This document shows positions 1 to 64,000 of a stretch of DNA of 64,000 bases, in pieces. Every line of letters starts with the position of its first letter. Positions within the stretch are counted from its first letter, which is position 1. The notes under the pieces are model-generated. The model saw only the letters and a list, made by a program, of their open reading frames with translations. It did not search any database and was not told where the DNA came from. The stretch lies in IMG/VR virus record IMGVR_UViG_3300042516_005475, positions 166,048-230,047 of that record. One strand, given 5' to 3'. The translations under genes were made by a program, and so were the position numbers.

Positions 1-432
1 ATTGCTCTCTTAGCAAAAGACAATGCAATTTACAATTGGTATAAAACTACTGAGAATAGTATTTGTACGGGTAACTCTATATATAGAGAAATTTCTGACC
101 ATTTCTCTAATGAAAAGCTCATCATCGAGGAAAGAATTGGTGTTAAACTAAGCGATTTATTTAAGCACAATCAATTTGATCTAATTAAACTAGATACTCA
201 AGGCTCTGAGTTAGATATTATACAGGGTGGTATGGATATATGTAAAGCAGCCAAAGGCATTATTATTGAAACCTCTATCAACAAATACAATGATGGAGCT
301 CCTTTATACGTGCAAGTAGTAGTGTTTATGAATAGTATAGGTTTTGAGCAGCGAGAAGAAATCGACATTTTCCACTATGGAAATGTTTATCAAAAAGACA
401 TTCTTTTCATTAAGAAAGGCTTGAATTCGTAA
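1..432 (+). CDS. FkbM-family methyltransferase, 5'-truncated by window edge
   Basis: Frame 1 is open from base 1; motifs SICTGNSIYRE, FDLIKLDTQGSELDIIQGG, IIIETS; paralog of 15962-16579. Confidence 0.85.
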   Translation: MALLAKDNAIYNWYKTTENSICTGNSIYREISDHFSNEKLIIEERIGVKLSDLFKHNQFDLIKLDTQGSELDIIQGGMDICKAAKGIIIETSINKYNDGAPLYVQVVVFMNSIGFEQREEIDIFHYGNVYQKDILFIKKGLNS

Positions 433-455
433 AAAAATCAGTTAAAATAAGTGTA

Positions 456-1130
456 ATGAAAAACAAAGTCGAGTTGCTTGGATTTTACGGAAATGACCAG
501 GTGCATGCCTGTTCTGCCTGGACATCAACTAGTCGAAACTTATCAGATGAAAAAATTGAAAGAATTCCTAAATTGCTCAAGATGCTTGCTGACGCAGGTC
601 ACCATACTCCTTTTGAAAAGTCTACTCTACACTTTTTGGTGGATACTGATATTGCTAGTCACATTCATCTCCTTAAGCATCGTATCGGTGTATCTATTAA
701 TGGAGAGTCTGCTCGGTACAAGGAAATAAAGGAAGACAAGTATCTTATTCCAGAAGATTGGAAAGATATTGAATCTAATTTTGTAGATGGAGATAGTAAT
801 AAGTTAGGTGTTCAAAATGATAAATGGGCAAAAATTCTTGAACATTATACTGAACTTGGCAATACTCTTTATCATCAATGCGTTAAAGACCTTGAGCCAA
901 CTTTAGGGCGCAAGCGAGCTAAGGAATCTGCTCGATTCTTCAAAACTTACAACTCTCAGATTCAGGCTGATATTTCCTTTAATTGGCGAAGCTTTTATCA
1001 CTTCCTTCAGCTTCGCAACAAGCCTGATGCACAGCTAGAGATTCGAGAAATTGCTGCAGAGATGTTGAATCAAGTTAAGAACATTGACGGCAATCCGTTC
1101 GAACATACCATTGCTGCATTTGAACTGTAA
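456..1130 (+). CDS. thyX: FAD-dependent thymidylate synthase
   Basis: GHHTPFEK, HLLKHRIGVSINGESARY (variant of the RHRxxxSxxxxSxR signature), NWRSFYHFLQLR, AQLEIREIA. Confidence 0.93.
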   Translation: MKNKVELLGFYGNDQVHACSAWTSTSRNLSDEKIERIPKLLKMLADAGHHTPFEKSTLHFLVDTDIASHIHLLKHRIGVSINGESARYKEIKEDKYLIPEDWKDIESNFVDGDSNKLGVQNDKWAKILEHYTELGNTLYHQCVKDLEPTLGRKRAKESARFFKTYNSQIQADISFNWRSFYHFLQLRNKPDAQLEIREIAAEMLNQVKNIDGNPFEHTIAAFEL

Positions 1131-1131
1131 T

Positions 1132-1665
1132 ATGAATAAACCAGAAGAAATTATTGTTGAATTGCCTGAATTTTACCGAACTACTAAGCTCGGTGATAAA
1201 CTGCTTGATATTATTCCATACGGGTGGCGTATGTATTACAAGTATCAAGACTTGCAGCATTGGATTATTAAGACTTATCAAAAGCTTCGCTATGGAGTTT
1301 CTGAAAGTGAGTGTTGGAATCTTAGCACAACAATCACCAGCTTTGTATTGCCTCGTCTCAAGCATTTTAAGAAGATGCAGAGATATGCTTATCCTCCTGA
1401 TATAACTCCAGAGCAATGGGAAGAGATCATTGATGAGTTGATCTGGACATTTGAGTTCATGAATAACGAAGGAGAGGTTCTCAATCCTTTCCCAGATGTA
1501 TGGAAGAATGAAGAAGAAGAGCTATGGGAATACTGCCAGAGGAAGAAAACTCCTGAAGAGAAAGAGGCTATTAATAAATGGTATGCTAAGCAACTTGAAC
1601 TTAATGAGCGTAAGAGAAGGGGTCTCGAGTTATTTGCTAAGTACTATGATGCTCTTTGGGACTAA
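1132..1665 (+). CDS. hypothetical phage protein
   Basis: ATG 1132 follows thyX stop by 1 nt; PPDITPEQWEEIIDELIWTFE...RGLELFAKYYDALWD. Confidence 0.7.
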   Translation: MNKPEEIIVELPEFYRTTKLGDKLLDIIPYGWRMYYKYQDLQHWIIKTYQKLRYGVSESECWNLSTTITSFVLPRLKHFKKMQRYAYPPDITPEQWEEIIDELIWTFEFMNNEGEVLNPFPDVWKNEEEELWEYCQRKKTPEEKEAINKWYAKQLELNERKRRGLELFAKYYDALWD

Positions 1666-1673
1666 ATAACTTT

Positions 1674-1883
1674 ATGAATCAAAACATTATTAGAGAGAAC
1701 AATGATTTCTCAGTAGATTATAAGGATACCTGTGTAGCCTGTAATGGTCCTTCAGAGGAGAACAAGAGTACCAATGTTACTTTACGCAAATTTTATGTAG
1801 AAGGTTCTGGGCAATTGTGTAGGAAGTGTTATTTTAATGTTTTTCCAGAGAAACCCTATTCAAATTATTCGAATCTTGGATAA
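1674..1883 (+). CDS. small CxxC...CxxC zinc-finger protein
   Basis: CVACNG...YVEGSGQLCRKCY; TAAATA at 1663-1668 lies 5 nt before ATG 1674. Confidence 0.6.
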   Translation: MNQNIIRENNDFSVDYKDTCVACNGPSEENKSTNVTLRKFYVEGSGQLCRKCYFNVFPEKPYSNYSNLG

Positions 1884-1891
1884 ATACCTAT

Positions 1892-3988
1892 GTGAAGTTT
1901 CAAGATTATCTCATTGAGTCCTGGAAAGATTATAAAGTAAGTAACAGCCCCAAAGTACTTTTGTACGACTTTTACTTGCTTAGTTATCTTTCCTCTCTTA
2001 TTTTAGATCCAGGTACCAGAAAAGATGTTGGTTTAACAGGTGTTGGTTATTCTGGTAAATTCTTTGGAAGAGAAGGTAAAGAGCTCGATGAAGATATTCA
2101 AAACGCACAGAGAAAGCTATTACCATTCTTAGGTAACAAGCTATCTCAGGCTTTATTTTTAGCCGTTTGCGCAGAGCTACGCCATGTATTAGATAGAAAT
2201 CAACAATGGAGTGAGTTTAAGCATACAAAGAACAAAACATTTAGAAACTATATAAGAAACTTAGAGTTCATGAATAATAAAGAACTCAAAGATTTCCAAT
2301 CTAAAAGAAACATAGAAAATCCAAGATTACAGGTTCAAAGCCAAGGTTATAAAACATCTTACCAGGCTGCAAAGAAGTCTATCAAAGAAACAGGTGGCAA
2401 TGTAATTGACTTTGCCAGAATGGCTGCAGACGCCTTTGAAGATTTAAACTGGTCAGCATCATACGGAGGAGATAAGTGGGCTGAAATTGCTAAAGGTTAT
2501 GTAGATTTGCGCCTGGCTCTCAACAATTATAATCCTGAGGCTCCCAGCCCTTCTTCTGAGTCAGCAGAAAGGTTAATTGCTGCTATTGATCATGCATTTG
2601 ATTTAGAGCACAATACTGGTACAGTATTAAACAAAGTAAAGTACTTTGATGTTAAGGGATATGATTGGATTAAGACTGCCTTGGATGATAAGAGAGATGC
2701 TAACATGTATGACATAGCCAAGAAGGCTAGTAGCGACATGAGAAAGCTAGGTCAAGAAGTGTTAAAGGTGGCTGGTATGCAGGATAAGCAGATGAAAAAA
2801 GTACCTGCAGAGGCTGGTATTCCAACAAAGAAAATAAAGCTGGCTGGGTTTACCTCGAAGAAATATGAAGGTGAACATATTAAAGATCTCAGCAGTCTTC
2901 CTATAGGTAGTCTCATAACAGATGATTATAGCGAGTATGTAGCTAAAGTTTTAAATATAAAAAATGCAGAGAAAAAGGTTACGGTTAAATTTATAGCTAT
3001 AAAAAATAAAAATGATGAAAAATGGTTAGGAAAAACTCATAGATATAGTTTTAACTATATTAAAGAAAAATTACACATAGTTAAAAAACAAGATGAGGCT
3101 AATCTCTTAAAAGATTACTTTGTAGATCCTAGTTATAAACCGGAAGTTACTAGCACTTCATCTGCCATAAAAATTGGTGACACAGTAAAAGTTAAGAATA
3201 ATAACATGGAGGGTACTGTAGAATTAATTAATAATGAGGGAGATAATGAAGCACCCTTAGTTCAAATTAAAGTAATTAAAGCTATTCACCCTGAGCTTGT
3301 AGGTATTAAAACCTGGTACCCAGCAGACCATCTTGAGAAGATATCTCCATCAAAGGTAGTTAAGCTACAAGGTTTTGGTAGTAAAAAGCCAGCAAAAAAT
3401 GAGGCATTATTATTTTCAACAGAAATTGAAAGCCCATATATGTTAACTATAGGTTCAATTCTAATTAATATCCATAGTTCTGATCTATATATTGTTCAAA
3501 TGGTTAATGGGCCTGGAAATTATATAAAGATAAAATTAGTTGCATCGAACGACGCTTTGGAGTTTCCTAATTATACTGAACCTGAATTATACAATGGTGC
3601 TACAATTGCGAGAGATTTTAGATTAATAAAAAACAAAGATAAGGAAAGAGCCTTTGCTTCATATGAGTTTATAAAATTATCTTCTGCGAGTAGAGAAGCA
3701 TCTAAGGCTGCCAAGGCAGATGAGCCAGCCCCTAGAGAAAGAGATGAAAATTTAAAAGTTGGTTTTTACTTTGTAATTAATAATGAAACAAACATTGTTC
3801 AAATAACAGCTCTTCCAAGAGGTTATGTTGAATATAAAATAGTAGCAGCTACTAAAAAATATAAAGAGTTGGAAGGTGTTTCTAGCGGTATGCCTAAAGA
3901 TATGTTCATAGATTCAATTGACTTTGCTATTAATCCTAAATCAACTGAATTTAATTACTATATTAGACAATTCAAAAATAAACGTTGA
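1892..3988 (+). CDS. large late protein, putative internal head protein; conserved N-terminal domain plus KOW/SH3-like repeats (paralog of 8767-12267)
   Basis: 698 aa; MKFQDYLIE leader; LYDFY, WSASYGGDKW, IDHAFDLEHNTG shared with 8767; IKIGDTVKVK-type repeats; TAAATA 1881-1886. Confidence 0.65.
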   Translation: MKFQDYLIESWKDYKVSNSPKVLLYDFYLLSYLSSLILDPGTRKDVGLTGVGYSGKFFGREGKELDEDIQNAQRKLLPFLGNKLSQALFLAVCAELRHVLDRNQQWSEFKHTKNKTFRNYIRNLEFMNNKELKDFQSKRNIENPRLQVQSQGYKTSYQAAKKSIKETGGNVIDFARMAADAFEDLNWSASYGGDKWAEIAKGYVDLRLALNNYNPEAPSPSSESAERLIAAIDHAFDLEHNTGTVLNKVKYFDVKGYDWIKTALDDKRDANMYDIAKKASSDMRKLGQEVLKVAGMQDKQMKKVPAEAGIPTKKIKLAGFTSKKYEGEHIKDLSSLPIGSLITDDYSEYVAKVLNIKNAEKKVTVKFIAIKNKNDEKWLGKTHRYSFNYIKEKLHIVKKQDEANLLKDYFVDPSYKPEVTSTSSAIKIGDTVKVKNNNMEGTVELINNEGDNEAPLVQIKVIKAIHPELVGIKTWYPADHLEKISPSKVVKLQGFGSKKPAKNEALLFSTEIESPYMLTIGSILINIHSSDLYIVQMVNGPGNYIKIKLVASNDALEFPNYTEPELYNGATIARDFRLIKNKDKERAFASYEFIKLSSASREASKAAKADEPAPRERDENLKVGFYFVINNETNIVQITALPRGYVEYKIVAATKKYKELEGVSSGMPKDMFIDSIDFAINPKSTEFNYYIRQFKNKR

Positions 3989-4018
3989 TTCTGCATAGAA
4001 CCCCGTTATAATACAGAA

Positions 4019-4411
4019 ATGAGCTATTATCTCTTTTTGGACGATGAACGCTTCCCTCAAGATGTCACTTGGGTGAAGCTCCCACCCCACAACTGGACCA
4101 TTGTTCGCAACTATGCTGACTTTGTGCGAACCATTGAGAACAAAGGTTTGCCTGTGGAAATTGCCTTTGATCATGACTTGGGACACGAGCATTATCAGGC
4201 CTATCATGCCGCTGCTAAGCCTGGACATGGAGTCATTGATTACAGCAGCTTCAAGGAGAAGACTGGTCTCGACTGCGCCAAGTGGCTCATTGAACATTGT
4301 AACGAGAAGAATTTGCCGTTCCCCAAGTATTATGTTCACTCCATGAACCCCATTGGCAAGCAGAATATCATCAACGCTGTCAATTCCTTCAAAAGATATT
4401 TGCAAAAGTAG
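4019..4411 (+). CDS. cyclic-phosphate-processing receiver (cREC-type REC) domain protein
   Basis: LFLDDER.P, IAFDHDLG, TGLDCAKWL, VHSMNPIG motifs of this stand-alone receiver family. Confidence 0.8.
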   Translation: MSYYLFLDDERFPQDVTWVKLPPHNWTIVRNYADFVRTIENKGLPVEIAFDHDLGHEHYQAYHAAAKPGHGVIDYSSFKEKTGLDCAKWLIEHCNEKNLPFPKYYVHSMNPIGKQNIINAVNSFKRYLQK

Positions 4412-4440
4412 TGGCGTTCCTTCAAAAAAGCAGCCATAAT
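4411..4440 (+). promoter_or_regulatory. early-type promoter driving the ncRNA cluster
   Basis: gtggcg-ttcc...-CATAAT followed by GATTGTAGAAAAT, matching promoters at 26128, 27200 and 27485. Confidence 0.65.
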
Positions 4441-4554
4441 GATTGTAGAAAATTTAGAACGGTAGTAACGTTCAACAGGTGCTGACAATACGTAGAAAAA
4501 GATAGTGTTGGCTAAGTGCGAGTTGTAGTGCCTCCAGCCTGTGTTCTTTTCAAT

Positions 4555-4873
4555 GCGATCGTAGCTCAACGGTAGAGCATCGGCCTTTAATAGGAGCGCT
4601 TATAGAGTGATCTATAAGATGAACCGAGCCATATGCGGGGACCTCCTTAGAGCCTTGAGTACCGTAAGGTAAAAATCTCAAGGATTGGACAATCCGCAGG
4701 AAACCAGTAGATTAGTACGCTGTTGGTCATAAATTGGGATCCTCAGAGACTTTACGCTTGGCATCTCTAAAAGAGATGATGATAAAGTCCAGACTACAAC
4801 GGAAACGGCTAGTGAAAACTAGAGTAGTAAGTTAAGCCGGGTGTTGTGGATTCGAATTCCACCGGTCGCACCA
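4555..4873 (+). tRNA. trnK: tRNA-Lys(UUU) interrupted by a group I intron; exons 4555-4587 and 4832-4873
   Basis: Acceptor GCGATCG/CGGTCGC, D arm GCTC/GAGC, anticodon stem TCGGC/GCCGG, spliced loop CT-TTT-AA, T arm GTGGA-TTCGAAT-TCCAC, encoded ACCA end. Confidence 0.9.
4588..4831 (+). ncRNA. group I intron, 244 nt, no ORF (IC3-like)
   Basis: P ATGCGGGGAC 4633, Q AATCCGCAGG 4691, R CCTCAGAGACTTTA 4741, S GATGATAAAGTCC 4778; P7 GACTTTA/TAAAGTC; P3 CCGAGC/GCTTGG; P1 CTT/GAG; terminal G 4831. Confidence 0.92.
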
Positions 4874-4972
4874 TATTTGCCAACAGGGCTCAGCTTGATG
4901 CTTTGGACAGATAACAAAGTCTGATAGAGAGGCTAGTGCAGAAAATCCTGTATAAACTGCACATTAATTTTT

Positions 4973-5047
4973 CGGCAAGAGTCCTGATCAGACATGGTAA
5001 AGTGCCTGCAGAGGGCACGAGGCAGGTTCAAGTCCTCCATCTTGCCG
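4973..5047 (+). ncRNA. tRNA-like structured RNA without a normal anticodon arm
   Basis: CGGCAAG/CTTGCCG stem, TGGTAAA D-loop-like segment, GTGCCT/GGGCAC hairpin, AGG-TTCAAGT-CCT T-arm. Confidence 0.6.
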
Positions 5048-5070
5048 TTCAATTTAGTTCTTTTACATTT

Positions 5071-5162
5071 GAGTTGGAGCTGTATCCGCAAGGACAGCAT
5101 GGTGTTAGTGAAAGCATTGGAAATGCAGTCTTTCACCGGACTACGACGGTTCCATCCAACTC
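5071..5162 (+). ncRNA. structured RNA with the same architecture as 4973-5047
   Basis: GAGTTGG/CCAACTC, GCAA-tetraloop hairpin, ATGG/CCAT, GTGAAAG/CTTTCAC. Confidence 0.55.
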
Positions 5163-5169
5163 TTTAAAT

Positions 5170-5311
5170 TTATCTGTAGCTCAGCGGTAAGAGCAGAGTT
5201 CCTAACTATGGGTAAAGCCCTTAAAAATCTTATGTTAGGTCGTAAAATTGCCTTGTACTGATATTTTACAAGTTGTAAAAGTAGCCGTTGGTTCGATTCC
5301 AACCAGATGAA
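5170..5311 (+). ncRNA. tRNA-like RNA with a ~90 nt structured segment replacing the anticodon/variable region
   Basis: Acceptor TTATCTG/CAGATGA, TA-GCTC-AGCGGTAA-GAGC D arm, GTTGG-TTCGATT-CCAAC T arm; middle has CCTAAC/GTTAGG and CTTGTA/TACAAG. Confidence 0.7.
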
Positions 5312-5406
5312 CAATTACGCCCGGAGAATACCCGATAAATAGGACACTTAATTTGGTTCCCCATCAGAGGATTAAAACGCCAATTAAAAGACCGGCGACA
5401 ATTTTA

Positions 5407-5539
5407 TGCCAGGAGAGCGCGAGTAATACGCCTTCAGCTAGATGTAGTAATTAGCGTCTAGCAACGAGAAGAACAAAGGAAACCGAAGTAATTACCGGCT
5501 AACCTTTTATAGGTGGATAAAGAACCACCCCTGACACCA
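5407..5539 (+). ncRNA. CCA-ending tRNA-like RNA
   Basis: TGCCAGG/CCTGACA (one mismatch) then CCA; GGTGG/CCACC hairpin in T-arm position; internal GCTAGATG/CGTCTAGC stem. Confidence 0.45.
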
Positions 5540-5566
5540 ATTTAACAAGACAGATAGACGTGTAAG

Positions 5567-5621
5567 TAAGCTTTGGAAGCCACCCATAAGTGGGTGACTG
5601 GGTTCGATTCCCAGGAGCTTA
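5567..5621 (+). ncRNA. 55-nt minimal tRNA-like element
   Basis: TAAGCTT/GAGCTTA acceptor, TGGAAG linker, CACCCA-TAAG-TGGGTG hairpin, CTGGG-TTCGATT-CCCAG T arm; inside an AACAAG/CTTGTT outer stem (5544-5678). Confidence 0.6.
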
Positions 5622-5739
5622 TTAGGGAACAAACTGCCATCTCGACGAGAGAGCGTAGGTGAAATCCTGAAACTTGTTTCAAATTTTATTTGCAGTTCCT
5701 GTTACTTTCAGTTAAACTAAACGTAGTAAAAATAAAAAA

Positions 5740-6042
5740 ATGAACAAAGAAATCGTTAACATCGTTCGGGACCGCAAGGGTAATCCTCGTGGTTATGTTG
5801 TCGCTACTAAGCTCGAGAATGGTAAGGTTGGCCTTGGCTGGTCTTATGTTAATGTTAAGGCTGGAGATCGCTTCGACAAGTATCTCGGCCAAAAGATCGC
5901 CATGAATCGAGCCTTTACTGGTACTGATAAGTTTGTGCCTCGTGACGTGATGAAGGTGATTGATCGGGTGTCTTCTCGCGCTGTGAAGTACTTCAAGGCT
6001 CCTATTGATGCCTACCCTCAGCAAGTTGTTACTGTTGCGTAA
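5740..6042 (+). CDS. hypothetical early protein
   Basis: Downstream of TTGCAG-17-TAAACT promoter; GWSYVN...DRFDK.LG.KIA. Confidence 0.65.
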   Translation: MNKEIVNIVRDRKGNPRGYVVATKLENGKVGLGWSYVNVKAGDRFDKYLGQKIAMNRAFTGTDKFVPRDVMKVIDRVSSRAVKYFKAPIDAYPQQVVTVA

Positions 6043-6057
6043 ACAATTGCTAATGTT

Positions 6058-6264
6058 ATGATTAAAATCCTTGTTGATCTCGATACTGAAGGTGACAGCT
6101 TCAGAGGTAATATGTCTGGAGAAGTCACCAAGATCTCTAGGGATATTGGTGAAATGATCTTGGAAGTAATTAGCAAAGATGCTACTTGTGTATCGCGAGA
6201 TATCATCGATGCTGGAGATAATAAAATTGGTGTAGTAACTATTACTAATCCTTGGAGGGAATAA
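6058..6264 (+). CDS. hypothetical protein
   Basis: 68 aa ORF co-oriented with neighbours. Confidence 0.55.
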   Translation: MIKILVDLDTEGDSFRGNMSGEVTKISRDIGEMILEVISKDATCVSRDIIDAGDNKIGVVTITNPWRE

Positions 6265-6286
6265 CTAAAAGGGCATAAATATCTTT

Positions 6287-7684
6287 ATGCCTGTTAACAG
6301 TAATGTAACAACTCCTAATTACCAAACTTTAGAGTATCAAAAGTTTGTCCAAATATATAATGATACTAGATTCCCTCCAATAACAAGTGTAAGATCTGAC
6401 TATTATAGCGGTACACAGATTGAGATATATGATAAGTATGCTGTATTAACTTTTGATATTGGGCAAAATGCAGCTCTAGGACCAGCTAATACGTTGCCGT
6501 TTGGAGATAATGCTGCTAGTGATGCCTTTGGTAGACTGAGAGTTTCTCTCCCATCTACCTTATTTAACTCTAAACAAAATAATGATAGTAATTCTTTACT
6601 CTATAGCACAGCAACTGTAAATACAGGTAGTTGGTATTTTGATAACAATAATGCCTGTACAGTCTTATCTGTTTCAGCAACAGGAGATGTTGCTATAAAG
6701 CAGTCAAAAAAGTATATGAATTATCAGCCTGGCAAATCCCAGCTGATATTCGAAACCTTTGTAATGCCTAACACAGCAGGCATAGTTAACAGAGTTGGTT
6801 TATTTGATAGCTCAACAACTTCTCCATATAGCAATAATATTGAGGGTTATTATTTTCAATGTAATAATGGAGTAAATTCTTTCCATATTGCTAATGTTGG
6901 TGACGAGCCAAGCCAAAGCGCTTTACAATCTGAATGGAACATAGACAAGCTTAACGGTACAGGTTTATCTGGTATAACATTAGATGTTACAAAAACCCAG
7001 ATTTTAGTAATAGATTACGAGTGGTTAGGGGTAGGGAGAGTTAGAATGGGGTTCTGTATTAATGGTATTATATTTTATTGTCATCAATTCGTTCATGCAA
7101 ATGAAGTCTCTCTTCCTTATCTCCAAGATCCAAACAAACCTATTAGATATGAAATTAGAAGCACAGGTGGAATAGGTTCATTAAAACAAATATGCGCTAG
7201 TGTTATGAGTGAAGGTGGAAGTGTTGATAACGCTATCCCGTTATCTATTGATACTGGGTTTGACAGTATTGGTAATATTTCAAGCAATACATTATGGCCA
7301 GCTATAACTGTTAGACTAAAAGATTCTTTTAAGAGTGTAGATATACAATTAAAAGACTTTGCTGCAATGGCTTTCTCAACTACTAATACTCTTGTAAGAG
7401 TAGTATCAAATGGTGTTATTTCTAATTCAGCAGCCTTTGTTGATATGAGCTCTGGGGCCTTGGAATATAGTATAGGCACTACTTCTACTACTCTTACTGG
7501 AGGTGTTATATTATTCAGCTCTTTTTTTAATAAGGCCAGCAATACTATTAGTCAATTAGGAGAGTCTTTATATAGTTTAGGTAGCAACATAAACGGCACC
7601 AAAGATACATTATCATTAGTATTAGTTCCATGTGGAGGAAATGAAAAGTATTTTGCTGCAATGAACTTCAAACAGTACCTATAA
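6287..7684 (+). CDS. putative virion structural protein (beta-rich)
   Basis: 465 aa S/T/N-rich; DAFGRLRVS, YQPGKSQL, DYEWLGVGRVRMGF; TAAATA 6276-6281. Confidence 0.6.
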   Translation: MPVNSNVTTPNYQTLEYQKFVQIYNDTRFPPITSVRSDYYSGTQIEIYDKYAVLTFDIGQNAALGPANTLPFGDNAASDAFGRLRVSLPSTLFNSKQNNDSNSLLYSTATVNTGSWYFDNNNACTVLSVSATGDVAIKQSKKYMNYQPGKSQLIFETFVMPNTAGIVNRVGLFDSSTTSPYSNNIEGYYFQCNNGVNSFHIANVGDEPSQSALQSEWNIDKLNGTGLSGITLDVTKTQILVIDYEWLGVGRVRMGFCINGIIFYCHQFVHANEVSLPYLQDPNKPIRYEIRSTGGIGSLKQICASVMSEGGSVDNAIPLSIDTGFDSIGNISSNTLWPAITVRLKDSFKSVDIQLKDFAAMAFSTTNTLVRVVSNGVISNSAAFVDMSSGALEYSIGTTSTTLTGGVILFSSFFNKASNTISQLGESLYSLGSNINGTKDTLSLVLVPCGGNEKYFAAMNFKQYL

Positions 7685-7729
7685 TTTAGTTGCCTTTCCT
7701 GTTCAGGTAAATTATACTGTAGGAAGAAT

Positions 7730-8746
7730 ATGGAACGTAAACTTGCTAGTGTTCGTAAGATTCAAGAAATTAAGCTCATCGAAGGTGCTGACAAGATTTG
7801 CGCCTACCGAGTTGATGGTTGGTGGGTTGTAGATAGTATTAATAAGTATAATGTTGGTGATCTTGTGGTCTACTACGAGATTGATAGCTTTCTACCAATC
7901 ACTCCTCAATTTGAGTTTCTCCGCAAGTCTTCATTCAAGAAGATGGGTGAACGTGAAGGCTTTAGGCTCAAGACTATTAAGCTCAAGGGCCAGCTCAGCC
8001 AAGGTCTCTTGACTAAAATTCCAATTGGTCTCATTGTACCTCCTAAGGAAAATGATGACATGACTGAGTTGCTCGGCATTATCAAGTATGAGCCTCCTAT
8101 TCCTGCTGAGCTAGCTGGTGAGATCAAGGGTTCGTTCCCTAGCTTCATCCCTAAGACTGATGAGGTTCGTATTCAGAACTTTGAAAGGGAAGTTGGGGTT
8201 TCTATCGCTAATGAGCGAGTTTACGCTACTGAGAAGGTTGATGGTACTAGCTTTACTTGTTATGTTAACAATGGTGAGTTTGGTGTTTGTGGTCGCAATT
8301 GGGAGTTGAAGGAGACTCAAGGTAACTCTCTTTGGCGAATGGCTAACAAGCTCAATCTTCGTGAGAAGCTCTTGAGTCTCAATCTTAACATTGCCTTGCA
8401 GGGTGAGTTGTTTGGTAGTGGAATTAATGGTAATTGGTACAAGCTCAATGATCACCGACTCATGTTCTTTACTGGATATGATATTGATAATCAAAAGCGA
8501 TTGCAGTTTAATGAGTTAATGAACTTGTTGGATAGTTTGCAGTTGGAAAGTGTTCCTGTTATTGATTATATTGCTACTATTCCAGATGGTACTATGGCTG
8601 AGATCGTTGAGTGGTCTTTGTTGTATGCTGAGTCTGAGAGTAATATTAATGCTGCTGTAGAGAACGAAGGTGTTGTTATTCGTGGTCTTGAGAAGGAGTT
8701 TAGCTTCAAGGCTATTAGTAACAAGTGGCTCCTTAGTGAAAAGTAA
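7730..8746 (+). CDS. RNA ligase (DRB0094/Rnl5-like, N-terminal OB domain)
   Basis: MERKLAS...IEGADKI OB domain; FIPKTDEVRIQN; TEKVDGTS; LQGELFG; EGVVIR; SFKAISNKWLL. Confidence 0.88.
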   Translation: MERKLASVRKIQEIKLIEGADKICAYRVDGWWVVDSINKYNVGDLVVYYEIDSFLPITPQFEFLRKSSFKKMGEREGFRLKTIKLKGQLSQGLLTKIPIGLIVPPKENDDMTELLGIIKYEPPIPAELAGEIKGSFPSFIPKTDEVRIQNFEREVGVSIANERVYATEKVDGTSFTCYVNNGEFGVCGRNWELKETQGNSLWRMANKLNLREKLLSLNLNIALQGELFGSGINGNWYKLNDHRLMFFTGYDIDNQKRLQFNELMNLLDSLQLESVPVIDYIATIPDGTMAEIVEWSLLYAESESNINAAVENEGVVIRGLEKEFSFKAISNKWLLSEK

Positions 8747-8766
8747 GGAGAGTTAATAAATATTCA

Positions 8767-11700
8767 GTGATGACACTGAGCAATTTCTTAACCGAGGCAG
8801 CAGTAAATTACAAGATTGGTAGTGGTAACCCAGAGAAGATGCTCTATGACTTTTATGTCTTGAGCTTCATCTCTACCATTAACTTAACACCTGAGAAGGC
8901 CAAGACTGGAACCTTTGGAGATCTTGGATTCCAGGGTGGGTTTCTCGGTAAATCTGATAGAGTCAAGGAGGACATTGAGTACGCTCAAGATGTCCTCCTT
9001 CCTGTGTTAAAAGAGAAGCTAGTAAAAGGTTTGTTTGTATCTATCTGTGCTGAAATCAGACACATAAAAGATAGACCACAAAGCTATAAAGACACACCAT
9101 TAGCAACATCCAAGGTATTCAGAGACTACTATCGCAATTATACTTTAATAGATAAAAGTTTACCAAAAGAGTTTGAGATAAAGAGATTAAGAGAGCCTAA
9201 AAGCGCTATTCCAAAGTCTGAAGCTTACAAGAGATCCTATCAGGCGGCAACAAAGGCTATTAAAGACACAAATTCTACTCCATATGAGTTTGTTCAGATG
9301 TGTGAATATGCCTTTAAGAACATGTCATGGGCTGCTAGTTACGGTGGTAAGAACTGGGCTGCTATTTGCGCTGGGTACAGATTGTTAGTAGATTCTAAGT
9401 CAAAGGATCAGGTATCTGTAGCTATTGACCATGCATATGACCTTGAGCATAACACAGGTGCGGCTCTTAACAAGGTAAAGGATTTCTACATTACTGATAA
9501 AAATGGTAGAGAAGACTTTGATTGGATGGGCAAAGCATTGGATCTCAAGCGCGACGCTAAGTCCATGAACAAGCTCATTGACAAGTGTAGCGGTGATATG
9601 AAGAGATTAGCCTTGCAGGCTATGGCCTTATCTCCAATTGACTACATGAAGAAGAAGACTCCAGCTCCAGAGACTGTGATGCAGCAAACAGCATCTAAAG
9701 TAGGTGGAGAGTACTTAAATGCCTTTAATGAAGGAGCACCTAAGAAGTATAGAACAAAAGAAACTAAAAAGGAAGAGAAGGCTGATTTAAGTGAAGTAAA
9801 GGTAGTTCCAGGCCCTAAGCATGGATTAACAGCAGTAACCAAATATCAAGAAGATAATGTTTATTATGATGAGTATTTAAAAACCTATGTGTATGTTGTT
9901 AAGAAAGTGCCAGAAACAAAATCTGGAATAATTGTAAAATTAGCTGCTATAACAAAAGAAACCCCTAAAGAGATTTTAAAGAAGCAAATTGATCTACACA
10001 ACAAAGGAAATAATACTTATGTTAGTATCGACATGAACTTATTAAATTTAAGTCCAACAGATTTAGCTAACTTTTTTAATGAGGAAATACCAGTAACATC
10101 AAACGTAACAAAATTTAAATTAGCTCCTGCGCCTAAAGACTCTTCACATGCTCCTTACATTTTTCAAAAAAACAAATATTATTATGATAGTTTTTTAAAT
10201 GTTTATGTAGAGTTTATTAAACCAGACCCTGATTCTAAACTTGGAATAATTGTTTCTTTAGTAGCAGTTACTCCAAATTCTGCTATTTCTCTACTTCAAA
10301 ATAAAATTAAGGCCTATAATAAAGAACATGCTTATTTGAATACCTATGTCGCTGCGGAAAACGACCTTATGGGAGTTAGCCCAAAGGATGAAGAATCCTT
10401 AAAAGCTGCTGTATCTGGTAAGACTCCAATTAAATCACCAGAAGATCAATACGAAAGAGAGGAAAAGCAGTCAAAAGAGTATATTAGCAAGCTAGTACCT
10501 AATGCTCCTATGCCTATCACTGGTAGTAAGGTTAATAAGTTTAGTGATGATAAAATTTATTATGACAGCAAGACAAAGGCTTATGTAAAATATAAACATA
10601 AGAGTGGCTGGACAGATCCTAAAATAATGGAATTGTATGCAACAACATATTTTTCGGATACAGCTTTATTAAAAAGAAAAATTGAACTGTTTAAAAAGGA
10701 ATTTGGTCAAAATAAACAATATGTAGCTGCAATAAAAGATATTATTGAGATTGATGAATCTGATACAAACAAAGTAAAACAAGTAGTAGATGGAGAGAAG
10801 TCTGAGGTTAAGAAGCCTAATTTAGATGTATATTTCGCAAAGTATAAATTTGGTGATAAGGTCTTTTTAGATGTTAAAAAATCTGTATCTGGTCAAGTAA
10901 TAGAGAACTTTTTTGAAGATAATGATGAGTATTACAAAATTAAAGTAATTGATAATGCATCATATACTGGCGCTAGTTCTCCTTATGGAATAGGTAAAAT
11001 CTTTACAAAAACTGCAAAGTATATAGATGACTTAAACCCAAAATACAAAGTAACTGACAGAGTAATTTTAATACAATCCGGTAGTGAAGGTATTATTGTT
11101 CAGACCCCATTCAAGCAAGACGCTACATCTAATTATCTTATTAAGATTACAAAAGCAGGAGAGTCAAATGCCTTTAAAAAAGGAGAAGAAATTGTAGTTA
11201 ATACCAGCCGTATCGCCCCTTTGAAGAGGGAGAATGCTAGCGCAAGAACTAATGCTATTAAGAAGCAGAGTGCTCCAGGTAATATACCGTCAGAGGCCTG
11301 GGATAAAATGAGCGAAAAAGTAAAGAACATCTTTGCTCCATATAAGAAAAACAAAAACACTTCTTATGTTTATTATACTGAGAAAGGAGGCAGACAATTA
11401 GGTTTGTATGGTGTAATTGAAAAATTTTACTACAGTCAGGTTGGCGGTACAGAATTACTTACAGTAGAATTTAGATATTTTGTTTCTGCTGCATCTCAAG
11501 CTTCTTTTACAACAATATCTGAGAATAATTTTAATAAACTACAAGATTACAAATCTGCTTTAGAAAGTGTAAATGATTCACCTCTTTACAATGCTCCTTC
11601 TCAAAACTTAGATTCTGCATTAATGCTAAAAGACTATCAAACTGATATTAATGGAGAGGTATTTTATCATATACCAGCTCAGCAATATGTAAAGGTTAAG

Positions 11701-12267
11701 TCAAAAGGGGCTGGAATTCATACAGGTATATACTTTTCAGTTGTTCCAGTAGCAAAGACTAAATTCACCCCAGCTTATTATACATTTAACTGGGCAGAAA
11801 TAACAGCAACAACTAAAGATTTGCAAGAATTATCTATCAAGGCAATAGAATATTTGAAAAAACACTCTGGTGATATTGTTAAAGAGTTAATGCCAAAAGA
11901 AAACCCAGATGAAGTTAAAACACCTGGAAAAGTAAAGCCTGTTGAGATGAATGCATATGAAAAGGAAATACCTGTTCATTATATAAAGAATGAAGACTTC
12001 TTAGAATTAATTGATGCTCAGGCACTATCTTCTCAGTCTGAAATCAGAAGAGATCAATTTTATTATGATGTTACAACAAAGTTAGTAGTAAGTCCAATAA
12101 CTTCTAAAAAGCAATTTGGTGATGCTAGTAAGACTTTAGATGTAGCACCATATGAAAAGATTTTAATTAACTATTCAGGAGAGAAAACACCTAGAGGAGA
12201 GAAAATTATAGTACCTAAAACAATGTCTGTGTATGTGACTGATTTGCATAAAATCCTAGATTATTAG
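8767..12267 (+). CDS. very large late protein, paralog of 1892-3988, putative internal head protein
   Basis: 1166 aa; MTLSNFLTE leader; LYDFY, WAASYGGKNW, IDHAYDLEHNTG; repeated YYDxxxxxYV and YKxGDxV modules; TAAATA 8757-8762. Confidence 0.65.
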   Translation: MMTLSNFLTEAAVNYKIGSGNPEKMLYDFYVLSFISTINLTPEKAKTGTFGDLGFQGGFLGKSDRVKEDIEYAQDVLLPVLKEKLVKGLFVSICAEIRHIKDRPQSYKDTPLATSKVFRDYYRNYTLIDKSLPKEFEIKRLREPKSAIPKSEAYKRSYQAATKAIKDTNSTPYEFVQMCEYAFKNMSWAASYGGKNWAAICAGYRLLVDSKSKDQVSVAIDHAYDLEHNTGAALNKVKDFYITDKNGREDFDWMGKALDLKRDAKSMNKLIDKCSGDMKRLALQAMALSPIDYMKKKTPAPETVMQQTASKVGGEYLNAFNEGAPKKYRTKETKKEEKADLSEVKVVPGPKHGLTAVTKYQEDNVYYDEYLKTYVYVVKKVPETKSGIIVKLAAITKETPKEILKKQIDLHNKGNNTYVSIDMNLLNLSPTDLANFFNEEIPVTSNVTKFKLAPAPKDSSHAPYIFQKNKYYYDSFLNVYVEFIKPDPDSKLGIIVSLVAVTPNSAISLLQNKIKAYNKEHAYLNTYVAAENDLMGVSPKDEESLKAAVSGKTPIKSPEDQYEREEKQSKEYISKLVPNAPMPITGSKVNKFSDDKIYYDSKTKAYVKYKHKSGWTDPKIMELYATTYFSDTALLKRKIELFKKEFGQNKQYVAAIKDIIEIDESDTNKVKQVVDGEKSEVKKPNLDVYFAKYKFGDKVFLDVKKSVSGQVIENFFEDNDEYYKIKVIDNASYTGASSPYGIGKIFTKTAKYIDDLNPKYKVTDRVILIQSGSEGIIVQTPFKQDATSNYLIKITKAGESNAFKKGEEIVVNTSRIAPLKRENASARTNAIKKQSAPGNIPSEAWDKMSEKVKNIFAPYKKNKNTSYVYYTEKGGRQLGLYGVIEKFYYSQVGGTELLTVEFRYFVSAASQASFTTISENNFNKLQDYKSALESVNDSPLYNAPSQNLDSALMLKDYQTDINGEVFYHIPAQQYVKVKSKGAGIHTGIYFSVVPVAKTKFTPAYYTFNWAEITATTKDLQELSIKAIEYLKKHSGDIVKELMPKENPDEVKTPGKVKPVEMNAYEKEIPVHYIKNEDFLELIDAQALSSQSEIRRDQFYYDVTTKLVVSPITSKKQFGDASKTLDVAPYEKILINYSGEKTPRGEKIIVPKTMSVYVTDLHKILDY

Positions 12268-12301
12268 TTGATTCTTAAAAATCATTGGTTATAATAATTA
12301 C

Positions 12302-12649
12302 ATGACTGTTGAACAATTAGCGAGAGATTATAAGCAGCTAATGGCTGTGACTAATTCTCTCGCTTCTGCCTTGCAGAGCATTGATATCTTTCAGAAGTAT
12401 AACGAAGAATCTACATTAGCTACTCGTAGAATCTGGAGCAATTATAACTGTTGGCTATACAAAGGTGAGGCTATTGCCAATGTTAATGCAGAACAGATAG
12501 AACTTTCAGTTGCAAAGTTTGAAGATTTAATGCATACTGTTAACAGCAACCAAGAGCTTAAAATGCTCTTGCAAGGCATTGAAATTGAAAAGATAAACGA
12601 ACCTGATATTCAAGATGAAGCACCAAATAGATACGATGACATCTATTAA
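12302..12649 (+). CDS. hypothetical protein
   Basis: 115 aa ORF 6 nt after a TATAAT box. Confidence 0.6.
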   Translation: MTVEQLARDYKQLMAVTNSLASALQSIDIFQKYNEESTLATRRIWSNYNCWLYKGEAIANVNAEQIELSVAKFEDLMHTVNSNQELKMLLQGIEIEKINEPDIQDEAPNRYDDIY

Positions 12650-12812
12650 TAACCTCGTTAAAGGATATGAGAATACCATTGGTATGCTTAGGATTCAAAA
12701 CGAGCAATTGCGAATAGATTTAGACGAACTACGTAAAGAAAATCTATTGTTGAGAGTAGAATTGTCTGAAATAACTAAAAAGAGAAAGAAGAAGGTTTTG
12801 AGCTTCCATTGA
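12615..12812 (+). CDS. small coiled-coil protein
   Basis: Heptad pattern LRIQNEQLRIDLDELRKENLLL. Confidence 0.5.
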   Translation: MKHQIDTMTSINNLVKGYENTIGMLRIQNEQLRIDLDELRKENLLLRVELSEITKKRKKKVLSFH

Positions 12813-13069
12813 AGAATGCCTTGTTTCTTGACACATCTTGGTACGGAATAGATTTGTGTGCCAAAAGAATTCTGAATTTCTCTGGACTTTCCTCTGCAGG
12901 TCCTTCATAATCTCTTTAATGAATGAGATGCTTGATGCTCAGGATAGCCTCTACGATGTTGCTTTCGTCTCTGCAGAAGAGTATTATGAGGAAATGCAGC
13001 CGTTAGATTTAAACTAATTTTAAACTACGTTATTTGTATTTTATTTGTATTTAGATTAAATATAACTGT

Positions 13070-13372
13070 ATGTTTTGCCGCATTTTAAGCCTTTTTAGAT
13101 CGAAGCAGATATTGTTTCTGAATGTTGATTCTTTTAAAGAAATTAGTAAGCAGAACATACAAATCTTAGAAAACCAAAAAACAATTATGGCAGCTATCGA
13201 TAACCTCAATGAAGCACTACAACGCCTAGCAAAGGCAACTGACACCGCAGTGACTGTTCTCAATACTCCTCACCCAACCGAGGAAGCTATTCAGGCTGCT
13301 GCTGACCTAGTTCAAGCTCAGGCTCAACGTCTCGAGTCTGCAAGCGATAATGATCCTAGCACAATCGCCTAA
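13070..13372 (+). CDS. hypothetical helical protein
   Basis: Ala/Gln-rich C-terminal half; start may be 13187. Confidence 0.5.
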   Translation: MFCRILSLFRSKQILFLNVDSFKEISKQNIQILENQKTIMAAIDNLNEALQRLAKATDTAVTVLNTPHPTEEAIQAAADLVQAQAQRLESASDNDPSTIA

Positions 13373-13378
13373 ATCGTA

Positions 13379-13407
13379 GCCGCTGGAGAAATCTGGCGGC
13401 ATTTTTT
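13379..13407 (+). terminator. intrinsic terminator
   Basis: GCCGCTGGA-GAAA-TCTGGCGGC then ATTTTTT. Confidence 0.85.
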
Positions 13408-13839
13408 ATGTTCAAAAATAAAGGGTTTACAATATTAGAGATACTCTTAACAGTAGCCCTTTTAGCAACATTAATTGGTGTAGTGTCCTTTAACTTCAAT
13501 AGTTTATCAGATTCTGCTCAATACAAAGAAGCCAAAGAGAATCTAAAGACTCACTTAATAAGTCAGAAGTATAAGGCTGCTTATGAGCAGAAGGAGATTG
13601 AAGTTGATCTGAGTGTGGCAACAAATGATCTTAACATAGTAGATGCCACTAAGATAGTATTCTTCTCTGATGGTTCAGTTGAAGAGAGCTATATAATAGT
13701 AAGCTCTTTAGATGGTAAATATACTAACAAGATAGTAATTAATGTTATAGGTTATGTATCAGAGCAAGATACTTTCGATATTCTACCTATTGAGTCTAAA
13801 GACAGGTTACCGATAGAAAATTATGAAGAGTCTTTTTAA
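13408..13839 (+). CDS. type IV pilin/pseudopilin-like protein
   Basis: KNKG|FTILEILLTVALLATLIGVV: prepilin cleavage site, F+1, E+5, hydrophobic helix. Confidence 0.8.
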   Translation: MFKNKGFTILEILLTVALLATLIGVVSFNFNSLSDSAQYKEAKENLKTHLISQKYKAAYEQKEIEVDLSVATNDLNIVDATKIVFFSDGSVEESYIIVSSLDGKYTNKIVINVIGYVSEQDTFDILPIESKDRLPIENYEESF

Positions 13840-15318
13840 ATGGATAAAGTGGCATTGCTATGATATATTTGTTTGTGAGCACGTCAAAGGAGAAGGTATT
13901 CTCGTTGACGTTGGACGTAACAAATGTTGGTGGTGTACTAAATGCGGTTTATTAATCGAAACTTGTAACGGACCTTTTTTCTTATGGAAATTGACGAATT
14001 TATTGAAACGGAAACTGGCAAAAAAGCCATAAAGGCAATTGAAGAGCAAAAGAAAGAACTCTATGATAATTGGGGGTACACTAAAGAAGAGCTCGATCAC
14101 ATTGAGTTGTGTATGCTTAGGATTACTAATGAGATGTATCTAACATCAGAAGAGTGGGAAGAAGATGCTAGGCATTACCTTAAGATTATTGATAAGTATC
14201 GCAAGCTATTACTTCAGATTGCTAATGCTGCAGGTGTAAAGAGTCCAGTTGTTGATAGTACAACTGTAATGGAAGAAGCTATGTTTTATACTTTGCCTCA
14301 AGAAGTTAGGCAGATAAAAGAAAGAGCAGACTGGAATTAGACGAGGTTCCTGCTGGCGGTTCCTACGGTTTGCAGCCATAATCTTTACACAATGAAGACG
14401 ATGCAAATGGAAAAAGCCCTCGACTCAATCTCCGAGCAGCTGTTTGATCGTAGCCGCTCGCTTTCAATGTTCAATCTCGAATGCCCTACTTGCGGTGGAA
14501 CCATCAGCAAGTTTCGAGACGAACTCTCTGAGCGCGAATACCGTATCTCGGGTATGTGCCAAAAGTGTCAGGATGAAGTCTTTTCCGAGATTCCTGAAGA
14601 ATAAGCTTGAGGTTCCTGAGCTTTCGGCCTATACTGATTATAGAAAATAAGATATGAACTTGTTTACTTACAACGAAACTGAAAACTGGTACGAGTACTT
14701 TGACAAAGTCAATCTGCAGCTCACAGTTTACTCTGTGGAAGTTGAAAGCAACTGTGTAACTGTTCTTAATGGTCGTTCACCTATTCTTCAGAAGAGTATG
14801 GAGATGGCTAAGTCTAATATTAACTGGACTAAAGAAGAATCTTTCGGTATTGAGTTCATTAAAATGTTGAATCACGCTATTTCTAATAACTAAAATGACA
14901 TCTATTATTACTGATGATTTTCTCCAAGAGAAGATCTGGCAGAACGAATCATTCGAAAACGCAAAGGCTGAGTTTATCAACCTTATTAAGTCAGTCAATA
15001 TCAATCAAAAGGATAAGATGAAGATGGTGCGAGAGGCTATGAATGTCTCTACAAAAATAAAGCTTGATCAGTATGCTTTGAATGCCAAGTTTAAGTTTGA
15101 AGGTTTGGGGGTTATCTAATATGAAGAATCTTTTATATATGTTAGCGGTCGCGATTGTAGTATTCCTAATAGAGGCTTTACTCATTAAGTACTTGTGGAA
15201 CTTGTTGTTTCCAGAAATGTTTAATGCTCCATTCTTGGATTTCTGGCAGGCCTTGAGTATTCTGTTGTTATGTAACATCTTGTTTAAGACTCACTCAATA
15301 AAGAAATCAGAAGATTGA
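13823..15318 (+). other. run of small hypothetical early ORFs (13823, 13984, 14392, 14654, 14895, 15121)
   Basis: Contiguous + strand ORFs with promoters at 14354 and 14607; 14392 has CPTC...CQKC; the last has two hydrophobic helices. Confidence 0.6.
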
Positions 15319-15322
15319 GAAT

Positions 15323-15350
15323 GGCTACAGAGAAATCTGTAGCCTTTTAT
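15323..15350 (+). terminator. intrinsic terminator
   Basis: GGCTACAG-AGAAAT-CTGTAGCC then TTTTATTTT. Confidence 0.85.
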
Positions 15351-15372
15351 TTTTTACATATAAATATCTAGT

Positions 15373-15960
15373 ATGATTGATGATGTTTTAACAAGAAGCT
15401 CTTATAAAAACATTTGCCTACAGCAAAGAGAAGAGGTTAAAAACGTGTTCCCTGTATTGTTAAATAACATACTACCAAATAGAATTATTGAAGTAGGTAC
15501 TGGACATGGTGGTTTAACATTGTTCTTAAGGGATAATTTACCATCAACCTCAGATGTTTATTCTTTTGATATTGTTGAAAGTGTTTATCATAAAGATTTA
15601 AGAGATAATAAAATTAATATTTTTAATGGAAATATTTTTGAAGAAAAAACAGATTGGAATGAATTTATTTTAAAACAAGAATGGGAGCATTTATTTAACG
15701 TTAGCCCCAAAATTGTTATATGTGATGGAGGTTTCAAGCGAGGAGAGTTTAATGGTTTAGCAAAATATTTAAATATTGGGGATATTATAATGCTGCATGA
15801 TTATAGTACTGATAGAGAGTCTTTTGAAAAGTTAAACGTTTGGAATTGGTTAGAGTGTCAATATTCAGAAATTAAAAAAAGCTGTGAAACTTATAACCTA
15901 ATACCTTACATGCACGAAGAATTTCTAAATGTAGCGTGGGGATGTTTTCAAAAAAAATAA
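15373..15960 (+). CDS. class I SAM-dependent methyltransferase (CmcI-like)
   Basis: IIEVGTGHGG, YSFDI, ICDGG, GDIIMLHD; exact TATAAATA at 15359-15366. Confidence 0.75.
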   Translation: MIDDVLTRSSYKNICLQQREEVKNVFPVLLNNILPNRIIEVGTGHGGLTLFLRDNLPSTSDVYSFDIVESVYHKDLRDNKINIFNGNIFEEKTDWNEFILKQEWEHLFNVSPKIVICDGGFKRGEFNGLAKYLNIGDIIMLHDYSTDRESFEKLNVWNWLECQYSEIKKSCETYNLIPYMHEEFLNVAWGCFQKK

Positions 15961-15961
15961 T

Positions 15962-16579
15962 ATGTCTTTACAATTAATAAAAAAACACATTACCCCTCTT
16001 TCAATTCTTGATATTGGAGCTAATCACGGCCAATTTTATTGTGAAGCAAGAAAGATTTTTCCAGATAGTTATTTTTATTTAATAGAGGGTAACCCATACT
16101 GCGAACCTGCTCTTAAAGGTTTTGAGATAGATTACACTATAGCTCTCTTAAGTGATAAAGAAAAAGAAGTAGATTTTTTTATAAGAAATGGAGAAACAAG
16201 TTGTACAGGAAATTCTATTTATAAAGAAGATTCTGATTTTTATAAAGAGGGAAGCTACTTTAAAAAACAACTTTTCACTAAAACTTTAGACTCTGTATTA
16301 CAAGAGAAAAGATTCGACTTAATAAAATTAGATGTACAAGGATCAGAATTAGATATAATAAGAGGTGGTTTAGATATAGTTAAAGCAGCAAAAGCCTTGC
16401 TTTTAGAGGTAGCAGTAACCGATTTTAACATAGGTGCACCTAAAAAAGAAGAAGTTTTTCAATACCTCGCTTCTATTGGTTTTGAGCCAGTAGAAAAAAT
16501 AGCTGATTTAAACCATCCTATTTTGCATACTTTAGTACAGCAGGATTTTTTATTCTTAAATAAATCATATGATAAATAA
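15962..16579 (+). CDS. FkbM-family methyltransferase
   Basis: ILDIGANHGQF, LIEGNP, FDLIKLDVQGSELDII, LLLEV. Confidence 0.9.
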   Translation: MSLQLIKKHITPLSILDIGANHGQFYCEARKIFPDSYFYLIEGNPYCEPALKGFEIDYTIALLSDKEKEVDFFIRNGETSCTGNSIYKEDSDFYKEGSYFKKQLFTKTLDSVLQEKRFDLIKLDVQGSELDIIRGGLDIVKAAKALLLEVAVTDFNIGAPKKEEVFQYLASIGFEPVEKIADLNHPILHTLVQQDFLFLNKSYDK

Positions 16580-17255
16580 TATTTCTATTGTAAGTGTTCT
16601 TTTCGACTATCCTGAGCACTATTACCCTACTTTTTATAATAACGCTAAAAAGTACTTTCCGCTGGAAAATATTCATGTTGCGAGATACTCAAAGCTAATG
16701 GAGTTTATTTGTTATTACGATAAGCTTTATTTTTATAAAATTGAAAAACTTCTAGAATATGTAAAAGATAACATAAAAACAGAATATATGTTATTTTTAG
16801 ATGCTACAGATACAAATTTTTTAAAAGACCCATCAAATTTAGAAACAGATTTTAAAAACTATAACTGTTCAATTTTATTTTGTGCAGAAAGGGGCTTGTG
16901 GCCACCTACAGATTATAATCACTTATATAGTAATAAGAGAGTAATTTCAGAAAAGAAATATTTAAACTCTGGAGCTTATTTTGGGTATACAAAAAAAATT
17001 ATTGAGTGTTTGGAAGAGATAATTCAAGACCCTAGAGCTCATAAAGATGATCAAGCAAAATGGGCTATACAATATTTACACAAAGAAGATATAGTAATAG
17101 ATCAAGAATGTAATATTTTCTTTAGTTCTTATTTAAACAAGAACGATGTAATTTTTCATGACACCCACCCTAGTTTAAATAATTTAAATGCTTATATTGT
17201 TCATGATAACGGCGGTTATACTGAAGATACTTTAAAATTGGTACCTTTCTTTTAA
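16569..17255 (+). CDS. GT-A glycosyltransferase resembling the PLOD (lysyl hydroxylase) GT domain
   Basis: LFLDATD, ILFCAERGLWP, YLNSGAYFGY, DDQ, IDQECNIF, HDNG. Confidence 0.7.
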   Translation: MINNISIVSVLFDYPEHYYPTFYNNAKKYFPLENIHVARYSKLMEFICYYDKLYFYKIEKLLEYVKDNIKTEYMLFLDATDTNFLKDPSNLETDFKNYNCSILFCAERGLWPPTDYNHLYSNKRVISEKKYLNSGAYFGYTKKIIECLEEIIQDPRAHKDDQAKWAIQYLHKEDIVIDQECNIFFSSYLNKNDVIFHDTHPSLNNLNAYIVHDNGGYTEDTLKLVPFF

Positions 17256-17258
17256 ATT

Positions 17259-18242
17259 ATGAAAACAATTAGAATTACTCGGCAAGGCTTCCCAAATCAT
17301 GGTCAACACAGCTGGCCATCCTACTTTAAATTTATTTTATCAAAAAAGTATAATGTTATTTTAGATCCTATAAACCCTGATATAATTATTCAAACGGATC
17401 TATGTAATGATAGTACAAAAGTAGATTCCTATACTAATCATTTACCTACTTATTTTAATGCTTCTGACAAAAATAAGAAATTTATTTACATCTCAGGAGA
17501 AGCTGCTGATTTTCATAGTGGTTTAATTAATAACGATAACTGTTGGTCTTTAGGCTATCAAAAATTTTCTCACCCTCGTTATTTAAGACAACCTTCCTGT
17601 GTACTTGATGTTTGGACCCTTTTTGATGAGGCTAGGGTTGTAGACTCTCCTTTGAATTGGCTGACTCAAAAGAGAAATTTTGAGCAAATTTCCAAGAGAA
17701 ATAATAAATTTTGCTGTATAACTCAATCAAGTAATGTTGAATATAGAGGCAAAGTATTCGATAAACTTACTGAATATAAAACTGTAGACTCCTCAGGACC
17801 TTGGAGACAAAACCTATCAGGTAACGAAACTCTTAATAAGTACCAATGGATTAACCCTATTTATACAGGCAGAATGGATGGTTTAACATACAGAGAAAAA
17901 ATAGAGTTCTTTAAAAAATACAAATTTAATATTGCAATACATTTAACTAACACTGATTATATTGTTCAAGAAAAAATATACCATTCATTTTTTAGTGGTT
18001 GTATACCAATATTTTTTGGTAATAAATACATTCTTGAAGAGGGTTTTAACCCAGATAGTTTTATAAATTTACATGATTACTCTGATTTAAATTCTTTTCT
18101 AGAGCTTGTAAAAAATATAGACAACGATCAGAATCTATATAAAAAGTATATTGAATCTCCAATTTTTATAAATAATAAGTTACCAGAGTATTTTGACTTT
18201 GATTACACATTATCATTTTTAGAAAAAATTATAGAAGCCTAA
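17259..18242 (+). CDS. GT10-like (alpha-1,3-fucosyltransferase-type) glycosyltransferase
   Basis: KFCCI...SN, YKTVDSSG, KYKFNIAI, DYIVQEKIYHSFFSGCIPIFFG. Confidence 0.75.
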   Translation: MKTIRITRQGFPNHGQHSWPSYFKFILSKKYNVILDPINPDIIIQTDLCNDSTKVDSYTNHLPTYFNASDKNKKFIYISGEAADFHSGLINNDNCWSLGYQKFSHPRYLRQPSCVLDVWTLFDEARVVDSPLNWLTQKRNFEQISKRNNKFCCITQSSNVEYRGKVFDKLTEYKTVDSSGPWRQNLSGNETLNKYQWINPIYTGRMDGLTYREKIEFFKKYKFNIAIHLTNTDYIVQEKIYHSFFSGCIPIFFGNKYILEEGFNPDSFINLHDYSDLNSFLELVKNIDNDQNLYKKYIESPIFINNKLPEYFDFDYTLSFLEKIIEA

Positions 18243-19009
18243 TGAAATATTGCTTTACCACCTTAGCTGTAGGAGAACCTTACGAATCTAAAACTAAAGA
18301 GTTCTTTTCAAATTTAATAACTCGTACTAGTAATTGTGATTTTTTTGTTACTACTACTAATACAGAACTATCTCATGAAAGCGATAGAGTTAAAATAAAT
18401 GTTATAAATCCACCATCTTTAAGAACTACTCATGATAGGCTTGGTTTTAACTTTCATTTAAATTTAAAATGTTTATCTCTTAAACATGTATTAAATCACC
18501 AAAAAGAAATGTTAAAACAGGATACTTCCTTTGAAAATTATGATTTTGTTATATTTTGCGACGGAGATTGGTCGATGCATGAGGAATTTTCTGAAGAAAA
18601 AATCCTTTCAATGCTAGAACGTTTAAAAAATGAAGATATTGATTTTCTCTTTGAAAGACCAGCTGGGATAGGGGGAGCAAAAAGTGACCCACAGCAATGT
18701 TTTTTTAGAAATAAATTAGAGGATTATGATGTTTTCTCTCATAACAAGTGGGATGAGGCTCATGTACCTAATGAACAGTTTCTAGTTTTTAAAAATAACA
18801 ACAAGTTTAAGTTTTTTGTACAAAGATGGGAAATGTTCCTTTGGTACTGTATTGCTAATGATATTACTAGTTACCCTGATGGGTTTGAGATTGGTGTTTC
18901 AGCGCACGAGGCTGATATGAAATATGCTTATTACGGTTATTTTAATTACCATTTAACAAACTGTTTTTCTTTTTTAAACAAATACGGAGATAAAAGTATT
19001 AGATTTTAA
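18242..19009 (+). CDS. putative glycosyltransferase
   Basis: FTTLAVGE..Y N-terminus, VIFCDGDW DxD motif, in GT operon. Confidence 0.55.
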   Translation: MKYCFTTLAVGEPYESKTKEFFSNLITRTSNCDFFVTTTNTELSHESDRVKINVINPPSLRTTHDRLGFNFHLNLKCLSLKHVLNHQKEMLKQDTSFENYDFVIFCDGDWSMHEEFSEEKILSMLERLKNEDIDFLFERPAGIGGAKSDPQQCFFRNKLEDYDVFSHNKWDEAHVPNEQFLVFKNNNKFKFFVQRWEMFLWYCIANDITSYPDGFEIGVSAHEADMKYAYYGYFNYHLTNCFSFLNKYGDKSIRF

Positions 19010-19947
19010 AGCCAATTATTTAAATTTAATATACTGTATGTCTTATCTAAAGAAGGTTTTAGAGAAAGATTCTTTTCATAATATTCTCTAGCATTTTTAG
19101 AAATAAAAGCTAATAATCTCTCATTAGATATAACTTCAAAATATTTCTCCATAAATTTATCAGCATGTTCTTTTGTACCTGTTCTATAAAGAGTCATATC
19201 ATGAGGTCTAGGTATAGATATATAATGATAGTTTGGGATTAACGGCTCACTTAAAATAGATTCATATTCATACCTAATTATAGGTACCCCGCACCCAAAA
19301 CATTCTACATCTCTATAACAAAACTCACCCCTACCGTCTATAGAAATAGCGAGTTTGTGAGTAATCAATTGATTAAAATAATCATTAGGGTTAGTAGGAG
19401 CAAAATCAGTTACATAATTTTTATCTAAGTGGGATAAAAATGATCTATCTTGAATAGATGTTCCTTTAAAAAATAAAGTATTGCTCTTTTCTTTAATATA
19501 TTGTCTCTTATAATAAAACATATCTAAATTATCAAAAAGAGACTGAAAATATATCCAAGGTTTATATTTGTAAAAGAATTCCCCTGCATGGGATTTTACC
19601 TTGCTAGGATTAAATTGAGAAAACAATATAGACTTACAAAATGGGTTTTCTTTCTCATTTAAAGAGGCGTGAGAGAAATCATCAGATACTGAAATAACAT
19701 GAAACTCTCCTGTGTCTGCGTTTTCAATTACATACTCACACTCTAACAAGAGAAAGTTGTTTGAAATACTGTTTTTTAATTGCACTTGCCATCTTTCTCT
19801 ATCAGCTCCCTCAAAATATCTATTTTCTTCAACCTCAAAATTTTTTTTTAAAAAATGAGTAAAACTATCCCAGAAAAAATTATAATTTCTAAAATATCTT
19901 GTTTTTTCATTGCAAGGATTATGTACTATAATTTTAGGTTTACCCAT
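19006..19947 (-). CDS. putative GT-B glycosyltransferase
   Basis: LFFKG, KLAISIDGRGEFCYRDVECFGCGVP, LIPNYHYI, IxKNAREYY. Confidence 0.6.
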   Translation of the reverse strand: MGKPKIIVHNPCNEKTRYFRNYNFFWDSFTHFLKKNFEVEENRYFEGADRERWQVQLKNSISNNFLLLECEYVIENADTGEFHVISVSDDFSHASLNEKENPFCKSILFSQFNPSKVKSHAGEFFYKYKPWIYFQSLFDNLDMFYYKRQYIKEKSNTLFFKGTSIQDRSFLSHLDKNYVTDFAPTNPNDYFNQLITHKLAISIDGRGEFCYRDVECFGCGVPIIRYEYESILSEPLIPNYHYISIPRPHDMTLYRTGTKEHADKFMEKYFEVISNERLLAFISKNAREYYEKNLSLKPSLDKTYSILNLNNWL

Positions 19948-20025
19948 AATAATACTGATACTTATATTAAGCCTATATTTTTCAAGCTAAGTTGATTATT
20001 TAAAATAAAGGACTATAATATTCCT

Positions 20026-20865
20026 ATGACCAAGGTAGAACATCAGGAGCTAATTAACAAACTTGCCATGATTGGCTATCATGCTGATGGAGAGGATAAA
20101 GATGCAGTATTCTTAGCCATTGCTGCTTCTTATTCATTACCTTATGAAAAGTTAGATATATTAAAACAGCATGCAGAAGAGGTGGTCAACAATCAAACAC
20201 TCTTGAATGTAGATCTAATTCTTGAAACCATCTAAATTAAAAGTATATCCAGGGTGTAAGATTAAGTTTGATCTAAAACACTCTCCTTACTTAAAGGGTT
20301 TGGGTACAATATTAGAAATTTATACTGGGGTAGGCATACCTTGTATCTATTCTGTTGAGATAGAAGAAGTAGAGGGGCACTACATTTATCAAGCCGGGGA
20401 TAGTATTTTTGTGTTTCAGCACGAAATTGAAAAACTAGTTTATTTTGTTTAACCTTCTTGATTCTTTATTTTCTCTCTATAAAATTATTTTATGAACAAA
20501 TTCGAATACTATTGTTGTTGGCTAGATGTTTTTAATGCTCAATCTCTGCAAGAGTTCCTCGATGAAAAGGGCTCTCAGGGATGGCAAATCGATAGAACTT
20601 TACCAAGTAAAGACCCTAACGATTATAAGACTCTGTTTATATTTAAAAAAGAACTGCGGGAAATAATTGATGTAATTACATGATTAAAGAAGATATTGAA
20701 CAATTAAAGTCTTATAGAGCTATGCTATCTAAGATTAGTGAGGTAGTAGAAGAGTTCTGTGATACAGAAGAAAGTACTACTCTCGATTGTATTTTAGAGA
20801 TGAAGGCTCAGCTTTTCGAGGCAAAGGCTCAGCTTCTCCGCAAAAGAAAAACGATTCAATTCTGA
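20026..20865 (+). other. four small hypothetical ORFs (20026, 20222, 20492, 20680)
   Basis: Closely packed 61-76 aa ORFs after TTGATT/TATAAT promoters. Confidence 0.55.
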
Positions 20866-20930
20866 AGAAAGGCTTGCCGTTCCTGGCAGGAACCTGTATA
20901 CTTTTTGTAGAAAAATTAATAAATAATTGT

Positions 20931-21200
20931 ATGCCTTACAATAACGATTTCAACCGTATTTCTAAGAGCTATACTTCTCTTAAGGAGAACGAGGCTGCAA
21001 TGAAGATGCTGTTTGAGAATTTTGATATTACTGAAGAAGAATTTAAGAATGCTCCTCTTATCTCTACAATTGAAGAAATGAACACGCTGCTAGAAAAGCG
21101 AGGCGATATTTCTTGTAGTGTTTCTATTAACGAGAGCAATGGTAAAGATACATCAGTTGTTACTTTGAAGTACTTGGCACAAGGAGAAGATATTGTATGA
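20931..21200 (+). CDS. hypothetical late protein
   Basis: Start moved to ATG 20931 (TAAATA 20920-20925, 5 nt upstream). Confidence 0.55.
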   Translation: MPYNNDFNRISKSYTSLKENEAAMKMLFENFDITEEEFKNAPLISTIEEMNTLLEKRGDISCSVSINESNGKDTSVVTLKYLAQGEDIV

Positions 21201-21640
21201 GTATTATTTTAGAGGCAGTTAAAGAGAGTATCTCCTTTAATTATAACAAAGGGGATAGAATCACGGTAACTAGTGCTTTCTTAAAAGACAAACGAAAACT
21301 AGATCCAAAGATTAGAGCTGATTTGCAGAGACTACTTCGTACCTGGCAGCGCAGAGGGGGAGTAGATTTTCCTATTTTCGAATTTAAGAACCGTAGAAAG
21401 TTTCCAATGGACTTTGGAGATAGCAGAGGAATAGTTAAATCTTGTATGCCTCAATATGGCATTGAATTGCGTAAGAGAGTACCTCCAGTACATCTTAACG
21501 TGTTTATTACTGAAACTAATCCTATCTTTGGTAACCCAAAGACTCCTAACCCCAAGGGTAAGCTATTCATTTTTGACCGAATTTTCGATAATTACGACAA
21601 ATATAGGAATTATATCTCAGAAAAATACGAAGGCTGCTAA
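21197..21640 (+). CDS. hypothetical protein
   Basis: 147 aa, ATGA-coupled to the upstream gene. Confidence 0.6.
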   Translation: MSIILEAVKESISFNYNKGDRITVTSAFLKDKRKLDPKIRADLQRLLRTWQRRGGVDFPIFEFKNRRKFPMDFGDSRGIVKSCMPQYGIELRKRVPPVHLNVFITETNPIFGNPKTPNPKGKLFIFDRIFDNYDKYRNYISEKYEGC

Positions 21641-21697
21641 CTTTTCCTGTTGCAGTTCCTGTCCGAGGCATCTATACTGAATACAGAAAATAAAATT

Positions 21698-22033
21698 ATG
21701 AACAACGACGAAGTTATTATCCACGGTGAGTGCATGGTGTTTAAGAGCTCCATCCCTCAGAAGGCTAAGAAGATGAAGACTGCTGCTCAGCCTTATGTTA
21801 TTGTGGCACCTAGCGAGACTACTGGTAACCACCACGTGGTCGACCTCAAGCCTGGTGTCGCATTCTACGAGTACGAAGACGTTCTCTTCATGGAGAACGA
21901 AGTCGAGACTACTATTCGCTGCGTGGTTGCTGATCGCCACGACGAGATTACTCTTTCTCCTGGTGTCTATGAGTTCGGCTCTCAGCAGGAGTATGACCCG
22001 TTCACTGCTCGCCTTCAGAAGGTCCGCGACTAA
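21698..22033 (+). CDS. small His-rich beta protein of the type found beside DUF6745
   Basis: IIHGE, SETTGNHHVV, HDEITLSPGVYE..QQEYDP; start moved to ATG 21698. Confidence 0.7.
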   Translation: MNNDEVIIHGECMVFKSSIPQKAKKMKTAAQPYVIVAPSETTGNHHVVDLKPGVAFYEYEDVLFMENEVETTIRCVVADRHDEITLSPGVYEFGSQQEYDPFTARLQKVRD

Positions 22034-22107
22034 GCAGAATTTAGTTGCAGTTCCTCTGAAATTCGCATACACTAAAACCGTAAATTAGATACACCTACAC
22101 AAACGAT

Positions 22108-22980
22108 ATGAAGATTGAAAAGCTGACGAAGAAGCAAGAGAAGGAACTCGAAGCCTTTTATAAGGAGTGTCTCGAGATTGGACGTTCTTGCGAACCTATT
22201 AATCACGAGATTGCTGAGGGTATTATCTCTGGCTTCTATAAGCGGCTCGATATGCAGGCTCCTAAGTTCGTTTACTTCCCGAGCCCTCATGCAATCCTCA
22301 AGAGCGATTCGTCTATCGACTTGAACATGTACTTTGGTGGCCAGCAATGGATTCACTGGAAGGCCTTGTACAAGTTCGCTGAGCGTATCGGTGTTGAGTT
22401 CTCTAAGGAAGACAGTCAGTTGCTTGACGAGTGGTTCAATGAGTCTAAGCATTTGCATTGGTGGTTCCCGTTTACTGATGTTTGCTACATTAGCGAGCGA
22501 CCTATTCGGTTGACTGTTAACGAGGCTGGTGCCTTGCATAACGAGAAGTTCAAGGCGATTGAGTATGCTGACGGTTGGGGTATGTATTACCTCAATGGTA
22601 TCAAGGTGCCGGAGTACCTGGTTGTTACTCCGAGCGAGGATCTTAGCATTGACTTCTTTTTGAAGGAGAAGAATGCTGATGTTAAGGCTGAGTTCGTTCG
22701 TAAGTTTGGTGTTGAGCGAATGCTCGACATGGGTAAGAAGGTTGATACTTACGAGAAGTACAAGCAGAAGGATTATCCTTACTGGCATGAGAGTCAGTAC
22801 GAGCTGTGGGATATGGCTAAGTTGTTCGAGGGTCTCGACTATCAGCCGTATGTTAAGATGGTTAATCAGACTACTGGCATCTGGCATGTTGAGGCAGTTA
22901 GTCCTAGTTGCCGTAACCTTAAGGATGCAATTAAGGAGCGGTTCGGAGGCAAAGAGATGAAGATCATCGCGATCAAGTAA
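22108..22980 (+). CDS. DUF6745-like protein
   Basis: WWFPF..VCYISERP, LHNE..KAIEYADGWG.YYLNGI.VP, NA.V..E.VRK.G.ER. Confidence 0.75.
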   Translation: MKIEKLTKKQEKELEAFYKECLEIGRSCEPINHEIAEGIISGFYKRLDMQAPKFVYFPSPHAILKSDSSIDLNMYFGGQQWIHWKALYKFAERIGVEFSKEDSQLLDEWFNESKHLHWWFPFTDVCYISERPIRLTVNEAGALHNEKFKAIEYADGWGMYYLNGIKVPEYLVVTPSEDLSIDFFLKEKNADVKAEFVRKFGVERMLDMGKKVDTYEKYKQKDYPYWHESQYELWDMAKLFEGLDYQPYVKMVNQTTGIWHVEAVSPSCRNLKDAIKERFGGKEMKIIAIK

Positions 22981-22985
22981 GTTCG

Positions 22986-23014
22986 AACCCTCGGTTAACA
23001 GCCGAGGGTTTTTT
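22986..23014 (+). terminator. intrinsic terminator
   Basis: AACCCTCGGT-TAACA-GCCGAGGGTT then TTTT. Confidence 0.85.
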
Positions 23015-23434
23015 GTATGAAAGACTTAAAGATTACAAAGGCTCTAAAGTACCAATCAGCTACACTCAGAGGAGATCTTGATATTGTGCTGTTTAGACAA
23101 TTACCTGATAATTTTGCTAATCATTTGTTAGATAGGTTATCTCACAGATTACTAGATAACACACCTAGGTATGGGTATCATGAGCTGATGGAAGAACAAA
23201 ATCGTATTAAAAATGAATCAAGAGCTATACCAACAGACAATTGACTTCAGAGAAAAGACTTCCAAAAGGGTTGGTAAACAACTCTCAAGAAAGGCTTATA
23301 GGGTACTTGACGAGGTTTTGTGGGGAAATCTCTATGAAACACTCTTTTGGGGACTAGACAAAGAAATTAGAGTAAGTTTGAGGAAGGAAAAAGCTTGAGG
23401 TTCCTGTGAGGTGCCTATAGACTACTTGTAACAA

Positions 23435-24574
23435 ATGAAGATTACCTACGACACGCTTTATTCTGCCGACAGTAAGAACAACATTCGCATTTGGCGAATG
23501 GAACAGGATGGTGCGCAGTACCACACTACTTCAGGCTTGGAAGATGGTAAGCAGGTCACTACAGAGTGGTCTACTGCTGAGCCTAAGAACACTGGCAAGG
23601 CTAACGCTACTACTGCTACTCAGCAGGCCACTCTAGAGATTGAATCTCAATACGCTAAGAAGCTCAAGAGCGGTTATTTCCGAAGCAAGAATGATGTCAA
23701 TAAGATTACCTTTATTGAGCCTATGCTTGCTCAACCACTACATAAGCTCGCTAAGCAGCCTGACTTTGCGAATGAGAAGTGGGGCTTGCAATGTAAGTTC
23801 AACGGTAATCGATGCATTGCTACTAAGAATGGATTGTTCTCTCGTACTGGAGAGAAGTACTATAGTGTCCCACACATCGAGGGAGCTCTTAAGAGTTTCT
23901 TTGAGGTATGTCCAGCAGCTGTGCTAGATGGAGAATTGTTTAACAATCATCTCCGTACTCAGCTTAACGAGATCAACAAGCTTATTCGTAAGTCTAAGCA
24001 TATTAGCCAAGAAGACTTTGCTAAGAGTGAAGAGCTTGTTAAGTTCTACATCTATGATGGATACAATTTCTGTGGTTATAATGAGCTTTCTGCCTATCAT
24101 CTTCGCAAGAAGGCAATTGATAACTTCTTGCTCACTTGTAAGCTCAAGTGTTTGGCTAGTGTAGAGACTATTGCTATCAATTCTACTGATCAGATGAAAG
24201 AAGAGTTTAATAGACTCTTGGCTGATCAACAAGAGGGCGCTATTTTGCGTTGGATGGATGCTCCTTACGAGCACAAGCGCTCTAAGTACCTTGTTAAGGT
24301 CAAGGTTGATGATGATAGCGAGGCTACTATTGTCGACATTACTGATGGAGATGGTAACTGGAAGGGTGCTGCTACTAATGTTACATTGAACTGGAAGGGT
24401 AAGGTGTTTGATGGTGTGTTCAAGGGCAAGTATGAGAAGCGAGCTGATATCCTCAAGGATAAGAAGAATTGGATTGGCAAGGAGGTTACCTTTCTCTACA
24501 TGGGTCTCACCGGACTCGGCACCCCGAATTTCGCCCGAGTCGACCCTGACAACTGCTTCAAAAATGACCGCTGA
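23435..24574 (+). CDS. ATP-dependent DNA ligase
   Basis: IEPMLAQ, KFNGNRC (KxDG-type motif I), LDGELF, EGAILR, KRSKYLVKVK, C-terminal OB fold. Confidence 0.88.
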   Translation: MKITYDTLYSADSKNNIRIWRMEQDGAQYHTTSGLEDGKQVTTEWSTAEPKNTGKANATTATQQATLEIESQYAKKLKSGYFRSKNDVNKITFIEPMLAQPLHKLAKQPDFANEKWGLQCKFNGNRCIATKNGLFSRTGEKYYSVPHIEGALKSFFEVCPAAVLDGELFNNHLRTQLNEINKLIRKSKHISQEDFAKSEELVKFYIYDGYNFCGYNELSAYHLRKKAIDNFLLTCKLKCLASVETIAINSTDQMKEEFNRLLADQQEGAILRWMDAPYEHKRSKYLVKVKVDDDSEATIVDITDGDGNWKGAATNVTLNWKGKVFDGVFKGKYEKRADILKDKKNWIGKEVTFLYMGLTGLGTPNFARVDPDNCFKNDR

Positions 24575-25705
24575 TGCGGTTCCTGCTGGAGGTTCCTGCC
24601 GGGAGACTGTATCATCTTTGTAATGAATGAGAATTTCGTCACTGTCGCAGATGTAATCGATTTCTTCAAAACGATTCCTCCTGATGCGAAGATTCGTGTT
24701 AAACAGGAATGCTCCCGTGGTTATGAAACGTATACAAAGTATGTTAATGCTGTTAAGTATACCACCTTCATTGACGGCATCGATTACTCTGAAAGAAATA
24801 ACTCTGTTGATTTTGGCATTTAATTAATATGATTACTCATTTTACTAATAAAGCCTGGTTGGTTACTTGGGAGTTTTTAGGGCCTCGTATGGGTTGTGTA
24901 AGCTATGGTATTCATGGCATTTACAACAAAGAGAATCTCGCTAAGGAGGCTGCGGAACTTCTTAAAAAGAACCACAATTGGCGAGAGCCTAATACTTTTG
25001 CCATAAAGGTGAAAGAGGTTAGTCTCGATGGAACTCACGAACTGTTTAACTACGTATATTAACATGAAAGTTTACGCTATTCTTGAACACGATGATGAAT
25101 ACGAAGTAGCTATTAGCAAGATCTTTAGCAATCGCAAAAAAGCTCGTAAGTATGTATTTGAAAAATACTATGCTAACTGCGATGCTTCAGATGCTAAAGT
25201 TATTAAAGATATTGATTATTGGATTGATGTTGTAAATGTTGAATAATATGAATAAAGAAAAACTGAAACTTACAAGTGAACAAGGACAAGCTATCATTTA
25301 TGGAAGGGATAGTAATTTCGTTACTACCCATAAAAAGATAGTTGGAAAGAGGAGATGGGTTCTTGTATATGAAATTGTAGTGCAACGTAAATCTGACGGC
25401 AAATACTTCAAAGATGTCTACGATATTGGAGCAACAGAAAATGAGGAACAAGCCCCATACGAATTCTCTGAGCCTAATTTCATAGAGGTAGAACCGGTAG
25501 AAACAACTATTATTGAATACATTTAACATGACTGATCAAGACTATAAGGTTATTAGCGCAATGCGTACTTACGGAGGCTCTTTTGTGCAGTCCTTGGGTA
25601 TTTGCGCGCTTCATGCAGATGCTAGTAACCTCGCCAAGATCAAGGCTACCTGGCCTGATTACTGGCAGGAGTATGTTGTGATGGCTGAACAAGACGAGAA
25701 GAGAG

Positions 25706-26110
25706 GTGTTCATGATAGCTAAGTTTAGAGTCTGGGATGAGAAGTATAACTGTTGGAGCAAAGAGTCTCTCTTGCTCTATCCTGGTGAAGAGGTAATCAG
25801 GCAAGGCCGAGTTATCCAATGGTATACTGGTAAAGATGATAAGACTGGTAAAGAGATTTACCAAGGTGATATTATTCAAGGTCAATTTGATTTCGGACCG
25901 GCAGGGTTTATGGAGCATTTGTCAGTTGTTAAATGGGATAACGATGATGGTTATCAATGGAGCTATTGGGCTATGTCTACTGTGGAGGTTGTTGGTAACA
26001 TCTTTGAGCTGCCTTGTAGCAAGCCTAAAGCATTCGATCACAACGGAGAATGTTTGACTTGCGATGCCTGGGCGACCGACTGCCCCTTCATCGGCTGTAA
26101 AGTAAAGTAA
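25706..26110 (+). CDS. YopX-family protein
   Basis: KFRVWD, QWYTG.DDK.GKEIYQGDII, EVVGNIFE. Confidence 0.85.
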   Translation: MFMIAKFRVWDEKYNCWSKESLLLYPGEEVIRQGRVIQWYTGKDDKTGKEIYQGDIIQGQFDFGPAGFMEHLSVVKWDNDDGYQWSYWAMSTVEVVGNIFELPCSKPKAFDHNGECLTCDAWATDCPFIGCKVK

Positions 26111-26578
26111 CTTTTGGCGGTTCCTGCTTGAGGATCCGGGCAGGAACCGCCATAATGATTGCAGAAAATAAGATCTGACATGAAATACAAATACAACAAA
26201 GAAAATCTGGTTAAGGCCTTCAAGAATCTCGCTGAATGGGCTGAGAATCTCGATGCTAAGACTGACAAGGATGTGATTGGAACTGCCTGGGTCCAGTTGG
26301 AAAGTCTCACTACCGAGATCCAAGATAATCACGATGACATCTTTGGTACTGAGGGTTACGAAGCAACCATTCTCGGTAAAGACTAAGAAATATGAAACTG
26401 ATTGATGTTGATAACGCCGAGGTTGAAGTGGAAGATAGTTGGCAAGATGAATGTCCCCAATGTGGTGACACGAATGTGGAATGTTTCTATGTGCCAAACT
26501 GGGCTGCAACTCGTTGTTATGACTGCCTGGTTAACGAAGCGATAAAGTTTAATTACAAAATTCAAGATAACTAAAAAT

Positions 26579-26953
26579 ATGGCTACTCGATCATACATTG
26601 GACGGCTTAAGAACGAAACTGTCAAGTACATCTATTGTCACTTTGACGGCTACCCTCGGCACAATGGTAAGTTGCTGTTGCAAAACTACACTGACCCTGC
26701 TGATGTTGATGAACTCATTGAACTTGGTGATATGAGTGGTCTCAATGAGAATATTGAGATGTGTAATTATTATGGCCGTGACAGGAAAGAGAAGGGTTAT
26801 GTCTATAGGACTGCACAGAGTCTCAGCGAGTTCGAGAAAGAGCTTGAACATGTTAATTATCTTTATTACTTTAGTGAAGGTAATTGGTATGTGATGGGTG
26901 GAGAGTATAAGAGCTGGGCTATGGTTACCCCTCGAGTCTGCTGCTGCGATTAA
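26579..26953 (+). CDS. hypothetical phage protein
   Basis: MATRSYIG...YIYCHFDGYP...G..LL..Y. Confidence 0.7.
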   Translation: MATRSYIGRLKNETVKYIYCHFDGYPRHNGKLLLQNYTDPADVDELIELGDMSGLNENIEMCNYYGRDRKEKGYVYRTAQSLSEFEKELEHVNYLYYFSEGNWYVMGGEYKSWAMVTPRVCCCD

Positions 26954-28815
26954 TATGATTGTTAGGGTTAACTGAAACGGAACCAAACGATAATAACATA
27001 TACCCACGATGGAAGAACAACCACTCAACCCTTACGATTATTCAAACGAATATTTGAATCAATATGGAATTACTGACGTAGATGGTTTCAGGAAGTCTCA
27101 AAAAAGAAATCAAGTTATCTATGAAAAAGTGTTTCTAACGGCTTACCAAAATTTGACGGGCTCAGCAGCGGGCCTGGGTGAGATTCTCCAACTCCCTGCT
27201 GGAGGTTCCCCTGAGGAACCTTCATAATGATTGCAGAAAATAAGATATGAAAGATTTACAAGATAAGAGAGGGTGGATGATATGACTAACAAAGATCGAT
27301 TGCGTCTGATTAATGCTATTACTACTATACAAGGTACTTGTAGTGCAAAACACTTTGTTAGTACAGTTGCAGATTGTCGTTGGATTATCAATATCCTTTC
27401 AAACACCGAGCTAAGCAGCGAGTCTGTAAAAATTGAACTCGACTTGTTTAAAAAGTTGGCCCCTGAATTCGCTGAAATTTCTGCTTGAGGTTCCTGGCAG
27501 GAACCGCCATAATGATTGCAGAAAATAAGATATGACTAACGATCAAGTTCCCTTTGTGCCTACTCGCGACGATCTCATTGGTTACATCAGCGACACCTAC
27601 AAGGAGATCAACGGCTTTCGCCCTCACCCTATCTGGTCTGAGATCTCTTACGAGCAGCTGGACAAGTGGGGTCGTGAGCTGGCTACTGAGGTTGATACGC
27701 ATCGCAAGAGCGAAGTGAAGCGCGAGCGCATTGCTCGTAACCTTCGCCGGGCTCAGCAGAAGGCCTGGGATGAGAAGAAGCGCTCTTATTTCACCCCGGT
27801 CAACTTCACTATTGGTCAACTCGTCTCCGCTATCTAATGAAAACTATGAAGACTCCTAAAACTAAGATTGACAAGGCTGCTAAGAAGTATGATTACGTAG
27901 TTATTGGTCGCTTTGATCACGACGACCGCGGTATGGGTGATATGAGCTACAGAAAAGCTATTTTGTATACCGCTGACGAACTCAACGAGGTTATTAAAAA
28001 AAGTGGACATTCTTGGATTGTGAAAGTGTATAAGGTTGGAGAAGAGTTTAATATCTCGTTCAAAGTCGAAAAAGCTAATTAATATGAAGACCCCTACTAT
28101 CAAATACGTTGACGGCATTCGCCAATATTTTGTTGAGGCTCCTTTGGTTGACAAGTATGGTAGCATTACTGCTGCTCGTACGGACAAAGACACTGCTCAA
28201 GCCTTGCTGCTAGAGAACGAAGCAATTACTAAGGGAGGTCACATTTATTATTTCGCCTTGAAGCACATTGGTCTCAATGTTTACTCTGTTAAGCTTCGCC
28301 CTAAGGGTTCGATTGACACTTACATTGTCGAAAGCTTTGAGAAACATCTTATCAACGAAGGACCTGAAGGAGGTCTCCCCACTGCTCGGTATTAATTAAA
28401 CTAAAGCCTCTTGGAAATATGAAATTGAAAACAGGAAAGTATATGCTCCTAGGCAACCCAAACTCTCTATTTGGCCCAGACATCCGATATGCTGATACTC
28501 TCAAGGGACTAAAGCTCAAGGCCTGGGAGAAGGATGAGATAAAGCGAGGTACGAATGCTTTGTTTGTTGCTCGGGATACTAAGATTGTTAGGGTTAACTG
28601 CAACGGAACCAAACGATAATAATAACATATGAAAGAAACTGTTACAATTAGCAAAGAAGAATACGAAAGCCTCTTGGAGGACAGTAACAAGCTCTTGGCA
28701 CTTGAGGGTGCTGGAGTTGATAACTGGGAGGGTTATGATGAAGCTATGGAAATGATGAGAGAAATGAATGAGGAAGATAGTAGCAATTAAAAAATCTTAA
28801 GTTATAATCTCTCTT

Positions 28816-29337
28816 ATGAGCGAACAAACTTATATGAAGCTCGGTGATAAGGTTAAGAGGCCTACTCTTAGCGCTAATAATATTAACCGCTCTAACAAGT
28901 CATTTGTTAGGATGGTTGACAGCTATCAGAAATGGAATGAGTCTATCACTGCTGATGAGCCTCGCGAGACCTATGAGAAGGACATCTTTGAGTGTCTCTT
29001 TGAACCTGACTTGGATGGTTATAATTTGGCAGAGCATCTGAAGAGTAAGGTTTATCTTGAGCCTGATGCCTCGCTTGTAGAGATTTTGGATGATATGATC
29101 TTCGTCAAGAGGGCTCTAGAAGATGATTTGATTGCTCAATGGGTAGAGGAGAACTTTTTGACTGTCCCCGAAGATGTTATCGGTAAGAAGGTTAATGGTA
29201 AGGCTGGGTTTAAGACGCTAAACGGATACTATATTACTGCTATTCATCAGAAGAGGTATCAAGTTGTTATTAGTGAATCAACAGAGAAGAAGAACAATGG
29301 CTACTTCGTAAATTACGAGACACTTGTATTTGTATGA
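28816..29337 (+). CDS. hypothetical protein
   Basis: 173 aa ORF 7 nt after TATAAT. Confidence 0.6.
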   Translation: MSEQTYMKLGDKVKRPTLSANNINRSNKSFVRMVDSYQKWNESITADEPRETYEKDIFECLFEPDLDGYNLAEHLKSKVYLEPDASLVEILDDMIFVKRALEDDLIAQWVEENFLTVPEDVIGKKVNGKAGFKTLNGYYITAIHQKRYQVVISESTEKKNNGYFVNYETLVFV

Positions 29338-30468
29338 TTGAGTCTATTAAAAAGGCTATACCTCAACCTTACTTAAGGCAGAAGATTTCTCTTGTTACAA
29401 GTATTAAACTAAATCAAAGTTGTGATATTGAGCAGGACTTGTCTACTAATATTAGAGACAATATTTGTTCTCATTTGTTCTGGGAACTTAAGAGAGAAGA
29501 TTCTAATTTCTTGCATAATGTTAATATCTATTAAAAATGCTATTCATGAGGCAGAGTCTCGGGCTTACTTTAGGCAGAACCTATCTGTTAATAACAATAT
29601 TAGAATGTATCTTAATTCTAATATTAAAAGAGACTTGTGTACTAATATCAGAGACAATCTTCATTCTCCTTTGTTCTGGGAATTGATAAGAGACTTCGAT
29701 TAATCTCAACATTAATGAATACTGCTAAAGAGTTTAGTGCTAATCATAAAATTCATACCAGACTCTATACGGATTTGCGGTTGAGTATGTTTGATGTGTT
29801 TAATTTTAATTGTTCACCAACGAGTAAAGAACTCTTAAAAAGTATATCTGATAATCTTAGACCCATTAACTTTATTAGCAATCAGATATATAGTAACTTA
29901 AATATTGAAAAATATGAATGAGATATCAATATCTATTAATAAAGAAATAATTGAAATGACTAATCAAGTTGATGTTATGATTGAAATGGCAAAAGATTCT
30001 GACAAATTAGAGAGTGAGAATTTTATTGCAAAACTAAACAATATTCCTTGGCCTGAGCCATTAGATCCTCCAACTACTACTGCTGAGGCAGAAGCCAGAC
30101 AAAGAAGGTTTGAAGATGATATCAATTAATAAAGAAATAGGTAAATACATTAATGGTTTAAAGGATTAATATGGAAGAATGTAAAGCTGCTGTACCTACG
30201 AAGAAAAACATGGGGCACTTCATACGCAAGTGGTATTATGGAGCTCTCTTTTGGATGTATTTGAACATATGGTGTCGGTATTGTTATCGCCATGTTATGC
30301 GATGGATGCATAAGTTTAATTTTCACCACACCACTGTAGTTAATATTGTAGAAGAAAAGAATGAATTGACAGGTAAACATCAACGCAAGCATTTGTGGTG
30401 TCAATGGTGTGGATTGCGAGGCGACATTTTAAAGTTTAATCATGATGAGTAATTGAATAAATAATATT

Positions 30469-31706
30469 ATGTTCAACGAATTAGCTAACTCTCTTATTCA
30501 AGAGAGTTTCCACCCAATCAGAGCTAAAGAGCGTATAAAAAAGTTAATTGAGACCCCTCAAGGAGCATTCCAATATGCTTTAAAAATTAAAAAAGGTAGA
30601 GCACCAGAAGTTGAGCCTATTATTTTAAAAAAAGCCTCTACAGCTATTCAATATGCTGCATTTATTATTAAAGGTAGATGGCCAGAGGCAGAGCCAATAA
30701 TATTAAAAAATGCTGCTACAGCTTACAATTATGCGCTTAATGTAATAGACGGTAGATGGCCAGAAGCTGAGCAAGTAATATTACAAAGCAATAATGCTTC
30801 TATCGCGTCATCTTATGCTGCGTTTGTAATAAATGGTAGATGGCCAGAGGCTGAACCAATAATTAAAGATAATCCTAGCGCTTCTCTCTCCTACGCAAAA
30901 TATTTACTAAAGGAAAGATTCCCAGCTGGAGAAAAAGCAATAAAAGAGAGCCCCGCACATGCAAAAGACTATGCTATTTTTGTTCTAAGAGATAGATGGC
31001 CTGAAGCTGAGCCTACTATTAAAAAGGATGAAGAACAATGGGAAAGTTATAAAGATTACTTTGGAATAGAGGAAGAAGATTAATATGCCATTAAAACCTA
31101 TTAATACTAAACCTAGAATAGATAAACTAAAGAAATGGCCTTATCATGCATATTATATTGCTAAAGATATTAAAAAAGGCAGATGGCCAGAAGCTGAACC
31201 TTATATCAAAAACGATGCCAGATGGGCATATTTCTATGCCAGAGACATCATCAAAGGCAGATGGCCAGAGGCTGATTCTGTGATCATGAATTCCAGATGG
31301 GCTGTAGCATACCTCACCATTATTTAATATGCCACTAAAACCTCTTAAAACTAAAGAAAGATTAAATGCTAAGATAGCTGAGATAAAATCATTACAACAT
31401 CGTTATAGTGCTGCTTCGGTCGCTAGAATGTCTTTTGAATTAGCTAATGGTATTGAAATACGCATACCAGAACTAGAACCCTTTATATTTAAAGATCATT
31501 GGGCTGCATATGAATATGTTAGATCAGTAGTAAAGAAACCTTTGCCAGAAGCTGAACCAATCATTCTAGATGACCCATGGACTGCCTTTTATTATGCTGT
31601 TAAAATTAAAAAAGAGAGATGGCCAGCAGCAGAACAAGTACTAAAAAACAACCAGTTAGAAGGTTTTTGGAACAAATATAAAGAAAAATTCAATATTAAA
31701 GACTAA
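30469..31706 (+). CDS. three tandem WPEAEP helical-repeat genes (30469-31083, 31085-31327, 31329-31706)
   Basis: ~24 aa unit A..YA..VIKGRWPEAEP.I; TAA-T-ATG junctions; TAAATA 30458-30463. Confidence 0.75.
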
Positions 31707-31788
31707 TTTGCCAGCCTCGCTGAATAAATCTGCCGCAAAAAAAAGCTTGAACTGCCTGTGAAAAGTTATAGAGATAATAAATATAAAC

Positions 31789-32094
31789 ATGAGCAACATC
31801 AATGACCCAATTTTCGAGGCTTATAGAGATATGGATCGTTCAGCAGGATTTAGAAGATTCATGGCTAGTCAACAAAACAAACCAGAGACTAATTCAGAAG
31901 AACAATCTAGCTGGGCAGATAAAATCTCTGCGACATCTGAACATGGACAAATGGTAGCTAATAAACTAAAAGAAATATTCAAAGAGAATCACGGATTATC
32001 ACCAGCATTGTGGGGAAGAGCCTTGAAGATATGCAATGAGTTAACTAAACTAATTGATGAAGCTAATTCAAATATGGGGAAAATGATTAAATAA
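31789..32094 (+). CDS. hypothetical late protein
   Basis: TAAATA 31778-31783; MSNINDPIFE leader. Confidence 0.6.
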   Translation: MSNINDPIFEAYRDMDRSAGFRRFMASQQNKPETNSEEQSSWADKISATSEHGQMVANKLKEIFKENHGLSPALWGRALKICNELTKLIDEANSNMGKMIK

Positions 32095-32104
32095 TAAGAA
32101 AAAG

Positions 32105-32133
32105 AAGAGCCCTCTGTTTCGAGGGCTTTTTTT
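32105..32133. terminator. probable bidirectional terminator
   Basis: A-run, AGAGCCCTC/GAGGGCTTT hairpin, T-run between convergent genes. Confidence 0.75.
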
Positions 32134-32878
32134 ATCGTCTATTAGAATTAATTGAAGATTGTACATTTCTCATAGTAGTATTTCTTCTGTTACCTACATC
32201 ACTAGACATGTTACGCAATTCATCTGCACTTAAATTACCTTGCTTTAAACGCTCTCTTTTTAGTCTCAAATCTTGCAAGTCTGCTAACATTTGTTTGTAC
32301 TTCTCTTTAATTTCTGGAGAAAGCTTAGGGTCTTTTAATTTATTGTTTATACTTGCCTCTTGTTGCGCGTATGGATCAGGCTCTTGATTAGGGGTTTGCT
32401 GGGATTGGGATTGATAAGCACTTACTGGAGTCCCGCAATTAAGGCAAAATCTATCTCCAGAGTTTAATTTAGAACCGCAGTTACCACAAAAGCCTCCTGC
32501 TTGTTGCTGTTGTTGATTCTGATTAGATCTTTGCTGTTGTTGATTCTGATTAGTCTGCTGTTGTTGATTCTGATTAGATCTTTGCTGTTGTTGATTCTGA
32601 TTAGTCTGCTGTTGAGTTGGTGTACTATTGTTCAAAGCTTCATAAGCAGCCTGTATTTTAATAAAATCATTATGAGTATCTCTCCCTGAGGTGTCAGGAT
32701 GATATTGTATAGATAATTTTCTAAAAGATTTCTTTAATTCATCTTTGGATAAATTACCAGCATTATTAATACCATATTGCTGCATTATTTGTATAGCCTC
32801 ATCTCTTGAATAAGTTTCTTCCAAAAAAATATTACTGCCAAATAAAACCTCATCAATTAAAGAGCTTAAAAGTCTCAT
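32132..32878 (-). CDS. J-domain (DnaJ-like) protein with Q/N repeat and zinc ribbon
   Basis: LKKSFRKLSIQYHPD...FIKIQAAYEAL; Q/N tract; FCGNCG...FCLNCG. Confidence 0.85.
   Translation of the reverse strand: MRLLSSLIDEVLFGSNIFLEETYSRDEAIQIMQQYGINNAGNLSKDELKKSFRKLSIQYHPDTSGRDTHNDFIKIQAAYEALNNSTPTQQQTNQNQQQQRSNQNQQQQTNQNQQQQRSNQNQQQQQAGGFCGNCGSKLNSGDRFCLNCGTPVSAYQSQSQQTPNQEPDPYAQQEASINNKLKDPKLSPEIKEKYKQMLADLQDLRLKRERLKQGNLSADELRNMSSDVGNRRNTTMRNVQSSINSNRR
32506..32614. repeat. alternating 27/24-nt tandem repeat encoding the Q/N tract
   Basis: gattagatctttgctgttgttgattct and gattagtctgctgttgttgattct units. Confidence 0.85.
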
Positions 32879-32946
32879 AAGAATATTTATGAAATTTTCC
32901 TAAAAAAGCTTGAACTGCCTGTGAAAAGTTCATATCATAAGTAGGA

Positions 32947-33243
32947 ATGTTTAAAGAAGACGACTCCATCCAACCGTTCACTGGCTCCATCGATGCACTC
33001 CTTGAGCAATCTATGATGCTAGATCCTAATGCTATTGCTCTTCAGGTAGAAGAAGAAAAGTATAATCTGGGTATGTTGGAAATTATGCGTATGTTCGAAT
33101 GTACTTACGAAGAGGCTGAGTTCTTGTTCAATGAGGCTCAACAGCAAATGATCAAACAAGAGCTTGAGGCGCTCATCGCTGAGGGTAAAGTAAAGATCGT
33201 CGGAACCGATGAAAGTGGGAATACCCTGTATGCCTCTGCCTGA
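32947..33243 (+). CDS. hypothetical acidic protein
   Basis: 98 aa after TTGAAC-17-TATCAT promoter. Confidence 0.55.
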   Translation: MFKEDDSIQPFTGSIDALLEQSMMLDPNAIALQVEEEKYNLGMLEIMRMFECTYEEAEFLFNEAQQQMIKQELEALIAEGKVKIVGTDESGNTLYASA

Positions 33244-33313
33244 GTTTCCCGGAGAAACTTCTTGAGGTTCCCCACGTTCGCCTCCATAATGTATGGGTAG
33301 TTAAGAACATCAT

Positions 33314-34222
33314 ATGGACCTCAACATTACCAAATCCGACTTCATCCGCGTTGCCGACGTCAAGATCAGCGATATCTTTTATCGCCGTCTTCAGACCGGC
33401 ATTACTAAGATCGACGAGTTCATGAGCGGTGGTTTCTTGCCTGGCTCTAGCTTTACTCTGGCTGCTTCGCCTGGTACTGGTAAGACTACTCTTATGCTGC
33501 AGATCCTTGAGTCTCTTGCTAAGCAAGGCTACAAGGTTGGTTACATCTCCGGTGAGGAGAATATTATGCAGGTTGCCTATACCTGTCAGCGTATCAAGGT
33601 TGAGAACGTTATGGTTCGCAACGAGACTAACATTAACGAGATTAAGAAGGTGATGCAAGACTTCGATCTTATCATCATTGACAGCTTTCAGTGCTTGACT
33701 GGCGATGTTAATATGAGCTCTGTTGAGCGTGAGAAGTATATCCTCAAAGAGCTGTTGCCTGAGGCTAAGTCTACTGAGTGTGTCATTGGCTTCATTATGC
33801 ATATGACTAAGGATGGTAAGAACATGAAGGGTTCTACTTTGGTTCCGCATTCTGTTGACGCTAACCTTACTCTCGATATTGACGAAGAAGGTGATGACGG
33901 CACTCGCGTTCTTGGTACTCAGAAGAATCGCTTTGGCTCTCTCAACCAGGTCAGCTTGTACATGGGTTCTACTGGTTATGACTTTGATGCCAAGATTGAG
34001 GTGTTCAATGCTGAGAAGAAGGCTGCCCCTAAGAAGGACCGCAAGGCTGCTGACATGGAGAAGATTATGAATCTCGGCAATGAGTTTACTATTGAGCAGG
34101 TTATGCCTATTGCTAACGGAGACTATTGCCGCGCTCAGTACTTGCTGCGTAACTTGCTCAGTAGCAACAAGCTGACTAAGAGCGGTCGCGGCAATGAGGC
34201 TAAGTTTCAGGTCATTAACTAA
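33314..34222 (+). CDS. radA: RadA/Sms-like RecA-family ATPase lacking N-terminal Zn finger and Lon-like domain
   Basis: GGFLPGS, ASPGTGKTT, YISGEE, IIIDSFQ, PHSVD, KNRFG. Confidence 0.85.
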   Translation: MDLNITKSDFIRVADVKISDIFYRRLQTGITKIDEFMSGGFLPGSSFTLAASPGTGKTTLMLQILESLAKQGYKVGYISGEENIMQVAYTCQRIKVENVMVRNETNINEIKKVMQDFDLIIIDSFQCLTGDVNMSSVEREKYILKELLPEAKSTECVIGFIMHMTKDGKNMKGSTLVPHSVDANLTLDIDEEGDDGTRVLGTQKNRFGSLNQVSLYMGSTGYDFDAKIEVFNAEKKAAPKKDRKAADMEKIMNLGNEFTIEQVMPIANGDYCRAQYLLRNLLSSNKLTKSGRGNEAKFQVIN

Positions 34223-34255
34223 TCAACAATAACAAACTATAACATAACAAACTAT

Positions 34256-34657
34256 ATGAAACGTAATAACAAAGCTGGTTTTACTCTCGTTGAGCTGATG
34301 ATTAGTGTCGTTATCTTTTTCATCGTTATCTCAACCATTATTGGTATTAGTGGCATTATTATTGGCAAGAGCGACGGTAAGCGAGTTGGTACTATTACTA
34401 AATTCAGTCACAAGGGCTTGTTTGTTAAGAGCTACGAAGGCGAACTCAATATGGGTGGTTTTCGCGATCGTACTGACAGTGAAGGTAAGCATAGCGTTGT
34501 TGGCAACGTTTGGGAGTTTAGCTGCAGCAATCCTGAGGTTGCTAAGAAGTTGGATAATTTGCTTGGCAAGCAAGTCGTTATTCAGTATCATCAGAGCTTC
34601 AAAGGGTTCAAGATGGATACTAGCTATGATGTTGTTAGCGTAGAGGAAGTGAAATAA
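34256..34657 (+). CDS. prepilin-type N-terminal domain fused to an OB-like domain
   Basis: KAG|FTLVELMISVVIFFIV; G.RVG.ITKFSHKG..VKSYEGEL C-terminal domain. Confidence 0.75.
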   Translation: MKRNNKAGFTLVELMISVVIFFIVISTIIGISGIIIGKSDGKRVGTITKFSHKGLFVKSYEGELNMGGFRDRTDSEGKHSVVGNVWEFSCSNPEVAKKLDNLLGKQVVIQYHQSFKGFKMDTSYDVVSVEEVK

Positions 34658-37600
34658 ATGAGACTCAAAGAGACTGGCGAATACAAAGAGCCAATTAGTC
34701 TCAAGTATGGCCAGAGCTTGTTCGTAGATATGTGGGATAAGTATTACCTCTACGAAGAATGCTCTGGTACATCTTTTGACTTTAGATTGAATAGATACTT
34801 AGAAGATAGGTCTCGTAGTATAAATTACTTTAATTCTAACTATATTAAGATGATTATAAAATGGAATCGTTAAAGAATAAATTCTACAACGAGTTGGATC
34901 TTAAATTAAGTGCCAATTTAACTAATCGTATGGATAATAAGTTGGCAAATAATTTTTATGGTTATTTGCTAAACAAGCTCAATTATAGTTTGTATTGGCA
35001 GCTTGATTTAGTTTACTGTAATCGAATTGCTGACGAGATACACTTATCCTTAACAGATGAAAAATGAGGCTCAAAATATGTCTATTATTCTAATGTTAGA
35101 AGACAAGTTAGTAGAAAGAGTTCGTAAAGATGTTCTCAAAAAGAGTATCAAGATAGACCCAAAAGTTGACGATCTACTTTATATTAATTTGAGTAGATCT
35201 ATTGTATCGTTAGATATACAATTAAGCGATGAGTTGATGGGATGGTAGAGATACTATGAAAAACATGAAGGGTAAATCTATAAAAGGTAAAATGATAATG
35301 AGACAGATGGCTGTCAAAGATTCTTTCTTTAATAATATCTCTAAACAATTAGGTAGAGGGTACAAGTGGAAGATTTATATTGATTTTGGTAATGATTTGT
35401 TTATTATAGAAGAAGCTAGTGATGAGATACATAAGAGCCTTTCTATAGAAAACTACAAAAAGAAGCTATGAAGCCAATCAAGAAAAAATTATTTGCATTG
35501 TACTTAGATAACCGATTGTATCAGGTTTTAAGTACGCAAATGTTTTTTGATGTTCATTGGGATATTTCAGGAAAATTGTTTAATGATTTGCATGATAAAA
35601 TGTTAACGGTTAGTCAAAGAGTTGAAAATAGACTAGTCAAAGAGAGGCGAATAGGAGAAGTATGACATCCATTAAAGGCAAACTACTAGAGCCAGATAAT
35701 AATGCTCTCTATAGTCTCGATTTAATCTCTAAGATTAATAATTTGTACAATAATATTCCAAAACATATAGATGGCCTTTTTCTTTTTAGGCAGCTATCAT
35801 TGATGTTGTCAGAAGAAATTAACGATGGCTTAAAAGATGAAATCAAGAAAAGAAAACTCTCTAAAAGAAAAACTATTTAACAAACTGCGAATAAAATTAG
35901 AGAGTAATCTGCTCTCTACCGTCTGTTCTGATCCTATTATCATCGACAATTTCAAAATAATCAGGAGACATAATTTGAGGCTAGCAATTAGGATTCGCAA
36001 TAGTACACTTATACCATATGTATATAAAGAATAAAGAGTCTATAATTTGTGCATTAAATCCTGTTTTTATTTCTACTATATTGGGCAGAGCGTTGAATGT
36101 AAAAGTTGACTGTAAACTTATAAGTGCATTACACTTTGCCTTGTCTGAAGAGCTTTTAAGTAAAGTTAGGATTAATATTTCTCAAGGAATATCGGACGAA
36201 TTATATGAAGAAAAAAAGCAAATCAATTAGTAAAAAAATTCTCCTCAATCAATTTAAGTTTCAAGATCAATTAGAAAATACAAGGCAGAAGTACTTTCAT
36301 AAAGAATTACGTATAGACTTCGAGATAAGCCTTTATAATAGGTTATATGTTCAGCTGACTTATGACTACCTGTAAAGTAAACATTCGTAAAGTGCTTTTA
36401 AGTCAAGTTAAAAAGCTGAAGCTTAACCTTGAAATTAATACATCTAAACGATTAGATAATAGTTTATATTGGGATCTCACTAAAAGAGAGAACCACATGT
36501 ATATTATTTTTTATCTACGTCCCAAAGCCATTTACAATGAACAGCTTAAAAAAGATTTATATTGATTCACTTGAACAAAATTTATTTCGTAAGACACAAA
36601 ATACTCTTGATAGAAAGATTGTGTCTGAAATGATTAAAAATATTAATCTATCTTTAGTGTGGGCTGTGCATGATGAGCTATATATAAACCCAATTAAACG
36701 TGAAAATGTCTCTAAGATCAAAAATTAATCGCTCTCTGGCTAGTCCATGTACTGATGATAGATTTAAAGAACTAAACAAAATAAGCACTAAAATTATTGC
36801 CACTTTACATACTCAATTGTATAATAATATCCAACAAACATTAGATCATCAAATATTCGTGGGACTATTAGGTATAAAACATGACATCAACAAAGAATAA
36901 AATTGTTAGTAGCGTTAGTCTTCACCTTGACACTTGTTTGTATAAACAAACAAATCAAAAAGATTATTTAAAATTGGTTGGTACTTTAGACGATAATTTA
37001 CATGAATTGTTACTTAATCAAATGTGCCTAAAGATTCATAGCAAACTCTTGTTTAACAGAGAAAACTTTATATACCTAAACTTTGAGGTGTTCTAGCAAA
37101 TGTGCCTAGATCTTCATAACAAACTCTTATTTAACAGTGAAACCTATATACCTTAAACTTTGCGGCACTCTATCTAAGTACATTAACAAACATGTTACTC
37201 TAGATAGATATTATGTCAGCCCTTATTATGGCAGCCCTTATTTTATTACCAAATATGATATTTCAAATAGTTCTTATAAACAATTGAAACATAAATTTGA
37301 TGATGAACTATTCGATGTAACCTACAACAATATTAACAATGCCATTAAGAAAGAACTGCTTAAAACTATTCATCGCTAATATTTTTGAAAAGGTGAATCA
37401 TGACAACCTGAAGGATATTTGCCCTAAACTTCTCTCCGAAATTTTAGTTGACTATGAGGTCAAGGTAGCCCATAATATAGCCAATCACATAGAGTTAGCA
37501 ACCTTTAGCCATATTATTGAGGATCATGAACTCGTGCGCTGGTAAAGTATCAGTCAGAAAAGAAATTAATCGGGTGATATATAGTACTTACGCTATATCT

Positions 37601-40600
37601 AAGTTGACAAAATCAAAGAGAGATGTTATAGAATCAAAACTATTCTACAATACAGACTTACCCTACAATACTGTACATTGGCATTTATATCATGAGCTTA
37701 AGACAGGAAATTGAAATGAGAATGTTAGAGAGTAAGCGTAATATGTGTGCTCATTACACATTGAATGCTTTCTCAAATGCTAAGCCTAAAAACAAAATAG
37801 AGCAAAAAATATGGGGAGATAATTCTATTTCTGATCTTATTCAATTGCTAGAATACAATTTACGAGAACATCTATATGACTAAACAAAAAAGACAACCAG
37901 TAAATTTCTCTTGCTTCGATAACCTATACGTGACTTCTGAAAAGTTGTTGCTTAATTCTTTGTATTATACTTTAAATGATAACATTCAAATAAAGCTTTA
38001 TAATAACATATATAATAATTTTAATCGCAATTTAAGGACTCAACTAAAAAATGAAGGCTATCGCTCGTAAATTAACTTTTTTAAATGGGACCCCTTATCG
38101 AGTTAAATGTGGTAAGAAGTTGTTCTATTATTTAGAATTAATATTTCATAAAAAATTAGGACAAGAATCTGTGAGTAGAATTAATGTACAATTAGTAAAT
38201 GAATTACTAAACAATGAAAAGCGTTAAAATTCTAATTATAACTAATGCATTTTTTCATGCTAGTATTAGAAATGCTGTCGTCTCTAAATTAAAAGATGAA
38301 GCTATATCAGATCTAGAAGTTAAAATGTGGACTGACCTATATGGATTAATATGGTCTAATGTTTATGAACCTTTAAGCAGTGAACTCAATAAAAACTGAA
38401 ATAACTAATAAAGTACTTTATCATTGGAGTATAAAGTATAATAAGATTCTCTCATCTGATGCTCTCATTAGTTATTGGAGAAATAATCCATTTGCCTTTG
38501 TTAACGATGCCTTGTTCGTTGGCTTAAATGATAAACAAAATGAAGAAATCTGATAACATCAAGAAACAACTACAAGGGTTTAAAGACACAATCTACAAGG
38601 TCTACTACATGAAACAAACATCTTCTTTCAATAGGTGTATTGACTTATATGGTGAACTCAGCCATAATCTTAACAGCAATTTAACTAATCACACTGAGAG
38701 GCAATTAAAAAATGAAAGAAGAAACGCACATTTTAAAACTGGAAAAAGAGCGCAGAAGGCTCTATACTAGAATAAACAATAGCTGTGGAGTAGTTACAGC
38801 TATGTTGCAAACACCCTTTTATTATAAAGAGCTCTATCAACCAATAGAATTTGCAATGATCATAGAGAATGAATTAGAAAATGAAATCGATTAGACTAAA
38901 AATGATAGTTAAAATGCACTTCAGCAGAGATACTCGAATTAAAATTACTCCTGAAACTGTAGAAAAACTATACAACCCCTTATGGGCTAATCTACAAGTT
39001 AACATCTCACGAAATTTAGCCAATAAATTGATATTCAAAAATATTTTAGAAGACTATGAAAAATAAAGAGGTTCTCCATAAAATGAATGAGCAACGCAAT
39101 TGGGCTATTGGTAGATGCAATCCTATTATTGATAAAATTATTAACCGAGAGATTTTACTAAATAGTTTTGTAGATTTTAGTTTTCAAATGCGGTCGCTTA
39201 ATGTTAATGTAATGAGAGATTTGTTAAATGAAACCTAAAACCCTCAGATTTAAAATACAAGATCAAATCAATGATAGCTTCTGTACTACCCGAACTCTGG
39301 GCAGAAACGATAAGTGGGAAGAATTAGATAGTACTTTGTTATTTTTCTTATATTATGAGTTAGAGCATATTATTCAGCATTCTTTATCAGAGGAGTTAAA
39401 TGAAGCCAAAATATCTTAGACACAAAATAAACGAGAAATTACATGCTCATCGTTTTAGAATCATTTTACATGAGCAAATAATAGATTTGTCTAGGCAAGA
39501 TTTATATAGAAAGTTAGCTAACCCATTGTATGATAATAGCCTTGAGGATACAATAGGGTGGGAATTGAGAAAACAAATAAAGAATGAAATCAAAAAACAT
39601 TAGACAAAAAATACAAGAGAACTTATTTGATCTTCGTTTTAGAATTGCCTTACAAGAGCAAATAATAGACTTGCTTAAAGATCAATTAATTAAAAAGTTA
39701 GCTAATCCATTGTATACTAATAGCCTTGAGGATATAATAGACTCTGAACTTAGAAAACAAATACTGAATGAAGCCAATTAAAACTAGTTTAAACGTACTT
39801 TATCTTTACCATTCATTGACAGAATTGAGTACTATTGTTCGTAACAAGTTATCCAATGAGCTTTATCACCCTTTATTTGTTAATATTGATAGGGGCATTA
39901 GCATGATAAAGAGGAGAGAACTTAAAAAATGAAGCCAATTAAAGATAAACTTAGAGAAAAGCTATTCTATAACTGTTATTATAGATTTAGCAATGAGTAC
40001 TATAAAAAGGTATCGTATGGATGCTATGTTAGGGTGTCAGGCAAACTAAACATTGAACTCAAAGAAAAATGTGATGAGGTAAATTATCAAGTAAGTGAAC
40101 AATTACTCTGGAGCAATGAAAACAAAAAGAAACTTATATTTTAACATATCCAATAAGGCAGTAGTTATGGGTCAAAAATTACACCTCAGTGTGAGTAAAC
40201 AAACTAACTTAGAATACTTTCAACCAGTTGAAGTTAAACTAAATTGTGCTTTGCATAAAAACTTAGAGGCTCAATTGTTCTACGTTATAAAAGACTCATT
40301 AGTTCATCATAAAACAATTTCAACATAAATGAAACCTTTAACTAAAGAAATACATTCAAAATTGATTTGTAAATTAGAAACAAAATTGAATAGACCATAT
40401 TATAGTAACCTAAAAAACGAGCCAAGATGGAAACTACAAAATGCATTTAATGTTGTTTATAATGACCTAGACCAAATAAACAAAAGGTTAGAACACTTCT
40501 GAATGCTTATAATATTATCTATGACTTTAATCACTCATAAAATAATGGAAAGGCTAGTGAGCAAAATGGAAATGAATCTGTATAGAGCCATGTATTACTC

Positions 40601-40927
40601 TCTCAAAAACAAATGTTACACTCGCTTTCAAAACCAATTCAACTCCGAATTGTATCACCTTATACACAATAGATTAAACTTCTCCATTAGGAGCAACTTA
40701 AGAGAAGAATGAAACCATTAACAGTTAGCATAATTAATAAACTATACAATGAATTGGAAACTAATTTGTATAATGCCTTGTATTGGAACACTAAAGCTAA
40801 TGCATATACCGCTTTACAATCAAGACTCTTTGCTGGGTTATATATCGAGTTGAATAATAGATTAAACGAAACTGTTGATAATAACCTCTTTGATGAGCAA
40901 TTAAAACTTCATAACCATACCAATTAA
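34658..40927 (+). other. tandem array of 30+ translationally coupled ~55-80 aa helical mini-genes
   Basis: Continuous overlapping ORFs, many starting MK(P/S)(I/L)K.K(L/I), with L..xLYxxL periodicity and ATGA-type overlaps. Confidence 0.7.
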
Positions 40928-40965
40928 AGGAAGATTAGTTAAGAGAGGCATATTAAATAACCTAT

Positions 40966-42260
40966 ATGTCTCTTAAACCATTAAAGACTAAAGAGCGATT
41001 AGATGCCTTGAAGAACAATCCAAAGGCATTATTAGCTTTTTGCAAAGATGTATTAAAGGCTCCATGGCCAGAGGCTGAACCATACATCTTAAAAGATACT
41101 ATGGTTGCTATGCATTATGCCTATCATGTTAAACAGAAGCTATGGCCTGAGTTAGAAAATATACTAGATGGTACTAGATATATGCCAATGTATAACTGGA
41201 ACATGAGATATTTTACCTATTAATATGCCTCTTAAATCAATCAAACTAAAAGATAGATTACAAAAGAAAAAGAAAGATCCTTTTGAAATCATTAATTTTT
41301 GCAGATACACTATAATGGGTCGCTGGCCAGAAGTTGAACCTTTTTTACTAAAACATAAAGATCCTTTTTGGGCATTGTTATATGCCAGAGACATCATCAA
41401 AGGGCGATGGCCAGAAGCAGAACCTCTTATCATGAAAGAGGCATACATGGCATACAAGTACGCTAGAGATGTAATCAAAGGACCTTGGCCTGAAGCCGAG
41501 AAACATATTAAACGAGATGCTGCTGCCTGGAGCGAATATACAAAAAAGGTACTAAACAACTCATAACATATGCCCCTAAAACCAATAAAGACTAAAGAGA
41601 GATTTGAAAATCTTATAAAAACTCCTAGAGGTGTTGTTACATATGCTGAGCATAAAAAAACGCCTGTACCTGATCTTGAGCATGTAATATTACTAGATGA
41701 CTTGGCAATCTATTGGTATGCCTATTATGTTTTACACCGCAGATGGCCAAAGGGAGAACAGATATTGTTGAGAGGAGCTTTTCCTATATGGGGACCAAAT
41801 GCCTATGTTCTAAGCAGATATGCAGAAAATATAATAAAAAATCGTTGGCCAGAGGCTGAACCATTTATTAAAAAAGATTCATCAGAATGGGAAAATTACT
41901 CAAACAACTTTAACATTCAAGACTAATATGCCCCTCAAACCAATAAAGACTAAAGAAAGATTAGAACAAGTAAAGAAAGATGCAGGATTAGCATATTATT
42001 TTGCTAAAGATGTAATCAAGGATCGTTGGCCAGAAGTTGAACCTATTATTATGCAGGATGCCTGGTGGGCATGGAAGTATGCTGTAGACGTTATTAGAGC
42101 ACCATGGCCAGAGGCTGAACATGTTATCTCTAAAAAATCTATGCCTGCTTATAATTATGCTGTATTGGTAATAAAAGATAAATGGCCACCTGGAGAAAAA
42201 GCTATTAATAAATTAGCCTACTCCAAAAAAGGATATAAACATTTTGTAGACAATTTATAA
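40966..42260 (+). CDS. four tandem WPEAEP helical-repeat genes (40966, 41225, 41570, 41928)
   Basis: M(P/S)LK(P/S)(I/L)K.K(E/D)R N-termini, RWPEAEP.I repeats, TAAATA 40954-40959. Confidence 0.75.
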
Positions 42261-42422
42261 ACTAAAGGAGCAATGAATAAAGAATTCTCTATTAAACAAT
42301 ACACCTTGTCACAAAAGATCATGATGATACTAATAACACTAGTTGTTACTGTATTACCCATACTGTTCTGGATGTGGATCACATCATACCTAATCAAATG
42401 TAACAAAGATGTCATGATGAAA

Positions 42423-43169
42423 TTAAAAAGGAAATAATTCACATTGTCTGGATGCAGGGTAATTTTGAGTAACATCCAAAAATTCATGCTGTTCCATTTT
42501 TACAAACTTGTCCCAGCAATTGTAATGCTCAAAATAATATGAAAAAAATAATTCAGGAAAGAAATTTGGCCCGTTAAAATTGTGCTTCCAGGCATACATT
42601 TTTTCTGAAAATTCTGGGCTGTACAGCTTGTCAAATAAATTAAAATAATTATGAAAAGAGTTGGGCAGTATAAAACTTGTGTCCATAAAAAATTTAGGTG
42701 CATCGAGGAACATGTTGTAGCTACAGTTGGCATAAAAATTTTCCTTATTTAATGTTGTTAAATCTGGAAAAGTTATGATGTGACAAGAGTCATAACGCCC
42801 TCTAATAATAAAGTCATATTGAGACCAATCAAATAAATTACTAACATTCTGCAAACCATGCAATTGAGAGAAATGCATCTGATTGTTGGTAGTTCTGCCT
42901 CCTGCATTATTAAAATTAAATCCATGCAGTTTGATTAATTCTGGGTAGTCAGCCACATGCTGCTGCATTAATAATCGCTGAGGAGCATATGCCTCCATAA
43001 TTTTTGTCTCTGTTTCTTGTTTGTTCTGTTCACTGGTGTACCAACATTGACAATATACATCTGTAGAGTACTTGCTGATGATTTTATCAATTAGATAATC
43101 TTTGGAGTTGTTGTTTCTAAACAACCCACTGAGAAGTAATGCAATTTTCATGATGGTACTTATCTTCAC
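42423..43169 (-). CDS. putative glycosyltransferase-like protein
   Basis: KIALLLSGLFRN, DVYCQCW, YDFIIRGRYD, FFPELFF. Confidence 0.55.
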   Translation of the reverse strand: MKISTIMKIALLLSGLFRNNNSKDYLIDKIISKYSTDVYCQCWYTSEQNKQETETKIMEAYAPQRLLMQQHVADYPELIKLHGFNFNNAGGRTTNNQMHFSQLHGLQNVSNLFDWSQYDFIIRGRYDSCHIITFPDLTTLNKENFYANCSYNMFLDAPKFFMDTSFILPNSFHNYFNLFDKLYSPEFSEKMYAWKHNFNGPNFFPELFFSYYFEHYNCWDKFVKMEQHEFLDVTQNYPASRQCELFPF

Positions 43170-43558
43170 AAGAAAATTATTGCAAAGAGTATAATGGAGA
43201 TGTAGACGTTATAATAATACTACAAGTATAGGTACCTGCCTAACAACATGGTACAGAATCATGTGACCATCTGCAGCACTCAAGGAGAACGGCAGAGAAT
43301 AAAAAGGATCTGCGTATATTCTTTGATGCCTATCCCCAGAAGTCAACTAGGAACCTCAAAAATGTTTCCACACACCTGAGCCTTTCCTGTTGATCTGTGT
43401 ACTGAGAGCCTGTATACTGTATACAGTGACAATGAATCACCGATAGTACGCATAGTTGCAATAGCGCTCGAGAAGGGCTGCAGAACATGGGTCCACTATG
43501 TTGACTATCAAACACAAACAAAATAGGAGCTCGCTGAGCCTAGTGACTAGCAAACCAT

Positions 43559-44036
43559 ATGGAAGAAACTGAAACTGAACCTACTATTACGATTGTGCTT
43601 GGAGCTGACATGAAGCCTGCCAGAAAGCCTATTGAGTTTCACCGTGTGTTGGATAGTGATGAGACGTTTGGATCGGTCTATGAAGAATATCCTTGTCTTT
43701 GGAAGTACATTGAGCTTATCTGTAAGGAGTATCTTGGAACCAAGACATTAGACTTGATGTATGCCTACGACAATCCTAAAGATCGCTCTAGAGGTAGGCT
43801 CTTTCTTGGTCAGTGGAACGATGGCTATGTAGAGCGCTAATATGACGTCCAAATATAATAGCTTAGACTATGAGCTAGAGTCTCGACTAAGGACAAGATT
43901 GTTTGATGCTACTGAAAAGAAACTAAACATGAATCTATTTGAAGTGTTGTCAAAGTCTTATAGCAATAGGCTATATGTAAACAATACAATTGCATTTCAC
44001 AATCCACTATGGGATGAACTTAAACAAAGCAACTAA
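43559..44036 (+). other. two small hypothetical ORFs (43559-43840, 43842-44036)
   Basis: Co-oriented ORFs; the second resembles the mini-gene array. Confidence 0.5.
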
Positions 44037-44239
44037 CTAATATGAAGATCGTTATCTATAATACTAAACGTAAGAGCTGGACGTTCAAGCCTACTACTAA
44101 GGTTAAGATCTCTAGTAAGCTCTACAACCGCAAGCGGCATAAGCAAGTGCTAACGCCAGTAGAGGTAGATGAGTGCTATAGTGACATGTGAGCTATAGAG
44201 CCAAGTGTCTGAGATCTGCATCCTGTGTTCTGAAACCGT

Positions 44240-44491
44240 AAACGGGGCCGTGAAACACAAACGGGTCTCAGACACCCCCAGGGGTCTAGGACACAAACGG
44301 GGATATAGAACCAAGGGGCTAGAATCCACATATAGTAGAGAAGGCAAGCTAATAGGTAGGAACCGCATGCTCCAAACTTTTGGCAAAATTTTTTTTGGAT
44401 TTTCTATATGGATTTTCCTATAGGGCCGCAATTGCTCCAAACTTTTGGCAAATTTTTTTGGAATTTTTCTATGGATTTTCTGTATGGCCCC
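44240..44491. repeat. non-coding repeat region: three AAACGGG units and two ~65-bp tandem copies
   Basis: AAACGGG at 44240, 44259, 44295; TGCTCCAAACTTTTGGCAAA...TGGATTTT from 44368 and 44433. Confidence 0.75.
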
Positions 44492-44970
44492 TCTTTTGCT
44501 CTCTGCTGCCTCTCTGTAACATTGATATCTGCTTCGTTGTTTCTCTGAAAGTCTGATGTTCTGATATTCTGATGATATGTGAGTCTGTTTATTATTGAGT
44601 CTGAATCTCTCTTATTCTCGGCTTGTGATGCCTTCGGCACATAGGAGAATCTTTTTTATCAGGTAAGATAAGTAATAGTATGTATAGTGCTCCTAGTGGA
44701 ATAGTGATGAACGATTATGACCATGAGCCAATGTCATTAATTGCGCAAAAGTGGTTGGGTAAAAACAGGCGCAAGAAGAAAAAGAGAGTTTCTGAATCTT
44801 TTGCTAATTATTATCGTCGATATAATGCCTAATAATTGTGAATGACAATAGTTGGTTAATATTGGGACATGAATATAGTTTAATTAACTCGGTAGAGACA
44901 AGGTAGTATATACTATGGATCTGGGTTTGAGCTATAAAAAAAATCTTATTCAGACTAAATATTAGTAGAT

Positions 44971-45345
44971 ATGATCACATCTTTTTTAAACTCGGTTGAT
45001 TTGCCAACGGTATCTGGAATTAACTCAACATCTGGATTGCCAGCTGGTATTGCTTATGAGGCTGGCATTGCTGGTTCATCTATATTGTACACCTTGCCAA
45101 CTTCTACTCTTGGTACTACTTTTACATTAATTACCTTGAGTGTAGCTGGTAATACTACTAACAGGATTAGACTCAACAAATCTTATAGTGGTCAGACACT
45201 TGGTTTTATTAATCAGGACCGTTCTTCTTTCTTATTCACCTATACATCAGGTGGAACTGCAACAGCCTCTCTGACTGCAACAGCCAACTATTACGACAAT
45301 GTTGGACCAGTGCAGCGTAGATTGGTACAAGGTTACGAAGCCTAA
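44971..45345 (+). CDS. S/T/G-rich late protein, probably virion-associated
   Basis: TAAATA 44956-44961; beta-rich composition. Confidence 0.55.
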   Translation: MITSFLNSVDLPTVSGINSTSGLPAGIAYEAGIAGSSILYTLPTSTLGTTFTLITLSVAGNTTNRIRLNKSYSGQTLGFINQDRSSFLFTYTSGGTATASLTATANYYDNVGPVQRRLVQGYEA

Positions 45346-45362
45346 TACCATTATAAACAATG

Positions 45363-45390
45363 AACCCGCCAAGAACATTGGCGGGTTTTT
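45363..45390. terminator. terminator between convergent genes
   Basis: AACCCGCCAA/TTGGCGGGTT then TTT. Confidence 0.8.
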
Positions 45391-45391
45391 A

Positions 45392-45697
45392 TTAGTCTTT
45401 TTTAGGCTTTGGCGAGCCTGGAGGTCTTGGTGGTCCGAAGCTTCTGAGAAGTTTACGATCTTCTTCACTTACATTTTTGCGTTCCTCTGGATCTAGCTTT
45501 CCGTCTTTATTTGTATCGTATTTGCTAACAATAGCATCTCTTTGTTTCTTTTGTTCCTCAGTTAACTTGGGACGTCTAGGTGCCTTATCATGTACACGTT
45601 CCTCTAAAGGAGGAGGTCGTTGACCTGGTGCATGTTCCTTAGGAACCTGAGCCACTAAAGTTGTGGCTGCCAATAGGGATAAGAATAACATTTTCAT
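45392..45697 (-). CDS. secreted Pro-rich single EF-hand protein
   Basis: Signal peptide MKMLFLSLLAATTLVA; loop YDTNKDGKLDPEER. Confidence 0.7.
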   Translation of the reverse strand: MKMLFLSLLAATTLVAQVPKEHAPGQRPPPLEERVHDKAPRRPKLTEEQKKQRDAIVSKYDTNKDGKLDPEERKNVSEEDRKLLRSFGPPRPPGSPKPKKD

Positions 45698-45750
45698 ATC
45701 TATAGGTACTTAGCTCATCTAGAACATTGCTTAAACATTCTCATTAAACT

Positions 45751-46578
45751 TTAAACATCTACACCTAATATCTTTAGGTACTTTTCTGTATCTGCTTTGC
45801 TCATTTTTTTATCATCAGCATCAAAGCCTTCTCTAATAACACCATCTGGGCTATCAGATTCAGGATCAGTTCCTGGAGCAATGTCTACTAATACAGCACA
45901 AGACTGTACGTTCCTCTTTGGAAATGCCTGTTGTAGTTCCTGTAGCTTTTGTTCACTCTTAGGTTTAGCAAAGTAGAAGGTAATCAATTGATTTTCAAAG
46001 TAATCCTTCCAGTGATCATCATTCTTATAGGTGATGCACCAGGCACAATCCTTCTTGCCATCCTTGCCTGTTCGGTGAGCAAATTCACTCAGGCCTAACT
46101 TACGAGCAGCGCTGTGATTCAATGGAGCAACTACTAAGGCATCATTGTTATCCAAGTAGACTTCCACTTCACCTTCTGATTGAGATCTGCTTGGATTAGC
46201 TTTTACTTGTTGATTAGCCTGTGTTACCTTTTTCTGAAGATCCTCATATGTTGGATACTTCTCAATATTAGAGTCTTCACCAGCAATAGAGCCGCTATTA
46301 ACCATGGCAATGAACTCAGTAACAGCATTTCTCAATTGATCCCAATCAAATGGAGCATTAGGTTCTTTTGTTTTGAGATATTGACGGCCAATCCATCCAA
46401 CGAACTTCTTTGTTGGTGTATTATCAGACTGAAGAATCTGATTGAATTCTTCTTGGTCTATCTTTTTACCGGCTAGCATTTGCTTGAGCTGAGCCTTGTT
46501 TTCATTGACCAAAATATTTGAACGGTTGTGATTAACGTACCCTTCAAACATTAAGCTATTAATTGATTGATTCTTCAT
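45751..46578 (-). CDS. hypothetical late protein with WC-motif domain, putative internal head protein
   Basis: IEKYPTYEDL, LVVAPLNHSAARKLG, WCITY...HW..Y. Confidence 0.55.
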   Translation of the reverse strand: MKNQSINSLMFEGYVNHNRSNILVNENKAQLKQMLAGKKIDQEEFNQILQSDNTPTKKFVGWIGRQYLKTKEPNAPFDWDQLRNAVTEFIAMVNSGSIAGEDSNIEKYPTYEDLQKKVTQANQQVKANPSRSQSEGEVEVYLDNNDALVVAPLNHSAARKLGLSEFAHRTGKDGKKDCAWCITYKNDDHWKDYFENQLITFYFAKPKSEQKLQELQQAFPKRNVQSCAVLVDIAPGTDPESDSPDGVIREGFDADDKKMSKADTEKYLKILGVDV

Positions 46579-46579
46579 A

Positions 46580-47731
46580 TTAAAATTCTTGTTCTGGGTT
46601 AGAGCTATTTTTCCAGTTATTATAAGTTTCTCTGGCTCTTGCCACTAACTTATCCATGATATTTTTGGCTTCACCACCACCTGTATTAACCTTTTTGATT
46701 ACTTCTGCTGGATGTCTTAATAGATCTTTTACAATGAATGGTATTAGATGTTGATCTTTAACCTCGATTAACTTGCGGAAGTTATTGTATACTTCTTCTC
46801 CACTCATTAGTTCTAGTACTTCTTGATCTAGAGTTTCACGATCTAACTCACTTTGAGTAGCAATATCATAGGTTAACCAATTGTAGATGCCTTTAACAAT
46901 CTCATGTACAAGGATTGGAAAGTTAGCTCCACGAGCCTTGATTGTGCTATCGTTTTCTACTTCTACAGAGCCAACAGCAGCACTATTAGCAAAGGCTCTG
47001 GACATCTCAATCATTGGCATGCCATAGTAACTCATAGTAGTACCAGCGCAAACAATGCCGTACATCTTAGGCAATTGTGGGTTAATTTGAGTTAGCTTGT
47101 CTTCTACTAAATGGAATAGGTAGAATTTATTGACTGCATTACCTTGGGTTAATGTTTTGGCAAAAGAACGTTTGGCCAAGATGTCTGGATCTAGTTCTGG
47201 TTTAACAAATTCTGTGGCTAATTGTTGAGTATCTTTCTCTGATGTGGATAGCTTGCCGTTTTTAGCCTTTAATTCATTCTCTGTTATAGCATTGCTCAAG
47301 TTAGGGGTATCTAATTTAGCATCAATAATTAGCATGCCTTCAGCAACCATTTCTTTTACTGCCTTGAATTCAGGCAAATCTAATACAGTTTCAACAGCTA
47401 ATGTTTGTAATTCATCCTTATAATTCTCTTCTGCTTGAACAGTATTAAGGAAGTTAGTGAGGATGATATTGTATAAAGAGCTAAAGGATGAGTGCTTCTT
47501 ATGCAAGGCTTCTAAGGACAGGCCAAGGTATTTGGCTAATCGTTCTACTGAGCGTTTGTATGTAGCGCTTGTGATGAGCTCTAAGTAGGCCTGATTGTCT
47601 GCATCTAGAGAAGGGTACATGCCTGTTACAATTTCTTTCTCATGAGATGGTAAGTTCTCTACATAATCCTTTTTGGAGGGATGCATGTACTTGCCACCAA
47701 ATGGTAAATCTAGAGCTTCTTTTAGTTTCAT
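46580..47731 (-). CDS. hypothetical late protein
   Basis: 383 aa; IKARGANFPILVHEIVKG motif. Confidence 0.6.
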   Translation of the reverse strand: MKLKEALDLPFGGKYMHPSKKDYVENLPSHEKEIVTGMYPSLDADNQAYLELITSATYKRSVERLAKYLGLSLEALHKKHSSFSSLYNIILTNFLNTVQAEENYKDELQTLAVETVLDLPEFKAVKEMVAEGMLIIDAKLDTPNLSNAITENELKAKNGKLSTSEKDTQQLATEFVKPELDPDILAKRSFAKTLTQGNAVNKFYLFHLVEDKLTQINPQLPKMYGIVCAGTTMSYYGMPMIEMSRAFANSAAVGSVEVENDSTIKARGANFPILVHEIVKGIYNWLTYDIATQSELDRETLDQEVLELMSGEEVYNNFRKLIEVKDQHLIPFIVKDLLRHPAEVIKKVNTGGGEAKNIMDKLVARARETYNNWKNSSNPEQEF

Positions 47732-47732
47732 A

Positions 47733-47999
47733 TTATTTGCGAGCGTTTAAAAAGGCTGCTACATCTGGACTGATTGGACCTTTATCGGTGGCCTGTGGTC
47801 TAGGCTTTACATCTGGGCGAGTTGGTTGAAGAGGGTGTCTCTTAGGTGCTAATGGCTTTTGTGGGCCTGGAGTTGGTAGAGGTTTTGTATCTGGTTTAAT
47901 ATCAGGCTCAACCTCTGGCTCTTCAACAGGTGCTGCTGGAGCCTCAAACAAGGTTTTGCTTAATAAATTATTGACTAAATCGTCAAAGTTATCTTTCAT
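47733..47999 (-). CDS. small Pro-rich protein
   Basis: TLFE|APAAP...PE/KP/TP-rich; coupled to 46580 gene. Confidence 0.6.
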   Translation of the reverse strand: MKDNFDDLVNNLLSKTLFEAPAAPVEEPEVEPDIKPDTKPLPTPGPQKPLAPKRHPLQPTRPDVKPRPQATDKGPISPDVAAFLNARK

Positions 48000-49360
48000 G
48001 GTTTCTTATATTTATCTTTTACAGATGGTGTTTGTGGCGTCTTTTTAATATCTGCTGCTGGGTAGCCTGTTGGTTTAATTGTTGGTTGTTGAGAGGCTTC
48101 AACTAATTCAAACTGTGTTACACCACCTGGCATTCTAATAGCATATAGTTTCTTGCCTGATAATGGAACTCTTAATACTATTCTATTTCTCTTTTGGGCA
48201 ATGGCTGGTAATTGTAAAAAGTAATTGATCCACTTGGGCAATACCTTAGTATTATGAGCACCAAAGTATCTGAACTCAACTGTTTTATATTTGGCAAAGG
48301 CCTTTATGTTAGTACCAGCATAACGATCAGCGCTATTAATTGTTTCTAATAGTTCTTTATTAGACATCTGAAAAGGCTTTGGTTTATCCTGCCCACCATA
48401 TTTAACTCTTAAAATAACACTAATTAAGTTCTTTGAAACTTCATTTCTCAATTTTGCAAAGCCTAAATCTCTTCTTACCTTAGAGGCTTTTAAATCTGAC
48501 TCTACTTGCTCTTCATCTACTAGTGTTGTCATCGCCAGTAAATCGAAAGCATCAAAGTCTTTGGGTGTTCCAATGTGTATATGTAAACCAGTACCACTAT
48601 CGGTAATCTGATGGTCTACGAAGGCTGAGACCAAGTCTACTTGATCCATATTCTCTCTCTTTAAAATAGGAGATCTAATCTCTGTATTTGGACCGTCTGG
48701 ACCAATTGTCCACATATTAGGATCATATCGTTCATCTCTTTTGATGCTAATAGATTTGTTAAGAACATTAATAGCCTCATAGCAGCTAGCTTCTGGGTCT
48801 ACATCAACTTCAACTTCTACAAAGTCTTGCCAATTGTTATCAGCGATATACTCAAAGAATTCGTCTGTATTATCGTATTTGTCTCTTCTTTCCCAATAGG
48901 CGTAATTGTAATCAACATCACTTAATTTTTCTTGATATTCTTTTAATTCTCTTTCGTAGTCTTCTTCATTATTGTATGCGCTTAAATTTGGCTCAGCGTA
49001 CACATCAGTAAATGTGTCTTGAGACATTGGTCCATAGATATCATCATATCTGCTTATATCCCCTCTTCCGTATCTTTTCCATTGGATAGCAGCATCATTT
49101 CTTTTTTCTTCTAGCCAAGACAAATATTCAGCCTCTAAGTCTCTATTGCGACCACCTCTCCAAGAACCATTCAAGGCTTCTAATATATCGTCTTTCTCAA
49201 CTTCTTTGCTTGTTGTATTCGGTAGATATTCATACTCTACTCCGAATGTACCTTCTGGGATAGAGTGCTGCTCAGCCATTTTATTCTTGATCTGCTCTAT
49301 CTTTGCAAATGGAACTGGGCCCTCTTGTAGCAGGCTATTATATAAGTCTTTAAACTTCAC
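47996..49360 (-). CDS. amidoligase (COOH-NH2 ligase type 2)-like protein with acidic insertion
   Basis: TFGVEYEY, EIRSPIL, GTGLHIHIG, YKTVEFRYF; GTG start. Confidence 0.75.
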   Translation of the reverse strand: MKFKDLYNSLLQEGPVPFAKIEQIKNKMAEQHSIPEGTFGVEYEYLPNTTSKEVEKDDILEALNGSWRGGRNRDLEAEYLSWLEEKRNDAAIQWKRYGRGDISRYDDIYGPMSQDTFTDVYAEPNLSAYNNEEDYERELKEYQEKLSDVDYNYAYWERRDKYDNTDEFFEYIADNNWQDFVEVEVDVDPEASCYEAINVLNKSISIKRDERYDPNMWTIGPDGPNTEIRSPILKRENMDQVDLVSAFVDHQITDSGTGLHIHIGTPKDFDAFDLLAMTTLVDEEQVESDLKASKVRRDLGFAKLRNEVSKNLISVILRVKYGGQDKPKPFQMSNKELLETINSADRYAGTNIKAFAKYKTVEFRYFGAHNTKVLPKWINYFLQLPAIAQKRNRIVLRVPLSGKKLYAIRMPGGVTQFELVEASQQPTIKPTGYPAADIKKTPQTPSVKDKYKKP

Positions 49361-49409
49361 GTAATTATTTATTGCCTTTGGTAGATAGGCCCTTATAATA
49401 CCTCGTAGA

Positions 49410-49823
49410 GTGAAGAGATTAAAGAAGAACTTTGAGATTAAGCTCGATCAGACGTCTAAAGGGCCATGGAAGAGGTTCAAGACTGGCTCACATTTTCAGT
49501 ACATGGCGTACTATGAAGATATAGAGATCGGTAACATATCTGTTTTTAAAAATGGAATAAACGTTTATGTTAACACTGTTTTTATAAAAACCAATTATAG
49601 AGGCAATGGCTTTGGATATCAATTGTATGAATTTGCTTTTAAGCAGCATGGATGTCTGAGTACATTTTATTTTAGTGCCTCTGATGACGCAAAGCGTGTA
49701 TGGAAAAAGTTAATTAAAAAATACAGATATGAAACCGACTTCTTTAAAGAGACCTTAACTATTTACTGTGCTGATGATAAACTATCAGATAAAAGTGCAG
49801 CTTCTTTAAATGCTAAAGCCTGA
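49410..49823 (+). CDS. GNAT-family acetyltransferase
   Basis: VFIKTNYRGNGFGYQLYE; A..VWKKL. Confidence 0.75.
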   Translation: MKRLKKNFEIKLDQTSKGPWKRFKTGSHFQYMAYYEDIEIGNISVFKNGINVYVNTVFIKTNYRGNGFGYQLYEFAFKQHGCLSTFYFSASDDAKRVWKKLIKKYRYETDFFKETLTIYCADDKLSDKSAASLNAKA

Positions 49824-50383
49824 GCAACATGTCCTTGATCAAGCAAAAAGGTTTCTTTTGGAATGAATCCAACCAACTTTAATGATTCAAGTGTTTGTGG
49901 ATTGCTCATAGCGTTGAGCAACTTAGCTGCTGAAGGCCTACCATATGCAATAATTTCTGCTTGAATCTCTCTTCCAATAGTAACAGTAAATTCGTTGTTG
50001 GCATTAGCCTCAAACATTTGATCATCTGTATAACCTGGAATTCTAGTTGGCTCACAAATCTCATATAGCTCAGCAATGAGCTTATTTAAGATAGCTAGCT
50101 CTTGTCTATTAAGATTAAAGGCATGAGCAGTATCTTCAAGAGTAGATTCTAGCTCAATAATTTCAGCCTCAAGATTTAAAATGACGTGCGGTAATGCAGA
50201 AATCTGCTTTAAATGCTTTAGCTCTTCTAATTTAGCCTTATGCTTCAATTCTGCTACCTTTTCCAAGGCTGCTGCGCGCTTGCGTCCTTCTAGAAACCCT
50301 TTGAGAGTCTTTAGCTTCTCCCAGGGAGTACTACCAATAACCTGATAACGATAATTAAATTCTGAATTTAAATTAGATGCCAT
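49763..50383 (-). CDS. coiled-coil protein adjacent to fibre genes
   Basis: MASNLNSEFNYRYQVIGSTPWEK; long heptad region. Confidence 0.6.
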   Translation of the reverse strand: MASNLNSEFNYRYQVIGSTPWEKLKTLKGFLEGRKRAAALEKVAELKHKAKLEELKHLKQISALPHVILNLEAEIIELESTLEDTAHAFNLNRQELAILNKLIAELYEICEPTRIPGYTDDQMFEANANNEFTVTIGREIQAEIIAYGRPSAAKLLNAMSNPQTLESLKLVGFIPKETFLLDQGHVAQALAFKEAALLSDSLSSAQ

Positions 50384-50472
50384 ACAATATATGTATTAAG
50401 CAGTTAGAGAGTATCCAGCTGCTGTACGATAATATTAGCTTATTTTTAATATTTCTAAAAGGTAAATTTATT

Positions 50473-51861
50473 TTAGGCTGTTGTTGAGTAACCAGCGGCA
50501 CCTAAACCAGATCTTGATGTCCCAATTTGGGTTGCAGAATCAGTAGCTATTACCCCTAAATTAGATACAAGATTTGTAATACTAACAGTTGAACCAGAGG
50601 AGTTTTCCCCATATCCAAAAATAGCCTTATCCCCACCATAGCTAGCAGCTGCAAGTCCATACCTAGCGGTACCTACCCCTGTTGTATTCGTTGCAATTAC
50701 CCCTGTATTAGATACTAGATTAGAAACACTAACAACTCCACCCTGTTGACTATTAGTAGTACCAAAACCAAAAATAGCCTTATCAGTGCTATACTTCGCA
50801 GCTCCAAGGTGAGTTCTCGCTGTTCCAACCCCTGTTGTATCAGTAGATACTACCCCTGTGTTAGATACTAGATTTGACATACTAACAGTTACAGAAAAGC
50901 TTGTAGACCCGTAAGCAAAAATAGCTTTATCAGTACCGTAACCTGTTCCTGCTAATCCGTATCTTGCTGTTCCGACCCCTGTTGTATCAGTAGATACTAC
51001 CCCAGTGTTTGATACGAGGTTAGTTATAGCAGTTGAAACAAAAGAGTCTGAAAAACCATAACCAAATATAGCTTTATCTGTACCATAACTACAAGCCCGA
51101 GTGTTTTCTCTACTTGTACCTACTCCTGTTACATCAGTAGATACTACACCAGTGTTTGAGACGAGGTTAGTCATAGATAAAATGGTATTATTATAACCGT
51201 ATCCAAATATTCCTTTATCTATACCATAAGTAGCTGCACCAAGTGTGCTTCTAGCAGTACCAACTCCCGTTACATTACTAGCAACGACTCCTGAGCTGGA
51301 TACTAAATTTTTTAAAGATAAGTAAGAACCACCACCATCACTTCCATAGGCAAATATCGCCTTTTGTGTAGGCGTACTAGCAGCGCCTGACGGTGTTGGA
51401 GTTGGTGTAACTGTAGAGGTTGGAGTAACAGTATTGGTTGGAGTAACTGTAATGGTTGGTGTAACTGTTGGTGTTACAGAGTTAGTCGGTGTAACTGTAA
51501 TGGTTGGTGTAACTGTTGGTGTTACAGAGTTAGTCGGTGTAACTGTGATGGTTGGTGTTACCGTAATTGTCGGAGTCGGAGTCGGTGTGATGTTATAACC
51601 AGAAACAATTGTATCACCAGCAGTAGTATTTATTGTAAAAGTATCCCCGTATATGAAAGCTGTATTTGAATAATTAAAACCTATTACCCCTTGATTTGGA
51701 CTTAAAGCGGTTGGGTCCCACCCGTCAATTAAACCATAAACTTTATTTGTATAAGCTGTAACACCACCTATAGTAACAAAAGAATTAAACGGTATAAATG
51801 TGTCTGTGTAGCAGAACACATAATTATATCTCGGATCTTTGAATACTAAATTCGCAGCCAT
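50473..51861 (-). CDS. putative fibre/adhesin: Thr-Pro linker plus Kelch-like beta-propeller
   Basis: TPTxTV repeats; ~6 repeats of DKAIFGYG...TNLVSNTGVV.TD.TGVGTAR; TATTTA 51867-51872. Confidence 0.7.
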   Translation of the reverse strand: MAANLVFKDPRYNYVFCYTDTFIPFNSFVTIGGVTAYTNKVYGLIDGWDPTALSPNQGVIGFNYSNTAFIYGDTFTINTTAGDTIVSGYNITPTPTPTITVTPTITVTPTNSVTPTVTPTITVTPTNSVTPTVTPTITVTPTNTVTPTSTVTPTPTPSGAASTPTQKAIFAYGSDGGGSYLSLKNLVSSSGVVASNVTGVGTARSTLGAATYGIDKGIFGYGYNNTILSMTNLVSNTGVVSTDVTGVGTSRENTRACSYGTDKAIFGYGFSDSFVSTAITNLVSNTGVVSTDTTGVGTARYGLAGTGYGTDKAIFAYGSTSFSVTVSMSNLVSNTGVVSTDTTGVGTARTHLGAAKYSTDKAIFGFGTTNSQQGGVVSVSNLVSNTGVIATNTTGVGTARYGLAAASYGGDKAIFGYGENSSGSTVSITNLVSNLGVIATDSATQIGTSRSGLGAAGYSTTA

Positions 51862-51888
51862 GTAGTTATTTATGGTTCGTAAGATTTA

Positions 51889-54165
51889 TTAACTCAAGGA
51901 GTATCCAGCTGCTGCTAAAGCATATCTTACAGTACCAACACCAGTTGTATCAGTTGCAACCACACCAGTGTTTGAAACTAAGTTAGTAATAGAAACAAAA
52001 ACATAACTACTACTGAAACCGTAACCAAATATTGCCTTATCTCCTCCATATCCAGCTGCTGCTAAGCCGTATCTAGCAGTACCAACACCAGTTGTATCAG
52101 TTGCAACTGTTCCAGTATTATTTACCAAATTAGTCATAGAAAAACTTGAAAACAGTTGACCACCATACCCAAATATTGCTTTATCAGTTCCATAACTAGC
52201 TGCAGCTAGACCTTCTCTAGAAGTCCCTACACCCTCAGTATTACCAGCAAAAACTCCAGTGTTAGATACTAAATTAGTCACTGATCCTAGAGTACTCATA
52301 GCATTATCTACACCATACCCAAATATAGCTTTATCTGTGCCGTAACTAGCAGCAGCTAAGTTAGCTCTTGATGTACCAGCCACTTGAACATCATTAGCAA
52401 CAATACCCGCATTTGAAACTAAATTACTATAGGATAAACCAAAATCAGCCGTACCATAAGCAAATACAGCTTTATCAGTACCATATGTAGCAGCAGCTCT
52501 ACCTATTCTACTAGTTCCAACACCTGTTGTATCAGCTGCAACTACGCCTGTATTACTTACCAAATTTGTCATAGATACAGCAACACTAGTTTTACCATAA
52601 CCAAAAATAGCTTTATCAGTACCATATCCAGCAGCAGCTAAGTAAGATCTTGATGTTCCAACACCTGTTGTATCAGCTGCAACCACGCCTGTATTAGACA
52701 CAAGATTAGTAATAGAAGTATTACCTCCATCCCCTTCACCAAACCCAAAAATTGCTCTTTGAGTGCCTGCAGCTGCCGCTGCAGATGGTGTAGGTGTTGG
52801 TGTAACTGTGTTGGTTGGTGTAACTGTAATTGTTGGTGTAACTGTGTTAGTTGGTGTAACAGTTGGTGTAACAGAGTTGGTCGGGGTAACAGTATTGGTT
52901 GGTGTTACTGTAACTGTTGGTGTAACTGTGTTAGTTGGTGTAACAGTTGGTGTAACAGAGTTGGTCGGGGTAACAGAGTTGGTAGGTGTTACTGTTGGTG
53001 TAACTGTTGGAGTAACAGAGTTGGTAGGAGTAACAGAGTTGGTAGGTGTAACAGAGTTGGTAGGTGTAACAGTAGGGGTTACAGTTTTGGTTGGTGTAAC
53101 AGTAGGGGTTACAGTTTTGGTTGGTGTAACAGTAGGGGTTACAGTTTTGGTTGGTGTAACAGTAGGGGTTACAGTAGGGGTAACTGCAGGTACAGGTTCA
53201 GAAAAATCTAAAACCAATGATACCATTCTTGGGGATACCTGAATAGCACTAATTGCATTACCGTAAGCATCATAACCGTTAACAACAACAGTGGAAAGAG
53301 CTGGAAAGTTAACATCATCGTTATATAATGGAACGTAATTACCTATTTGAGATAACTGAATTGGTAATGGAGCAGAGTAATCTAATACTGTAGCAGGATC
53401 AATGTTGTAAACTAATGAGGCTGTTCTTGGAAATACTTGTACAGCAGATAGCGCATTACCGTATGCATCATAACCATTAACAACAACTGTAGAAAGAGCT
53501 GGGTAAGTAACATTCCCAGCATACAGCTGAGCATAATTTGTTACCTGCTGTAATTGGATTGGATTTGCAGCAGTTTGGTTCCATGTTAAAGTTGATAAGG
53601 ATTTAACAAGTTGCAATTGTCTAGGAAATATTTGTACTGCGCTTATGGCAGTACCATAAGCATTGTAACCATTTACTACAATGCAACTCAAAGGATCAAT
53701 GCCATTTGTAACCTGTACATAATTAGTTACCTGAGATAATTGTATGGGACTAGGCATTGTTACGTTTAAAGCAGATACCACCTCAGTTACAAGACTAATG
53801 GTTCGAGGGAATATTTGTACATGTGCAATTTGATTGCCATAGGCATTGTAACCTTCTACAATAGTTGTTGATAGTGCAGGAAATGTCGCATCATTATTAT
53901 ACAAAGGAATATAGTTAGTTACTTGAGACAGCTGTATGGGGTTTGGTATGGTAGGGTTGGTTGCAACATCGTTTGCGTACCTTACTAATTTTACAGTTCT
54001 AGGGAATACTTGAACAGCAGATAAGGCGTTACCGTATGCATCATAACCATTAACAACGATGGTGCTAAGAGGAGGGAAAGCTGGATCGTTAATCACTACA
54101 TAATTTGTCACCTGTGACAATTGAATGGGTAGTGGTTCGTTAAGATTAAGATCTGTTAAAAGCAT
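51889..54165 (-). CDS. putative fibre/adhesin: N-terminal repeats, Thr-Pro linker, Kelch-like propeller
   Basis: ~4 PIQLSQVTNY...VVNGYDAYGNA.SAVQVFPR repeats; VTPTNS tract; DKAIFGYG repeats; start moved to 54165. Confidence 0.7.
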   Translation of the reverse strand: MLLTDLNLNEPLPIQLSQVTNYVVINDPAFPPLSTIVVNGYDAYGNALSAVQVFPRTVKLVRYANDVATNPTIPNPIQLSQVTNYIPLYNNDATFPALSTTIVEGYNAYGNQIAHVQIFPRTISLVTEVVSALNVTMPSPIQLSQVTNYVQVTNGIDPLSCIVVNGYNAYGTAISAVQIFPRQLQLVKSLSTLTWNQTAANPIQLQQVTNYAQLYAGNVTYPALSTVVVNGYDAYGNALSAVQVFPRTASLVYNIDPATVLDYSAPLPIQLSQIGNYVPLYNDDVNFPALSTVVVNGYDAYGNAISAIQVSPRMVSLVLDFSEPVPAVTPTVTPTVTPTKTVTPTVTPTKTVTPTVTPTKTVTPTVTPTNSVTPTNSVTPTNSVTPTVTPTVTPTNSVTPTNSVTPTVTPTNTVTPTVTVTPTNTVTPTNSVTPTVTPTNTVTPTITVTPTNTVTPTPTPSAAAAAGTQRAIFGFGEGDGGNTSITNLVSNTGVVAADTTGVGTSRSYLAAAGYGTDKAIFGYGKTSVAVSMTNLVSNTGVVAADTTGVGTSRIGRAAATYGTDKAVFAYGTADFGLSYSNLVSNAGIVANDVQVAGTSRANLAAASYGTDKAIFGYGVDNAMSTLGSVTNLVSNTGVFAGNTEGVGTSREGLAAASYGTDKAIFGYGGQLFSSFSMTNLVNNTGTVATDTTGVGTARYGLAAAGYGGDKAIFGYGFSSSYVFVSITNLVSNTGVVATDTTGVGTVRYALAAAGYSLS
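52790..53190. repeat. Thr-Pro (mucin-like) coding repeat; shorter copy at ~51374-51590
   Basis: GGTGTAAC(A/T)G-based 12/18/30-nt units encoding TPTV, TPTNS, TPTKT. Confidence 0.85.
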
Positions 54166-54210
54166 ACAGTTACATATATTTATCGTAGAGGAGAATAAAT
54201 AATTAAGCAT

Positions 54211-55134
54211 ATGAACAGCATTTTCGATGAGTATTACGAAACTTTAATCAAAGAGGCTATTGGTTTGAATGAAATGCCAGTAAGCCGCATTGCCTCTGAT
54301 TTAACATCTTTTAAGCCAAGCAAAGAGCTTGGCTCATATTCAATTACAGATATAACAGGTGAGGATGAAGAAAAAATTAAACAGGTACTTGTTAAGGTTG
54401 GTGAATATGTAATTGACAATCTTAAAGAACCATCTTCTGCTTCAAGAAAAGAGTATCAAGATGTAGTCGCTGAATTTATTAGAAAGGCTATTAATGACGT
54501 ATTCCCCGATTCCAAAAAGGCTTCAGGAGGCAAGCCTTTTACTGCCAGAGATTACTATGCTGCAAGAGCTATTATCAAGGCTTTCGAAGACCAGAATATT
54601 ATTAACACCAATGATACTGGTGGTAAGATTGAAAAAGGCTCTGTTGAAAAAGATGAGCTACCTCAAACAGTAGCTGACATTACTCAGGACGTTTCAAATG
54701 AAGTAGAGGCTAAGGTACAAGATGATTTGGATGATACCAAGGAAAAGCAAGAAGAGACTCAAGTAGAAGTTGGTGAGATAGGTTTAGTCAAAGGTGATAA
54801 GTTTGAACCAACAGCAGTATATTCTGTTGATGAGACATCTGATAAAGAAAATCTAAGCCCATTAGAGAAGTATGCTCTTGATTATGTTGAACCTGAAACA
54901 AGTGGCATTGATATTGTAAAGATGCTTAAAAACTCAATTAAGCTCAGAAACAAAGAAAACGAAATCAGAGATCTATTAGATTCTCTTGTGAAGAAAGGTA
55001 TTTTAGCCAAGACTGGTGATGATGAAGATTCTGGCAGAGGAGTTTCAAAGACTGGAGATGATTCAGTTGAGGATATATTAAAGGGCATGGGGCCAAGAGA
55101 GAATCCCGAAACTGGAGTTCTAGGCGATTTATAA
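54211..55134 (+). CDS. acidic late protein, putative internal head protein
   Basis: TAAATA 54196-54201; ...YETLIKE leader; D/E-rich. Confidence 0.55.
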   Translation: MNSIFDEYYETLIKEAIGLNEMPVSRIASDLTSFKPSKELGSYSITDITGEDEEKIKQVLVKVGEYVIDNLKEPSSASRKEYQDVVAEFIRKAINDVFPDSKKASGGKPFTARDYYAARAIIKAFEDQNIINTNDTGGKIEKGSVEKDELPQTVADITQDVSNEVEAKVQDDLDDTKEKQEETQVEVGEIGLVKGDKFEPTAVYSVDETSDKENLSPLEKYALDYVEPETSGIDIVKMLKNSIKLRNKENEIRDLLDSLVKKGILAKTGDDEDSGRGVSKTGDDSVEDILKGMGPRENPETGVLGDL

Positions 55135-55356
55135 TAACTACTTGGTAATGGATATCAATAAAAAAATTGATGCTTATCTAAAAGAGGGTAGGCCAGTTGA
55201 TGCAGACTTTATAATTGAAATTTATAAACACGCAAAAACAACCTACCCTGAAAAGGAGTTCAAGGATATTCAGAAAGATTTAAAAGTTTTAGTTAAACTG
55301 TTGAAAAAGAGCGGGACTGATAATACAATTGTTAAAATTAAAAAGTCCCGCTTAAA

Positions 55357-55806
55357 ATGAACGATGAATTAAATCTTACCTGGGCTGATGTTGAACAGGG
55401 TGTAAACATTATTATTAATAGAATCGGTAACAAGAAATATGACTATGTTGTTGGAATTGCAAATGGCGGTCTTATTCCTGCTACATTAATTGCCAAAAGA
55501 CTTAAGCTAAAGACCATGTCAGTTGGATTAGAGTCTTACGAAAATAAAGACTTTAAGAATGTTACTCTCTGGTCTGAAATTAATAAGAGGTTGTATATTT
55601 TACAACAACAAGGCTTATGTTTACTTGTTGACGACATAAGCGACTCTGGCAAATCTTTTAACTATATCAAGAATGCCTACTTGAAAAAAGAAGAAATTAT
55701 TTGCGATACTGCATCTTTAGTTGTAAAGCCAAAGACAACATTCATGCCTGATTATTTTGCAATGAGTGTGCATACTGACACTTGGGTTAAGTTTCCTTGG
55801 GAATAA
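55357..55806 (+). CDS. purine phosphoribosyltransferase (Gpt/Hpt-like)
   Basis: VVGIANGGLIPA, LLVDDISDSGKS, DTWVKFPWE. Confidence 0.88.
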   Translation: MNDELNLTWADVEQGVNIIINRIGNKKYDYVVGIANGGLIPATLIAKRLKLKTMSVGLESYENKDFKNVTLWSEINKRLYILQQQGLCLLVDDISDSGKSFNYIKNAYLKKEEIICDTASLVVKPKTTFMPDYFAMSVHTDTWVKFPWE

Positions 55807-55807
55807 T

Positions 55808-56317
55808 ATGGCCTCACAGAAAGATATTGACAAGGCATACTTGCGTATGTGTGTAGAGTGGGCTAGACTATCTACAGCTCGTCGACGCAAGGTTGGCTGT
55901 CTAATTGTTAAAAGTGGCCAGATAATCTCTGATGGTTATAATGGTACTCCTAAAGGGTTTGATAACAATTGTGAAGAAGAAGTTAATGGAGAGCTAGTAA
56001 CAAAATCAATTGTTCTTCATGCGGAGAGTAACGCCATTACTAAACTAGCTAAATCTAATAATTCTTCTGATGGTGCCACCTTATATGTTACTTGCTCTCC
56101 GTGCTTTGAATGTAGTAAGCTTATTATCCAGGCTGGTATAAAGAGAGTAGTACATTGCCACTTTTATCGAAATACAAGTGGCTTAGTGTTGCTTGATCAA
56201 GCTAATATTGAATGGAGTTTTTATGATCTTAGCTCAGAATTCTCTGCTGACCATTTTCAATCGATATTGCATTCTTCTTCTCGTTCACAGGAGGGTAAGC
56301 AGCAGTTGCAGCAGTAG
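55808..56317 (+). CDS. dCMP deaminase
   Basis: GYNGTPKG, LHAESNAI, YVTCSPCFECSKLIIQAGI; start moved to ATG 55808. Confidence 0.92.
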   Translation: MASQKDIDKAYLRMCVEWARLSTARRRKVGCLIVKSGQIISDGYNGTPKGFDNNCEEEVNGELVTKSIVLHAESNAITKLAKSNNSSDGATLYVTCSPCFECSKLIIQAGIKRVVHCHFYRNTSGLVLLDQANIEWSFYDLSSEFSADHFQSILHSSSRSQEGKQQLQQ

Positions 56318-58700
56318 GCATTGTATTCTCTCTGCCTAATGTTCTTACATCATCTGCAGATGCCATTAATGTTAATGGCAGATTTCTGAATTGATGAGAA
56401 TGTCTTCCAACATTAACTGGAATCTTTTCAGTAAAGTAAAGAGTAAAGTTACAAGGATCTCCACCACAGTTTAACACCCCGCGATAGTTAACATTTGGTA
56501 AAACATATCCCTCTAAGAACACTTCTTCAGTTTCCTGAAACTCAATAGGAGCAGTAATATGCTGTACAGTAAGTTCTCCTTCAACGTGAGCACTTCCAGC
56601 TACTACAATATTTTGGGTAATGCCTAGATTACTATCAACTAATACCTGTTTACCTTGAGATTGTCTTAATACTAATATATCGGATGAGATAGATAGTCTC
56701 TTTTTAGCATTAATATTAACTTCATTATTAGAAGCAATGTTAACTTGTTCTCCAGTTAAGTTTGTAATTGACCCAGCTATATCAACTGGACCATAGGATT
56801 TAAGAGCGACCCCACCTGAACCAACAAGTACATTCCATCTGTTACAAACGTTTAAATTATATGTACCACCTGGCAAGTCTTCTACATTAACATACTCCAT
56901 CATAGGAGATTCTTTTTGACTTATATATACACCTTGAGCAGCAACTATAACCTCGTTGTTGGTTATTTTACCGGTGTTATCATATCTAATATTAGGTAAA
57001 TCGTTCATTACTAATCCAATAGTTTCAAGTTTATGTTTAGTAATTTGAATGATCTTGGATCCACCTAACCCCATTTGTTTCTCTAAGGCTGTAATCTCAT
57101 TAATCTTAGATTCAAACTTTAGCTTTAAAGCATCCTTCTTATCTTCTACTGCCCAAATACCATCTTGAGTTGAAGGAGAAATACCTGTACCGTTACATAC
57201 TGGGCATGGACCACTTCCCAAGAAGTTTCTTGGTTGTGCTGGTGGCTGTATTAATTGAGACGGTACATTGTAATTGTAAACAATAATATTCTGACCTAGA
57301 TAACCAGTAGCTCGTCTTACACTAAAGCTAGAGTCGTTAATCATATTATAAGCAGTTGTCCAATTACCACCCATTGGATTAGTTGCTGTAATAATTGCTG
57401 TGCTATTAACTGGTATATAAAGTGAGAATGTTTCTCTTCTGCTCCATATAGCTGGTCTGTTAGCTGCTGAACAAACAGGGCATTTAGCATATGAACCAGA
57501 TTGGTTTTGTAGAGGGGAGGTATATGGGAACAAATTATTATATGAACCTGTTTGATTGCATCTCTGTATTTCAAATAATTGCTTTACTGCTGCAATTTCT
57601 TCAGCAATATCTTTCCATTGTTGAATAGCTGACTTGTTAAAGTTACCTATCTTTTCAAAATGATCACCTCTAATAATCTCATCATGATCTTTTTCAGTGT
57701 ATTCATTCTTATACCCTCGAGTTGTTTCAAAAGAATCTGCTAGTGTTAAATTTTGTTTGTTTTGAGTGTTAAGTTCAATAGTAGCCTGGTTGTTCATTTC
57801 TCTATATGAACCATTATAGGCTGTCATTCTTATAGCCTCTTTATTGTCAGTATTAACTACTTCTATAGTACCACCCTTTTGGTTTAGCACCATTTTACCT
57901 CTATAGGTTTCAGTATCTGGAGTATAACCCTGAGTATCAGCTGGATTAACATTGTTGTAATCTCCTGGATAGTCTACTGGGTAAGTTTCTAGATTGCCTT
58001 GATAAACACCTAACCAATCCTGAGTACCGTAGTGAGCTGCGAATACAACTGGGTAATTAGCATCACCTTCTCTAAAGAATACCCAAACGTGAGCTCCAAC
58101 ATCAGGAATAGCAAATTGACCTTTAGTACAATTTGAATAGGTGTGTGGTTTATATAAATGAGTATATGGATTGACTCTATTAGGGTTACCTGTAGATATT
58201 ACTCCTGTGTTTGTATTATATGTTTTGCTAAAGGCATCTGATGGTTGTAATTCGTTAATTTCATATATTCTGCCATACTTCTCTCCAGTACCATCAACGT
58301 TAAGAGAGTATTTTGAATTAGCAGATAAAGTTGGTATAGATGTATCAACTCTGTTAGAATCTGATATAGAAGCTTTACTATCCCAATTATAATACTTGCC
58401 AGATGCACCACCGCTAACAACTGGCAAGGCTACTTCAGCCCAAGGTAATAACCTTTTAATTTCCTCATTAACTGAGGTTAGAGAAGATTCAATGTTGTTA
58501 CCCATGAATCTAAAATTCTTATCTGTATTCTCTTGCTTGAAGCTGCTATAAACAGTTTGAGAGATATGAGGCACCCATACCTTTACTCTGCCTCTTTTTT
58601 GAGGATCATTGTTCTGAACAACAATGCCGAGATAATGACCGTAATAATACGGTAGTTGTTTTCTACTGGGGCTACCTTCTAATGCGTTAGAATATCTCAT
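56229..58700 (-). CDS. baseplate hub/spike protein (T4 gp5/VgrG-like)
   Basis: GIVVQNNDPQKRGRVKVWVP, IPDVGAHVWVFFREGDANYPV OB fold; beta-helix repeats; CPVC Zn-finger insert. Confidence 0.75.
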   Translation of the reverse strand: MRYSNALEGSPSRKQLPYYYGHYLGIVVQNNDPQKRGRVKVWVPHISQTVYSSFKQENTDKNFRFMGNNIESSLTSVNEEIKRLLPWAEVALPVVSGGASGKYYNWDSKASISDSNRVDTSIPTLSANSKYSLNVDGTGEKYGRIYEINELQPSDAFSKTYNTNTGVISTGNPNRVNPYTHLYKPHTYSNCTKGQFAIPDVGAHVWVFFREGDANYPVVFAAHYGTQDWLGVYQGNLETYPVDYPGDYNNVNPADTQGYTPDTETYRGKMVLNQKGGTIEVVNTDNKEAIRMTAYNGSYREMNNQATIELNTQNKQNLTLADSFETTRGYKNEYTEKDHDEIIRGDHFEKIGNFNKSAIQQWKDIAEEIAAVKQLFEIQRCNQTGSYNNLFPYTSPLQNQSGSYAKCPVCSAANRPAIWSRRETFSLYIPVNSTAIITATNPMGGNWTTAYNMINDSSFSVRRATGYLGQNIIVYNYNVPSQLIQPPAQPRNFLGSGPCPVCNGTGISPSTQDGIWAVEDKKDALKLKFESKINEITALEKQMGLGGSKIIQITKHKLETIGLVMNDLPNIRYDNTGKITNNEVIVAAQGVYISQKESPMMEYVNVEDLPGGTYNLNVCNRWNVLVGSGGVALKSYGPVDIAGSITNLTGEQVNIASNNEVNINAKKRLSISSDILVLRQSQGKQVLVDSNLGITQNIVVAGSAHVEGELTVQHITAPIEFQETEEVFLEGYVLPNVNYRGVLNCGGDPCNFTLYFTEKIPVNVGRHSHQFRNLPLTLMASADDVRTLGRENTMPTAATAAYPPVNEKKNAISIENGQQRILS

Positions 58701-58705
58701 ATTAA

Positions 58706-59962
58706 TTAACCTTGCTTCGGAACATTGCTATTTATAGCATTTTTAATGTTATTATAGGCTCTTGCTGTACCTGAAGTAACATCAGATACAACACTAGTTG
58801 CTGTATTGCTAGCAGCAGTAGCAACAGTACTTGTAGCTGTATTCACACTCTTATTAACAGTAGAAGGTAAGCCAGTTACAGAATTAAAAAAGTCTTTTGG
58901 TCCTTTAGCAGAGAAACCGCTAGCGGCTTGTACAACTTGATTCTCTAAATTGTTTACAACACTATCAGCAGCAACATTAGCTACCATATCCACAATAGGG
59001 CCACCCTTTGAAAGCTTCTTTTTATTTCTAGGGGATAAGGTATTGCATATCTTATTAATATTACTGTTTACTTCAGATGTTAACTTGGCTGTATAAAAAT
59101 TTGTATTCTTAACATCTTTTATTATATCTAAACTTCCAGTAACAGAAGTCGTTAAAGTCTTTCTTTTAAAATCTAACGTACCCAGCAATGATATTTCTGC
59201 ATTAAGATGCTTGTTAATTTTCTTATTAAGTTCAATAGCACCAGCAGCACCAGCACTTGTTATAACACCATTAACACTCACACCGTTAGGTATACTAGGT
59301 GTTATGCCTCCAAATGGAATGTTTGGAGAGGATATATTACTAAGTAAAGAACTTACAGCACTACGCAAACAATTTTTAATACCTAATCTTAAAGTACCTT
59401 TTATTTGAGTCAAACTACCTCTTACTGCAACAGTAGCAATACCAAATGAGGATTTTGCAAAATTACCTACAGCTCCAACAGCTCCTGTTACACCATTTTG
59501 AATGGTATTACCTGATACTAATCCAGACACAGTTGATTTGGCTCCACCAACTGTAGATACAACTGCCCCTTTTAAGGAAGCTGAACCACCTCTAACAAAC
59601 CCACCTATAGAGCCTCTCACACCATCACCTGAAACAGCTCCACCAATAGCCCCACCCAAAGTGTTGATTGCTACATTATTTAATTTTGTACGAGCAGCAC
59701 CTGAGGCAGCGGTTATGCCATCTTTAACCACCCCATTTGGATTCTTTACTAATGTCTTTACTGAACCAACTAAACCTTTTACATTGGCATTAATCGGAGG
59801 CAAAGGAGGAGCAGCTATGTTTATGCCAGTCTTAGCGTTGAGTTGATCGGTTAAAGACTGTGGAACAGATGTAACTCTTCCAATCTTCTCATCAACAGCG
59901 CTGATAGTCTTAGTAATATTCTTACTAAAATTTACAGGGTTAAACTTTTCTAATGCAGCCAT
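58706..59962 (-). CDS. G/A/S/T-rich structural protein (baseplate/tail module)
   Basis: 418 aa upstream of gp5-like gene; TATTTA 59969-59974. Confidence 0.5.
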   Translation of the reverse strand: MAALEKFNPVNFSKNITKTISAVDEKIGRVTSVPQSLTDQLNAKTGINIAAPPLPPINANVKGLVGSVKTLVKNPNGVVKDGITAASGAARTKLNNVAINTLGGAIGGAVSGDGVRGSIGGFVRGGSASLKGAVVSTVGGAKSTVSGLVSGNTIQNGVTGAVGAVGNFAKSSFGIATVAVRGSLTQIKGTLRLGIKNCLRSAVSSLLSNISSPNIPFGGITPSIPNGVSVNGVITSAGAAGAIELNKKINKHLNAEISLLGTLDFKRKTLTTSVTGSLDIIKDVKNTNFYTAKLTSEVNSNINKICNTLSPRNKKKLSKGGPIVDMVANVAADSVVNNLENQVVQAASGFSAKGPKDFFNSVTGLPSTVNKSVNTATSTVATAASNTATSVVSDVTSGTARAYNNIKNAINSNVPKQG

Positions 59963-60010
59963 TTAAATTATTTATTTGATTCTCTGAGTTTTGACACTAT
60001 AATGACAGAG

Positions 60011-60835
60011 ATGAATATTAAAGTATCTCATGAAGTACCTATTAAGCTCCTTGATTATTCTCGAAACTTTAACGATTATGACTACTGTCTGGTACACCTA
60101 CTGGATCAGAAACCGGAGTATAAGAAATATTATCAGTCTTGTAAACTCTATGACCGAGAATTGCTCTTGGATAATAGTATTTTCGAGCTTGGTAAGGCTT
60201 TCGATTCTGATAAGTTTGCTGAAAAGGTTGTAGAAATTGAACCTACTTATTACATTGTTCCTGACTCTCTGCAGAACTGTGAAGAGACTATTAGCAATTG
60301 GAAGAGTTTCGTTGCTAAGTATAATGACTTGCCTGGACTTAAAATTGGTGTCGTGCAAGGCAATACCTGGCGAGAACTTAAGTATTGCTATCAGTTCATG
60401 AACGAACATGCTGACTATATTGCAATCTCGTTCGATTATGCGTATTATTTGGTTACTGGAGAGTCTCCTACTAATAACAAGCTCGAGCTCTGGTGCTCTG
60501 GACGTCAACGACTCATTCAGCAACTTATGGATAGTGGCATCTGGAATACAAAGAAGCCTCATCACTTGCTTGGTTGTTCATTGGCTAAGGAGTTTAAGGC
60601 CTATATCGGTCAAACATCTATTCGCTCCGTCGATACTTCGAACCCAGTTGTTGCAGCCTTGCATAATCTCAAGTATAACGGTGATCTTGGATTGAAGACT
60701 AAACCGAGTACCAAGTTGGCTGATCTTATTGACTCTGAAGTTAGCAATGAGCAAATGGATCTTGTTGAGTACAATGTTGGAGCCTTTAAGGAGATCCTTG
60801 GGCGTCCCTCTGATAACTTCCTTCGAAAATTTTAA
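60011..60835 (+). CDS. TGT-fold protein, putative 7-deazaguanine-DNA transglycosylase (DpdA-like)
   Basis: LLLDNS.FELG, IVPD, GVVQG, HHLLGCS, SVDTS; context with QueF; ATG 60002 overlaps the -10 box so 60011 preferred. Confidence 0.65.
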   Translation: MNIKVSHEVPIKLLDYSRNFNDYDYCLVHLLDQKPEYKKYYQSCKLYDRELLLDNSIFELGKAFDSDKFAEKVVEIEPTYYIVPDSLQNCEETISNWKSFVAKYNDLPGLKIGVVQGNTWRELKYCYQFMNEHADYIAISFDYAYYLVTGESPTNNKLELWCSGRQRLIQQLMDSGIWNTKKPHHLLGCSLAKEFKAYIGQTSIRSVDTSNPVVAALHNLKYNGDLGLKTKPSTKLADLIDSEVSNEQMDLVEYNVGAFKEILGRPSDNFLRKF

Positions 60836-60838
60836 ACT

Positions 60839-61768
60839 ATGAAGAAATGGATAGCATTTTTCTCTAAGTCAGGAAGCGAGATTGCTGAATTAAGCAATCG
60901 ATTGGGACGGTGGCCTGATCTCATCGTTACTAATCGTAATGATGTAAATGATTGTAATTTAGCATTAGTTCAATACATTCAGAACAACTTAGATAAGATT
61001 GAATATATTAAGAACGATCCATCTGAATTAGATTATACAAATGCAATAAACTCTTTCTGGAGTACAGATTTGTTTATTACATTGCATGGATACATGCGGA
61101 TCATTCCAAAGAAGATTTGTGAGACTTATGAGATTTATAATGGGCACCCTGGGTTAATTACTAAGTACCCTGAACTCAAAGGTAAAGATCCACAGCGCAA
61201 GGCCTGGCTTGGCGCATATAAGACTTCTGGTTGTGTAATTCATAAGGTTACTGCAGAGGTTGATGATGGTGAGGTTCTTGCTGAAGTTGAAGTTCCAATT
61301 GGTGGGACACTTGATGATACAATTAGCATCTTGCATAAGAACTCTATTGATTTGTGGGAAAATTTCTTGAGAGATAAGCTTATAGAGAAATCTAAAATTA
61401 CAACTGATTATAGAGAACTTGTAAGAAATCATGATTACTCAGTTGAATATTGTGAACATCATTACCCGGAGACTATGCAAGAGCTGAGACGTTTGCAAAA
61501 AGAAGAGTTTCGACTATTCTGTAAAAAGCAGTTTGATTATGGCCCTGGTAATATCTCGGTTGGTCAAGACACAACTACTGCAGATGGTAAGAGAGTTTCT
61601 CTCTGCTCTATCGTCTTTAGATGCAATGATAAAGTTCAGCGTTTGTTAAATCTTGTGGTTAAGAATAATAAGTCTGCTCAGAACGAACCTGTTATGGATG
61701 CTTTCGAGGATCTTTCTCTTTACGGAAAGATTGCAAAAATAGTTGATAAAGGTGTGTGGGGCAAGTAA
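60839..61768 (+). CDS. PurN-like formyltransferase (DpdN-like) fused to a DUF1599-like domain
   Basis: FFSKSGS, LHGYMRII, IYNGHPG, GCVIHKVTAEVDDG; C-terminal KKQFDYG...RCNDK..RL.NL...D.FEDL..YG. Confidence 0.8.
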   Translation: MKKWIAFFSKSGSEIAELSNRLGRWPDLIVTNRNDVNDCNLALVQYIQNNLDKIEYIKNDPSELDYTNAINSFWSTDLFITLHGYMRIIPKKICETYEIYNGHPGLITKYPELKGKDPQRKAWLGAYKTSGCVIHKVTAEVDDGEVLAEVEVPIGGTLDDTISILHKNSIDLWENFLRDKLIEKSKITTDYRELVRNHDYSVEYCEHHYPETMQELRRLQKEEFRLFCKKQFDYGPGNISVGQDTTTADGKRVSLCSIVFRCNDKVQRLLNLVVKNNKSAQNEPVMDAFEDLSLYGKIAKIVDKGVWGK

Positions 61769-61777
61769 AATCAAAGC

Positions 61778-62464
61778 ATGAGAAAGCTGTTTACGTTTAC
61801 TGGCGCTCAGAGTACTGGTAAGACTACTTTGCTTAATAAGGTAAAAGAATTGTATCCTAATCGATTTGAATATGTAACTGAGGTAACTCGTCGTATTCAG
61901 CGATTAGGAGTTTCTATTAATGATAATGCTAAAAACTATGATTTGACTCAGTCTCTTATTATTGGAGATCATTTGATTAACTACATGAAGGTGCATGAGC
62001 AACGTGAAGAGAATGTTACTGATATCTTGCTCGATCGTTGCATTGTAGATGGTTACATTTATACAAAGTACTTTTATGAGCAAGATAAAGTGTCTCGTAC
62101 AGTAATGGACTTTGCTGAATATTGGTTTAAAGAACTAACTCCTAAATATGATGTTATTTTCTATACTAATCCTTCTGATGTTAAACTTGTTGATGACGGG
62201 GTTCGTAGTACTAGTAGTGGTTTTCGAGAAAGAATTATTGAACTCTATAATACAGAATTTATCGATAAATATGATAATATCTGTACGTTAAATGGCTCTG
62301 TTGAAGAACGTATAGAAGTTATGAAAATTGGAATGTTGTATAGTCAATGTAACAACTGCAATATTATGATTGATCTGGATGCTAGCAAGCCCATTCGGAA
62401 GCAAAATAATTATTCAGAATCTGCTGGACAATTGTGTGAAGGCTGCTATAATAATCAAAAATAA
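61778..62464 (+). CDS. P-loop nucleotide kinase-like ATPase (AAA_28/NadR-type) with C-terminal Zn ribbon
   Basis: TFTGAQSTGKTTL, LLDRCIVD, DDGVRS; CNNC...LCEGC. Confidence 0.75.
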   Translation: MRKLFTFTGAQSTGKTTLLNKVKELYPNRFEYVTEVTRRIQRLGVSINDNAKNYDLTQSLIIGDHLINYMKVHEQREENVTDILLDRCIVDGYIYTKYFYEQDKVSRTVMDFAEYWFKELTPKYDVIFYTNPSDVKLVDDGVRSTSSGFRERIIELYNTEFIDKYDNICTLNGSVEERIEVMKIGMLYSQCNNCNIMIDLDASKPIRKQNNYSESAGQLCEGCYNNQK

Positions 62465-62467
62465 ATT

Positions 62468-63358
62468 ATGAGTGACATTACAAAACATCTTGGTAAGACT
62501 AGTGCCTATAAGGCTACTTACGACAAGTCTTTGCTTGTTCGTGAACCTCGTCAACGCAATCGTACCTATCTTGGTATTCAAAACGAGAGTCTTCCGTTCG
62601 TTGGATATGATATCTGGAATGCCTTTGAGGTGTCGACTTTGCTTTCTAATGGGTGCCCTGTTAGTGTAATTGCTAAGGTTACGTATAACTGTGACTCTGA
62701 ATACATTGTTGAGTCAAAGTCTATTAAGCTCTACTTTAACTCCTTTAATATGGAGAAGCGAGCTCATATCAATACTGTTGAAGATGCTATTGAGTTCATC
62801 GAAGAGACTGCTAGTCAAGACCTTTCTGATCTTCTTGAAACTAATGTAATTGTTACTTGCTTTAAGACTAGTCAGTATGTTGTTAATGATAATCTTGCTG
62901 GTTATCCTGTTCTAGAGAATGAGGTGATGTATGGTGTTGACGAAGAGTTTACTAGCTACTCTGAGAATCCTTTGCTCTTGAAGATTAGTGATGTAACTAA
63001 GAAGCCTGTTAAGCAGTACTTTAACTCTAAGCTATTGAAGTCTAACTGTAAGGTTACTAGTCAGCCTGACTGGGGTGATGTGTATATTTACTTGAAGTCT
63101 GATAAGCTTGTTGATAAAACTTCTCTGCTTAAGTATATTGTTTCATTCCGTGATGAGTGTCACTTCCATGAAGAGATTTGTGAAGCTATCTATAAACGAC
63201 TTTGGGATAATTTTGAACCAGAAGAGTTGTTAGTGTTTTGCTTCTATGTTCGTCGTGGTGGTATTGATATTAATCCTATTCGAGCATCGAATATTAATCT
63301 AATCGATAATGATATGATTGATCCGTATTTGCCGTTTATTCGAACTGGCAGACAGTAA
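62468..63358 (+). CDS. queF: NADPH-dependent preQ0 reductase (two-domain type)
   Basis: DIWNAFEVS, VESKSIKLYFNSFN, LKSNCKVTSQPDWG, FHEEICE, RRGGIDINP.R. Confidence 0.95.
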   Translation: MSDITKHLGKTSAYKATYDKSLLVREPRQRNRTYLGIQNESLPFVGYDIWNAFEVSTLLSNGCPVSVIAKVTYNCDSEYIVESKSIKLYFNSFNMEKRAHINTVEDAIEFIEETASQDLSDLLETNVIVTCFKTSQYVVNDNLAGYPVLENEVMYGVDEEFTSYSENPLLLKISDVTKKPVKQYFNSKLLKSNCKVTSQPDWGDVYIYLKSDKLVDKTSLLKYIVSFRDECHFHEEICEAIYKRLWDNFEPEELLVFCFYVRRGGIDINPIRASNINLIDNDMIDPYLPFIRTGRQ

Positions 63359-63360
63359 AC

Positions 63361-63397
63361 AAAGAAAAGGCCGATCTTTCGATCGGCCTTTTTTATT
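63361..63397. terminator. bidirectional intrinsic terminator
   Basis: AAAAGGCCGATC-TTTC-GATCGGCCTTTT between convergent queF and capsid gene. Confidence 0.9.
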
Positions 63398-63418
63398 GAA
63401 CTACTATTGCTTCTAAGA

Positions 63419-64000
63419 TTAGAAGTATACAACAGATGTTGCTGGGGTGAAGGCAATGCCAAGACCCTTAACAACAACCAATGTATAGTACAAGTTAGCA
63501 CCAAAGATGTTATCGACAACACCATAACGTGTTAGCAAGCCAACACGAGGAGCGAAGTCGTTAGGACCGATTGTGCGTTGTACCATTACTGGGATGTATG
63601 GACAATAGATAATACCAGTGTCATAGAACTCTGGTCCCTTATAACCCAATAGTGCGTACTCAACTGTGGTACGTTGACCTGTTAGGTTTTGAGCATCGGT
63701 ACGAGTATCGCGGTAGACTTGGAAACGACCACCAACTGTACCAACCTTAGCAACACCTGTTGGTTGAGTGTTAACGTTACCGTCAACAGTCATCCAGCTG
63801 AACTCAGGAAGAGCCTCGAGAATAGCGCAAACTCTTGGAGTAGCGATAATGAAGTTAGCAGCACCACGGCGGTTACGAACTGCAATTCTGTTTGCTTCAA
63901 CGATCAACTTCTGATAGAAGTCGCGATTACGCTCAGCCAACCAGCGACCGTCAGCAGCAGAAGCTGTCCAGCTTGTTACGGAACCGTAAGAAGCATACTT
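63419..64000 (-). CDS. gp23: major capsid protein, T4 gp23 family, C-terminal part running off the window
   Basis: ADGRW..ER, RRGAANFIIATP, VGTVGGRFQVY.D, GYKG...DTGIIYCPYIP, P..GLLTRYG; frame open to 64000. Confidence 0.93.
   Translation of the reverse strand, partial: KYASYGSVTSWTASAADGRWLAERNRDFYQKLIVEANRIAVRNRRGAANFIIATPRVCAILEALPEFSWMTVDGNVNTQPTGVAKVGTVGGRFQVYRDTRTDAQNLTGQRTTVEYALLGYKGPEFYDTGIIYCPYIPVMVQRTIGPNDFAPRVGLLTRYGVVDNIFGANLYYTLVVVKGLGIAFTPATSVVYF

What the first reader, a model, noticed from the sequence alone, without database searches (positions are those of the whole stretch)
4441..5680. 1.25 kb polycistronic cluster of tRNA mimics, candidate new RNA system
Seen: from the promoter at 4411-4440 to the next at 5690 there is no credible ORF but about nine self-contained stem-closed units separated by short AT-rich spacers (about 4467-4548, tRNA-Lys, 4883-4962, 4973-5047, 5071-5162, 5170-5311, 5319-5397, 5407-5539, 5544-5678). 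Three besides tRNA-Lys keep a TTC(G/A)A T-loop but lack a usable anticodon. Known: T4 has two tRNA-like stable RNAs (rnaC/rnaD) in its tRNA cluster. Inference: decoys for tRNA-targeting defences or for tRNA-binding sensors, released by RNase P/Z-type processing.
Basis: partly seen in the sequence, partly recalled or inferred. Interest (0 to 1): 0.85.

Follow-up and report, generated by a model that had tools for sequence, protein, structure and literature searches.

The report
Phage tRNA operon of tRNA-like RNAs
A jumbo phage has a 1.25 kb non-coding operon holding one real lysine tRNA gene split by a self-splicing intron plus eight folded small RNAs, several of them tRNA look-alikes with no anticodon. 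These RNAs are swapped like cassettes among related phages and sit next to RNA-repair genes.

Summary
Window 4414-5690 is a promoter-headed stretch with no conserved ORF, made of stem-closed RNA units separated by short AT-rich spacers.

- The 'tRNA-Lys' unit is tRNA-Lys(UUU) interrupted inside its anticodon by a 244-nt group I intron (4588-4831; Rfam 70.9 bits). Relatives carry the same gene without the intron. Three other phage tRNA-Lys genes carry other group I introns.
- Units u4, u6 and u9 keep the acceptor stem and T arm but have no anticodon. Units u1, u5, u6, u8 and the u9 core keep their folds through compensatory changes. u7 has two such changes in its only homolog, u4 two, and u3 is untested.
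- The units behave as cassettes. About 14 RNA families come, go and reorder among roughly 20 related metagenomic loci, and some recur in two other phage lineages.

The cluster lies between a cREC gene (predicted cyclic-phosphate esterase) and an RNA ligase.

The closest known analogues are T4's rnaC and rnaD, whose roles are still unknown. None of the small-RNA units reaches the threshold of a non-tRNA Rfam family.

Verdict: a real feature, and a new, much expanded variant of a known kind.

The parts
4414..4453 (+). Phage promoter (GGCGTTCCT, 13 nt, CATAAT) and conserved transcript leader
   Evidence: The GTTCCT...CATAAT motif recurs in front of ORFs. The -10 plus leader 19-mer occurs 5 times against 0.16 expected. 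It is conserved in relatives L005, L007, L018, L020, L021 and L029.
4457..4542 (+). u1: leader hairpin (4457-4473) followed by a stem-closed branched domain (4475-4542)
   Evidence: Consensus fold of 7 homologs has 5 pairs with compensatory changes. The single-sequence z-score is not significant. The unit is absent as a block in L006.
4555..4587 (+). tRNA-Lys(UUU) 5' exon, ending at U34
   Evidence: ARAGORN in intron mode. This stretch is contiguous with 4832 onward in intron-less relatives. Intron-less orthologs score 69-75 bits with the Rfam tRNA model.
4588..4831 (+). Group I self-splicing intron, 244 nt, no ORF, ending in G4831
   Evidence: Rfam RF00028 scores 70.9 bits against a gathering score of 50, E = 5.6e-16. 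The stretch is exactly absent from L006, L007-L010, L013, L015 and others. Its core is 82-83% identical over about 70 nt to sequences in Acinetobacter and Pseudomonas phage genomes.
4832..4873 (+). tRNA-Lys(UUU) 3' exon with encoded CCA (4871-4873)
4881..4965 (+). u3: small RNA unit with an uncertain fold
   Evidence: The only homolog is in another phage contig (L035 133-225, minus strand, 88% identity), again placed just before u4. z-score is -0.75. In the closest relative L029 this slot holds tRNA-Lys(CUU).
4973..5047 (+). u4: tRNA-like RNA with an 8-bp acceptor-type stem, a GG-containing D-loop-like segment, a central hairpin with a variable loop, and a T arm (GGUUCAAGUCC). No anticodon.
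   Evidence: tRNA-Sec model only 16.7 bits. The central loop sequence differs among homologs.
5071..5162 (+). u5: stem-closed multi-helix RNA, not tRNA-like at its 3' side
   Evidence: z-score -3.3. Five pairs show compensatory changes, and 0 of 500 shuffles reach the covariation score. It also occurs in the unrelated phage contig L036 at 90% identity.
5170..5311 (+). u6: tRNA-derived RNA. The acceptor stem, full D arm and T arm are kept. The anticodon arm is replaced by about 86 nt forming a conserved hairpin and a variable hairpin.
   Evidence: Rfam tRNA model scores 36.4 bits against a gathering score of 29, with an 86-nt insert. Ten pairs show compensatory changes, 0 of 500 shuffles. ARAGORN's anticodon call changes among orthologs (Pyl, Val, Arg, Thr, Gly), so there is no real anticodon.
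5319..5397 (+). u7: stem-closed unit. It shares its 5' 24 nt and its closing stem with a different unit (u7b) in relatives.
   Evidence: Against its one homolog, L019, there are two compensatory changes. z-score is -0.33.
5407..5539 (+). u8: 133-nt RNA with an acceptor-type closing stem, three internal hairpins, a T-arm-like hairpin stacked on the 3' strand, and an encoded NCCA end
   Evidence: z-score -3.9. With the 73%-identical copy in L036, seven pairs show compensatory changes, 0 of 500 shuffles.
5544..5680 (+). u9: outer stem enclosing a 57-nt mini tRNA-like core (5566-5622: acceptor stem, GG linker, hairpin, T arm) and a 3' hairpin domain
   Evidence: z-score -2.5. The core consensus fold has T-stem and acceptor covariation. 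mascRNA model scores 20.5 bits, below threshold. The core is missing as a block in L013 and L014.
5692..5739 (+). Next promoter (GCAGTTCCT ... TAAACT) and leader of the downstream ORF
   Evidence: It is conserved in all relatives.
4019..4411 (+). cREC_REC protein (predicted cyclic-phosphate-processing enzyme), directly upstream
   Evidence: Pfam PF20274, E = 2.8e-23. The published prediction and its linkage to RNA ligases are in PMC7824862. An operon of ligase, cREC and a P-loop kinase is seen in L026.
5740..6042 (+). 100-aa ORF always found directly downstream of the RNA cluster; function unknown
   Evidence: 93-98% amino-acid identity among relatives whose RNA clusters differ. No Pfam or PHROG hit. 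The structure model (mean pLDDT 85.6) has only weak matches.
7730..8746 (+). RNA ligase (PHA02142 OB-fold domain plus RNA_ligase domain)
   Evidence: Pfam E = 9e-33 and 1e-22; PHROG 968.

Best explanation
**What it is.** This is a phage tRNA-type operon, transcribed from one of the phage's own recurring promoters as a single precursor of about 1.25 kb.

**What it yields.**
- A functional tRNA-Lys(UUU), produced once a group I intron inserted between U34 and U35 of the anticodon splices itself out.
- Eight structured small RNAs.
  - Three of them (u4, u6 and the u9 core) keep the tRNA 'top half and elbow': an acceptor stem stacked on a T arm with a GGUUCRAxUCC loop, and a GG-containing D-loop element. 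They have no anticodon.
  - u8 keeps an acceptor-type stem stacked on a T-arm-like hairpin whose loop is not a T-loop. It also encodes a CCA end.

**How the RNAs are released (inferred).** These features are what RNase P, 3'-end trimming enzymes and the CCA-adding enzyme recognise. The units are therefore most likely cut out and stabilised by the host tRNA maturation machinery, as T4 rnaC and rnaD are.

**What it does (inferred).**
- The operon is an accessory module for maintaining translation and countering defence.
- tRNA-Lys(UUU), the one constant member, replaces a host tRNA that several defence nucleases cut.
- The adjacent cREC and RNA ligase repair cut RNA.
- The anticodon-less mimics are exchangeable ligands that occupy or mislead host factors binding the tRNA body.

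**Shown versus inferred.** The anatomy, structural conservation, cassette behaviour and gene context are shown here. Processing, stability and the counter-defence role are inferred.
For: **Promoter.** The promoter and leader recur in front of ORFs.

**tRNA-Lys and its intron.**
- define the exons and the intron.
- Intron-less orthologs score 69-75 bits with the Rfam tRNA model.

**tRNA-like anatomy and covariation.** u6, u4, the u9 core, u8, u5, u1, u7.

**Not a known family.** None of the small-RNA units reaches the threshold of any non-tRNA Rfam family.

**Cassette behaviour.**
- tRNA-Lys(UUU) is present in every locus that covers the start of the cluster. The other units vary.
- u3, u4, u5, u8 and u9 recur in two other phage contigs with different flanking genes and promoters.

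**Analogue.** T4 rnaC shows the same design. Its role is still unknown (PMC3014915).

**Context.**
- cREC and RNA ligase flank the cluster. L026 has a ligase, cREC and kinase operon. The published prediction is that cRec resolves 2',3'-cyclic ends for RNA ligases (PMC7824862).
- Papers listed or read report that phage tRNAs counter tRNA-targeting defences (PMC10264068, PMC11464382, PMC11555353). A bacterial Schlafen nuclease cuts tRNA-Lys(UUU) most strongly (PMC13056530, read).
- That PrrC and PARIS target tRNA-Lys is my own knowledge; I did not read it in those texts.
Against: - There are no expression, end-mapping or stability data, and the host is unknown.
- u3 is supported only by one 88%-identical homolog. 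u1, u3 and u7 do not fold better than shuffled sequence.
- No unit carries an anticodon-loop mimic, so a decoy role against anticodon nucleases lacks a structural basis.
- In this phage the P-loop kinase that accompanies the ligase and cREC elsewhere is reduced to a 33-codon remnant. The repair module may therefore be incomplete.
- In L007-L010 two genes separate cREC from the cluster. The linkage to cREC is not strict.
- High cassette turnover would also fit weakly selected or selfish elements.
Confidence: 0.6

Rival explanations
1. **Processing punctuation or relics.** The units are tRNA-derived leftovers, possibly including remnants of intron-split tRNAs. They persist mainly because their acceptor and T-arm helices direct cleavage of the precursor and protect the one useful product, tRNA-Lys. 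They would have no trans-acting role of their own.
For: - u6's D-arm region is 95% identical to that of tRNA-Lys over 19 nt (L032 copy), and its foreign insert sits where anticodon-loop introns insert in these phages.
- Units are gained and lost freely between close relatives.
- L021 and L033 function with only u1, tRNA-Lys and one u4-like unit.
Against: - The non-tRNA inserts are the most conserved parts. About 55 nt of the u6 insert is almost invariant across homologs that are 78-99% identical overall.
- Helices with no processing role (u5, the internal u8 hairpins) are kept by compensatory changes.
- The same cassettes are kept after transfer into unrelated phage backgrounds.
Confidence: 0.2
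2. **Partner RNAs for the adjacent RNA-repair enzymes.** The tRNA-like RNAs would be scaffolds or cofactors for cREC and the RNA ligase, or for the conserved 100-aa protein. This would resemble bacterial Y RNAs (YrlA), which work with Ro/Rsr beside RtcB.
For: - The cluster lies between cREC and the RNA ligase and always directly upstream of a highly conserved small protein.
- u9 has a closing stem plus an internal tRNA-like domain, loosely like YrlA.
- Some jumbo phages carry Ro/TROVE proteins that have a tRNA-like partner RNA (PMC7824862).
Against: - There is no Rfam Y-RNA or YrlA match.
- No TROVE protein was found among the 20 window proteins scanned.
- u6, u4 and u8 have their ends at the acceptor stem rather than the permuted YrlA topology.
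- The 100-aa protein shows no RNA-binding fold.
- L036 carries the cassettes, but no ligase or cREC was found among the six of its ORFs that were scanned.
Confidence: 0.08
3. **Base-pairing regulatory sRNAs.** The tRNA-like ends would only provide processing and stability. Conserved single-stranded loops would pair with phage or host mRNAs.
For: The invariant single-stranded 10-mer AAAAUCUUAU in u6 is complementary over 7 nt to AUAAGAU. That motif lies just upstream of the AUG in three copies of the phage's recurrent leader (14647, 27240, 27525).
Against: - The match is only 7 nt and was found after the fact.
- The two perfect 10-nt complements, on the minus strand at 41607 and 44940, are not in obvious translation-start contexts.
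- No similar candidate was seen for the other units.
Confidence: 0.06
4. **One large ornate RNA or small protein-coding genes.** The region would be a single structured RNA of the GOLLD/ROOL type found near phage tRNAs, or it would encode small proteins.
For: - GOLLD and ROOL RNAs lie next to tRNA genes in phages (my own knowledge).
- ORFs of 57-84 codons exist in the region.
Against: - There is no Rfam match to GOLLD or ROOL.
- Units are independently present, absent, reordered and transferred, which rules out one long fold and breaks every ORF.
- Substitutions are compensatory in stems.
Confidence: 0.03

Closest known systems
Phage T4 stable RNAs rnaC (species 1) and rnaD (species 2) in the tRNA gene cluster
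   Same: - They are small stable non-coding RNAs encoded inside a phage tRNA operon.
- T4 rnaC has a canonical T arm (CCGGG UUCGAAU CCCGG) followed by an acceptor-type 3' strand, with long hairpins where the D and anticodon arms would be. u4, u6 and u9 have the same design.
- A homing endonuclease gene (segB) sits in the T4 cluster. A 265-aa ORF that looked endonuclease-like to me but has no Pfam hit interrupts a unit in relative L019.
- The role of the T4 RNAs is still unknown (PMC3014915).
   Different: - No sequence similarity to T4 was found.
- This window has eight such units against T4's two, drawn from a pool of about 14 families that vary between close relatives and cross phage lineages.
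- The cluster holds only one true tRNA, against eight in T4.
- It lies beside cREC and an RNA ligase.
Bacterial group I introns in tRNA anticodon loops (cyanobacterial and plastid tRNA-Leu(UAA), tRNA-fMet, Azoarcus tRNA-Ile, Agrobacterium tRNA-Arg)
   Same: - It is a small group I intron without an ORF, inserted in the anticodon loop.
- It sits after position 34, as in tRNA-Leu(UAA) (that comparison is my own knowledge).
- The 5' exon ends in U and the intron ends in G.
   Different: - The host gene is a phage tRNA-Lys.
- A 2014 review states that all phage group I introns then known were in protein-coding genes despite the many phage tRNA genes (PMC3984707). My literature searches found no later solid case.
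- The intron core resembles sequences in other phage genomes. One lies between an HNH endonuclease gene and a terminase gene.
Phage tRNAs and RNA repair as counter-defence (T4 Pnkp and Rnl1 against PrrC; T5 tRNA-Lys against PARIS; phage tRNA-Tyr against retron effectors)
   Same: The phage carries its own tRNA-Lys(UUU), a favoured target of defence nucleases, together with end-healing and sealing enzymes.
   Different: - Nothing here shows that the tRNA resists cleavage. Its anticodon loop is the standard CUUUUAA.
- The known systems contain no anticodon-less mimics.
- The kinase component is a remnant in this phage.
tRNA-like RNAs released by tRNA-processing enzymes (mascRNA from MALAT1, MHV68 TMERs, bacterial YrlA)
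   Same: - The u9 core is a 57-nt element with an acceptor stem, a hairpin and a T arm, embedded in a longer RNA. The mascRNA model aligns to it end to end.
- Release by RNase P and RNase Z is the expected route.
   Different: - The score is below threshold (20.5 bits against 42.5).
- The element is bacterial-viral in origin, with no homology to those RNAs.
- No Ro/Rsr partner was found.

Membership tests
Canonical decoding tRNA (Rfam RF00005) | Cloverleaf with acceptor, D, anticodon and T arms and a 7-nt anticodon loop: joined exons 4555-4587 plus 4832-4873 | tested here: met
   ARAGORN draws a 75-nt tRNA-Lys(UUU) with the loop CUUUUAA and an encoded CCA. Intron-less orthologs score 69-75 bits.
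Canonical decoding tRNA (Rfam RF00005) | Anticodon arm present and conserved: u6 (5170-5311) | tested here: not met
   The model score of 36.4 bits comes from the acceptor, D and T arms only, and 86 nt replace the 17-nt anticodon arm. No 3' strand can pair with the 5' strand. ARAGORN's anticodon differs among orthologs.
Canonical decoding tRNA (Rfam RF00005) | Model score above gathering threshold: u4 and the u9 core | tested here: not met
   The best clan hits are tRNA-Sec at 16.7 bits (u4) and a tmRNA T-arm fragment at 12.5 bits (u9).
Amber-suppressor tRNA(CUA) with intron (ARAGORN's 'tRNA-Pyl' call for u6) | The same anticodon and a splice-competent intron are conserved in orthologs | tested here: not met
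   Orthologs are called Val, Arg, Thr or Gly, with different 'introns'. The window shows no sign of TAG recoding.
Group I intron (Rfam RF00028) | Covariance-model score above the gathering threshold across the whole core | tested here: met
   70.9 bits against 50, covering model positions 1-253.
Group I intron (Rfam RF00028) | 5' exon ends in U, intron ends in G, and removal restores the host gene | tested here: met
   The boundaries are U4587 and G4831. Relatives have exactly the joined sequence.
Group I intron (Rfam RF00028) | Guanosine-dependent self-splicing | not testable with these tools
   This needs an in vitro splicing assay.
T4 rnaC/rnaD-type stable RNAs of phage tRNA operons | Encoded within a phage tRNA operon; T arm and acceptor without an anticodon | tested here: met
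   u4, u6 and u9, compared with T4 rnaC.
T4 rnaC/rnaD-type stable RNAs of phage tRNA operons | Sequence homology to rnaC or rnaD | tested here: not met
   blastn of 4400-5720 against 50,697 phage records matched only the intron core.
T4 rnaC/rnaD-type stable RNAs of phage tRNA operons | Accumulates as a discrete stable RNA, processed by RNase P | not testable with these tools
   This needs RNA-seq or Northern blots and RNase P assays.
Bacterial Y RNA (YrlA) with Ro/Rsr | Family model match; Ro/TROVE protein encoded nearby; ends at the stem opposite the tRNA-like domain | tested here: not met
   No Rfam hit at E up to 10. No TROVE domain in the 20 window proteins scanned, though the rest of the 230-kb genome was not examined. 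Only u9 loosely has the topology.
tmRNA | tRNA-like domain plus a conserved tag reading frame | tested here: not met
   Only the T arm matches (12.5 bits). Reading the sequences by eye, a 17-codon frame in the window's u6 insert is not kept in L005 or L006 (sequences).
GOLLD / ROOL large phage RNAs | Family model match; one large conserved fold | tested here: not met
   No Rfam match. The units vary independently.

The most novel reading that the evidence does not exclude
Freshwater jumbo phages keep a hypervariable 'RNA island': an exchangeable library of anticodon-less tRNA mimics and other folded RNAs. These would act as RNA-based anti-defence cassettes, as decoys or inhibitors for immune effectors and sensors that grip the tRNA body (acceptor end, T arm, elbow). 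They travel with an intron-guarded tRNA-Lys and an RNA-repair module. This would also give a function, at last, to the T4 rnaC/rnaD class.
Probability: 0.2. Interest if true: 0.85.

Novelty: new variant of a known kind. Interest (0 to 1): 0.66.

Why it matters
- **An old open question becomes testable.** Phage tRNA clusters have been known for 50 years to hold tRNA-like stable RNAs (T4 rnaC and rnaD) whose role is still unknown. This locus shows the class can expand to eight units per genome, drawn from about 14 families. The folds are kept by compensatory changes and the units move between phage lineages. That pattern argues they do something, and it supplies many natural variants for tests.
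- **The context suggests an experiment.** The position beside cREC and an RNA ligase, and the constant company of tRNA-Lys(UUU), a frequent target of defence nucleases, point to tests against tRNA-directed defences.
- **Group I introns in phage tRNA genes.** There are four here, in three phage lineages, all in tRNA-Lys anticodon loops. This contradicts the published generalisation that phage group I introns sit only in protein-coding genes.
- **Annotation.** Standard tRNA finders miss these genes entirely.

Tried and rejected
**Readings considered and rejected**
- **Stop-codon recoding with a suppressor tRNA.** ORF lengths under TAG, TGA or TAA reassignment give no sign of recoding. The CUA 'anticodon' of u6 is not conserved.
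- **tmRNA-like tag in u6.** A 17-codon frame in the window copy is not kept in relatives (my reading of the sequences).
- **Known ribozymes, riboswitches, Y RNA, GOLLD or ROOL.** No Rfam hits.
- **A TROVE/Ro partner.** None found in the window proteins scanned.
- **The 100-aa downstream protein as an RNA-binding partner.** The model is confident, but the only matches are a weak one to the anti-CBASS sponge Acb4 (E = 0.1) and uncharacterised phage proteins. Nothing can be concluded.
- **A GTAGTAA loop motif.** There are four + strand copies in the cluster, but the motif is not enriched window-wide (15 found against 11 expected) and is not conserved in u1 homologs.
- **A GTTCTTTWA spacer motif.** Not enriched in the window.
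- **u6 loop pairing with mRNA leaders.** Only 7 nt, found after the fact.

**Searches that found nothing useful**
- **Homologs in cultured phages.** Only the intron core matched.
- **Pattern scans.** The u6 18-mer hit a coding region by chance (L011). The u5 pattern in 185,579 prokaryotic genomes hit only a metabolic gene in a Flavipsychrobacter MAG (L037). No bacterial copy and no host clue resulted.
- **Distant cREC contexts.** L026-L028 have ordinary tRNAs or none, and none of these units.
Full report
**Origin and layout**

The window is the last 64 kb of a 230-kb viral contig, IMGVR_UViG_3300042516_005475. The flagged region lies between two genes.
- Upstream is a cREC_REC gene (4019-4411; Pfam PF20274, E = 2.8e-23).
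- Downstream is a conserved 100-aa ORF (5740-6042).
- An RNA ligase follows further downstream at 7730-8746.
- The region has 44% G+C, against about 36% around it.

**Check of the observation**

They belong to a phage-specific type, GTTCCT, then 12-14 nt, then CATAAT or TAAACT, followed by a conserved leader.
- This type recurs upstream of many ORFs.
- The 19-mer CATAATGATTGYAGAAAAT occurs five times on the + strand against 0.16 expected.

*ORFs.* The ORFs of 57-84 codons in the region cross units that are independently present or absent in relatives. They are not conserved genes.

Folding z-scores are clearly negative for u8, u5, u9 and u4, modest for u6, and null for u1, u3 and u7.

**The tRNA-Lys gene is split by a group I intron**

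- Default ARAGORN finds no tRNA in the window.
- Rfam finds a group I intron at 4577-4812 (70.9 bits, gathering score 50) and a tRNA match with an 86-nt insert at 5170-5311.
- ARAGORN in intron mode assembles tRNA-Lys(UUU) from 4555-4587 and 4832-4873, with a 244-nt intron.
- Relatives prove the boundaries. In L006 and L007-L010, window 4409-4588 and 4832-4880 are contiguous. Their intron-less tRNA-Lys genes score 69-75 bits.
- The 3' exon can contribute only two U residues after the terminal G. The intron therefore lies between U34 and U35. The 5' exon ends in U4587 and the intron ends in G4831.

Other phage tRNA-Lys genes in the set are also split.

| Locus | Gene | Insert | Rfam group I score |
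|---|---|---|---|
| L020 | tRNA-Lys(UUU) | 390 nt, one position away by my reading of the sequence | 23.5 bits |
| L035 | tRNA-Lys(UUU) | 272 nt | 41 bits |
| L035 | tRNA-Lys(CUU) | 417 nt | 26.6 bits |

These three scores are below Rfam's gathering score of 50. They were significant only in searches restricted to one or two loci.

A 2014 review states that all phage group I introns then known were in protein-coding genes (PMC3984707). My searches found no later solid case. The one claim found is a self-declared possible artefact. The window intron's core is 82-83% identical over about 70 nt to sequences in Acinetobacter and Pseudomonas phage genomes. One of these lies between an HNH endonuclease gene and a terminase gene.

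**The other units**

I collected homologs through two proteins that flank the cluster. The cREC gene gave L005-L010. The downstream ORF gave L013-L024 and L029-L034.

- **u6.** It keeps a 7-bp acceptor stem, a full D arm and a T arm. Where the anticodon arm should be there is a conserved hairpin with an inner mini-hairpin, then a linker, then a hairpin whose sequence varies. Ten of 32 pairs show compensatory changes, no shuffle reaches the covariation score, and slid controls collapse. No 3' strand exists for an anticodon stem, and ARAGORN's anticodon differs in every ortholog group. u6 is therefore a tRNA-derived RNA that cannot decode.
- **u4.** It has an 8-bp acceptor-type stem, an invariant GG-containing segment, a hairpin whose loop varies, and a T arm.
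- **u9.** An outer stem encloses a 57-nt core made of an acceptor stem, a GG linker, a hairpin and a T arm. T-stem and acceptor covariation includes a diverged copy in L036. The core is missing as a block in L013.
- **u8.** It has an acceptor-type stem, three internal hairpins, a T-arm-like hairpin stacked on the 3' strand, and an encoded NCCA. The 73%-identical L036 copy gives seven compensatory pairs.
- **u5.** This is a stem-closed multi-helix RNA with five compensatory pairs.
- **u1.** It has five compensatory pairs.
- **u7.** It shows two compensatory changes against its only homolog. It shares its 5' part with a different unit, u7b.
- **u3.** Its single homolog is in L035, and its fold is untested.

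Rfam assigns none of these small-RNA units to a non-tRNA family.

**Cassette behaviour**

Across the loci the cluster is a mosaic.
- tRNA-Lys(UUU) is present in every locus that covers the start of the cluster.
- tRNA-Lys(CUU) and tRNA-Thr(AGU) come and go. So do u1, u3, u4, u5, u6, u7, u7b, u8 and u9, and units absent from the window (uX, uY, uZ, uV, uW, uT). They also change order.
- The closest syntenic relative, L029, has tRNA-Lys(CUU) where the window has u3. It lacks u5 and the intron, and carries u7b instead of u7.
- Boundaries fall in short AT-rich spacers. Many have the form N-CAATTT (read from the sequences).
- Two other viral contigs with different neighbours share cassettes, and L036 at least uses a different promoter type. 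L035 has u3, u4 and uX. L036 has u5, u8, uV, uT and u9.
- No copy was found in cultured phage genomes. The one pattern scanned, from u5, found no copy in 185,579 prokaryotic genomes.

**Interpretation**

*Shown here:*
- a promoter-headed non-coding operon;
- one intron-split but otherwise canonical tRNA-Lys;
- a set of structured RNAs under selection for their folds;
- three of them (u4, u6, the u9 core) keeping the tRNA top half and elbow without an anticodon, and u8 keeping an acceptor-type stem and a T-arm-like hairpin;
- cassette-like turnover and transfer between phage lineages;
- adjacency to predicted RNA-repair genes.

*Inferred from established knowledge of tRNA maturation:*
- The acceptor and T-arm helices make the units substrates for RNase P and 3'-end processing.
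- This would release discrete stable RNAs.

*T4 parallel:*
- T4 rnaC shows the same architecture.
- Its role is unknown (PMC3014915).

*Inferred from context:* a role in maintaining translation or countering defence.
- cRec is predicted to open 2',3'-cyclic ends for RNA ligases (PMC7824862).
- A ligase, cREC and kinase operon occurs in L026.
- Phage tRNAs are reported to counter tRNA-targeting defences (PMC10264068, PMC11464382, PMC11555353).
- A bacterial Schlafen nuclease cuts tRNA-Lys(UUU) most strongly (PMC13056530).

*Weak points:*
- No unit imitates an anticodon loop. If the units are decoys, the targets must be factors that recognise the tRNA body or the 3' end. That step is speculation.
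- The kinase of the repair set is only a 33-codon remnant in this phage.

**Rivals**

| Reading | My confidence | Main evidence against |
|---|---|---|
| Units are processing punctuation or tRNA and intron relics | about 0.2 | Strong conservation of the non-tRNA inserts; retention after transfer between lineages |
| Y-RNA-like partners of the repair enzymes | about 0.08 | No model match, no TROVE protein found, wrong topology for most units |
| Base-pairing regulatory sRNAs | about 0.06 | Rests only on a 7-nt match found after the fact |
| One large RNA, or coding ORFs | about 0.03 | Excluded by the independent variation of the units |

**Verdict**

In kind it belongs with the T4 tRNA-region stable RNAs. 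It goes beyond what is known in four respects:
- its scale;
- its cassette dynamics and spread across phage lineages;
- its linkage to RNA-repair genes;
- the group I introns in phage tRNA genes.

I rate it a new variant of a known kind, with interest 0.66.

Noticed in passing
L020 185-650; L035 2077-2423 (minus strand) and L035 370-873 (minus strand): Three more phage tRNA-Lys genes (two UUU, one CUU) are split in the anticodon loop by other group I introns. Their Rfam scores are 23.5, 41 and 26.6 bits, all below the gathering score of 50. The L020 intron and the L035 CUU intron share long stretches that are 94-99% identical. tRNA-Lys looks like a homing hot spot in these phages.
   Followed up: partly
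window 12809-12910: Only a 33-codon C-terminal remnant remains of the P-loop kinase that relatives encode downstream of the ligase (L005 14295-14729). It is 81% identical over residues 108-144. The heal-and-seal repair set may be incomplete in this phage.
   Followed up: partly
window 5740-6042: This 100-aa ORF always lies directly downstream of the RNA cluster and is 93-98% identical among relatives whose clusters differ. The family is tiny, with 15 clusters. The confident structure model (three strands, two helices) has only a weak match to the phage anti-CBASS sponge Acb4 (E = 0.1) and to uncharacterised phage proteins.
   Followed up: partly
window 20879, 26120, 27205, 27490 (+ strand): In several copies of the recurring promoter, the GGTTCCT element is one arm of an inverted repeat (GGTTCCT..AGGAACC) placed just before CATAAT. 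This may be an operator. The RNA-cluster promoter lacks the second arm.
   Followed up: no
L019 229-1026 (minus strand): A 265-aa cysteine-rich ORF lies in an AT-rich insertion of about 700 nt that replaces most of the tRNA-like unit uY. To me its C-terminal part looks endonuclease-like, but it has no Pfam hit. It resembles the position of segB in the T4 tRNA cluster.
   Followed up: partly
window 6287-7684: A 465-aa virion structural protein gene (PHROG 1645) lies between the conserved small ORFs and the RNA ligase here, and also in L029 and L030. It is absent from that position in L005, L006 and L032.
   Followed up: no
window 5421-5427, 5446-5453, 5486-5494: Three hairpin loops of u8 carry the same AGUAAU(U)A motif. 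The u1 leader hairpin loop is GUAGUAA. The motif is partly kept in the diverged L036 copy and may be a shared binding site.
   Followed up: partly
L015 766-862: This copy of u8 has lost 41 nt between two direct repeats of GTAGTAATTA. It shows how these units are remodelled by short-repeat recombination.
   Followed up: no
window 34650-41160: About 6.5 kb of low G+C sequence (29-33%) has no ORF of 120 codons or more under any stop-codon reassignment tried. It may hold many small genes or more non-coding sequence.
   Followed up: no
L001 777-852 (about 1.2 kb upstream of window position 1): A separate, standard tRNA-Met(CAU) gene lies just outside the window. The equivalent gene is at L005 2445-2519.
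   Followed up: no
L036 7669-7815 and 8418-8560; L032 1-130: A further family of tRNA-like RNAs of about 140 nt (uT) has an 8-bp acceptor stem, a T arm and a large insert. It is present twice in L036, where the RNA stretches are interrupted by small ORFs and each begins after a TTGAC-type promoter-like sequence.
   Followed up: partly

What the first reader, a model, noticed from the sequence alone, without database searches (positions are those of the whole stretch)
4973..5162. Two adjacent RNAs share an unusual architecture despite different sequence
Seen: both read 7-bp stem, A, hairpin, ATGG, short linker, GTG...CAC hairpin, T-like hairpin, CCAT, 3' strand (CGGCAAG/CTTGCCG versus GAGTTGG/CCAACTC). 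Structure kept with changed sequence is internal covariation. In the first unit the small hairpin loop CTGATCA is 7 nt like an anticodon loop (GAU) but sits directly after the acceptor. Inference: a paralogous ncRNA family.
Basis: partly seen in the sequence, partly recalled or inferred. Interest (0 to 1): 0.7.

Follow-up and report, generated by a model that had tools for sequence, protein, structure and literature searches.

The report
Two tRNA-like phage small RNAs
The two adjacent elements are real, conserved small-RNA genes in a lake phage's tRNA and RNA-repair island, but they are two different tRNA-like cassettes, not paralogues held together by the proposed ATGG/CCAT helix.

Summary
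The window is part of a 230-kb freshwater jumbo phage. Both units lie in a 1.3-kb non-coding island with an intron-split tRNA-Lys(UUU). The island sits between a cREC (cyclic-phosphate-processing) gene and an RNA-ligase gene.

Related phages from lake metagenomes carry the same island. In them the units are gained and lost separately, with breakpoints at the terminal stems. Compensatory changes support the terminal stem and hairpin 2 of unit 1, and hairpins 1 and 2 of unit 2.

It forms in 62.5% of cells in unit 2, and its A-T pair is lost in 3 of 6 unit 1 variants. Each unit's covariance model scores the other at noise level (7-8 bits).

Unit 1 is tRNA-shaped, with a genuine T-loop and a GNR(N)A pentaloop where an anticodon loop would be. 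Unit 2 has a GNRA-capped hairpin and probably a 5-bp pseudoknot next to its terminal stem.

Best reading: these are non-decoding tRNA mimics made alongside the phage tRNAs. A role in the conflict over tRNA cleavage and repair is inferred, not shown. No Rfam family matches.

The parts
4973..5047 (+). Unit 1, a 75-nt tRNA-shaped small RNA. Terminal 7-bp stem is 4973-4979 with 5041-5047.
   Evidence: Read. Model R2 finds it at 84-107 bits in 11 related loci. Pair 2:71 changes G-C to A-U in L020. Homology in relatives' contigs ends exactly at 5047.
4981..5001 (+). Unit 1 hairpin 1 (GUC / CUGAUCA / GAC, loop holds the palindrome UGAUCA) plus linker AUGGUAAA. This is the invariant block.
   Evidence: Alignment columns 9-30 are identical in all 6 distinct variants, apart from a 1-nt linker deletion in L012, while other parts vary. 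There is no covariation, so the 3-bp stem itself is untested.
5002..5018 (+). Unit 1 hairpin 2: a 5-6 bp stem capped by a G-N-R-(N)-A pentaloop (5008-5012), not an anticodon loop.
   Evidence: G-C changes to A-U (L020), G-U (L038) and U-G (L041). Loops seen are GCAGA, GAAGA and GAAAA. Variants in RNA-run contigs change only 5009 and 5011, the two N positions. G stands where tRNA has U33.
5021..5038 (+). Unit 1 T-like arm: GG(C)AGG / UUCAAGU / CCUCC, with a bulge.
   Evidence: Loop variants UUCAAGU, UUCGAAC and UUCAAAU keep U54, U55, C56 and A58, with R at 57. L020 carries a 16-nt extra hairpin at the bulge. The inner pairs do not covary, and L012 uses a shifted register.
5071..5162 (+). Unit 2, a 92-nt small RNA. 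Terminal 7-bp stem is 5071-5077 with 5156-5162, invariant in sequence.
   Evidence: Model R1 scores 104-111 bits in L008, L009, L019, L022, L024, L025, L038 and L041. L004/L005 lack exactly 5071-5165. An exact RNA-run contig starts at 5071. In L025 it starts 7 nt after a TTGACT-17-TAAGAT promoter.
5079..5098 (+). Unit 2 hairpin 1: a bulged stem capped by a GNRA tetraloop (GCAA 5088-5091).
   Evidence: Three different sequence versions (loops GCAA, GUGA, GUGA) keep the stem. Five of 7 pairs have changes on both sides, and 97.6% of cells are paired.
5108..5136 (+). Unit 2 hairpin 2: a 7-bp lower stem, internal loop, 3-4 bp upper stem and apical loop UGGAA (5118-5122).
   Evidence: U-A changes to C-G in the lower stem, and A-U changes to G-U and G-C in the upper stem.
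5150..5154 (+). Unit 2 segment UUCCA next to the 3' strand of the terminal stem.
   Evidence: Five of 5 pairs form in all 6 variants, and A-U changes to G-C in L019, L022 and L024. Caveat: RNAalifold explains the same change by a nested pair, 5135 with 5150.
4555..4873 (+). Context: tRNA-Lys(UUU) interrupted by a 244-nt group I intron (4588-4831), at the head of the RNA island.
   Evidence: Rfam Intron_gpI scores 70.9 bits. ARAGORN -i finds the tRNA. The spliced joint 4587>4832 is in contigs of three RNA runs.
4019..4411 (+). Context: cREC_REC (cyclic-phosphate-processing receiver) gene bounding the island upstream.
   Evidence: Pfam PF20274, 82.8 bits. It is syntenic in L004, L009 and L012.
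7730..8746 (+). Context: RNA ligase gene downstream of the island.
   Evidence: Pfam PHA02142 OB-fold plus RNA_ligase, and PHROG RNA ligase. It is syntenic in all longer relatives.

Best explanation
Units 1 and 2 are two separate small-RNA genes, not paralogues. They sit in a variable island of tRNAs and tRNA-like RNAs in a freshwater jumbo phage.

**Shown**
- Both are conserved, structured, + strand elements.
- They are gained and lost as discrete cassettes whose limits are their 7-bp terminal stems.
- Unit 1 has a tRNA-like layout: an acceptor-like stem, a small hairpin in the D position, a hairpin in the anticodon position and a T-arm with a canonical T-loop. Its 'anticodon' loop is a GNR(N)A pentaloop with G at position 33, so it cannot decode.
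- Unit 2 has a GNRA-capped first hairpin and a long second hairpin.

**Probable**
- The UGGAR loop of unit 2's second hairpin pairs with YUCCA beside the 3' strand of the terminal stem. That 5-bp pseudoknot plus the 7-bp stem would give a 12-bp stack, the length of a tRNA acceptor/T-arm.

**Inferred**
- Both are transcribed with the phage tRNA-Lys, or from their own promoter as in L025.
- Host tRNA-processing enzymes (RNase P type) release them, and they accumulate as stable RNAs.
- They act as non-decoding tRNA mimics in the phage-host conflict over tRNA cleavage and repair. For example, they could be decoys or competitors for tRNA-directed nucleases, or partners of the flanking repair enzymes.
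- The invariant parts are the likely contact surfaces: the hairpin 1 plus AUGGUAA block in unit 1, and the terminal-stem sequence in unit 2.
For: **Conservation and structure**
- R1 and R2 hit relatives at 84-111 bits.
- In unit 2, 8 pairs change on both sides and 98.4% of cells pair, against 23-45% for slid controls.
- Unit 1 has compensatory changes in the terminal stem and hairpin 2. Its G-U variants work only on the + strand.

**Cassette behaviour**
- L004/L005 delete exactly 5071-5165.
- Unit 1 and unit 2 each occur alone in different relatives.
- Minimal islands (L198, L199) have neither unit.

**tRNA likeness of unit 1**
- R2 aligns end to end with unrelated tRNAs. T4 tRNA-Leu scores 18.6 bits (E 1.7e-4) and T4 tRNA-Gln 16.1 bits. 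The phage's own tRNA-Gly scores 18.2 bits. Unit 2 gets only 7.9 bits.
- T-loop variation follows tRNA rules.

**Not a decoder**
- ARAGORN finds no tRNA in the window at default settings.
- No Rfam tRNA hit falls on the units. The best match is tRNA-Sec at 16.7 bits against a cut-off of 47.
- Loop variation is confined to the N positions of GNR(N)A.

**Expression**
- The exact spliced tRNA-Lys is in RNA runs, so this phage's island is transcribed.
- Contigs in RNA runs cover unit 1 and unit 2.
- Run X22 holds 68% of the words of 4960-5170 but only 6% of 4400-6300, so only the unit region is in that run's contigs.
- A promoter lies 7 nt before unit 2 in L025.

**Context**
- The cREC and RNA-ligase genes flank the island in all longer relatives.
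- Phage tRNAs plus RNA ligases are read as a counter to host tRNA cleavage in PMC7824862.
- Precedent: T4 rnaC and rnaD lie at the end of its tRNA cluster.
Against: - No direct data exist on the RNA ends, on processing, or on any function.
- The runs are assembled contigs, not reads. One of the runs laid (X21) may be DNA.
- Only six distinct sequences per unit are available, falling into about three lineages. Each compensatory change is one or two events.
- The change supporting the unit 2 pseudoknot can also be explained by a nested pair.
- In unit 1, hairpin 1 and the T-arm never covary. Thermodynamic folding alone supports only the terminal stem and hairpin 2 (centroid). RNAalifold proposes a different interior.
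- R2 was built with my cloverleaf-like structure, so its tRNA hits are partly a consequence of that choice.
- No CCA is encoded.
- The decoy or cofactor role rests only on gene neighbourhood.
Confidence: 0.55

Rival explanations
1. Units 1 and 2 are paralogues of one ncRNA family whose defining feature is a 4-bp ATGG/CCAT helix. That helix closes a two-hairpin domain inside a 7-bp stem.
For: - In this phage both units carry every listed element in the same order.
- R2 aligns unit 2 end to end through the stem, first hairpin, CAUGGU and CCA (7.9 bits).
- TGG/CCA is invariant in unit 1.
Against: - In unit 2 relatives ATGG becomes ACGG and CCAT becomes CCAA. Only 62.5% of cells pair and no change is compensated.
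- In unit 1 the A-T pair is lost in 3 of 6 variants. In L020 the changed base instead pairs with position 8.
- Cross-scores equal noise.
- The units are inherited independently.
- The bare motif is as common in shuffled genomes.
Confidence: 0.1
2. The units are decayed tRNA genes or mere processing signals. Their tRNA-like shape only recruits RNase P or RNase Z to cut the island transcript. The pieces have no function of their own.
For: - Location inside a tRNA cluster.
- 7-bp terminal stems on most cassettes of the island.
- Unit 1 resembles tRNAs.
- The cassettes are dispensable, since relatives lack one or both.
Against: - A 22-nt block of unit 1 and the whole terminal stem of unit 2 are invariant while neighbouring stems change. 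This argues for sequence-specific selection beyond shape.
- GNRA-type loops are maintained through complete stem replacement.
- Unit 2 has its own promoter in L025, so nothing upstream needs cutting there.
- In run X22 the words held fall in the unit region and not in its flanks.
Confidence: 0.2
3. They are working but unusual tRNAs or aminoacylated tRNA-like adaptors. For example, they could fill the missing tRNA-Tyr or act as suppressors.
For: - The genome's canonical tRNA set lacks Tyr, and Lys is supplied only by the intron-split gene.
- Unit 1 has an acceptor stem plus T-arm, and hairpin loops of 7 nt.
- tRNAs with odd cloverleaves are known (PMC5389517).
Against: - No loop has the U33 and purine-37 frame. 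Hairpin 2 has G33, and its 'anticodon' positions vary freely among close relatives.
- Hairpin 1 has a 3-bp stem and C at position 37.
- There is no GUA anticodon in a proper loop.
- tRNA models fail.
- Unit 2 has no T-arm.
- No CCA is encoded, although the neighbouring tRNA-Lys encodes it.
Confidence: 0.05
4. Unit 2, with its pseudoknot and GNRA loop, is a small self-cleaving ribozyme or a ligand-sensing element acting in cis on the island transcript.
For: - Compact pseudoknotted fold with a tetraloop and many invariant unpaired bases.
- It sits beside a group I intron.
Against: - No Rfam ribozyme or riboswitch family matches even at E 10.
- No downstream ORF is consistently linked to it.
- It occurs in different positions of the island.
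Confidence: 0.07

Closest known systems
Phage T4 species 1 and species 2 RNAs (rnaC, rnaD)
   Same: Both are small stable RNAs of unknown function encoded at the end of a phage tRNA cluster. rnaC carries a terminal stem and a T-arm-like hairpin with loop UUCGAAU.
   Different: No sequence or model similarity: R2 gives only a 5.8-bit T-loop fragment hit on rnaC. The T4 RNAs are longer, at 139 and 119 nt. They have no GNR(N)A-capped hairpin, palindromic-loop hairpin or pseudoknot as here.
Bacterial Y-RNA-like tRNA mimics (YrlA) of Ro/Rsr-RtcB RNA-repair operons
   Same: Both are non-decoding RNAs with a tRNA-like module encoded next to RNA-repair genes. PMC7824862 notes that some jumbo phages carry this kind of system.
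   Different: No Ro/TROVE gene is found in this 230-kb genome. There is no Ro-binding stem and no Rfam Y-RNA hit. The repair genes here are cREC and an ATP-dependent RNA ligase, not RtcB.
Plant-virus tRNA-like structures (TYMV type) and the tmRNA tRNA-like domain
   Same: In both, a tRNA acceptor/T-arm-sized stack is built with the help of a pseudoknot or non-canonical connections. This matches the proposal for unit 2 (a 7-bp stem plus a 5-bp pseudoknot).
   Different: Those are 3'-terminal parts of long RNAs and are aminoacylated. Unit 2 is a free-standing 92-nt gene, its pseudoknot involves a hairpin loop rather than the 3' end, and charging is untested. This comparison is from general knowledge, not a tool test.
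mascRNA / D-arm-less tRNA-like RNAs
   Same: Both are small tRNA-like RNAs released by tRNA-processing enzymes. A neighbouring element of the same island (5567-5621) gives a weak mascRNA-model hit (20.5 bits).
   Different: That hit is below threshold (42.5 bits), and the family is eukaryotic. Units 1 and 2 themselves give no hit.
Lambda-type boxB GNRA-like pentaloops (motif level only)
   Same: The unit 1 hairpin 2 loops (GCAGA, GAAGA, GAAAA) fit G-N-R-(N)-A, and variation is limited to the N positions.
   Different: This resemblance to boxB is recalled from memory and is a lead only. No N-like protein or nut context was tested.

Membership tests
Canonical tRNA (Rfam RF00005 / ARAGORN) | Detection by tRNA models at threshold | tested here: not met
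   ARAGORN finds no tRNA in the window. There is no RF00005 hit on 4973-5162 even at E 10. The best match is tRNA-Sec at 16.7 bits against a cut-off of 47.
Canonical tRNA (Rfam RF00005 / ARAGORN) | 7-nt anticodon loop with U33 and purine 37 | tested here: not met
   The unit 1 hairpin 2 loop is Y-G-N-A-N-A-S, with G at position 33. The hairpin 1 loop CUGAUCA has C at position 37 and sits on a 3-bp stem. The unit 2 loops are GNRA and UGGAR.
Canonical tRNA (Rfam RF00005 / ARAGORN) | 7-bp acceptor stem and T-arm with a UUCRANY loop | tested here: inconclusive
   Unit 1 meets this: it has the 7-bp stem, and its T-loop variants obey the consensus. However, 2 nt separate the T-arm from the acceptor stem, and the T-stem has a bulge. 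Unit 2 has the stem but no T-arm.
   Unit 2: 62.5% of cells pair, with the A-U pair in 1 of 6 and the U-A pair in 2 of 6 variants. Unit 1: the A-U pair is in 3 of 6 variants, and the other pairs are invariant and contested.
   R2 on unit 2 gives 7.9 bits (E 0.16). R1 on unit 1 gives 7.0 bits (E 0.62). Both were run with filters off in 1.35 kb. There are no cross-hits in 187 kb of relatives.
T4 rnaC/rnaD-type stable RNAs | Small non-tRNA RNA gene inside a phage tRNA cluster | tested here: met
   The island holds tRNA-Lys(UUU), and relatives add tRNA-Lys(CUU) or tRNA-Met.
T4 rnaC/rnaD-type stable RNAs | Sequence or structure homology to rnaC or rnaD | tested here: not met
   R2 on the T4 region hits the tRNAs. 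On rnaC it gives only a 14-nt T-loop fragment at 5.8 bits.
Y-RNA-like (YrlA) tRNA mimics | Partner Ro/TROVE protein and Ro-binding helix | tested here: not met
   PF05731 has no match in the whole 230-kb genome, while the control genomes were positive. There is no Rfam Y-RNA hit.
allo-tRNA (8/4 or 9/3 cloverleaves, PMC5389517) | 12-bp acceptor branch split 8/4 or 9/3, with a working anticodon loop | tested here: not met
   An eighth pair forms in only 4 of 6 variants. The T-stem is not adjacent to the acceptor stem, and there is no anticodon-type loop.
RNase P / tRNA-processing substrates | Cleavage at the 5' end of the terminal stem | not testable with these tools
   The hints are indirect. 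An exact RNA-run contig begins at 5071, the cassette breakpoint is at 5071, and homology ends at 5047.

The most novel reading that the evidence does not exclude
The island is a swappable array of RNA anti-defence cassettes. Each 7-bp-closed RNA (units 1 and 2, the tRNA-like element with an 86-nt insert, the D-arm-less mimic, and others in relatives) is a tRNA mimic tuned to trap or mislead a particular host tRNA-targeting immune nuclease, or to feed the phage's cREC/RNA-ligase repair pathway. Phages trade these cassettes as bacteria trade defence genes.
Probability: 0.2. Interest if true: 0.85.

Novelty: new variant of a known kind. Interest (0 to 1): 0.55.

Why it matters
Phage-encoded tRNAs and RNA ligases are understood as answers to host enzymes that cut tRNAs. 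Small non-tRNA RNAs in phage tRNA clusters, known since the T4 species 1 and 2 RNAs, still have no function. This case offers a well-delimited pair of such RNAs with several advantages:
- natural variants;
- cassette-like gain and loss;
- a fixed neighbourhood of RNA-repair genes;
- traces in metatranscriptomes.

That makes the question 'what do tRNA-cluster stable RNAs do?' testable in a new system. It also corrects the structural model that would otherwise be carried forward.

Tried and rejected
1. GenBank phages: blastn of 4400-5720 matched only the group I intron core.
2. IMG/VR scans gave no close relatives:
   - the 100-aa ORF and the 465-aa structural protein;
   - the cREC protein, which gave only two unrelated loci;
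   - two unit 1 DNA patterns, with no matches.
3. The loose unit 2 pattern GAGTTGG-N65-90-TCCAWCCAACTC gave 23 viral matches and 120 or more genome matches. All were chance. R1 scored 24 bits or less on 100 of the resulting loci, against more than 104 bits for true copies.
4. Of the 25 metagenome hits to the unit 1 18-mer, 19 were chance and 6 were real.
5. More divergent relatives of the 100-aa ORF (L198-L201) carry minimal islands without either unit, so they added no new variants.
6. No second copy of either unit exists in the 230-kb genome.
7. No Ro/TROVE gene is present.
8. Fold search of the downstream 100-aa protein gave only a weak Acb4-like match (E 0.1), which is not used as evidence.
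9. ARAGORN's 'tRNA-Pyl(cta) with a 56-nt intron' for 5170-5311 is rejected as unreliable. Its anticodon stem is G-U rich, and the call changes to Thr, Trp or Arg in relatives.
10. RNAalifold's interior for unit 1, which pairs hairpin 1 with the T-loop, was considered. It is not adopted because it has no covariation and one pair breaks in L012.
11. Complex prediction was not used, because it gives no verdict for RNA.

Full report
**Where this is.** The window is bases 166048-230047 of a 230-kb IMG/VR virus record that CheckV rates complete. DNA runs from many lake-water metagenomes hold it. Its structural proteins are about 35% identical to those of T4-like cyanophages. Outside the window the genome carries 24 canonical tRNAs and a tmRNA, covering every amino acid except Tyr and Lys.

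The finding lies in a 1.3-kb stretch with no convincing ORF (4412-5739). On one side is a gene for a cREC 'cyclic-phosphate processing' receiver domain (4019-4411, PF20274). On the other side are a conserved 100-aa ORF, a 68-aa ORF, a virion protein and an RNA ligase (7730-8746).

The stretch opens with tRNA-Lys(UUU), interrupted by a 244-nt group I intron (Rfam 70.9 bits; ARAGORN with introns). Contigs from three metatranscriptomes carry the exact spliced joint 4587>4832. So the island of this phage or its near kin is transcribed and the intron is active.

**The observation.** Unit 1 is 4973-5047 and unit 2 is 5071-5162. Each folds moderately better than shuffled sequence (z -1.96 and -2.38).

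The generic pattern is not rare, however. A 7-bp stem enclosing ATGG and ending in CCAT plus the 3' strand occurs 29 times in the genome, against 21-50 in shuffles. The sequence alone therefore does not prove anything, and the decision has to come from relatives.

**Relatives.** Homologues of the 100-aa ORF led to contigs from lake and river metagenomes with the same gene order. Pattern scans added more. The island is a mosaic:
- The leader and tRNA-Lys(UUU) are constant.
- The intron is absent in the relatives.
- tRNA-Lys(CUU), tRNA-Met, unit 1, unit 2, a tRNA-like element with an 86-nt insert, a larger structured RNA, a D-arm-less tRNA-like element and several other stem-closed RNAs come and go.
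- L004/L005 lack exactly 5071-5165, which is unit 2 plus three bases.
- L012, L020 and L026 have unit 1 only, while L019, L022, L024 and L025 have unit 2 only.
- L198 and L199 have neither unit.
- In L025, a different 105-kb phage, unit 2 begins 7 nt after a TTGACT-17-TAAGAT promoter. That promoter is a copy of four promoters just upstream.

The two units are therefore independent genes whose limits are their terminal stems.

**Unit 2 structure.** Six distinct versions were aligned.
- Hairpin 1 exists in three unrelated sequence versions. All have a 5'-side bulge and a GNRA tetraloop (GCAA, GUGA, GUGA). Five of its seven pairs change on both sides.
- Hairpin 2 has compensatory changes in both its lower and upper stems.
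- Overall, 98.4% of cells pair, against 23-45% when partners are slid.
ATGG becomes ACGG and CCAT becomes CCAA without compensation, giving 62.5% pairing.
- Instead, the apical loop UGGAA (5118-5122) is complementary to UUCCA (5150-5154), and the two change together to UGGAG/CUCCA in three relatives.

I read this as a 5-bp pseudoknot lying next to the 7-bp terminal stem. Together they would make a 12-bp stack, the size of a tRNA acceptor/T-arm. That last step is inference.

There is a caveat. The change is a single event on one branch, and RNAalifold can account for the 5150 change with a nested pair to 5135. The pseudoknot scheme explains all four co-varying columns as two pairs, while the nested scheme explains only two of them. 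I therefore prefer the pseudoknot, but it is not proven.

**Unit 1 structure.** Six distinct versions were aligned.
- Terminal-stem pair 2:71 changes G-C to A-U.
- Hairpin 2 shows G-C changing to A-U, G-U and U-G. The wobble variants work only on the + strand.
- The hairpin 2 loop reads Y-G-N-A-N-A-S. All variation, including variants seen in RNA-run contigs at 5009 and 5011, falls on the N positions of a G-N-R-(N)-A pentaloop. G stands where tRNAs have U33, so this is not an anticodon loop.
- The third hairpin carries UUCAAGU, UUCGAAC or UUCAAAU. Variation falls only where true T-loops vary.
- L020 inserts an extra hairpin at the bulge of this arm.
- The block from hairpin 1 through AUGGUAA is invariant.
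- The ATGG/CCAT helix cannot be decided. Its A-T pair is lost in three variants, and in L020 the changed base pairs with position 8 instead. The other three pairs never vary and compete with the outer GG/CC pairs of the T-arm.

With the cloverleaf-like structure, the unit 1 model aligns end to end with unrelated tRNAs. These include T4 tRNA-Leu at 18.6 bits and tRNA-Gln at 16.1 bits, and the phage's own tRNA-Gly at 18.2 bits. It gives unit 2 only 7.9 bits. Unit 1 is thus tRNA-shaped, but no tRNA detector accepts it.

**Are the two units one family?** The two covariance models do not find each other in 187 kb of related loci. With filters off they score each other at the level of reverse-strand and random hits. 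Neither unit has a second copy in the genome. Similar architecture with different sequence between two non-homologous elements is not covariation. What they share is the tRNA-like format common to the island's cassettes.

**Expression.**
- RNA-library contigs cover 4871-5047 and 5021-5184.
- One exact contig starts at 5071.
- Run X22 holds 68% of the sampled words of 4960-5170 but only 6% of 4400-6300. That amounts to about the same dozen words, so only the unit region is in that run's contigs. This is what a stable small RNA would give and DNA carry-over would not.

These are assembled contigs, so the ends are not proven.

**Mechanism.** The shown steps are conservation, structure, strand, cassette behaviour, tRNA-cluster context and transcription of the island. 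The inferred steps are:
- release by tRNA-processing enzymes;
- accumulation as stable RNAs;
- action as non-decoding tRNA mimics in the conflict over tRNA cleavage and repair.

This inference rests on three points. Phage tRNA-Lys genes are present. A cyclic-phosphate-processing domain and an RNA ligase bracket the island. The published reading of such gene sets in jumbo phages is that they counter host tRNA cleavage (PMC7824862). Whether the RNAs are decoys, cofactors or something else is open.

**Comparison with known systems and novelty.** The nearest precedents are the T4 species 1 and 2 RNAs at the end of its tRNA cluster and the Y-RNA-like tRNA mimics of RNA-repair operons.
- The T4 RNAs have the same genomic setting and also lack a known function, but no homology was found.
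- For the Y-RNA-like mimics, no Ro gene is present here.
- No Rfam family matches.

I rate this a new variant of a known kind: tRNA-like stable RNAs of phage tRNA clusters. Interest is moderate to good, mainly because the variable cassette island next to repair genes makes their function testable.

Noticed in passing
window 4555-4873: tRNA-Lys(UUU) carries a 244-nt group I intron (4588-4831) in the anticodon loop. The exact spliced form is in contigs of three metatranscriptomes. All fetched relatives have the intron-less gene, and most add a tRNA-Lys(CUU).
   Followed up: partly
window 5170-5311: A tRNA-like gene with canonical acceptor, D- and T-arms (Rfam tRNA 36.4 bits) has 86 nt where the anticodon arm and variable loop belong. 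It is conserved in relatives with covarying inner hairpins. ARAGORN's anticodon call changes between relatives (Pyl, Thr, Trp, Arg), and no splice joint was seen in the RNA contigs.
   Followed up: partly
window ~5318-5560: A larger conserved non-coding stretch (core ATGCCAGGAGAGCGCGAGTAATACGCC, plus a GGTGGATAAAGAACCACC hairpin) is present in L004, L009, L012, L015 and L025. It has no Rfam match and no coverage in the four runs laid on it (three metatranscriptomes and X21, which may be DNA).
   Followed up: no
window 5567-5621: A D-arm-less tRNA-like RNA has a 7-bp stem, a 6-bp hairpin and a T-arm with loop UUCGAUU (fold z -2.67). It gives a sub-threshold mascRNA-model hit (20.5 bits), and its single-stranded UGGAAG recalls the UGG elements of units 1 and 2.
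   Followed up: no
window 4412-4554: The island leader is conserved in every relative, including minimal islands (L198, L199). Its hairpin GCTGACA/TGTTGGC shows compensatory changes (GCCGACA in L012, a perfect TGTCAGC in L004).
   Followed up: no
window 4546-4552, 5057-5063; L004, L009, L012, L015, L019, L024, L025: The motif GTTCTTT(T) recurs a few bases upstream of most RNA cassettes. In L025 one copy overlaps the -35 of a TTTACA-16-TAAGAT promoter. It could be a promoter remnant or a processing signal.
   Followed up: no
L025 5637-6930: Five near-identical promoters were found: TTGACT-17-TAGGAT four times and TTGACT-17-TAAGAT once. The first four drive small ORFs and the fifth drives unit 2. 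This looks like an early-gene array of a different 105-kb phage that shares several RNA cassettes with this one.
   Followed up: partly
window 5740-6042: The conserved 100-aa ORF directly after the island has a confident predicted fold (pLDDT 84). Its best PDB match is weak: phage SPO1 Acb4, an anti-CBASS nucleotide sponge (E 0.1, TM about 0.4).
   Followed up: partly
whole genome (G000): The canonical tRNA set (24 genes plus a tmRNA, at 108-165 kb) lacks only Tyr. Lys is supplied only by the intron-split gene in the window.
   Followed up: no
L012 1001-1160, L015 263-425; L019 246-330; L024 116-240: Further cassettes are absent from this window. One is a ~160-nt RNA starting GCAGCAATGAGGAC, also seen as loose ends in RNA runs. 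Two other RNAs are closed by 7-bp stems (GAGAGTT/AGCTCTC and CCAAGCA/TGCTTGG).
   Followed up: no

What the first reader, a model, noticed from the sequence alone, without database searches (positions are those of the whole stretch)
5170..5311. tRNA body with a ~90-nt structured insert in place of the anticodon arm
Seen: canonical acceptor, D and T arms, but the middle holds CCTAAC/GTTAGG enclosing a small hairpin, and one ATTTTAC that can pair with either of two GTAAAA copies or via CTTGTA/TACAAG. No group I cores here; 3' end is ACAA not ACCA. Inference: an unknown intron type, a conformational switch on a tRNA scaffold, or a non-translating mimic.
Basis: partly seen in the sequence, partly recalled or inferred. 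Interest (0 to 1): 0.6.

Follow-up and report, generated by a model that had tools for sequence, protein, structure and literature searches.

The report
Conserved phage tRNA-like RNA with inserts
A 142-base gene among a jumbo phage's tRNA genes keeps a tRNA's acceptor, D and T arms but carries two conserved insertions where the anticodon loop and variable loop should be; it belongs to a previously undescribed family of probably non-decoding tRNA look-alikes in related freshwater phages, and is not a decayed tRNA.

Summary
Window 5170-5311 (+) scores as a tRNA (Rfam 36.4 bits, threshold 29), with 86 nt where the 17-nt anticodon arm should be.

It is not decaying. Twenty-five distinct homologues were found, one per phage record, all inside tRNA arrays of related freshwater jumbo phages. 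Acceptor, T, CCUAAC/GUUAGG and second-hairpin helices all show compensatory changes. The insert core is the most conserved part.

Removing two segments in silico leaves a 72-74 nt cloverleaf. These are a 38-nt hairpin between anticodon-loop positions 32 and 33, and 25-37 nt between positions 43 and 44. ARAGORN reads 19 of the 25 products as tRNA-Thr. So the gene is a tRNA-Thr-type scaffold with two insertions.

It does not look like a working decoder:
- the leftover anticodon stem is poorly kept (3.6 of 5 pairs);
- it starts UU, where the phages' real tRNA-Thr genes start GCC;
- none of the 25 encodes CCA, against 88-96% of neighbouring tRNAs.

An intron reading is not excluded (about 0.2).

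Best reading: a stable, non-decoding tRNA-scaffolded RNA displaying an invariant hairpin and two Thr-anticodon-like strands, possibly a protein decoy. The function is inferred, not shown.

The parts
5170..5176 (+). Acceptor stem, 5' strand (UUAUCUG). U1 and U2 are invariant in the family.
   Evidence: Pairs with 5304-5310. Pairs 3-70, 4-69 and 5-68 covary. Pair 1-72 is U-A in 9, U.G in 1 and mismatched in 15 of 25.
5179..5194 (+). D arm (GCUC, loop AGCGGUAA, GAGC).
   Evidence: Rfam tRNA alignment. The stem is invariant in all 25.
5195..5201 (+). A26, then GAGUU (the 5' strand of a vestigial anticodon stem), then C32.
   Evidence: Pairs 4 of 5 with AAUUG at 5246-5250. The family mean is 3.6 of 5, the best of all registers but weak.
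5202..5239 (+). Insertion 1: a 38-nt hairpin sitting between anticodon-loop positions 32 and 33. The boundary is ambiguous by 1 nt. It contains helix P-a (5201-5206 with 5234-5239), then either GGG/CCC (5210-5212 with 5218-5220) or AUGGG/CUUAU extending P-a, and an A-rich strand at 5221-5233.
   Evidence: It is always 38 nt long. P-a covaries: CCUGAC/GUCAGG in L026 and L027, CCCAAC/GUUGGG in L043. In the homologues found without using the core as bait, 33 of its 39 positions are invariant. The inner pairing is unresolved because nothing varies there.
5240..5245 (+). Motif 1, UCGUAA. Read as U33, C34 G35 U36, A37, A38, it is a tRNA-Thr anticodon-loop 3' part.
   Evidence: Only position 34 varies (C, U or A). 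G35, U36, A37 and A38 are fixed, except in L072.
5246..5250 (+). AAUUG, the 3' strand of the vestigial anticodon stem.
5251..5281 (+). Insertion 2 (31 nt here, 25-37 nt in the family), between positions 43 and 44. It consists of a linker C, hairpin hp2 (5252-5257 with 5267-5272, loop 5258-5266) and motif 2, UUGUAAAAG (5273-5281).
   Evidence: hp2 has unrelated sequences in different lineages but is always a hairpin; 5 of its 6 pairs show double changes. Motif 2 is invariant except for G to A in L072, which carries the same change in motif 1. RNAalifold alternatively folds 5272-5276 with 5281-5285 as a small wobble-rich hairpin.
5282..5286 (+). UAGCC, at the place of variable loop 44-48.
   Evidence: Nearly invariant.
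5287..5303 (+). T arm (GUUGG, loop UUCGAUU, CCAAC).
   Evidence: Rfam alignment. It covaries to GAGGG/CCCUC in L010 and L036.
5304..5311 (+). Acceptor 3' strand (CAGAUGA) and a variable discriminator (A). It is followed by CAA, so no CCA is encoded.
   Evidence: None of the 25 variants is followed by CCA. In contrast 23 of 24 tRNAs in this genome and 98 of 111 in relatives' arrays encode it.

Best explanation
Window 5170-5311 is a functional, single-copy gene for a roughly 142-nt tRNA-like RNA. It belongs to a family confined, so far, to the tRNA arrays of a clade of freshwater jumbo phages.

Shown:
- It has a true tRNA acceptor stem, D arm and T arm.
- A 38-nt, almost invariant hairpin interrupts the anticodon loop between positions 32 and 33.
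- A second insertion between positions 43 and 44 holds a hairpin of free sequence followed by UUGUAAA.
- Removing both in silico leaves a tRNA-Thr-type cloverleaf, so the gene derives from, or is built on, a tRNA-Thr-type scaffold.

Inferred: the RNA is cut out of the array transcript by the tRNA-processing enzymes that recognise the acceptor and T-arm module (RNase P at the 5' end, a 3' tRNase). It persists as a stable RNA with both insertions in place, and it does not decode. The scaffold supplies processing and stability. The payload is the invariant hairpin plus two strands that each read U-N-G-U-A-A, like the 3' part of a tRNA-Thr anticodon loop, each leaving the 3' end of a helix.

Most likely mode of action (a weak inference): a bivalent anticodon-loop mimic that binds and titrates a protein reading such loops. 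Candidates are a dimeric synthetase such as ThrRS, a loop-modifying enzyme, or a host anticodon nuclease. That would make it a decoy or sponge.
For: tRNA scaffold: Rfam scores it 36.4 bits against a threshold of 29.

Homologues: 25 distinct copies were found by synteny, by a scaffold-only pattern and by a core pattern.

Structure: 95.8% of helix cells are paired, 12 pairs have double changes, and 0 of 500 shuffles reach this. RNAalifold independently recovers the acceptor, D, P-a, hp2 and T helices.

Selection: against L002 the element is 138/142 identical, while the spacers on either side are deleted or scrambled. Shared array proteins are only about 29-72% identical. Neighbouring proteins of the syntenic relatives are 84% and 68% identical.

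Copy number and distribution: one copy per phage record. None was found in 185,579 prokaryote species' genomes by an exact core-pattern scan, nor among isolated phages.

Scaffold identity: the double deletion gives 72-74 nt cloverleaves, and ARAGORN of 25 tRNA-Thr (CGU, UGU or AGU). Ordinary phage tRNA-Thr(UGU) genes have the same kind of anticodon arm.

Against decoding: the vestigial anticodon stem averages 3.6 of 5 pairs, while the D, T and P-a helices are fully paired, the acceptor about 91% and hp2 about 89%. None of the 25 encodes CCA, against 23/24 and 98/111 neighbouring tRNAs. Pair 1-72 is mismatched in 15 of 25 and the acceptor always starts UU, whereas the real tRNA-Thr genes of the same arrays start GCC and end in CCA. 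Thr identity rests on acceptor pairs plus anticodon bases (PMC9976931).

For a bivalent mimic: only position 34 varies in motif 1. The one lineage that changes G35 (L072) changes it in both motifs. The E. coli thrS operator is a precedent: an RNA with two tRNA-Thr anticodon-arm mimics that binds ThrRS, and changing its Thr anticodon-like sequence to a Met one re-targets it (PMC9976931).

RNA: a riverine metatranscriptome holds a 59-nt contig at depth 22.7 running unbroken from the D stem through the hairpin into motif 1.
Against: No function has been measured.

The RNA evidence is a single short contig from an RNA library. That cannot exclude DNA carry-over, and it says nothing about RNA ends or minor spliced forms.

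The motifs are not displayed in closed 7-nt hairpin loops as in real anticodon arms.

The concerted change in L072 is one lineage only (roughly a 1-in-25 coincidence).

Most homologues were ascertained with a pattern taken from the core, so part of the core's invariance is by construction. The unbiased subset shows the same, but it is smaller.

The host is unknown, so no partner protein can be named.

In the window's own lineage the anticodon stem left after excision would be good (4-5 of 5 pairs), which keeps the intron reading alive.
Confidence: 0.45

Rival explanations
1. It is a precursor of a working tRNA-Thr with a new kind of short intron. The 38-nt hairpin at position 32/33 would be cut out at the base of its helix by a protein nuclease (for example an RNase III-like cut of the 11-12 bp hairpin) or by its own chemistry. 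The ends would then be joined by an RNA ligase. Insertion 2 would stay as an oversized variable arm or be removed as well.
For: Removing homologous segments gives a tRNA-Thr cloverleaf in 19 of 25 variants. In the window-type group the resulting anticodon stem-loop is canonical: 4-5 of 5 pairs with loop C-U-N-G-U-A-A, including U29-A41 in L053 and A29-U41 in L024 where the others have G.U. The wobble position is the only variable motif base. The hairpin length is fixed at 38 nt. An Rnl-type RNA ligase gene lies 2.4 kb downstream in the window. Group I introns show that these tRNA arrays tolerate interrupted genes.
Against: No single excision gives a class I tRNA. In the larger 'GAGUA' group the stem left behind has only 2-4 of 5 pairs, although every other helix is kept. 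No CCA is encoded, the acceptor starts UU, and pair 1-72 is often mismatched. The implied anticodon does not fill a gap: several arrays already hold tRNA-Thr(UGU) alongside a UGU-type element. The only RNA-library contig across the site is unspliced. No insert-less allele was found. The site is not a bulge-helix-bulge motif, and there is no ribozyme family hit. The ligase is not linked to the element in other lineages.
Confidence: 0.2
2. The invariant hairpin, with or without the two UNGUAA strands, is a small self-cleaving or self-ligating ribozyme of a new class carried on a tRNA scaffold.
For: It has the right architecture: covarying helices around invariant internal-loop nucleotides. Some words are shared with twister ribozymes (CCUAAC, AAGCCC, an A-rich strand); this resemblance is recalled from memory only.
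Against: No match to any Rfam ribozyme family at E up to 10 in the window, nor at E up to 1 in six homologue loci. No cleavage data exist. The unbroken RNA contig across the hairpin argues against efficient self-cleavage there.
Confidence: 0.07
3. It is a conformational switch: ATTTTAC alternates between the two GTAAAA copies and the CTTGTA/TACAAG hairpin.
For: The complementarities exist in the window sequence.
Against: ATTTTAC reads ATTGTAC in the closest relatives, where the change lengthens the hp2 stem instead. It is absent in all other lineages, whose hp2 has unrelated sequence. The window MFE is unremarkable (z -1.5).
Confidence: 0.03
4. It is a dead tRNA gene with a junk insertion (a pseudogene), or a DNA-level signal.
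For: ARAGORN does not call it by default. It has no CCA.
Against: It shows compensatory changes in five helices. The core is near-invariant across phages whose proteins have diverged to 29-72% identity. Flanking spacers are scrambled while the element is kept. G.U pairs work only on the + strand RNA.
Confidence: 0.02

Closest known systems
Phage T4 species 1 RNA (rnaC), and species 2 RNA (rnaD)
   Same: A small stable RNA of about 140 nt encoded inside the phage tRNA cluster. It has an acceptor-like stem and a canonical T arm at the ends and extra hairpins in the middle. Its function is still unknown.
   Different: It is not homologous. Model R1 scores rnaC at 18 bits, below two of T4's own tRNAs (30 and 24 bits). 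rnaC has no D arm, no 38-nt core and no UNGUAA motifs.
E. coli thrS operator (tRNA-Thr anticodon-arm mimicry in an mRNA leader)
   Same: One RNA carries two Thr anticodon-like elements. It is recognised through G35 and U36, with position 34 free. Changing the anticodon-like sequence re-targets it (PMC9976931).
   Different: The operator is part of an mRNA, its mimics are closed stem-loops, and it lacks an acceptor/T module. Here the motifs are open strands on a free-standing tRNA scaffold of a phage. Binding has not been tested.
tRNA genes with group I introns (for example the tRNA-Lys at window 4555-4873)
   Same: An interrupted anticodon loop in a phage tRNA gene.
   Different: The insert is 38 nt rather than more than 200. 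It has no group I core. It sits at 32/33 after a C, not after the U that group I splicing needs (established knowledge).
Engineered 'tRNA scaffolds' for expressing recombinant RNA (Ponchon and Dardel; cited from my own knowledge)
   Same: The anticodon arm is replaced by a cargo RNA, while the acceptor, D and T arms secure processing and stability.
   Different: Those are man-made. This would be a natural counterpart, with a second insertion as well.
tmRNA, bacterial Y-RNA-like YrlA, and mascRNA (natural non-decoding tRNA mimics)
   Same: A partial tRNA fold used for processing or partner binding rather than decoding.
   Different: No Rfam or ARAGORN match. There is no conserved tag reading frame. 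The termini lie in the acceptor stem, unlike YrlA. A full D arm is present, unlike tmRNA and mascRNA.

Membership tests
Canonical decoding tRNA | 7-bp acceptor stem, D arm and T arm with the conserved loop bases | tested here: met
   RF00005 scores 36.4 bits against a threshold of 29. Covariation is seen in the acceptor and T stems.
Canonical decoding tRNA | A contiguous 5-bp anticodon stem with a 7-nt loop | tested here: not met
   86 nt stand in place of 17. No single excision restores the arm in 24 of 25 variants. The stem left after the double excision averages 3.6 of 5 pairs.
Canonical decoding tRNA | A 3' CCA, which in these phages is normally encoded | tested here: not met
   0 of 25 variants encode it, against 23/24 and 98/111 neighbouring tRNAs. 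Post-transcriptional addition cannot be tested here.
Canonical decoding tRNA | Aminoacylation | not testable with these tools
   The acceptor starts UU, whereas the real tRNA-Thr genes of the arrays start GCC. That is suggestive only.
tRNA with a group I intron | A group I catalytic core | tested here: not met
   RF00028 matches only 4577-4812, and nothing in 5170-5311 at E up to 10.
Archaeal/eukaryal tRNA intron (bulge-helix-bulge) | Two 3-nt bulges around a 4-bp helix at the splice sites, usually at position 37/38 | tested here: not met
   By inspection, a 6-bp (or 11-bp) helix is flanked by a 0-1 nt joiner and a 6-nt joiner, and the site is 32/33.
tmRNA | A detectable tmRNA fold and a conserved tag reading frame | tested here: not met
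   ARAGORN and Rfam find none. The 17-codon frame in the window is cut to ATG GGG TAA in the L016 type.
T4 rnaC family | Sequence and structure homology | tested here: not met
   Model R1 scores rnaC at 18.3 bits, below two of T4's own tRNAs (30.3 and 24.4 bits).
Known small self-cleaving ribozymes (hammerhead, twister, twister-sister, pistol, hatchet, hairpin, HDV-like) | A match to the family covariance model | tested here: not met
   No hit at E up to 10 in the window, nor at E up to 1 in six homologue loci.
thrS-operator-type anticodon mimic | Two Thr anticodon-like sequences with G35 and U36 fixed and position 34 free | tested here: met
   Motifs at 5240-5245 and 5273-5278. The variation pattern is shown.
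thrS-operator-type anticodon mimic | The mimics presented as closed anticodon-arm hairpins | tested here: inconclusive
   Motif 1 lies in a junction closed only by the weak stem. Motif 2 either is a linker or lies in a wobble-rich mini-hairpin.
thrS-operator-type anticodon mimic | Binding to ThrRS | not testable with these tools
   Not attempted; the host is unknown.

The most novel reading that the evidence does not exclude
The 38-nt invariant hairpin is a new class of short intron at position 32/33 of a bacteriophage tRNA-Thr. It would be removed by a protein endonuclease plus RNA ligase route, or by a minimal ribozyme, and would be unrelated to group I, group II or bulge-helix-bulge introns. 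The mature product would be a decoding tRNA with a giant variable arm.
Probability: 0.15. Interest if true: 0.9.

Novelty: new variant of a known kind. Interest (0 to 1): 0.62.

Why it matters
Phage tRNA arrays are usually read as codon-usage or anti-defence supplies of ordinary tRNAs.

This family shows that they also carry strongly conserved RNAs that use the tRNA fold as a chassis for another payload. It is a natural version of the engineered "tRNA scaffold", and a modern relative in kind of the still unexplained T4 species 1 and 2 RNAs.

The same 1.9-kb ORF-free stretch holds at least two more non-decoding tRNA look-alikes. Unrelated inserts also occur in tRNA-like genes of other viral contigs, so this may be a general and overlooked gene class.

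If the payload is an anticodon-loop decoy, it would be a new RNA-based counter-measure to tRNA-targeting host factors. If the hairpin is spliced out, it would be a new intron type in bacteria-infecting viruses.

The family is absent from Rfam 15, from the isolated phages searched, and from the searchable literature by sequence.

Tried and rejected
1. "It is the phage's missing tRNA-Tyr" (UUGUAAA resembles a Tyr loop, and ARAGORN finds no Tyr gene). Rejected. The genome has its own odd tRNA-Tyr(GUA) at genome position ~156,340-156,430, and relatives carry Tyr genes right beside the element.

2. ARAGORN's intron models. They give Pyl(CUA) with a 56-nt intron in the window, Thr(UGU) in L002 and Trp(CCA) in L010. 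They are mutually inconsistent, and the stems they need are not conserved.

3. Single-intron models of every length and position. None is shared across homologues.

4. Coding or tmRNA-like reading of the insert. The reading frame is not conserved.

5. A GNRA tetraloop (GUAA) with an 11-nt receptor (CCUAAG/UAUGG-like). CCUAAC is shown by covariation to pair with GUUAGG, and L072 has AUAA, so this was dropped.

6. Word resemblance to twister ribozymes. There is no covariance-model support.

7. Closest paralogue among the phage's own tRNAs. None stands out.

8. The 244-nt "skip" at 4587-to-4832 in RNA runs. The flanks differ from the window, so it comes from relatives whose tRNA-Lys has no intron. 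It is not proof of splicing.

9. Searches that gave nothing useful:
- the single-protein locus search;
- an over-specific pattern;
- a motif-2 pattern, which hit only coding false positives;
- Genome contigs;
- isolated phages;
- a search for an insert-less allele;
- literature keyword and sequence searches.

10. psbA as a host hint: absent, so the host stays unknown.

Full report
WHAT IS THERE

The window is bases 166,048-230,047 of a 230,047-bp IMG/VR virus record with about 36% G+C. The finding lies in a 1.9-kb stretch without long ORFs (4412-6286). A cREC_REC-domain gene (PF20274) lies upstream. Two small ORFs, a virion structural protein gene and an Rnl-type RNA ligase gene lie downstream.

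ARAGORN with default settings finds no tRNA in the window. Rfam places a tRNA at 5170-5311, scoring 36.4 bits against a gathering threshold of 29. Its acceptor, D and T arms align perfectly, and 86 nt replace the 17-nt anticodon arm.

The only one is in the neighbouring tRNA-Lys(UUU) at 4555-4873.

HOMOLOGUES

No close relative turned up with a single-protein locus search or a very specific DNA pattern. Relatives were reached in three other ways.

- By synteny. The downstream structural protein has metagenomic relatives of 55-93% identity, and their contigs were fetched. Seven further contigs of the same phage are 100% identical over whatever part of the 1.3-kb RNA region they cover.
 - L002 (neighbouring protein 84% identical) keeps the element at 138 of 142 bases. 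The 99 nt upstream of it are deleted and the 65 nt downstream are scrambled.
 - L010 (68%) keeps it too, but at another place in the RNA region. There the acceptor, the T stem and the second hairpin have different sequences that still pair.
- By pattern scans. Scans of IMG/VR and of the metagenome collection added more copies. In all there are 25 distinct full-length variants (alignment A1).
- Caveat on ascertainment. Searches used the insert core as bait, so invariance at the bait positions is partly by construction. The scan used only scaffold positions, and searches used synteny. All copies found in those ways carry the same core, with 33 of its 39 positions invariant.

All copies lie in phage tRNA arrays. 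There is one copy per record in the window's genome and in four other IMG/VR records, which CheckV rates as 24-36% complete pieces, that is, jumbo phages. Array-embedded proteins of these contigs are about 29-72% identical to the window phage's. The exact core-pattern scan found it in none of 185,579 prokaryotic species' genomes, and no isolated phage carries it. The host is unknown, and there is no psbA.

STRUCTURE

I counted six helices on A1: acceptor, D, P-a (CCUAAC/GUUAGG), GGG/CCC, hp2 (CUUGUA/UACAAG in the window) and T.

- 95.8% of cells are paired.
- 12 pairs have changes on both sides.
- 0 of 500 column shuffles reach either value, and sliding the partners drops pairing to 31-42%.

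Specific compensatory changes:
- Acceptor pairs 3-70, 4-69 and 5-68 take several pair types.
- The T stem is GUUGG/CCAAC or GAGGG/CCCUC.
- P-a is CCUGAC/GUCAGG in L026 and L027, and CCCAAC/GUUGGG in L043, with a G.U intermediate in L048.
- hp2 has unrelated sequences in different lineages.

RNAalifold, run without my structure, recovers the acceptor, D, P-a, hp2 and T helices. It differs in two places where nothing varies, so neither version can be tested. It extends P-a by AUGGG/CUUAU instead of forming GGG/CCC. It also folds GUUGU-AAAA-RUAGC over motif 2.

The G.U pairs fit only the + strand.

In L002, L028 and L074 the T-to-G change at 5266 breaks it and instead adds a C-G pair to hp2. Other lineages have no such segment.

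WHAT IT IS BUILT FROM

Two early leads failed.

- The tRNA-Tyr idea. UUGUAAA resembles a Tyr anticodon loop, and ARAGORN finds no Tyr gene. But the genome has its own unusual tRNA-Tyr(GUA), and relatives have Tyr genes directly 5' of the element.
- ARAGORN's forced intron models disagree between homologues. An exhaustive test shows that no single excision gives a canonical class I anticodon arm in 24 of 25 variants.

What does work is this. The strand after P-a reads U-N-G-U-A-A, preceded (before the hairpin) by GAGUU-C and followed by AAUUG. Read that way it is a tRNA-Thr anticodon stem-loop (27-31, C32 | U33 N34 G35 U36 A37 A38, 39-43) interrupted between positions 32 and 33 by a hairpin that is always 38 nt long.

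If that hairpin and the 25-37 nt between positions 43 and 44 (linker, hp2, UUGUAAARR) are removed in silico at homologous positions, every variant becomes a 72-74 nt cloverleaf. ARAGORN then of them tRNA-Thr (CGU, UGU or AGU) and L072 tRNA-Ile(UAU). The other five are read in a shifted register (four as Tyr GUA, one ambiguous). I designed this deletion, so it shows descent or design from a tRNA-Thr-type scaffold. It does not show splicing. Ordinary phage tRNA-Thr(UGU) genes have the same kind of anticodon arm.

DECODER OR MIMIC?

Five points argue against a decoder.

1. The stem that would become the anticodon stem is the one helix not maintained. It has 3.6 of 5 pairs on average: 4-5 in the window-type group and only 2-4 in the larger GAGUA group. 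Neighbouring registers score 2.7-3.1.
2. None of the 25 variants encodes CCA. In contrast 23 of 24 tRNAs of this genome and 98 of 111 in relatives' arrays do.
3. The acceptor always begins UU, pair 1-72 is mismatched in 15 of 25, and the discriminator is free. The real tRNA-Thr genes of the same arrays begin GCC and end in CCA. Thr identity uses acceptor pairs plus anticodon bases (PMC9976931).
4. The implied anticodon often duplicates a tRNA-Thr already present.
5. In four RNA libraries (contigs only), the single contig over the place is a 59-nt piece at depth 22.7. It comes from an L016-type relative and runs unbroken from the D stem through the hairpin into motif 1. This is weak. Contigs cannot show ends or rare forms, and DNA carry-over cannot be excluded.

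Points for an intron reading remain. These are the good stem in the window's own lineage, including U29-A41 in L053 and A29-U41 in L024; the fixed hairpin length; the wobble-only variation; and a ligase gene nearby in this lineage. I keep that reading as the main rival.

HOW IT MAY WORK

Shown: a tRNA chassis under selection, carrying a payload under stronger selection.

Inferred: RNase P and a 3' tRNase release it from the array transcript. In several relatives a tRNA ends 9-10 nt upstream and another tRNA-like gene starts about 8 nt downstream. It then accumulates with its insertions in place.

The payload has two copies of helix-U-N-G-U-A-A-A, and only position 34 varies. The single lineage that changes G35 to A (L072) does so in both copies. 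That is what one expects if both are read by the same factor.

The known precedent is the thrS operator, where two tRNA-Thr anticodon-arm mimics bind ThrRS, and changing the Thr anticodon-like sequence to a Met one re-targets it (PMC9976931). Class II synthetases such as ThrRS are mainly dimeric (PMC9976931).

I therefore rank a bivalent anticodon-loop decoy or sponge as the most likely mechanism. The target could be a synthetase, a loop-modifying enzyme or an anticodon nuclease. My confidence in that last step is about one in three. The role of the invariant hairpin with its A-rich strand is unexplained.

COMPARISON WITH KNOWN THINGS

The closest in kind is T4 species 1 RNA (rnaC, 139 nt), which has a tRNA-like acceptor and T arm, sits in the tRNA cluster, and has no known function. 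It is not homologous.

The element is not a tmRNA, YrlA, mascRNA, group I intron, bulge-helix-bulge intron or any Rfam ribozyme. Neither the sequence nor the family appears in the searchable literature.

VERDICT

This is a real, conserved, previously undescribed tRNA-like RNA family.

Noticed in passing
window 4555-4873: tRNA-Lys(UUU) interrupted after U33 by a 244-nt group I intron (RF00028, 70.9 bits). Relatives L002 and L010 carry the same tRNA-Lys without the intron, and L002 also has a tRNA-Lys(CUU). The 244-nt skip seen in RNA runs comes from such intron-less relatives, so it does not demonstrate splicing.
   Followed up: partly
window 4975-5047: Another tRNA-like RNA: a 7-bp acceptor, a T arm, and a 6-bp arm with a 5-nt loop (GCAGA) instead of an anticodon loop. 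It is 98% conserved in L002, and the T stem is changed compensatorily in L010.
   Followed up: partly
window 5567-5621: A mini tRNA-like RNA with an acceptor stem, one hairpin capped by a tetraloop and a T arm, but no D arm. It has a weak mascRNA-like hit (E 0.96) and a folding z-score of -2.9. It is conserved in L002.
   Followed up: partly
window 5405-5535: A non-coding stretch almost identical in L002 and recognisable in L010, with a folding z-score of -3.1. It may be a further structured RNA.
   Followed up: no
G000 genome ~156,340-156,430 (outside the window); L016:1945-2034; L019:~310-500; L024:~5738-5822: tRNA-Tyr(GUA) genes with a non-standard D arm and T loop (AGCAUUA or CGCAUUA) that ARAGORN misses. 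They often lie directly 5' of the element. The arrays also hold tRNA-Thr genes of 82-92 nt with long variable regions, and an odd tRNA-like gene 3' of the element.
   Followed up: partly
loci L105, L116, L119, L122, L134, L151, L166, L187, L190, L207: A scaffold-only scan of viral contigs found about ten other tRNA-like genes with matching acceptor ends and unrelated inserts of about 35-70 nt (by ARAGORN's forced intron models) between the D and T arms. Cargo on a tRNA chassis, or short tRNA inserts, may be widespread in viruses.
   Followed up: no
window 5208-5261: The insert holds a 17-codon ORF (ATG to TGA). It is not conserved: L016-type copies read ATG GGG TAA.
   Followed up: yes
L053:1486-1680: A group I intron (72 bits) lies about 370 nt upstream of this relative's copy of the element, so group I introns recur in these arrays.
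   Followed up: no
window 6224-6249: A weak ToxI-antitoxin-like match (18.7 bits, E 6.3), far below threshold and probably chance.
   Followed up: no

What the first reader, a model, noticed from the sequence alone, without database searches (positions are those of the whole stretch)
5690..33290. Early promoters carry a conserved operator-like element between -35 and -10
Seen: 14 promoters with exact 17-nt spacers, 13 beginning TTCC and one ATCC (e.g. TTGAGG-TTCCTGAGCTTTCGGCC-TATACT). At 20874 and 27485 the spacer is a palindrome (GTTCCTG-G-CAGGAAC); at 14345, 24578 and 26119 a further GGTTCCTGC copy lies 13-14 nt upstream, often with a weak -35 (TGGCGG, TGGAGG). Several share the leader GATT(G/A)(C/T)AGAAAATAAGAT. 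Known: T4 MotA binds a box near -30 to redirect sigma70. Inference: a phage or host factor controlling a dedicated regulon.
Basis: partly seen in the sequence, partly recalled or inferred. Interest (0 to 1): 0.7.

Follow-up and report, generated by a model that had tools for sequence, protein, structure and literature searches.

The report
Boxed promoter class in lake phage
An uncultivated T4-like lake phage has a second class of host-type promoters, each with the same short GGTTCC box next to the -35 element; the box probably binds an unidentified regulator, and the promoter cassettes also mark where genes are swapped between related phages.

Summary
All 14 sites exist at the stated coordinates (17 pattern matches in the window against 1.26 expected). 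A 15th copy with an 18-nt spacer lies at 4411, and three more lie upstream of the window. The genome is a 230-kb T4-like myovirus from lake water.

The TTCC is the core of a GGTTCC(TG) box at about -31 to -24. In 4 window promoters an inverted GGAACC at a fixed position completes a 17-bp palindrome, GGTTCC-N5-GGAACC. Others carry a direct copy 13 bp upstream.

The phage also has about 21 consensus promoters of a leaderless type without the box. The box therefore marks a separate promoter class rather than a general promoter requirement.

At one orthologous promoter, TTGAGG-TTCCT survives in a relative with 61% protein identity while the rest of the spacer has diverged. More distant relatives, bacterial genomes and other viral contigs lack it.

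The cassettes also behave like the PeSL cassettes of T4-type phages: identical cassettes sit before different genes in close relatives. Only 3 of 18 fold into a significant stem-loop.

No MotA, AsiA, sigma or HTH protein was found, and there are no transcript-start data. A protein-binding box, operator or activator, is the best reading, but it is an inference. "Early" is unproven.

The parts
4411..4440 (+). Class B promoter variant: GTGGCG, 18-nt spacer starting TTCC, CATAAT, leader GATTGTAGAAAAT. No ORF follows; it precedes a tRNA/ncRNA cluster.
5690..5718 (+). Class B promoter: TTGCAG, TTCCTG..., TAAACT. ATG of a 100-aa ORFan 21 nt after the -10.
7690..7718 (+). Class B promoter: TTGCCT, TTCCTG-TT-CAGG..., TATACT. 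Precedes the RNA ligase gene 7730-8746.
12883..12911 (+). Class B promoter with weak -35: TGGACT, TTCCTC..., CATAAT. ATG 7 nt after the -10.
   Evidence: ortholog in L122 at 17588 has TTCC-N5-GGAA
14345..14382 (+). Upstream direct copy GGTTCCTGC (14345-14353) plus class B promoter (14354-14382): TGGCGG, TTCCTA..., CATAAT.
14607..14635 (+). Class B promoter: TTGAGG, TTCCTG..., TATACT, leader GATTATAGAAAATAAGAT-ATG.
   Evidence: ortholog in L122 at 19419
20874..20902 (+). Class B promoter with full dyad: TTGCCG, TTCCTG-G-CAGGAAC, TATACT.
   Evidence: orthologs in L040, L041 and L047
21650..21678 (+). Class B promoter: TTGCAG, TTCCTG..., TATACT. Its upstream edge (21643) is a synteny breakpoint in L040.
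22045..22073 (+). Class B promoter: TTGCAG, TTCCTC..., TACACT. Precedes the DUF6745 gene 22108-22980.
23395..23423 (+). Class B promoter: TTGAGG, TTCCTG..., TAGACT. Precedes the ATP-dependent DNA ligase gene 23435-24574.
   Evidence: orthologs in L040-L051
24578..24615 (+). Upstream direct copy GGTTCCTGC (24578-24586) plus class B promoter (24587-24615): TGGAGG, TTCCTGC..., TATCAT. Cassette-to-gene junction at 24630 is a breakpoint in L042, L044 and L045.
   Evidence: the L121 ortholog carries the full dyad GGTTCC-N5-GGAACC
26119..26156 (+). Upstream copy GGTTCCTGC (26119-26127) plus class B promoter (26128-26156): TTGAGG, ATCCGG-GCAGGAACC, CATAAT. The two arms form the strongest hairpin of the set.
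   Evidence: (z = -6.6); the L045 ortholog has TTCC
27200..27228 (+). Class B promoter with dyad: TGGAGG, TTCC-CCTGA-GGAACC, CATAAT, plus the shared leader.
27485..27513 (+). Class B promoter with full dyad: TTGAGG, TTCCTG-G-CAGGAACC, CATAAT. The 57-nt cassette 27479-27535 is 100% identical in L047, where other genes flank it.
33262..33290 (+). Class B promoter: TTGAGG, TTCCCC..., CATAAT. Precedes the KaiC/RadA-like ATPase gene 33314-34222. Its orthologs give the conservation test.
32910..32938 (+). Box-less or decayed neighbour: TTGAAC, TGCCTG..., TATCAT. The orthologous promoter in L121 has TTGCCC, TTCCTGGCAG.

Best explanation
These sites are a distinct class ('class B') of sigma-70-type promoter cassettes in an uncultivated freshwater T4-like jumbo phage. 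Each carries a GGTTCC(TG) box that overlaps the last two bases of the -35 hexamer and fills about -31 to -24. The box is the constant left half of a 17-bp dyad, GGTTCC-N5-GGAACC, spanning about -31 to -15. The right half is intact in about a quarter of the promoters and degenerate in the rest. Some promoters instead have a second direct copy 13 bp upstream, flanking a weakened -35 (TGGAGG or TGGCGG). I infer that the box is the binding site of a sequence-specific protein, phage or host encoded and not identified, that co-regulates this promoter class separately from the phage's box-less consensus promoters. A dyad lying between -35 and -10 favours a repressor that shuts the class off. An activator docking at -30, working like T4 MotA, is the second option. 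The cassettes also serve as units of gene shuffling between related phages, as PeSLs do. Shown: the motif, its register, the two promoter classes, conservation in relatives and cassette shuffling. Inferred: protein binding, the sign of regulation and the timing.
For: (1) Non-randomness and register: 17 matches against 1.26 expected. TTCC starts exactly 17 nt before the -10 in 17 of 18 genome copies and 18 nt before it in one. (2) Information profile: spacer positions 1-6 and 14-15 are conserved, while positions 7-13 carry almost no information. (3) The inverted half-site GGAACC sits at one fixed position, spacer positions 10-15, in 8 of 35 distinct cores from this phage and its relatives. Twelve cores match at 5 of 6 or better, against 2.1 in shuffles. 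(4) There are two classes. About 21 promoters read TTGAnn, 16/17 nt, TATAAT, 5-8 nt, ATG, with 30% GC spacers and no box, and they are spread over the whole genome. The 18 boxed promoters have 54% GC spacers, poorer -35 and -10 matches (3.6 and 4.8 of 6), and lie only between genome 154 and 200 kb. (5) Selection: the orthologous promoter of the ATPase gene keeps TTGAGG-TTCC(T) in relatives at 91%, 85% and 61% protein identity while the rest of the spacer changes completely. The second -35 base toggles T/G between orthologs while the box is kept. (6) Lineage specificity: a 50% marine relative, a 72% relative with canonical TTGACA promoters, 42 bacterial hits and 28 IMG/VR hits show no clusters of the motif, so it is not a general host promoter consensus. 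(7) Only 3 of 18 fold significantly better than shuffles, so a hairpin is not the common denominator.
Against: No DNA-binding candidate was found. MotA, AsiA, RegA, Sigma70 r2/r4/r4_2 and HTH_3 gave nothing over threshold in the whole phage. 105 small window proteins gave no regulator family in Pfam or PHROGs. The genes directly downstream are ORFans. No transcript starts or timing data exist: the two RNA runs hold only contigs of relatives that read through a promoter. Among close orthologs the box is not significantly more conserved than the rest of the spacer (1/28 against 8/77 variable columns). The selection argument therefore rests on paralogs and on one 61% ortholog. Strict register next to -35 fits common descent of the cassettes or direct RNAP contact as well as it fits a factor. 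Both direct and inverted second copies occur, which is unusual for a single dimeric binder.
Confidence: 0.45

Rival explanations
1. PeSL-type mobile regulatory cassettes with no dedicated factor. The GC-rich inverted repeat in or around the spacer is a stem-loop that attenuates read-through and offers homology for recombination. The box is conserved because all cassettes descend from one ancestor and are homogenised by recombination.
For: RB49/phi1 PeSLs place their stem-loop most often between -35 and -10 (PMC2839356). Here the cassettes sit in a region of small ORFans. The same 57-nt cassette (27479-27535, 100% identical) fronts different genes in L047. The same gene has different cassette variants in L044 and L045. 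Synteny breaks fall at 21643, 24630, 26133 and 27479/27535. One DNA contig joins 27495 to 26139 across two cassettes.
Against: Only 3 of 18 cassettes fold significantly (z < -2; mean z -0.86). The left arm is constant while the right arm is often absent, with no covariation. TTCC is kept where the rest of the spacer has randomised, which neutral descent does not predict. No T-run follows the stems. The 27495-to-26139 joint was not seen in four other runs and may be an assembly path through a repeat. Breakpoints are not clearly enriched at cassettes relative to gene boundaries in general (my own count: 7 of 18 breakpoints lie at cassettes, which occupy 8 of an estimated ~30 gene boundaries).
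Confidence: 0.22
2. A MotA-like activator box. The boxed promoters are middle-mode promoters with weakened -35 elements. They need a phage activator that docks at about -30, with or without remodelling of sigma region 4.
For: TTCC lies at about -29 to -26, against the Mot-box core GCTT at -30 to -27 with 11-13 nt to the -10 (PMC1524935). The register relative to -10 is strict. The -35 and -10 are poorer than in class A. TTG and TGG toggle in the -35 between orthologs. Direct repeats TTCCTGC-N6-TTCCTGC flank weak -35 hexamers at 14354 and 24587, recalling lambda cII sites (from my own knowledge). Downstream genes include DNA ligase, RNA ligase and tRNAs.
Against: There is no MotA or AsiA homolog. 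A weak AsiA-like ORF failed the profile and family checks. Most boxed promoters keep a usable TTG -35 and a 17-nt spacer, so they could work with host RNAP alone. A dyad reaching to -15 would clash with RNAP. The orthologous promoter at 32910 has lost the box yet keeps its promoter elements.
Confidence: 0.2
3. Direct recognition by RNA polymerase. The box is an extended -35 or spacer element read by the host primary sigma, by an alternative host sigma, or by phage-modified RNAP, with no separate DNA-binding factor.
For: The box abuts -35 in fixed register in every copy, and no phage regulator was found.
Against: About 21 strong consensus promoters in the same phage lack the box. Relatives at 50-72% identity use box-less promoters. 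No bacterial genome shows recurrent use of the composite, although the pattern searched was strict. Base-specific RNAP contacts at -29 to -26 are not known (from my own knowledge). This reading does not explain the inverted copy or the upstream copy.
Confidence: 0.12

Closest known systems
PeSLs (promoter-early stem-loops) of T4-type phages RB49/phi1, T4/PST and KVP40/nt-1 (Arbiol et al. 2010, PMC2839356; Comeau et al. 2014, PMC4122927)
   Same: Repeated sigma-70-like promoter cassettes sit between small ORFans in plastic regions of a T4-like genome. A GC-rich inverted repeat often lies between -35 and -10. The consensus is lineage-specific. Cassettes lie at insertion, deletion and replacement junctions between close relatives.
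   Different: Here the constant feature is one box in fixed register, not a stem-loop in five variable positions. Most copies have no significant hairpin. There is no Shine-Dalgarno part, and no AT-rich upstream block. Terminator activity and mini-circles are untested.
T4 middle promoters: Mot box (a/t)(a/t)(a/t)TGCTTtA centred at -30, a sigma-70 -10, MotA and AsiA (PMC1524935)
   Same: A short conserved box at about -30, at fixed distance from a sigma-70-type -10. It defines a promoter class apart from the consensus early promoters and fronts replication and repair genes and tRNAs.
   Different: The box sequence differs. No MotA or AsiA gene is present. The TTG of the -35 is mostly retained. 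There is dyad symmetry with a second half-site, which Mot boxes lack.
Phage operators overlapping -35/-10 (lambda cI OR sites; P22 Arc operator between -35 and -10 of Pant; the dispersed P1 C1 operators), cited from my own knowledge
   Same: A palindrome of about 17 bp covers the spacer of a sigma-70 promoter. Many dispersed copies form one regulon, with graded half-site quality.
   Different: The phage looks strictly lytic and T4-like. No repressor gene is recognisable. Only 4 of 15 window copies have both half-sites. The left half-site is locked to the -35.
MerR-family promoters, with the operator dyad inside the spacer (from my own knowledge)
   Same: A dyad lies between -35 and -10.
   Different: MerR promoters have over-long 19-20 bp spacers that the activator untwists. 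Here the spacer is the optimal 17 bp.

Membership tests
PeSL cassettes | Sigma-70-like -35 and -10 with a spacer of about 17 nt, directly upstream of a gene start | tested here: met
   18 copies, 17 with an exact 17-nt spacer. A start codon lies 7-44 nt after the -10 (28 nt or less in 14 of 17). This is sequence-level evidence only.
PeSL cassettes | A stable stem-loop in or beside the promoter that acts as terminator or attenuator | tested here: not met
   MFE z < -2 in only 3 of 18 (genome 159291, window 26128 and 27200); mean z -0.86. No T-runs follow. Terminator activity cannot be tested here.
PeSL cassettes | Located in hyperplastic regions in front of ORFans | tested here: met
   All copies lie between genome 154 and 200 kb among small + strand ORFs. 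10 of 10 first genes had no Pfam family over threshold.
PeSL cassettes | Cassettes coincide with insertion, deletion or replacement junctions between closely related phages | tested here: met
   Junctions at 21643, 24630, 26133 and 27479/27535. An identical cassette fronts different genes in L047. The same gene has different cassettes in L044 and L045. Enrichment over plain gene boundaries is not significant.
PeSL cassettes | Shine-Dalgarno sequence at the 3' end of the cassette | tested here: not met
   SD-like tetramers occur upstream of 22 of 207 genes, against 28 of 207 in a control window. G is depleted before start codons.
PeSL cassettes | Recombination between neighbouring cassettes yields mini-circles or deletions | tested here: inconclusive
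   One contig in run X13 joins 27495 to 26139. The joint was not seen in X1, X4, X9 or X15, where contigs simply break at the repeats.
T4 MotA-dependent middle promoters | MotA ortholog encoded by the phage | tested here: not met
   PF09158 (MotCF) gives no match at E <= 1 in the whole 230-kb genome.
T4 MotA-dependent middle promoters | AsiA co-activator | tested here: not met
   PF09010 gives 17.8 bits, below its cut-off. The 94-aa ORF has no PHROG hit. Its homologs carry no Pfam family. A profile search against the PDB does not find AsiA.
T4 MotA-dependent middle promoters | Mot box TGCTTtA, 11-13 nt upstream of the -10 | tested here: not met
   The box here is GGTTCC(TG). Only the position is comparable: TTCC ends 13 nt before the -10 (PMC1524935).
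Classical phage repressor operators | Dyad-symmetric site overlapping the core promoter | tested here: met
   GGTTCC-N5-GGAACC at 20874, 27200 and 27485. At 26128 the right arm is in place and the left arm is displaced upstream. The right arm sits at a fixed position in 8 of 35 cores. It is degenerate in the remainder.
Classical phage repressor operators | Cognate repressor gene in the phage | tested here: not met
   No HTH_3, Sigma70_r4 or other regulator family was found. A novel fold or a host protein is not excluded.
MerR-type promoters | Over-long 19-20 bp spacer | tested here: not met
   The spacer is 17 nt in 17 of 18 copies and 18 nt in one.

The most novel reading that the evidence does not exclude
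A T4-like phage lineage lacking MotA and AsiA has evolved its own promoter-class switch. An unrecognised DNA-binding protein, of a new fold or borrowed from the host, reads a GGTTCC box at -30 (dyad GGTTCC-N5-GGAACC). It turns about 18 promoters on or off as a block, separately from about 21 consensus leaderless promoters. This would be a new solution to the early/middle transition in T4-type phages. The same box-bearing cassettes also drive modular gene exchange.
Probability: 0.3. Interest if true: 0.7.

Novelty: new variant of a known kind. Interest (0 to 1): 0.45.

Why it matters
How T4-type phages without MotA and AsiA order their early and middle transcription is unresolved. That group includes most environmental ones, cyanophages among them. 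This genome offers a clean, testable handle. It has two architecturally distinct sigma-70-type promoter classes, one tagged by a short invariant box with operator-like symmetry. It also has a graded series of natural relatives in which the box is kept, lost or absent. If a factor binds the box, that would be a new phage transcription regulator and a portable promoter/operator pair. If none does, the case refines the PeSL concept: a conserved box, not a stem-loop, can be the constant part of a mobile promoter cassette. The phage is uncultivated and its host unknown, which limits immediate impact.

Tried and rejected
- AsiA-like protein: a weak PF09010 hit (94-aa ORF, genome 18995-19279, minus strand). 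It was rejected after no PHROG hit, no Pfam on 24 homologs and no AsiA in a profile search of the PDB.
- MotA, RegA, Sigma70 r2/r4/r4_2 and HTH_3 in the whole phage: nothing over threshold.
- Regulator hunt among 105 small window proteins (Pfam, PHROGs) and by Atlas look-alikes for the genes behind the two best palindromes: no DNA-binding lead.
- Hairpin as the common feature: rejected, only 3 of 18 significant.
- Host promoter consensus: an exact composite pattern gave only single scattered hits in 185,579 species genomes (42 loci) and in IMG/VR (28 loci), with no clusters.
- Transcript starts from public RNA runs: only two metatranscriptomes hold small parts, as contigs of relatives. One contig reads through promoter 21650, so it gives no transcript-start information.
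- Cassette-to-cassette joint 27495 to 26139: seen in one run and not replicated in four others.
- RNA-ligase relatives in IMG/VR (39-52% identity) are too distant and are not syntenic.
- megablast and tblastn against GenBank phages: no near relative listed. The best protein hits, at about 35%, are to cyanomyovirus structural proteins.
- Known operators with GGTTCC/GGAACC in the literature: nothing relevant.
- sigma-54, ECF sigma, LexA (alpha-proteobacterial GTTC-N7-GTTC) and Dcm-site readings were checked by eye against the alignment. They were dropped because spacing or partner elements do not fit.

Full report
**Context.** The window is the last 64 kb of a 230,047-bp viral record (G000:C1:166048-230047). 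The record is 36% GC, judged complete, and comes from lake-water metagenomes. PHROG matches to a gp20-type portal, gp43-type DNA polymerase, large terminase, tail sheath and a gp6-type baseplate wedge show a T4-like myovirus. TATAAATA motifs lie 3-10 nt before the ATG of several genes, so T4-type late promoters are present. No near relative is listed among GenBank phages. The best protein hits, at about 35%, are to cyanomyovirus structural proteins. Genes have no Shine-Dalgarno signal: 22 of 207 against 28 of 207 in a control window. The host is unknown.

**The observation.** All 14 sites exist exactly as described, on the + strand. Each reads T(T/G)Gnnn, a 17-nt spacer, then (T/C)AnnnT. The spacer begins TTCC in 13 sites and ATCC at 26128.
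- The pattern has 17 matches in the window against 1.26 +/- 1.08 in dinucleotide shuffles.
- GGTTCCTG occurs 10 times against 0.97 expected.
- The palindromes at 20874 and 27485, the upstream GGTTCCTGC copies at 14345, 24578 and 26119, and the shared leader are confirmed.
- A further copy with an 18-nt spacer lies at 4411-4440. Three more lie upstream of the window, one on the minus strand and divergent from its neighbour.
- The aligned consensus is ttCTGC-TTGAGG-TTCCTG-(7 uninformative positions)-g..Cc-(T/C)ATA(C/A)T. Information is concentrated in the -35, the first six spacer bases, spacer positions 14-15 and the -10.

**Anatomy of the box.** Across 35 distinct cores from this phage and its relatives, an inverted GGAACC sits at one fixed place, spacer positions 10-15, in 8 cores. 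Several others have a 4-of-6 match at that place. Twelve cores reach 5 of 6 or better, against 2.1 in shuffles. The full element is therefore a 17-bp dyad, GGTTCC-N5-GGAACC, from about -31 to -15. Its left arm overlaps the last two bases of the -35 and is nearly invariant. Its right arm is graded. In other copies a direct TTCCTGC lies immediately upstream of the -35, giving TTCCTGC-N6-TTCCTGC. This includes the copies with weak TGGAGG or TGGCGG hexamers. Only 3 of 18 cassettes fold significantly better than shuffles (mean z -0.86). A hairpin is therefore not the common feature.

**Two promoter classes.** The same phage holds about 21 promoters of a different build: TTGAnn, 16 or 17 nt of 30% GC spacer, TATAAT, 5-8 nt, then ATG. 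These would give leaderless or near-leaderless mRNAs.
- They are spread over the whole genome and interleaved with the boxed ones in the window, at 421, 3985, 12268, 20458, 32910 and 59976.
- The boxed class has 54% GC spacers, poorer matches to TTGACA and TATAAT (3.6 and 4.8 of 6), and variable leaders of 7-44 nt. It occurs only between genome 154 and 200 kb.
- The box is thus not a requirement of the host polymerase. It marks a subset.
- Downstream genes are mostly ORFans, plus RNA ligase, ATP-dependent DNA ligase, a KaiC/RadA-like ATPase and a tRNA cluster.

**Relatives.** Metagenome contigs with 85-98% identical DNA ligase (L040-L051), and contigs with a 91% (L121) or 85% (L122) identical ATPase, keep boxed promoters at orthologous places.
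- The ATPase promoter gives the clearest test. TTGAGG-TTCC(T) is unchanged at 91%, 85% and 61% protein identity (L123), while the other spacer bases are completely different.
- Between orthologs the second -35 base flips T/G three times while the box stays. At 26128 ATCC corresponds to TTCC in L045.
- At 32910 this phage has TGCCTG where L121 has TTCCTGGCAG, so the box can be lost while the promoter stays.
- L123 has mostly box-less consensus promoters. A 72% relative (L052) uses tttc-TTGACA-N16/17-TATAAT. A 50% marine relative (L124) uses aGTTGCGC-type -35 elements. Neither L052 nor L124 has the box.
- Exact composite patterns occur only singly in 42 bacterial loci and 28 viral loci.
- Among close orthologs alone, the box is not significantly better conserved than the rest of the spacer: 1/28 against 8/77 variable columns.

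**Shuffling.** Synteny between the window and its relatives breaks at cassette edges.
- L040 lacks 20941-21642 and resumes at 21643.
- L042, L044 and L045 keep the cassette through 24630 and then continue with a different gene.
- L047 has a cassette 100% identical to 27479-27535 in front of the gene that follows 26384 here. L047 also lacks 26961-27478.
- L044 and L045 carry different cassette variants before the same gene.
- This is the behaviour described for PeSLs, whose stem-loops lie most often between -35 and -10 (PMC2839356, PMC4122927).
- Other breaks fall at plain gene boundaries. By my own count, 7 of 18 breakpoints lie at cassettes, and cassettes occupy 8 of an estimated ~30 gene boundaries, so enrichment is not significant.
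- A contig in one DNA run joins 27495 to 26139. Four other runs do not show it.

**Search for a factor.** MotA, AsiA, RegA, sigma-70 regions 2 and 4, and XRE-type HTH models find nothing over threshold in the genome. A weak AsiA-like ORF failed further checks. 105 small proteins of the window have no regulator family in Pfam or PHROGs. Public RNA runs give no transcript-start information.

**Interpretation.** The data show a selected, lineage-specific cis element that defines a promoter class. They do not show what reads it.
- Protein-binding box (0.45 overall; best supported, but inferred). Arguments for it: fixed dyad geometry with half-sites one helical turn apart, a constant half-site with graded partners, extra direct copies, and absence from the consensus class.
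- Within that reading, a dyad covering -31 to -15 favours repression, meaning shut-off of this class. The near-coincidence with the position of the T4 Mot box (PMC1524935) and the weakened -35 hexamers keep an activator in play.
- Pure PeSL-type stem-loop/recombination cassette: 0.22.
- Direct polymerase recognition: 0.12.
- 'Early' timing is unproven.

Noticed in passing
window 4450-5690: A 1.2-kb non-coding stretch lies behind the 4411 promoter. It holds a tRNA-Lys(UUU) gene (about 4555-4873, ending CCA) split by a 244-nt group I intron in the anticodon loop (Rfam RF00028, 70.9 bits). A second tRNA-like gene at 5170-5311 carries an insert of about 56-86 nt; ARAGORN in intron mode proposes anticodon CUA, with a weak anticodon stem, so this is uncertain. 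A third T-arm/acceptor-like piece lies at 5567-5621. Default ARAGORN sees none of them.
   Followed up: partly
whole genome; window 421, 3985, 12268, 20458, 32910, 59976, 61743: About 21 consensus promoters have the ATG 5-8 nt after the -10, predicting leaderless mRNAs. There is no Shine-Dalgarno signal anywhere in the phage. Relatives L052, L123 and L124 show the same build.
   Followed up: partly
window 34650-41220: An unbroken array of about 35 tiny (55-85 aa), often overlapping + strand ORFs in 29-30% GC DNA. It has almost no intergenic space and only two internal TTGACT-N17-CATAAT sites (37448, 38640). The sister contig L121 has the same array.
   Followed up: no
window 30678-31650 and 41064-42130: A repeated protein motif, ...YA..(I/V)I.GRWPEAEP.I..., is encoded several times in tandem within ORFs (DNA word ATGGCCAGAGGCTGA). 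It looks like a repeat-protein family with paralogs in two places.
   Followed up: no
window 26392-26555: In every DNA run laid, this 160-nt piece has 3-30 times the assembler depth of its neighbours and carries a block of variant letters. It seems to be shared with other, more abundant genomes in the same lakes.
   Followed up: no
window 15359-15366: A T4-type late promoter motif, TATAAATA, lies 6 nt before the ATG of gene 15373-15960, in the middle of the boxed-promoter region. A similar motif precedes a tRNA gene at genome 161486.
   Followed up: no
window small ORFs (probably 28629-28790, by synteny with L121 5789-5953): One small protein matches the T7 gp5.9 RecBCD-inhibitor family (PF25708, E 8.6e-21). 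This hints that the unknown host has RecBCD. Two other small proteins carry a type IV pilin-like N-methylation motif, and one is a cREC_REC domain (probably 4019-4411).
   Followed up: no
window 27247-27285: The cassette ATG at 27247 opens only a 12-codon frame. The 71-aa ORF behind it starts out of frame at 27273 or 27282, with MTNK..., which resembles the MTND... start of the gene behind cassette 27485. This looks like a duplicated cassette-plus-gene start that has slipped.
   Followed up: partly
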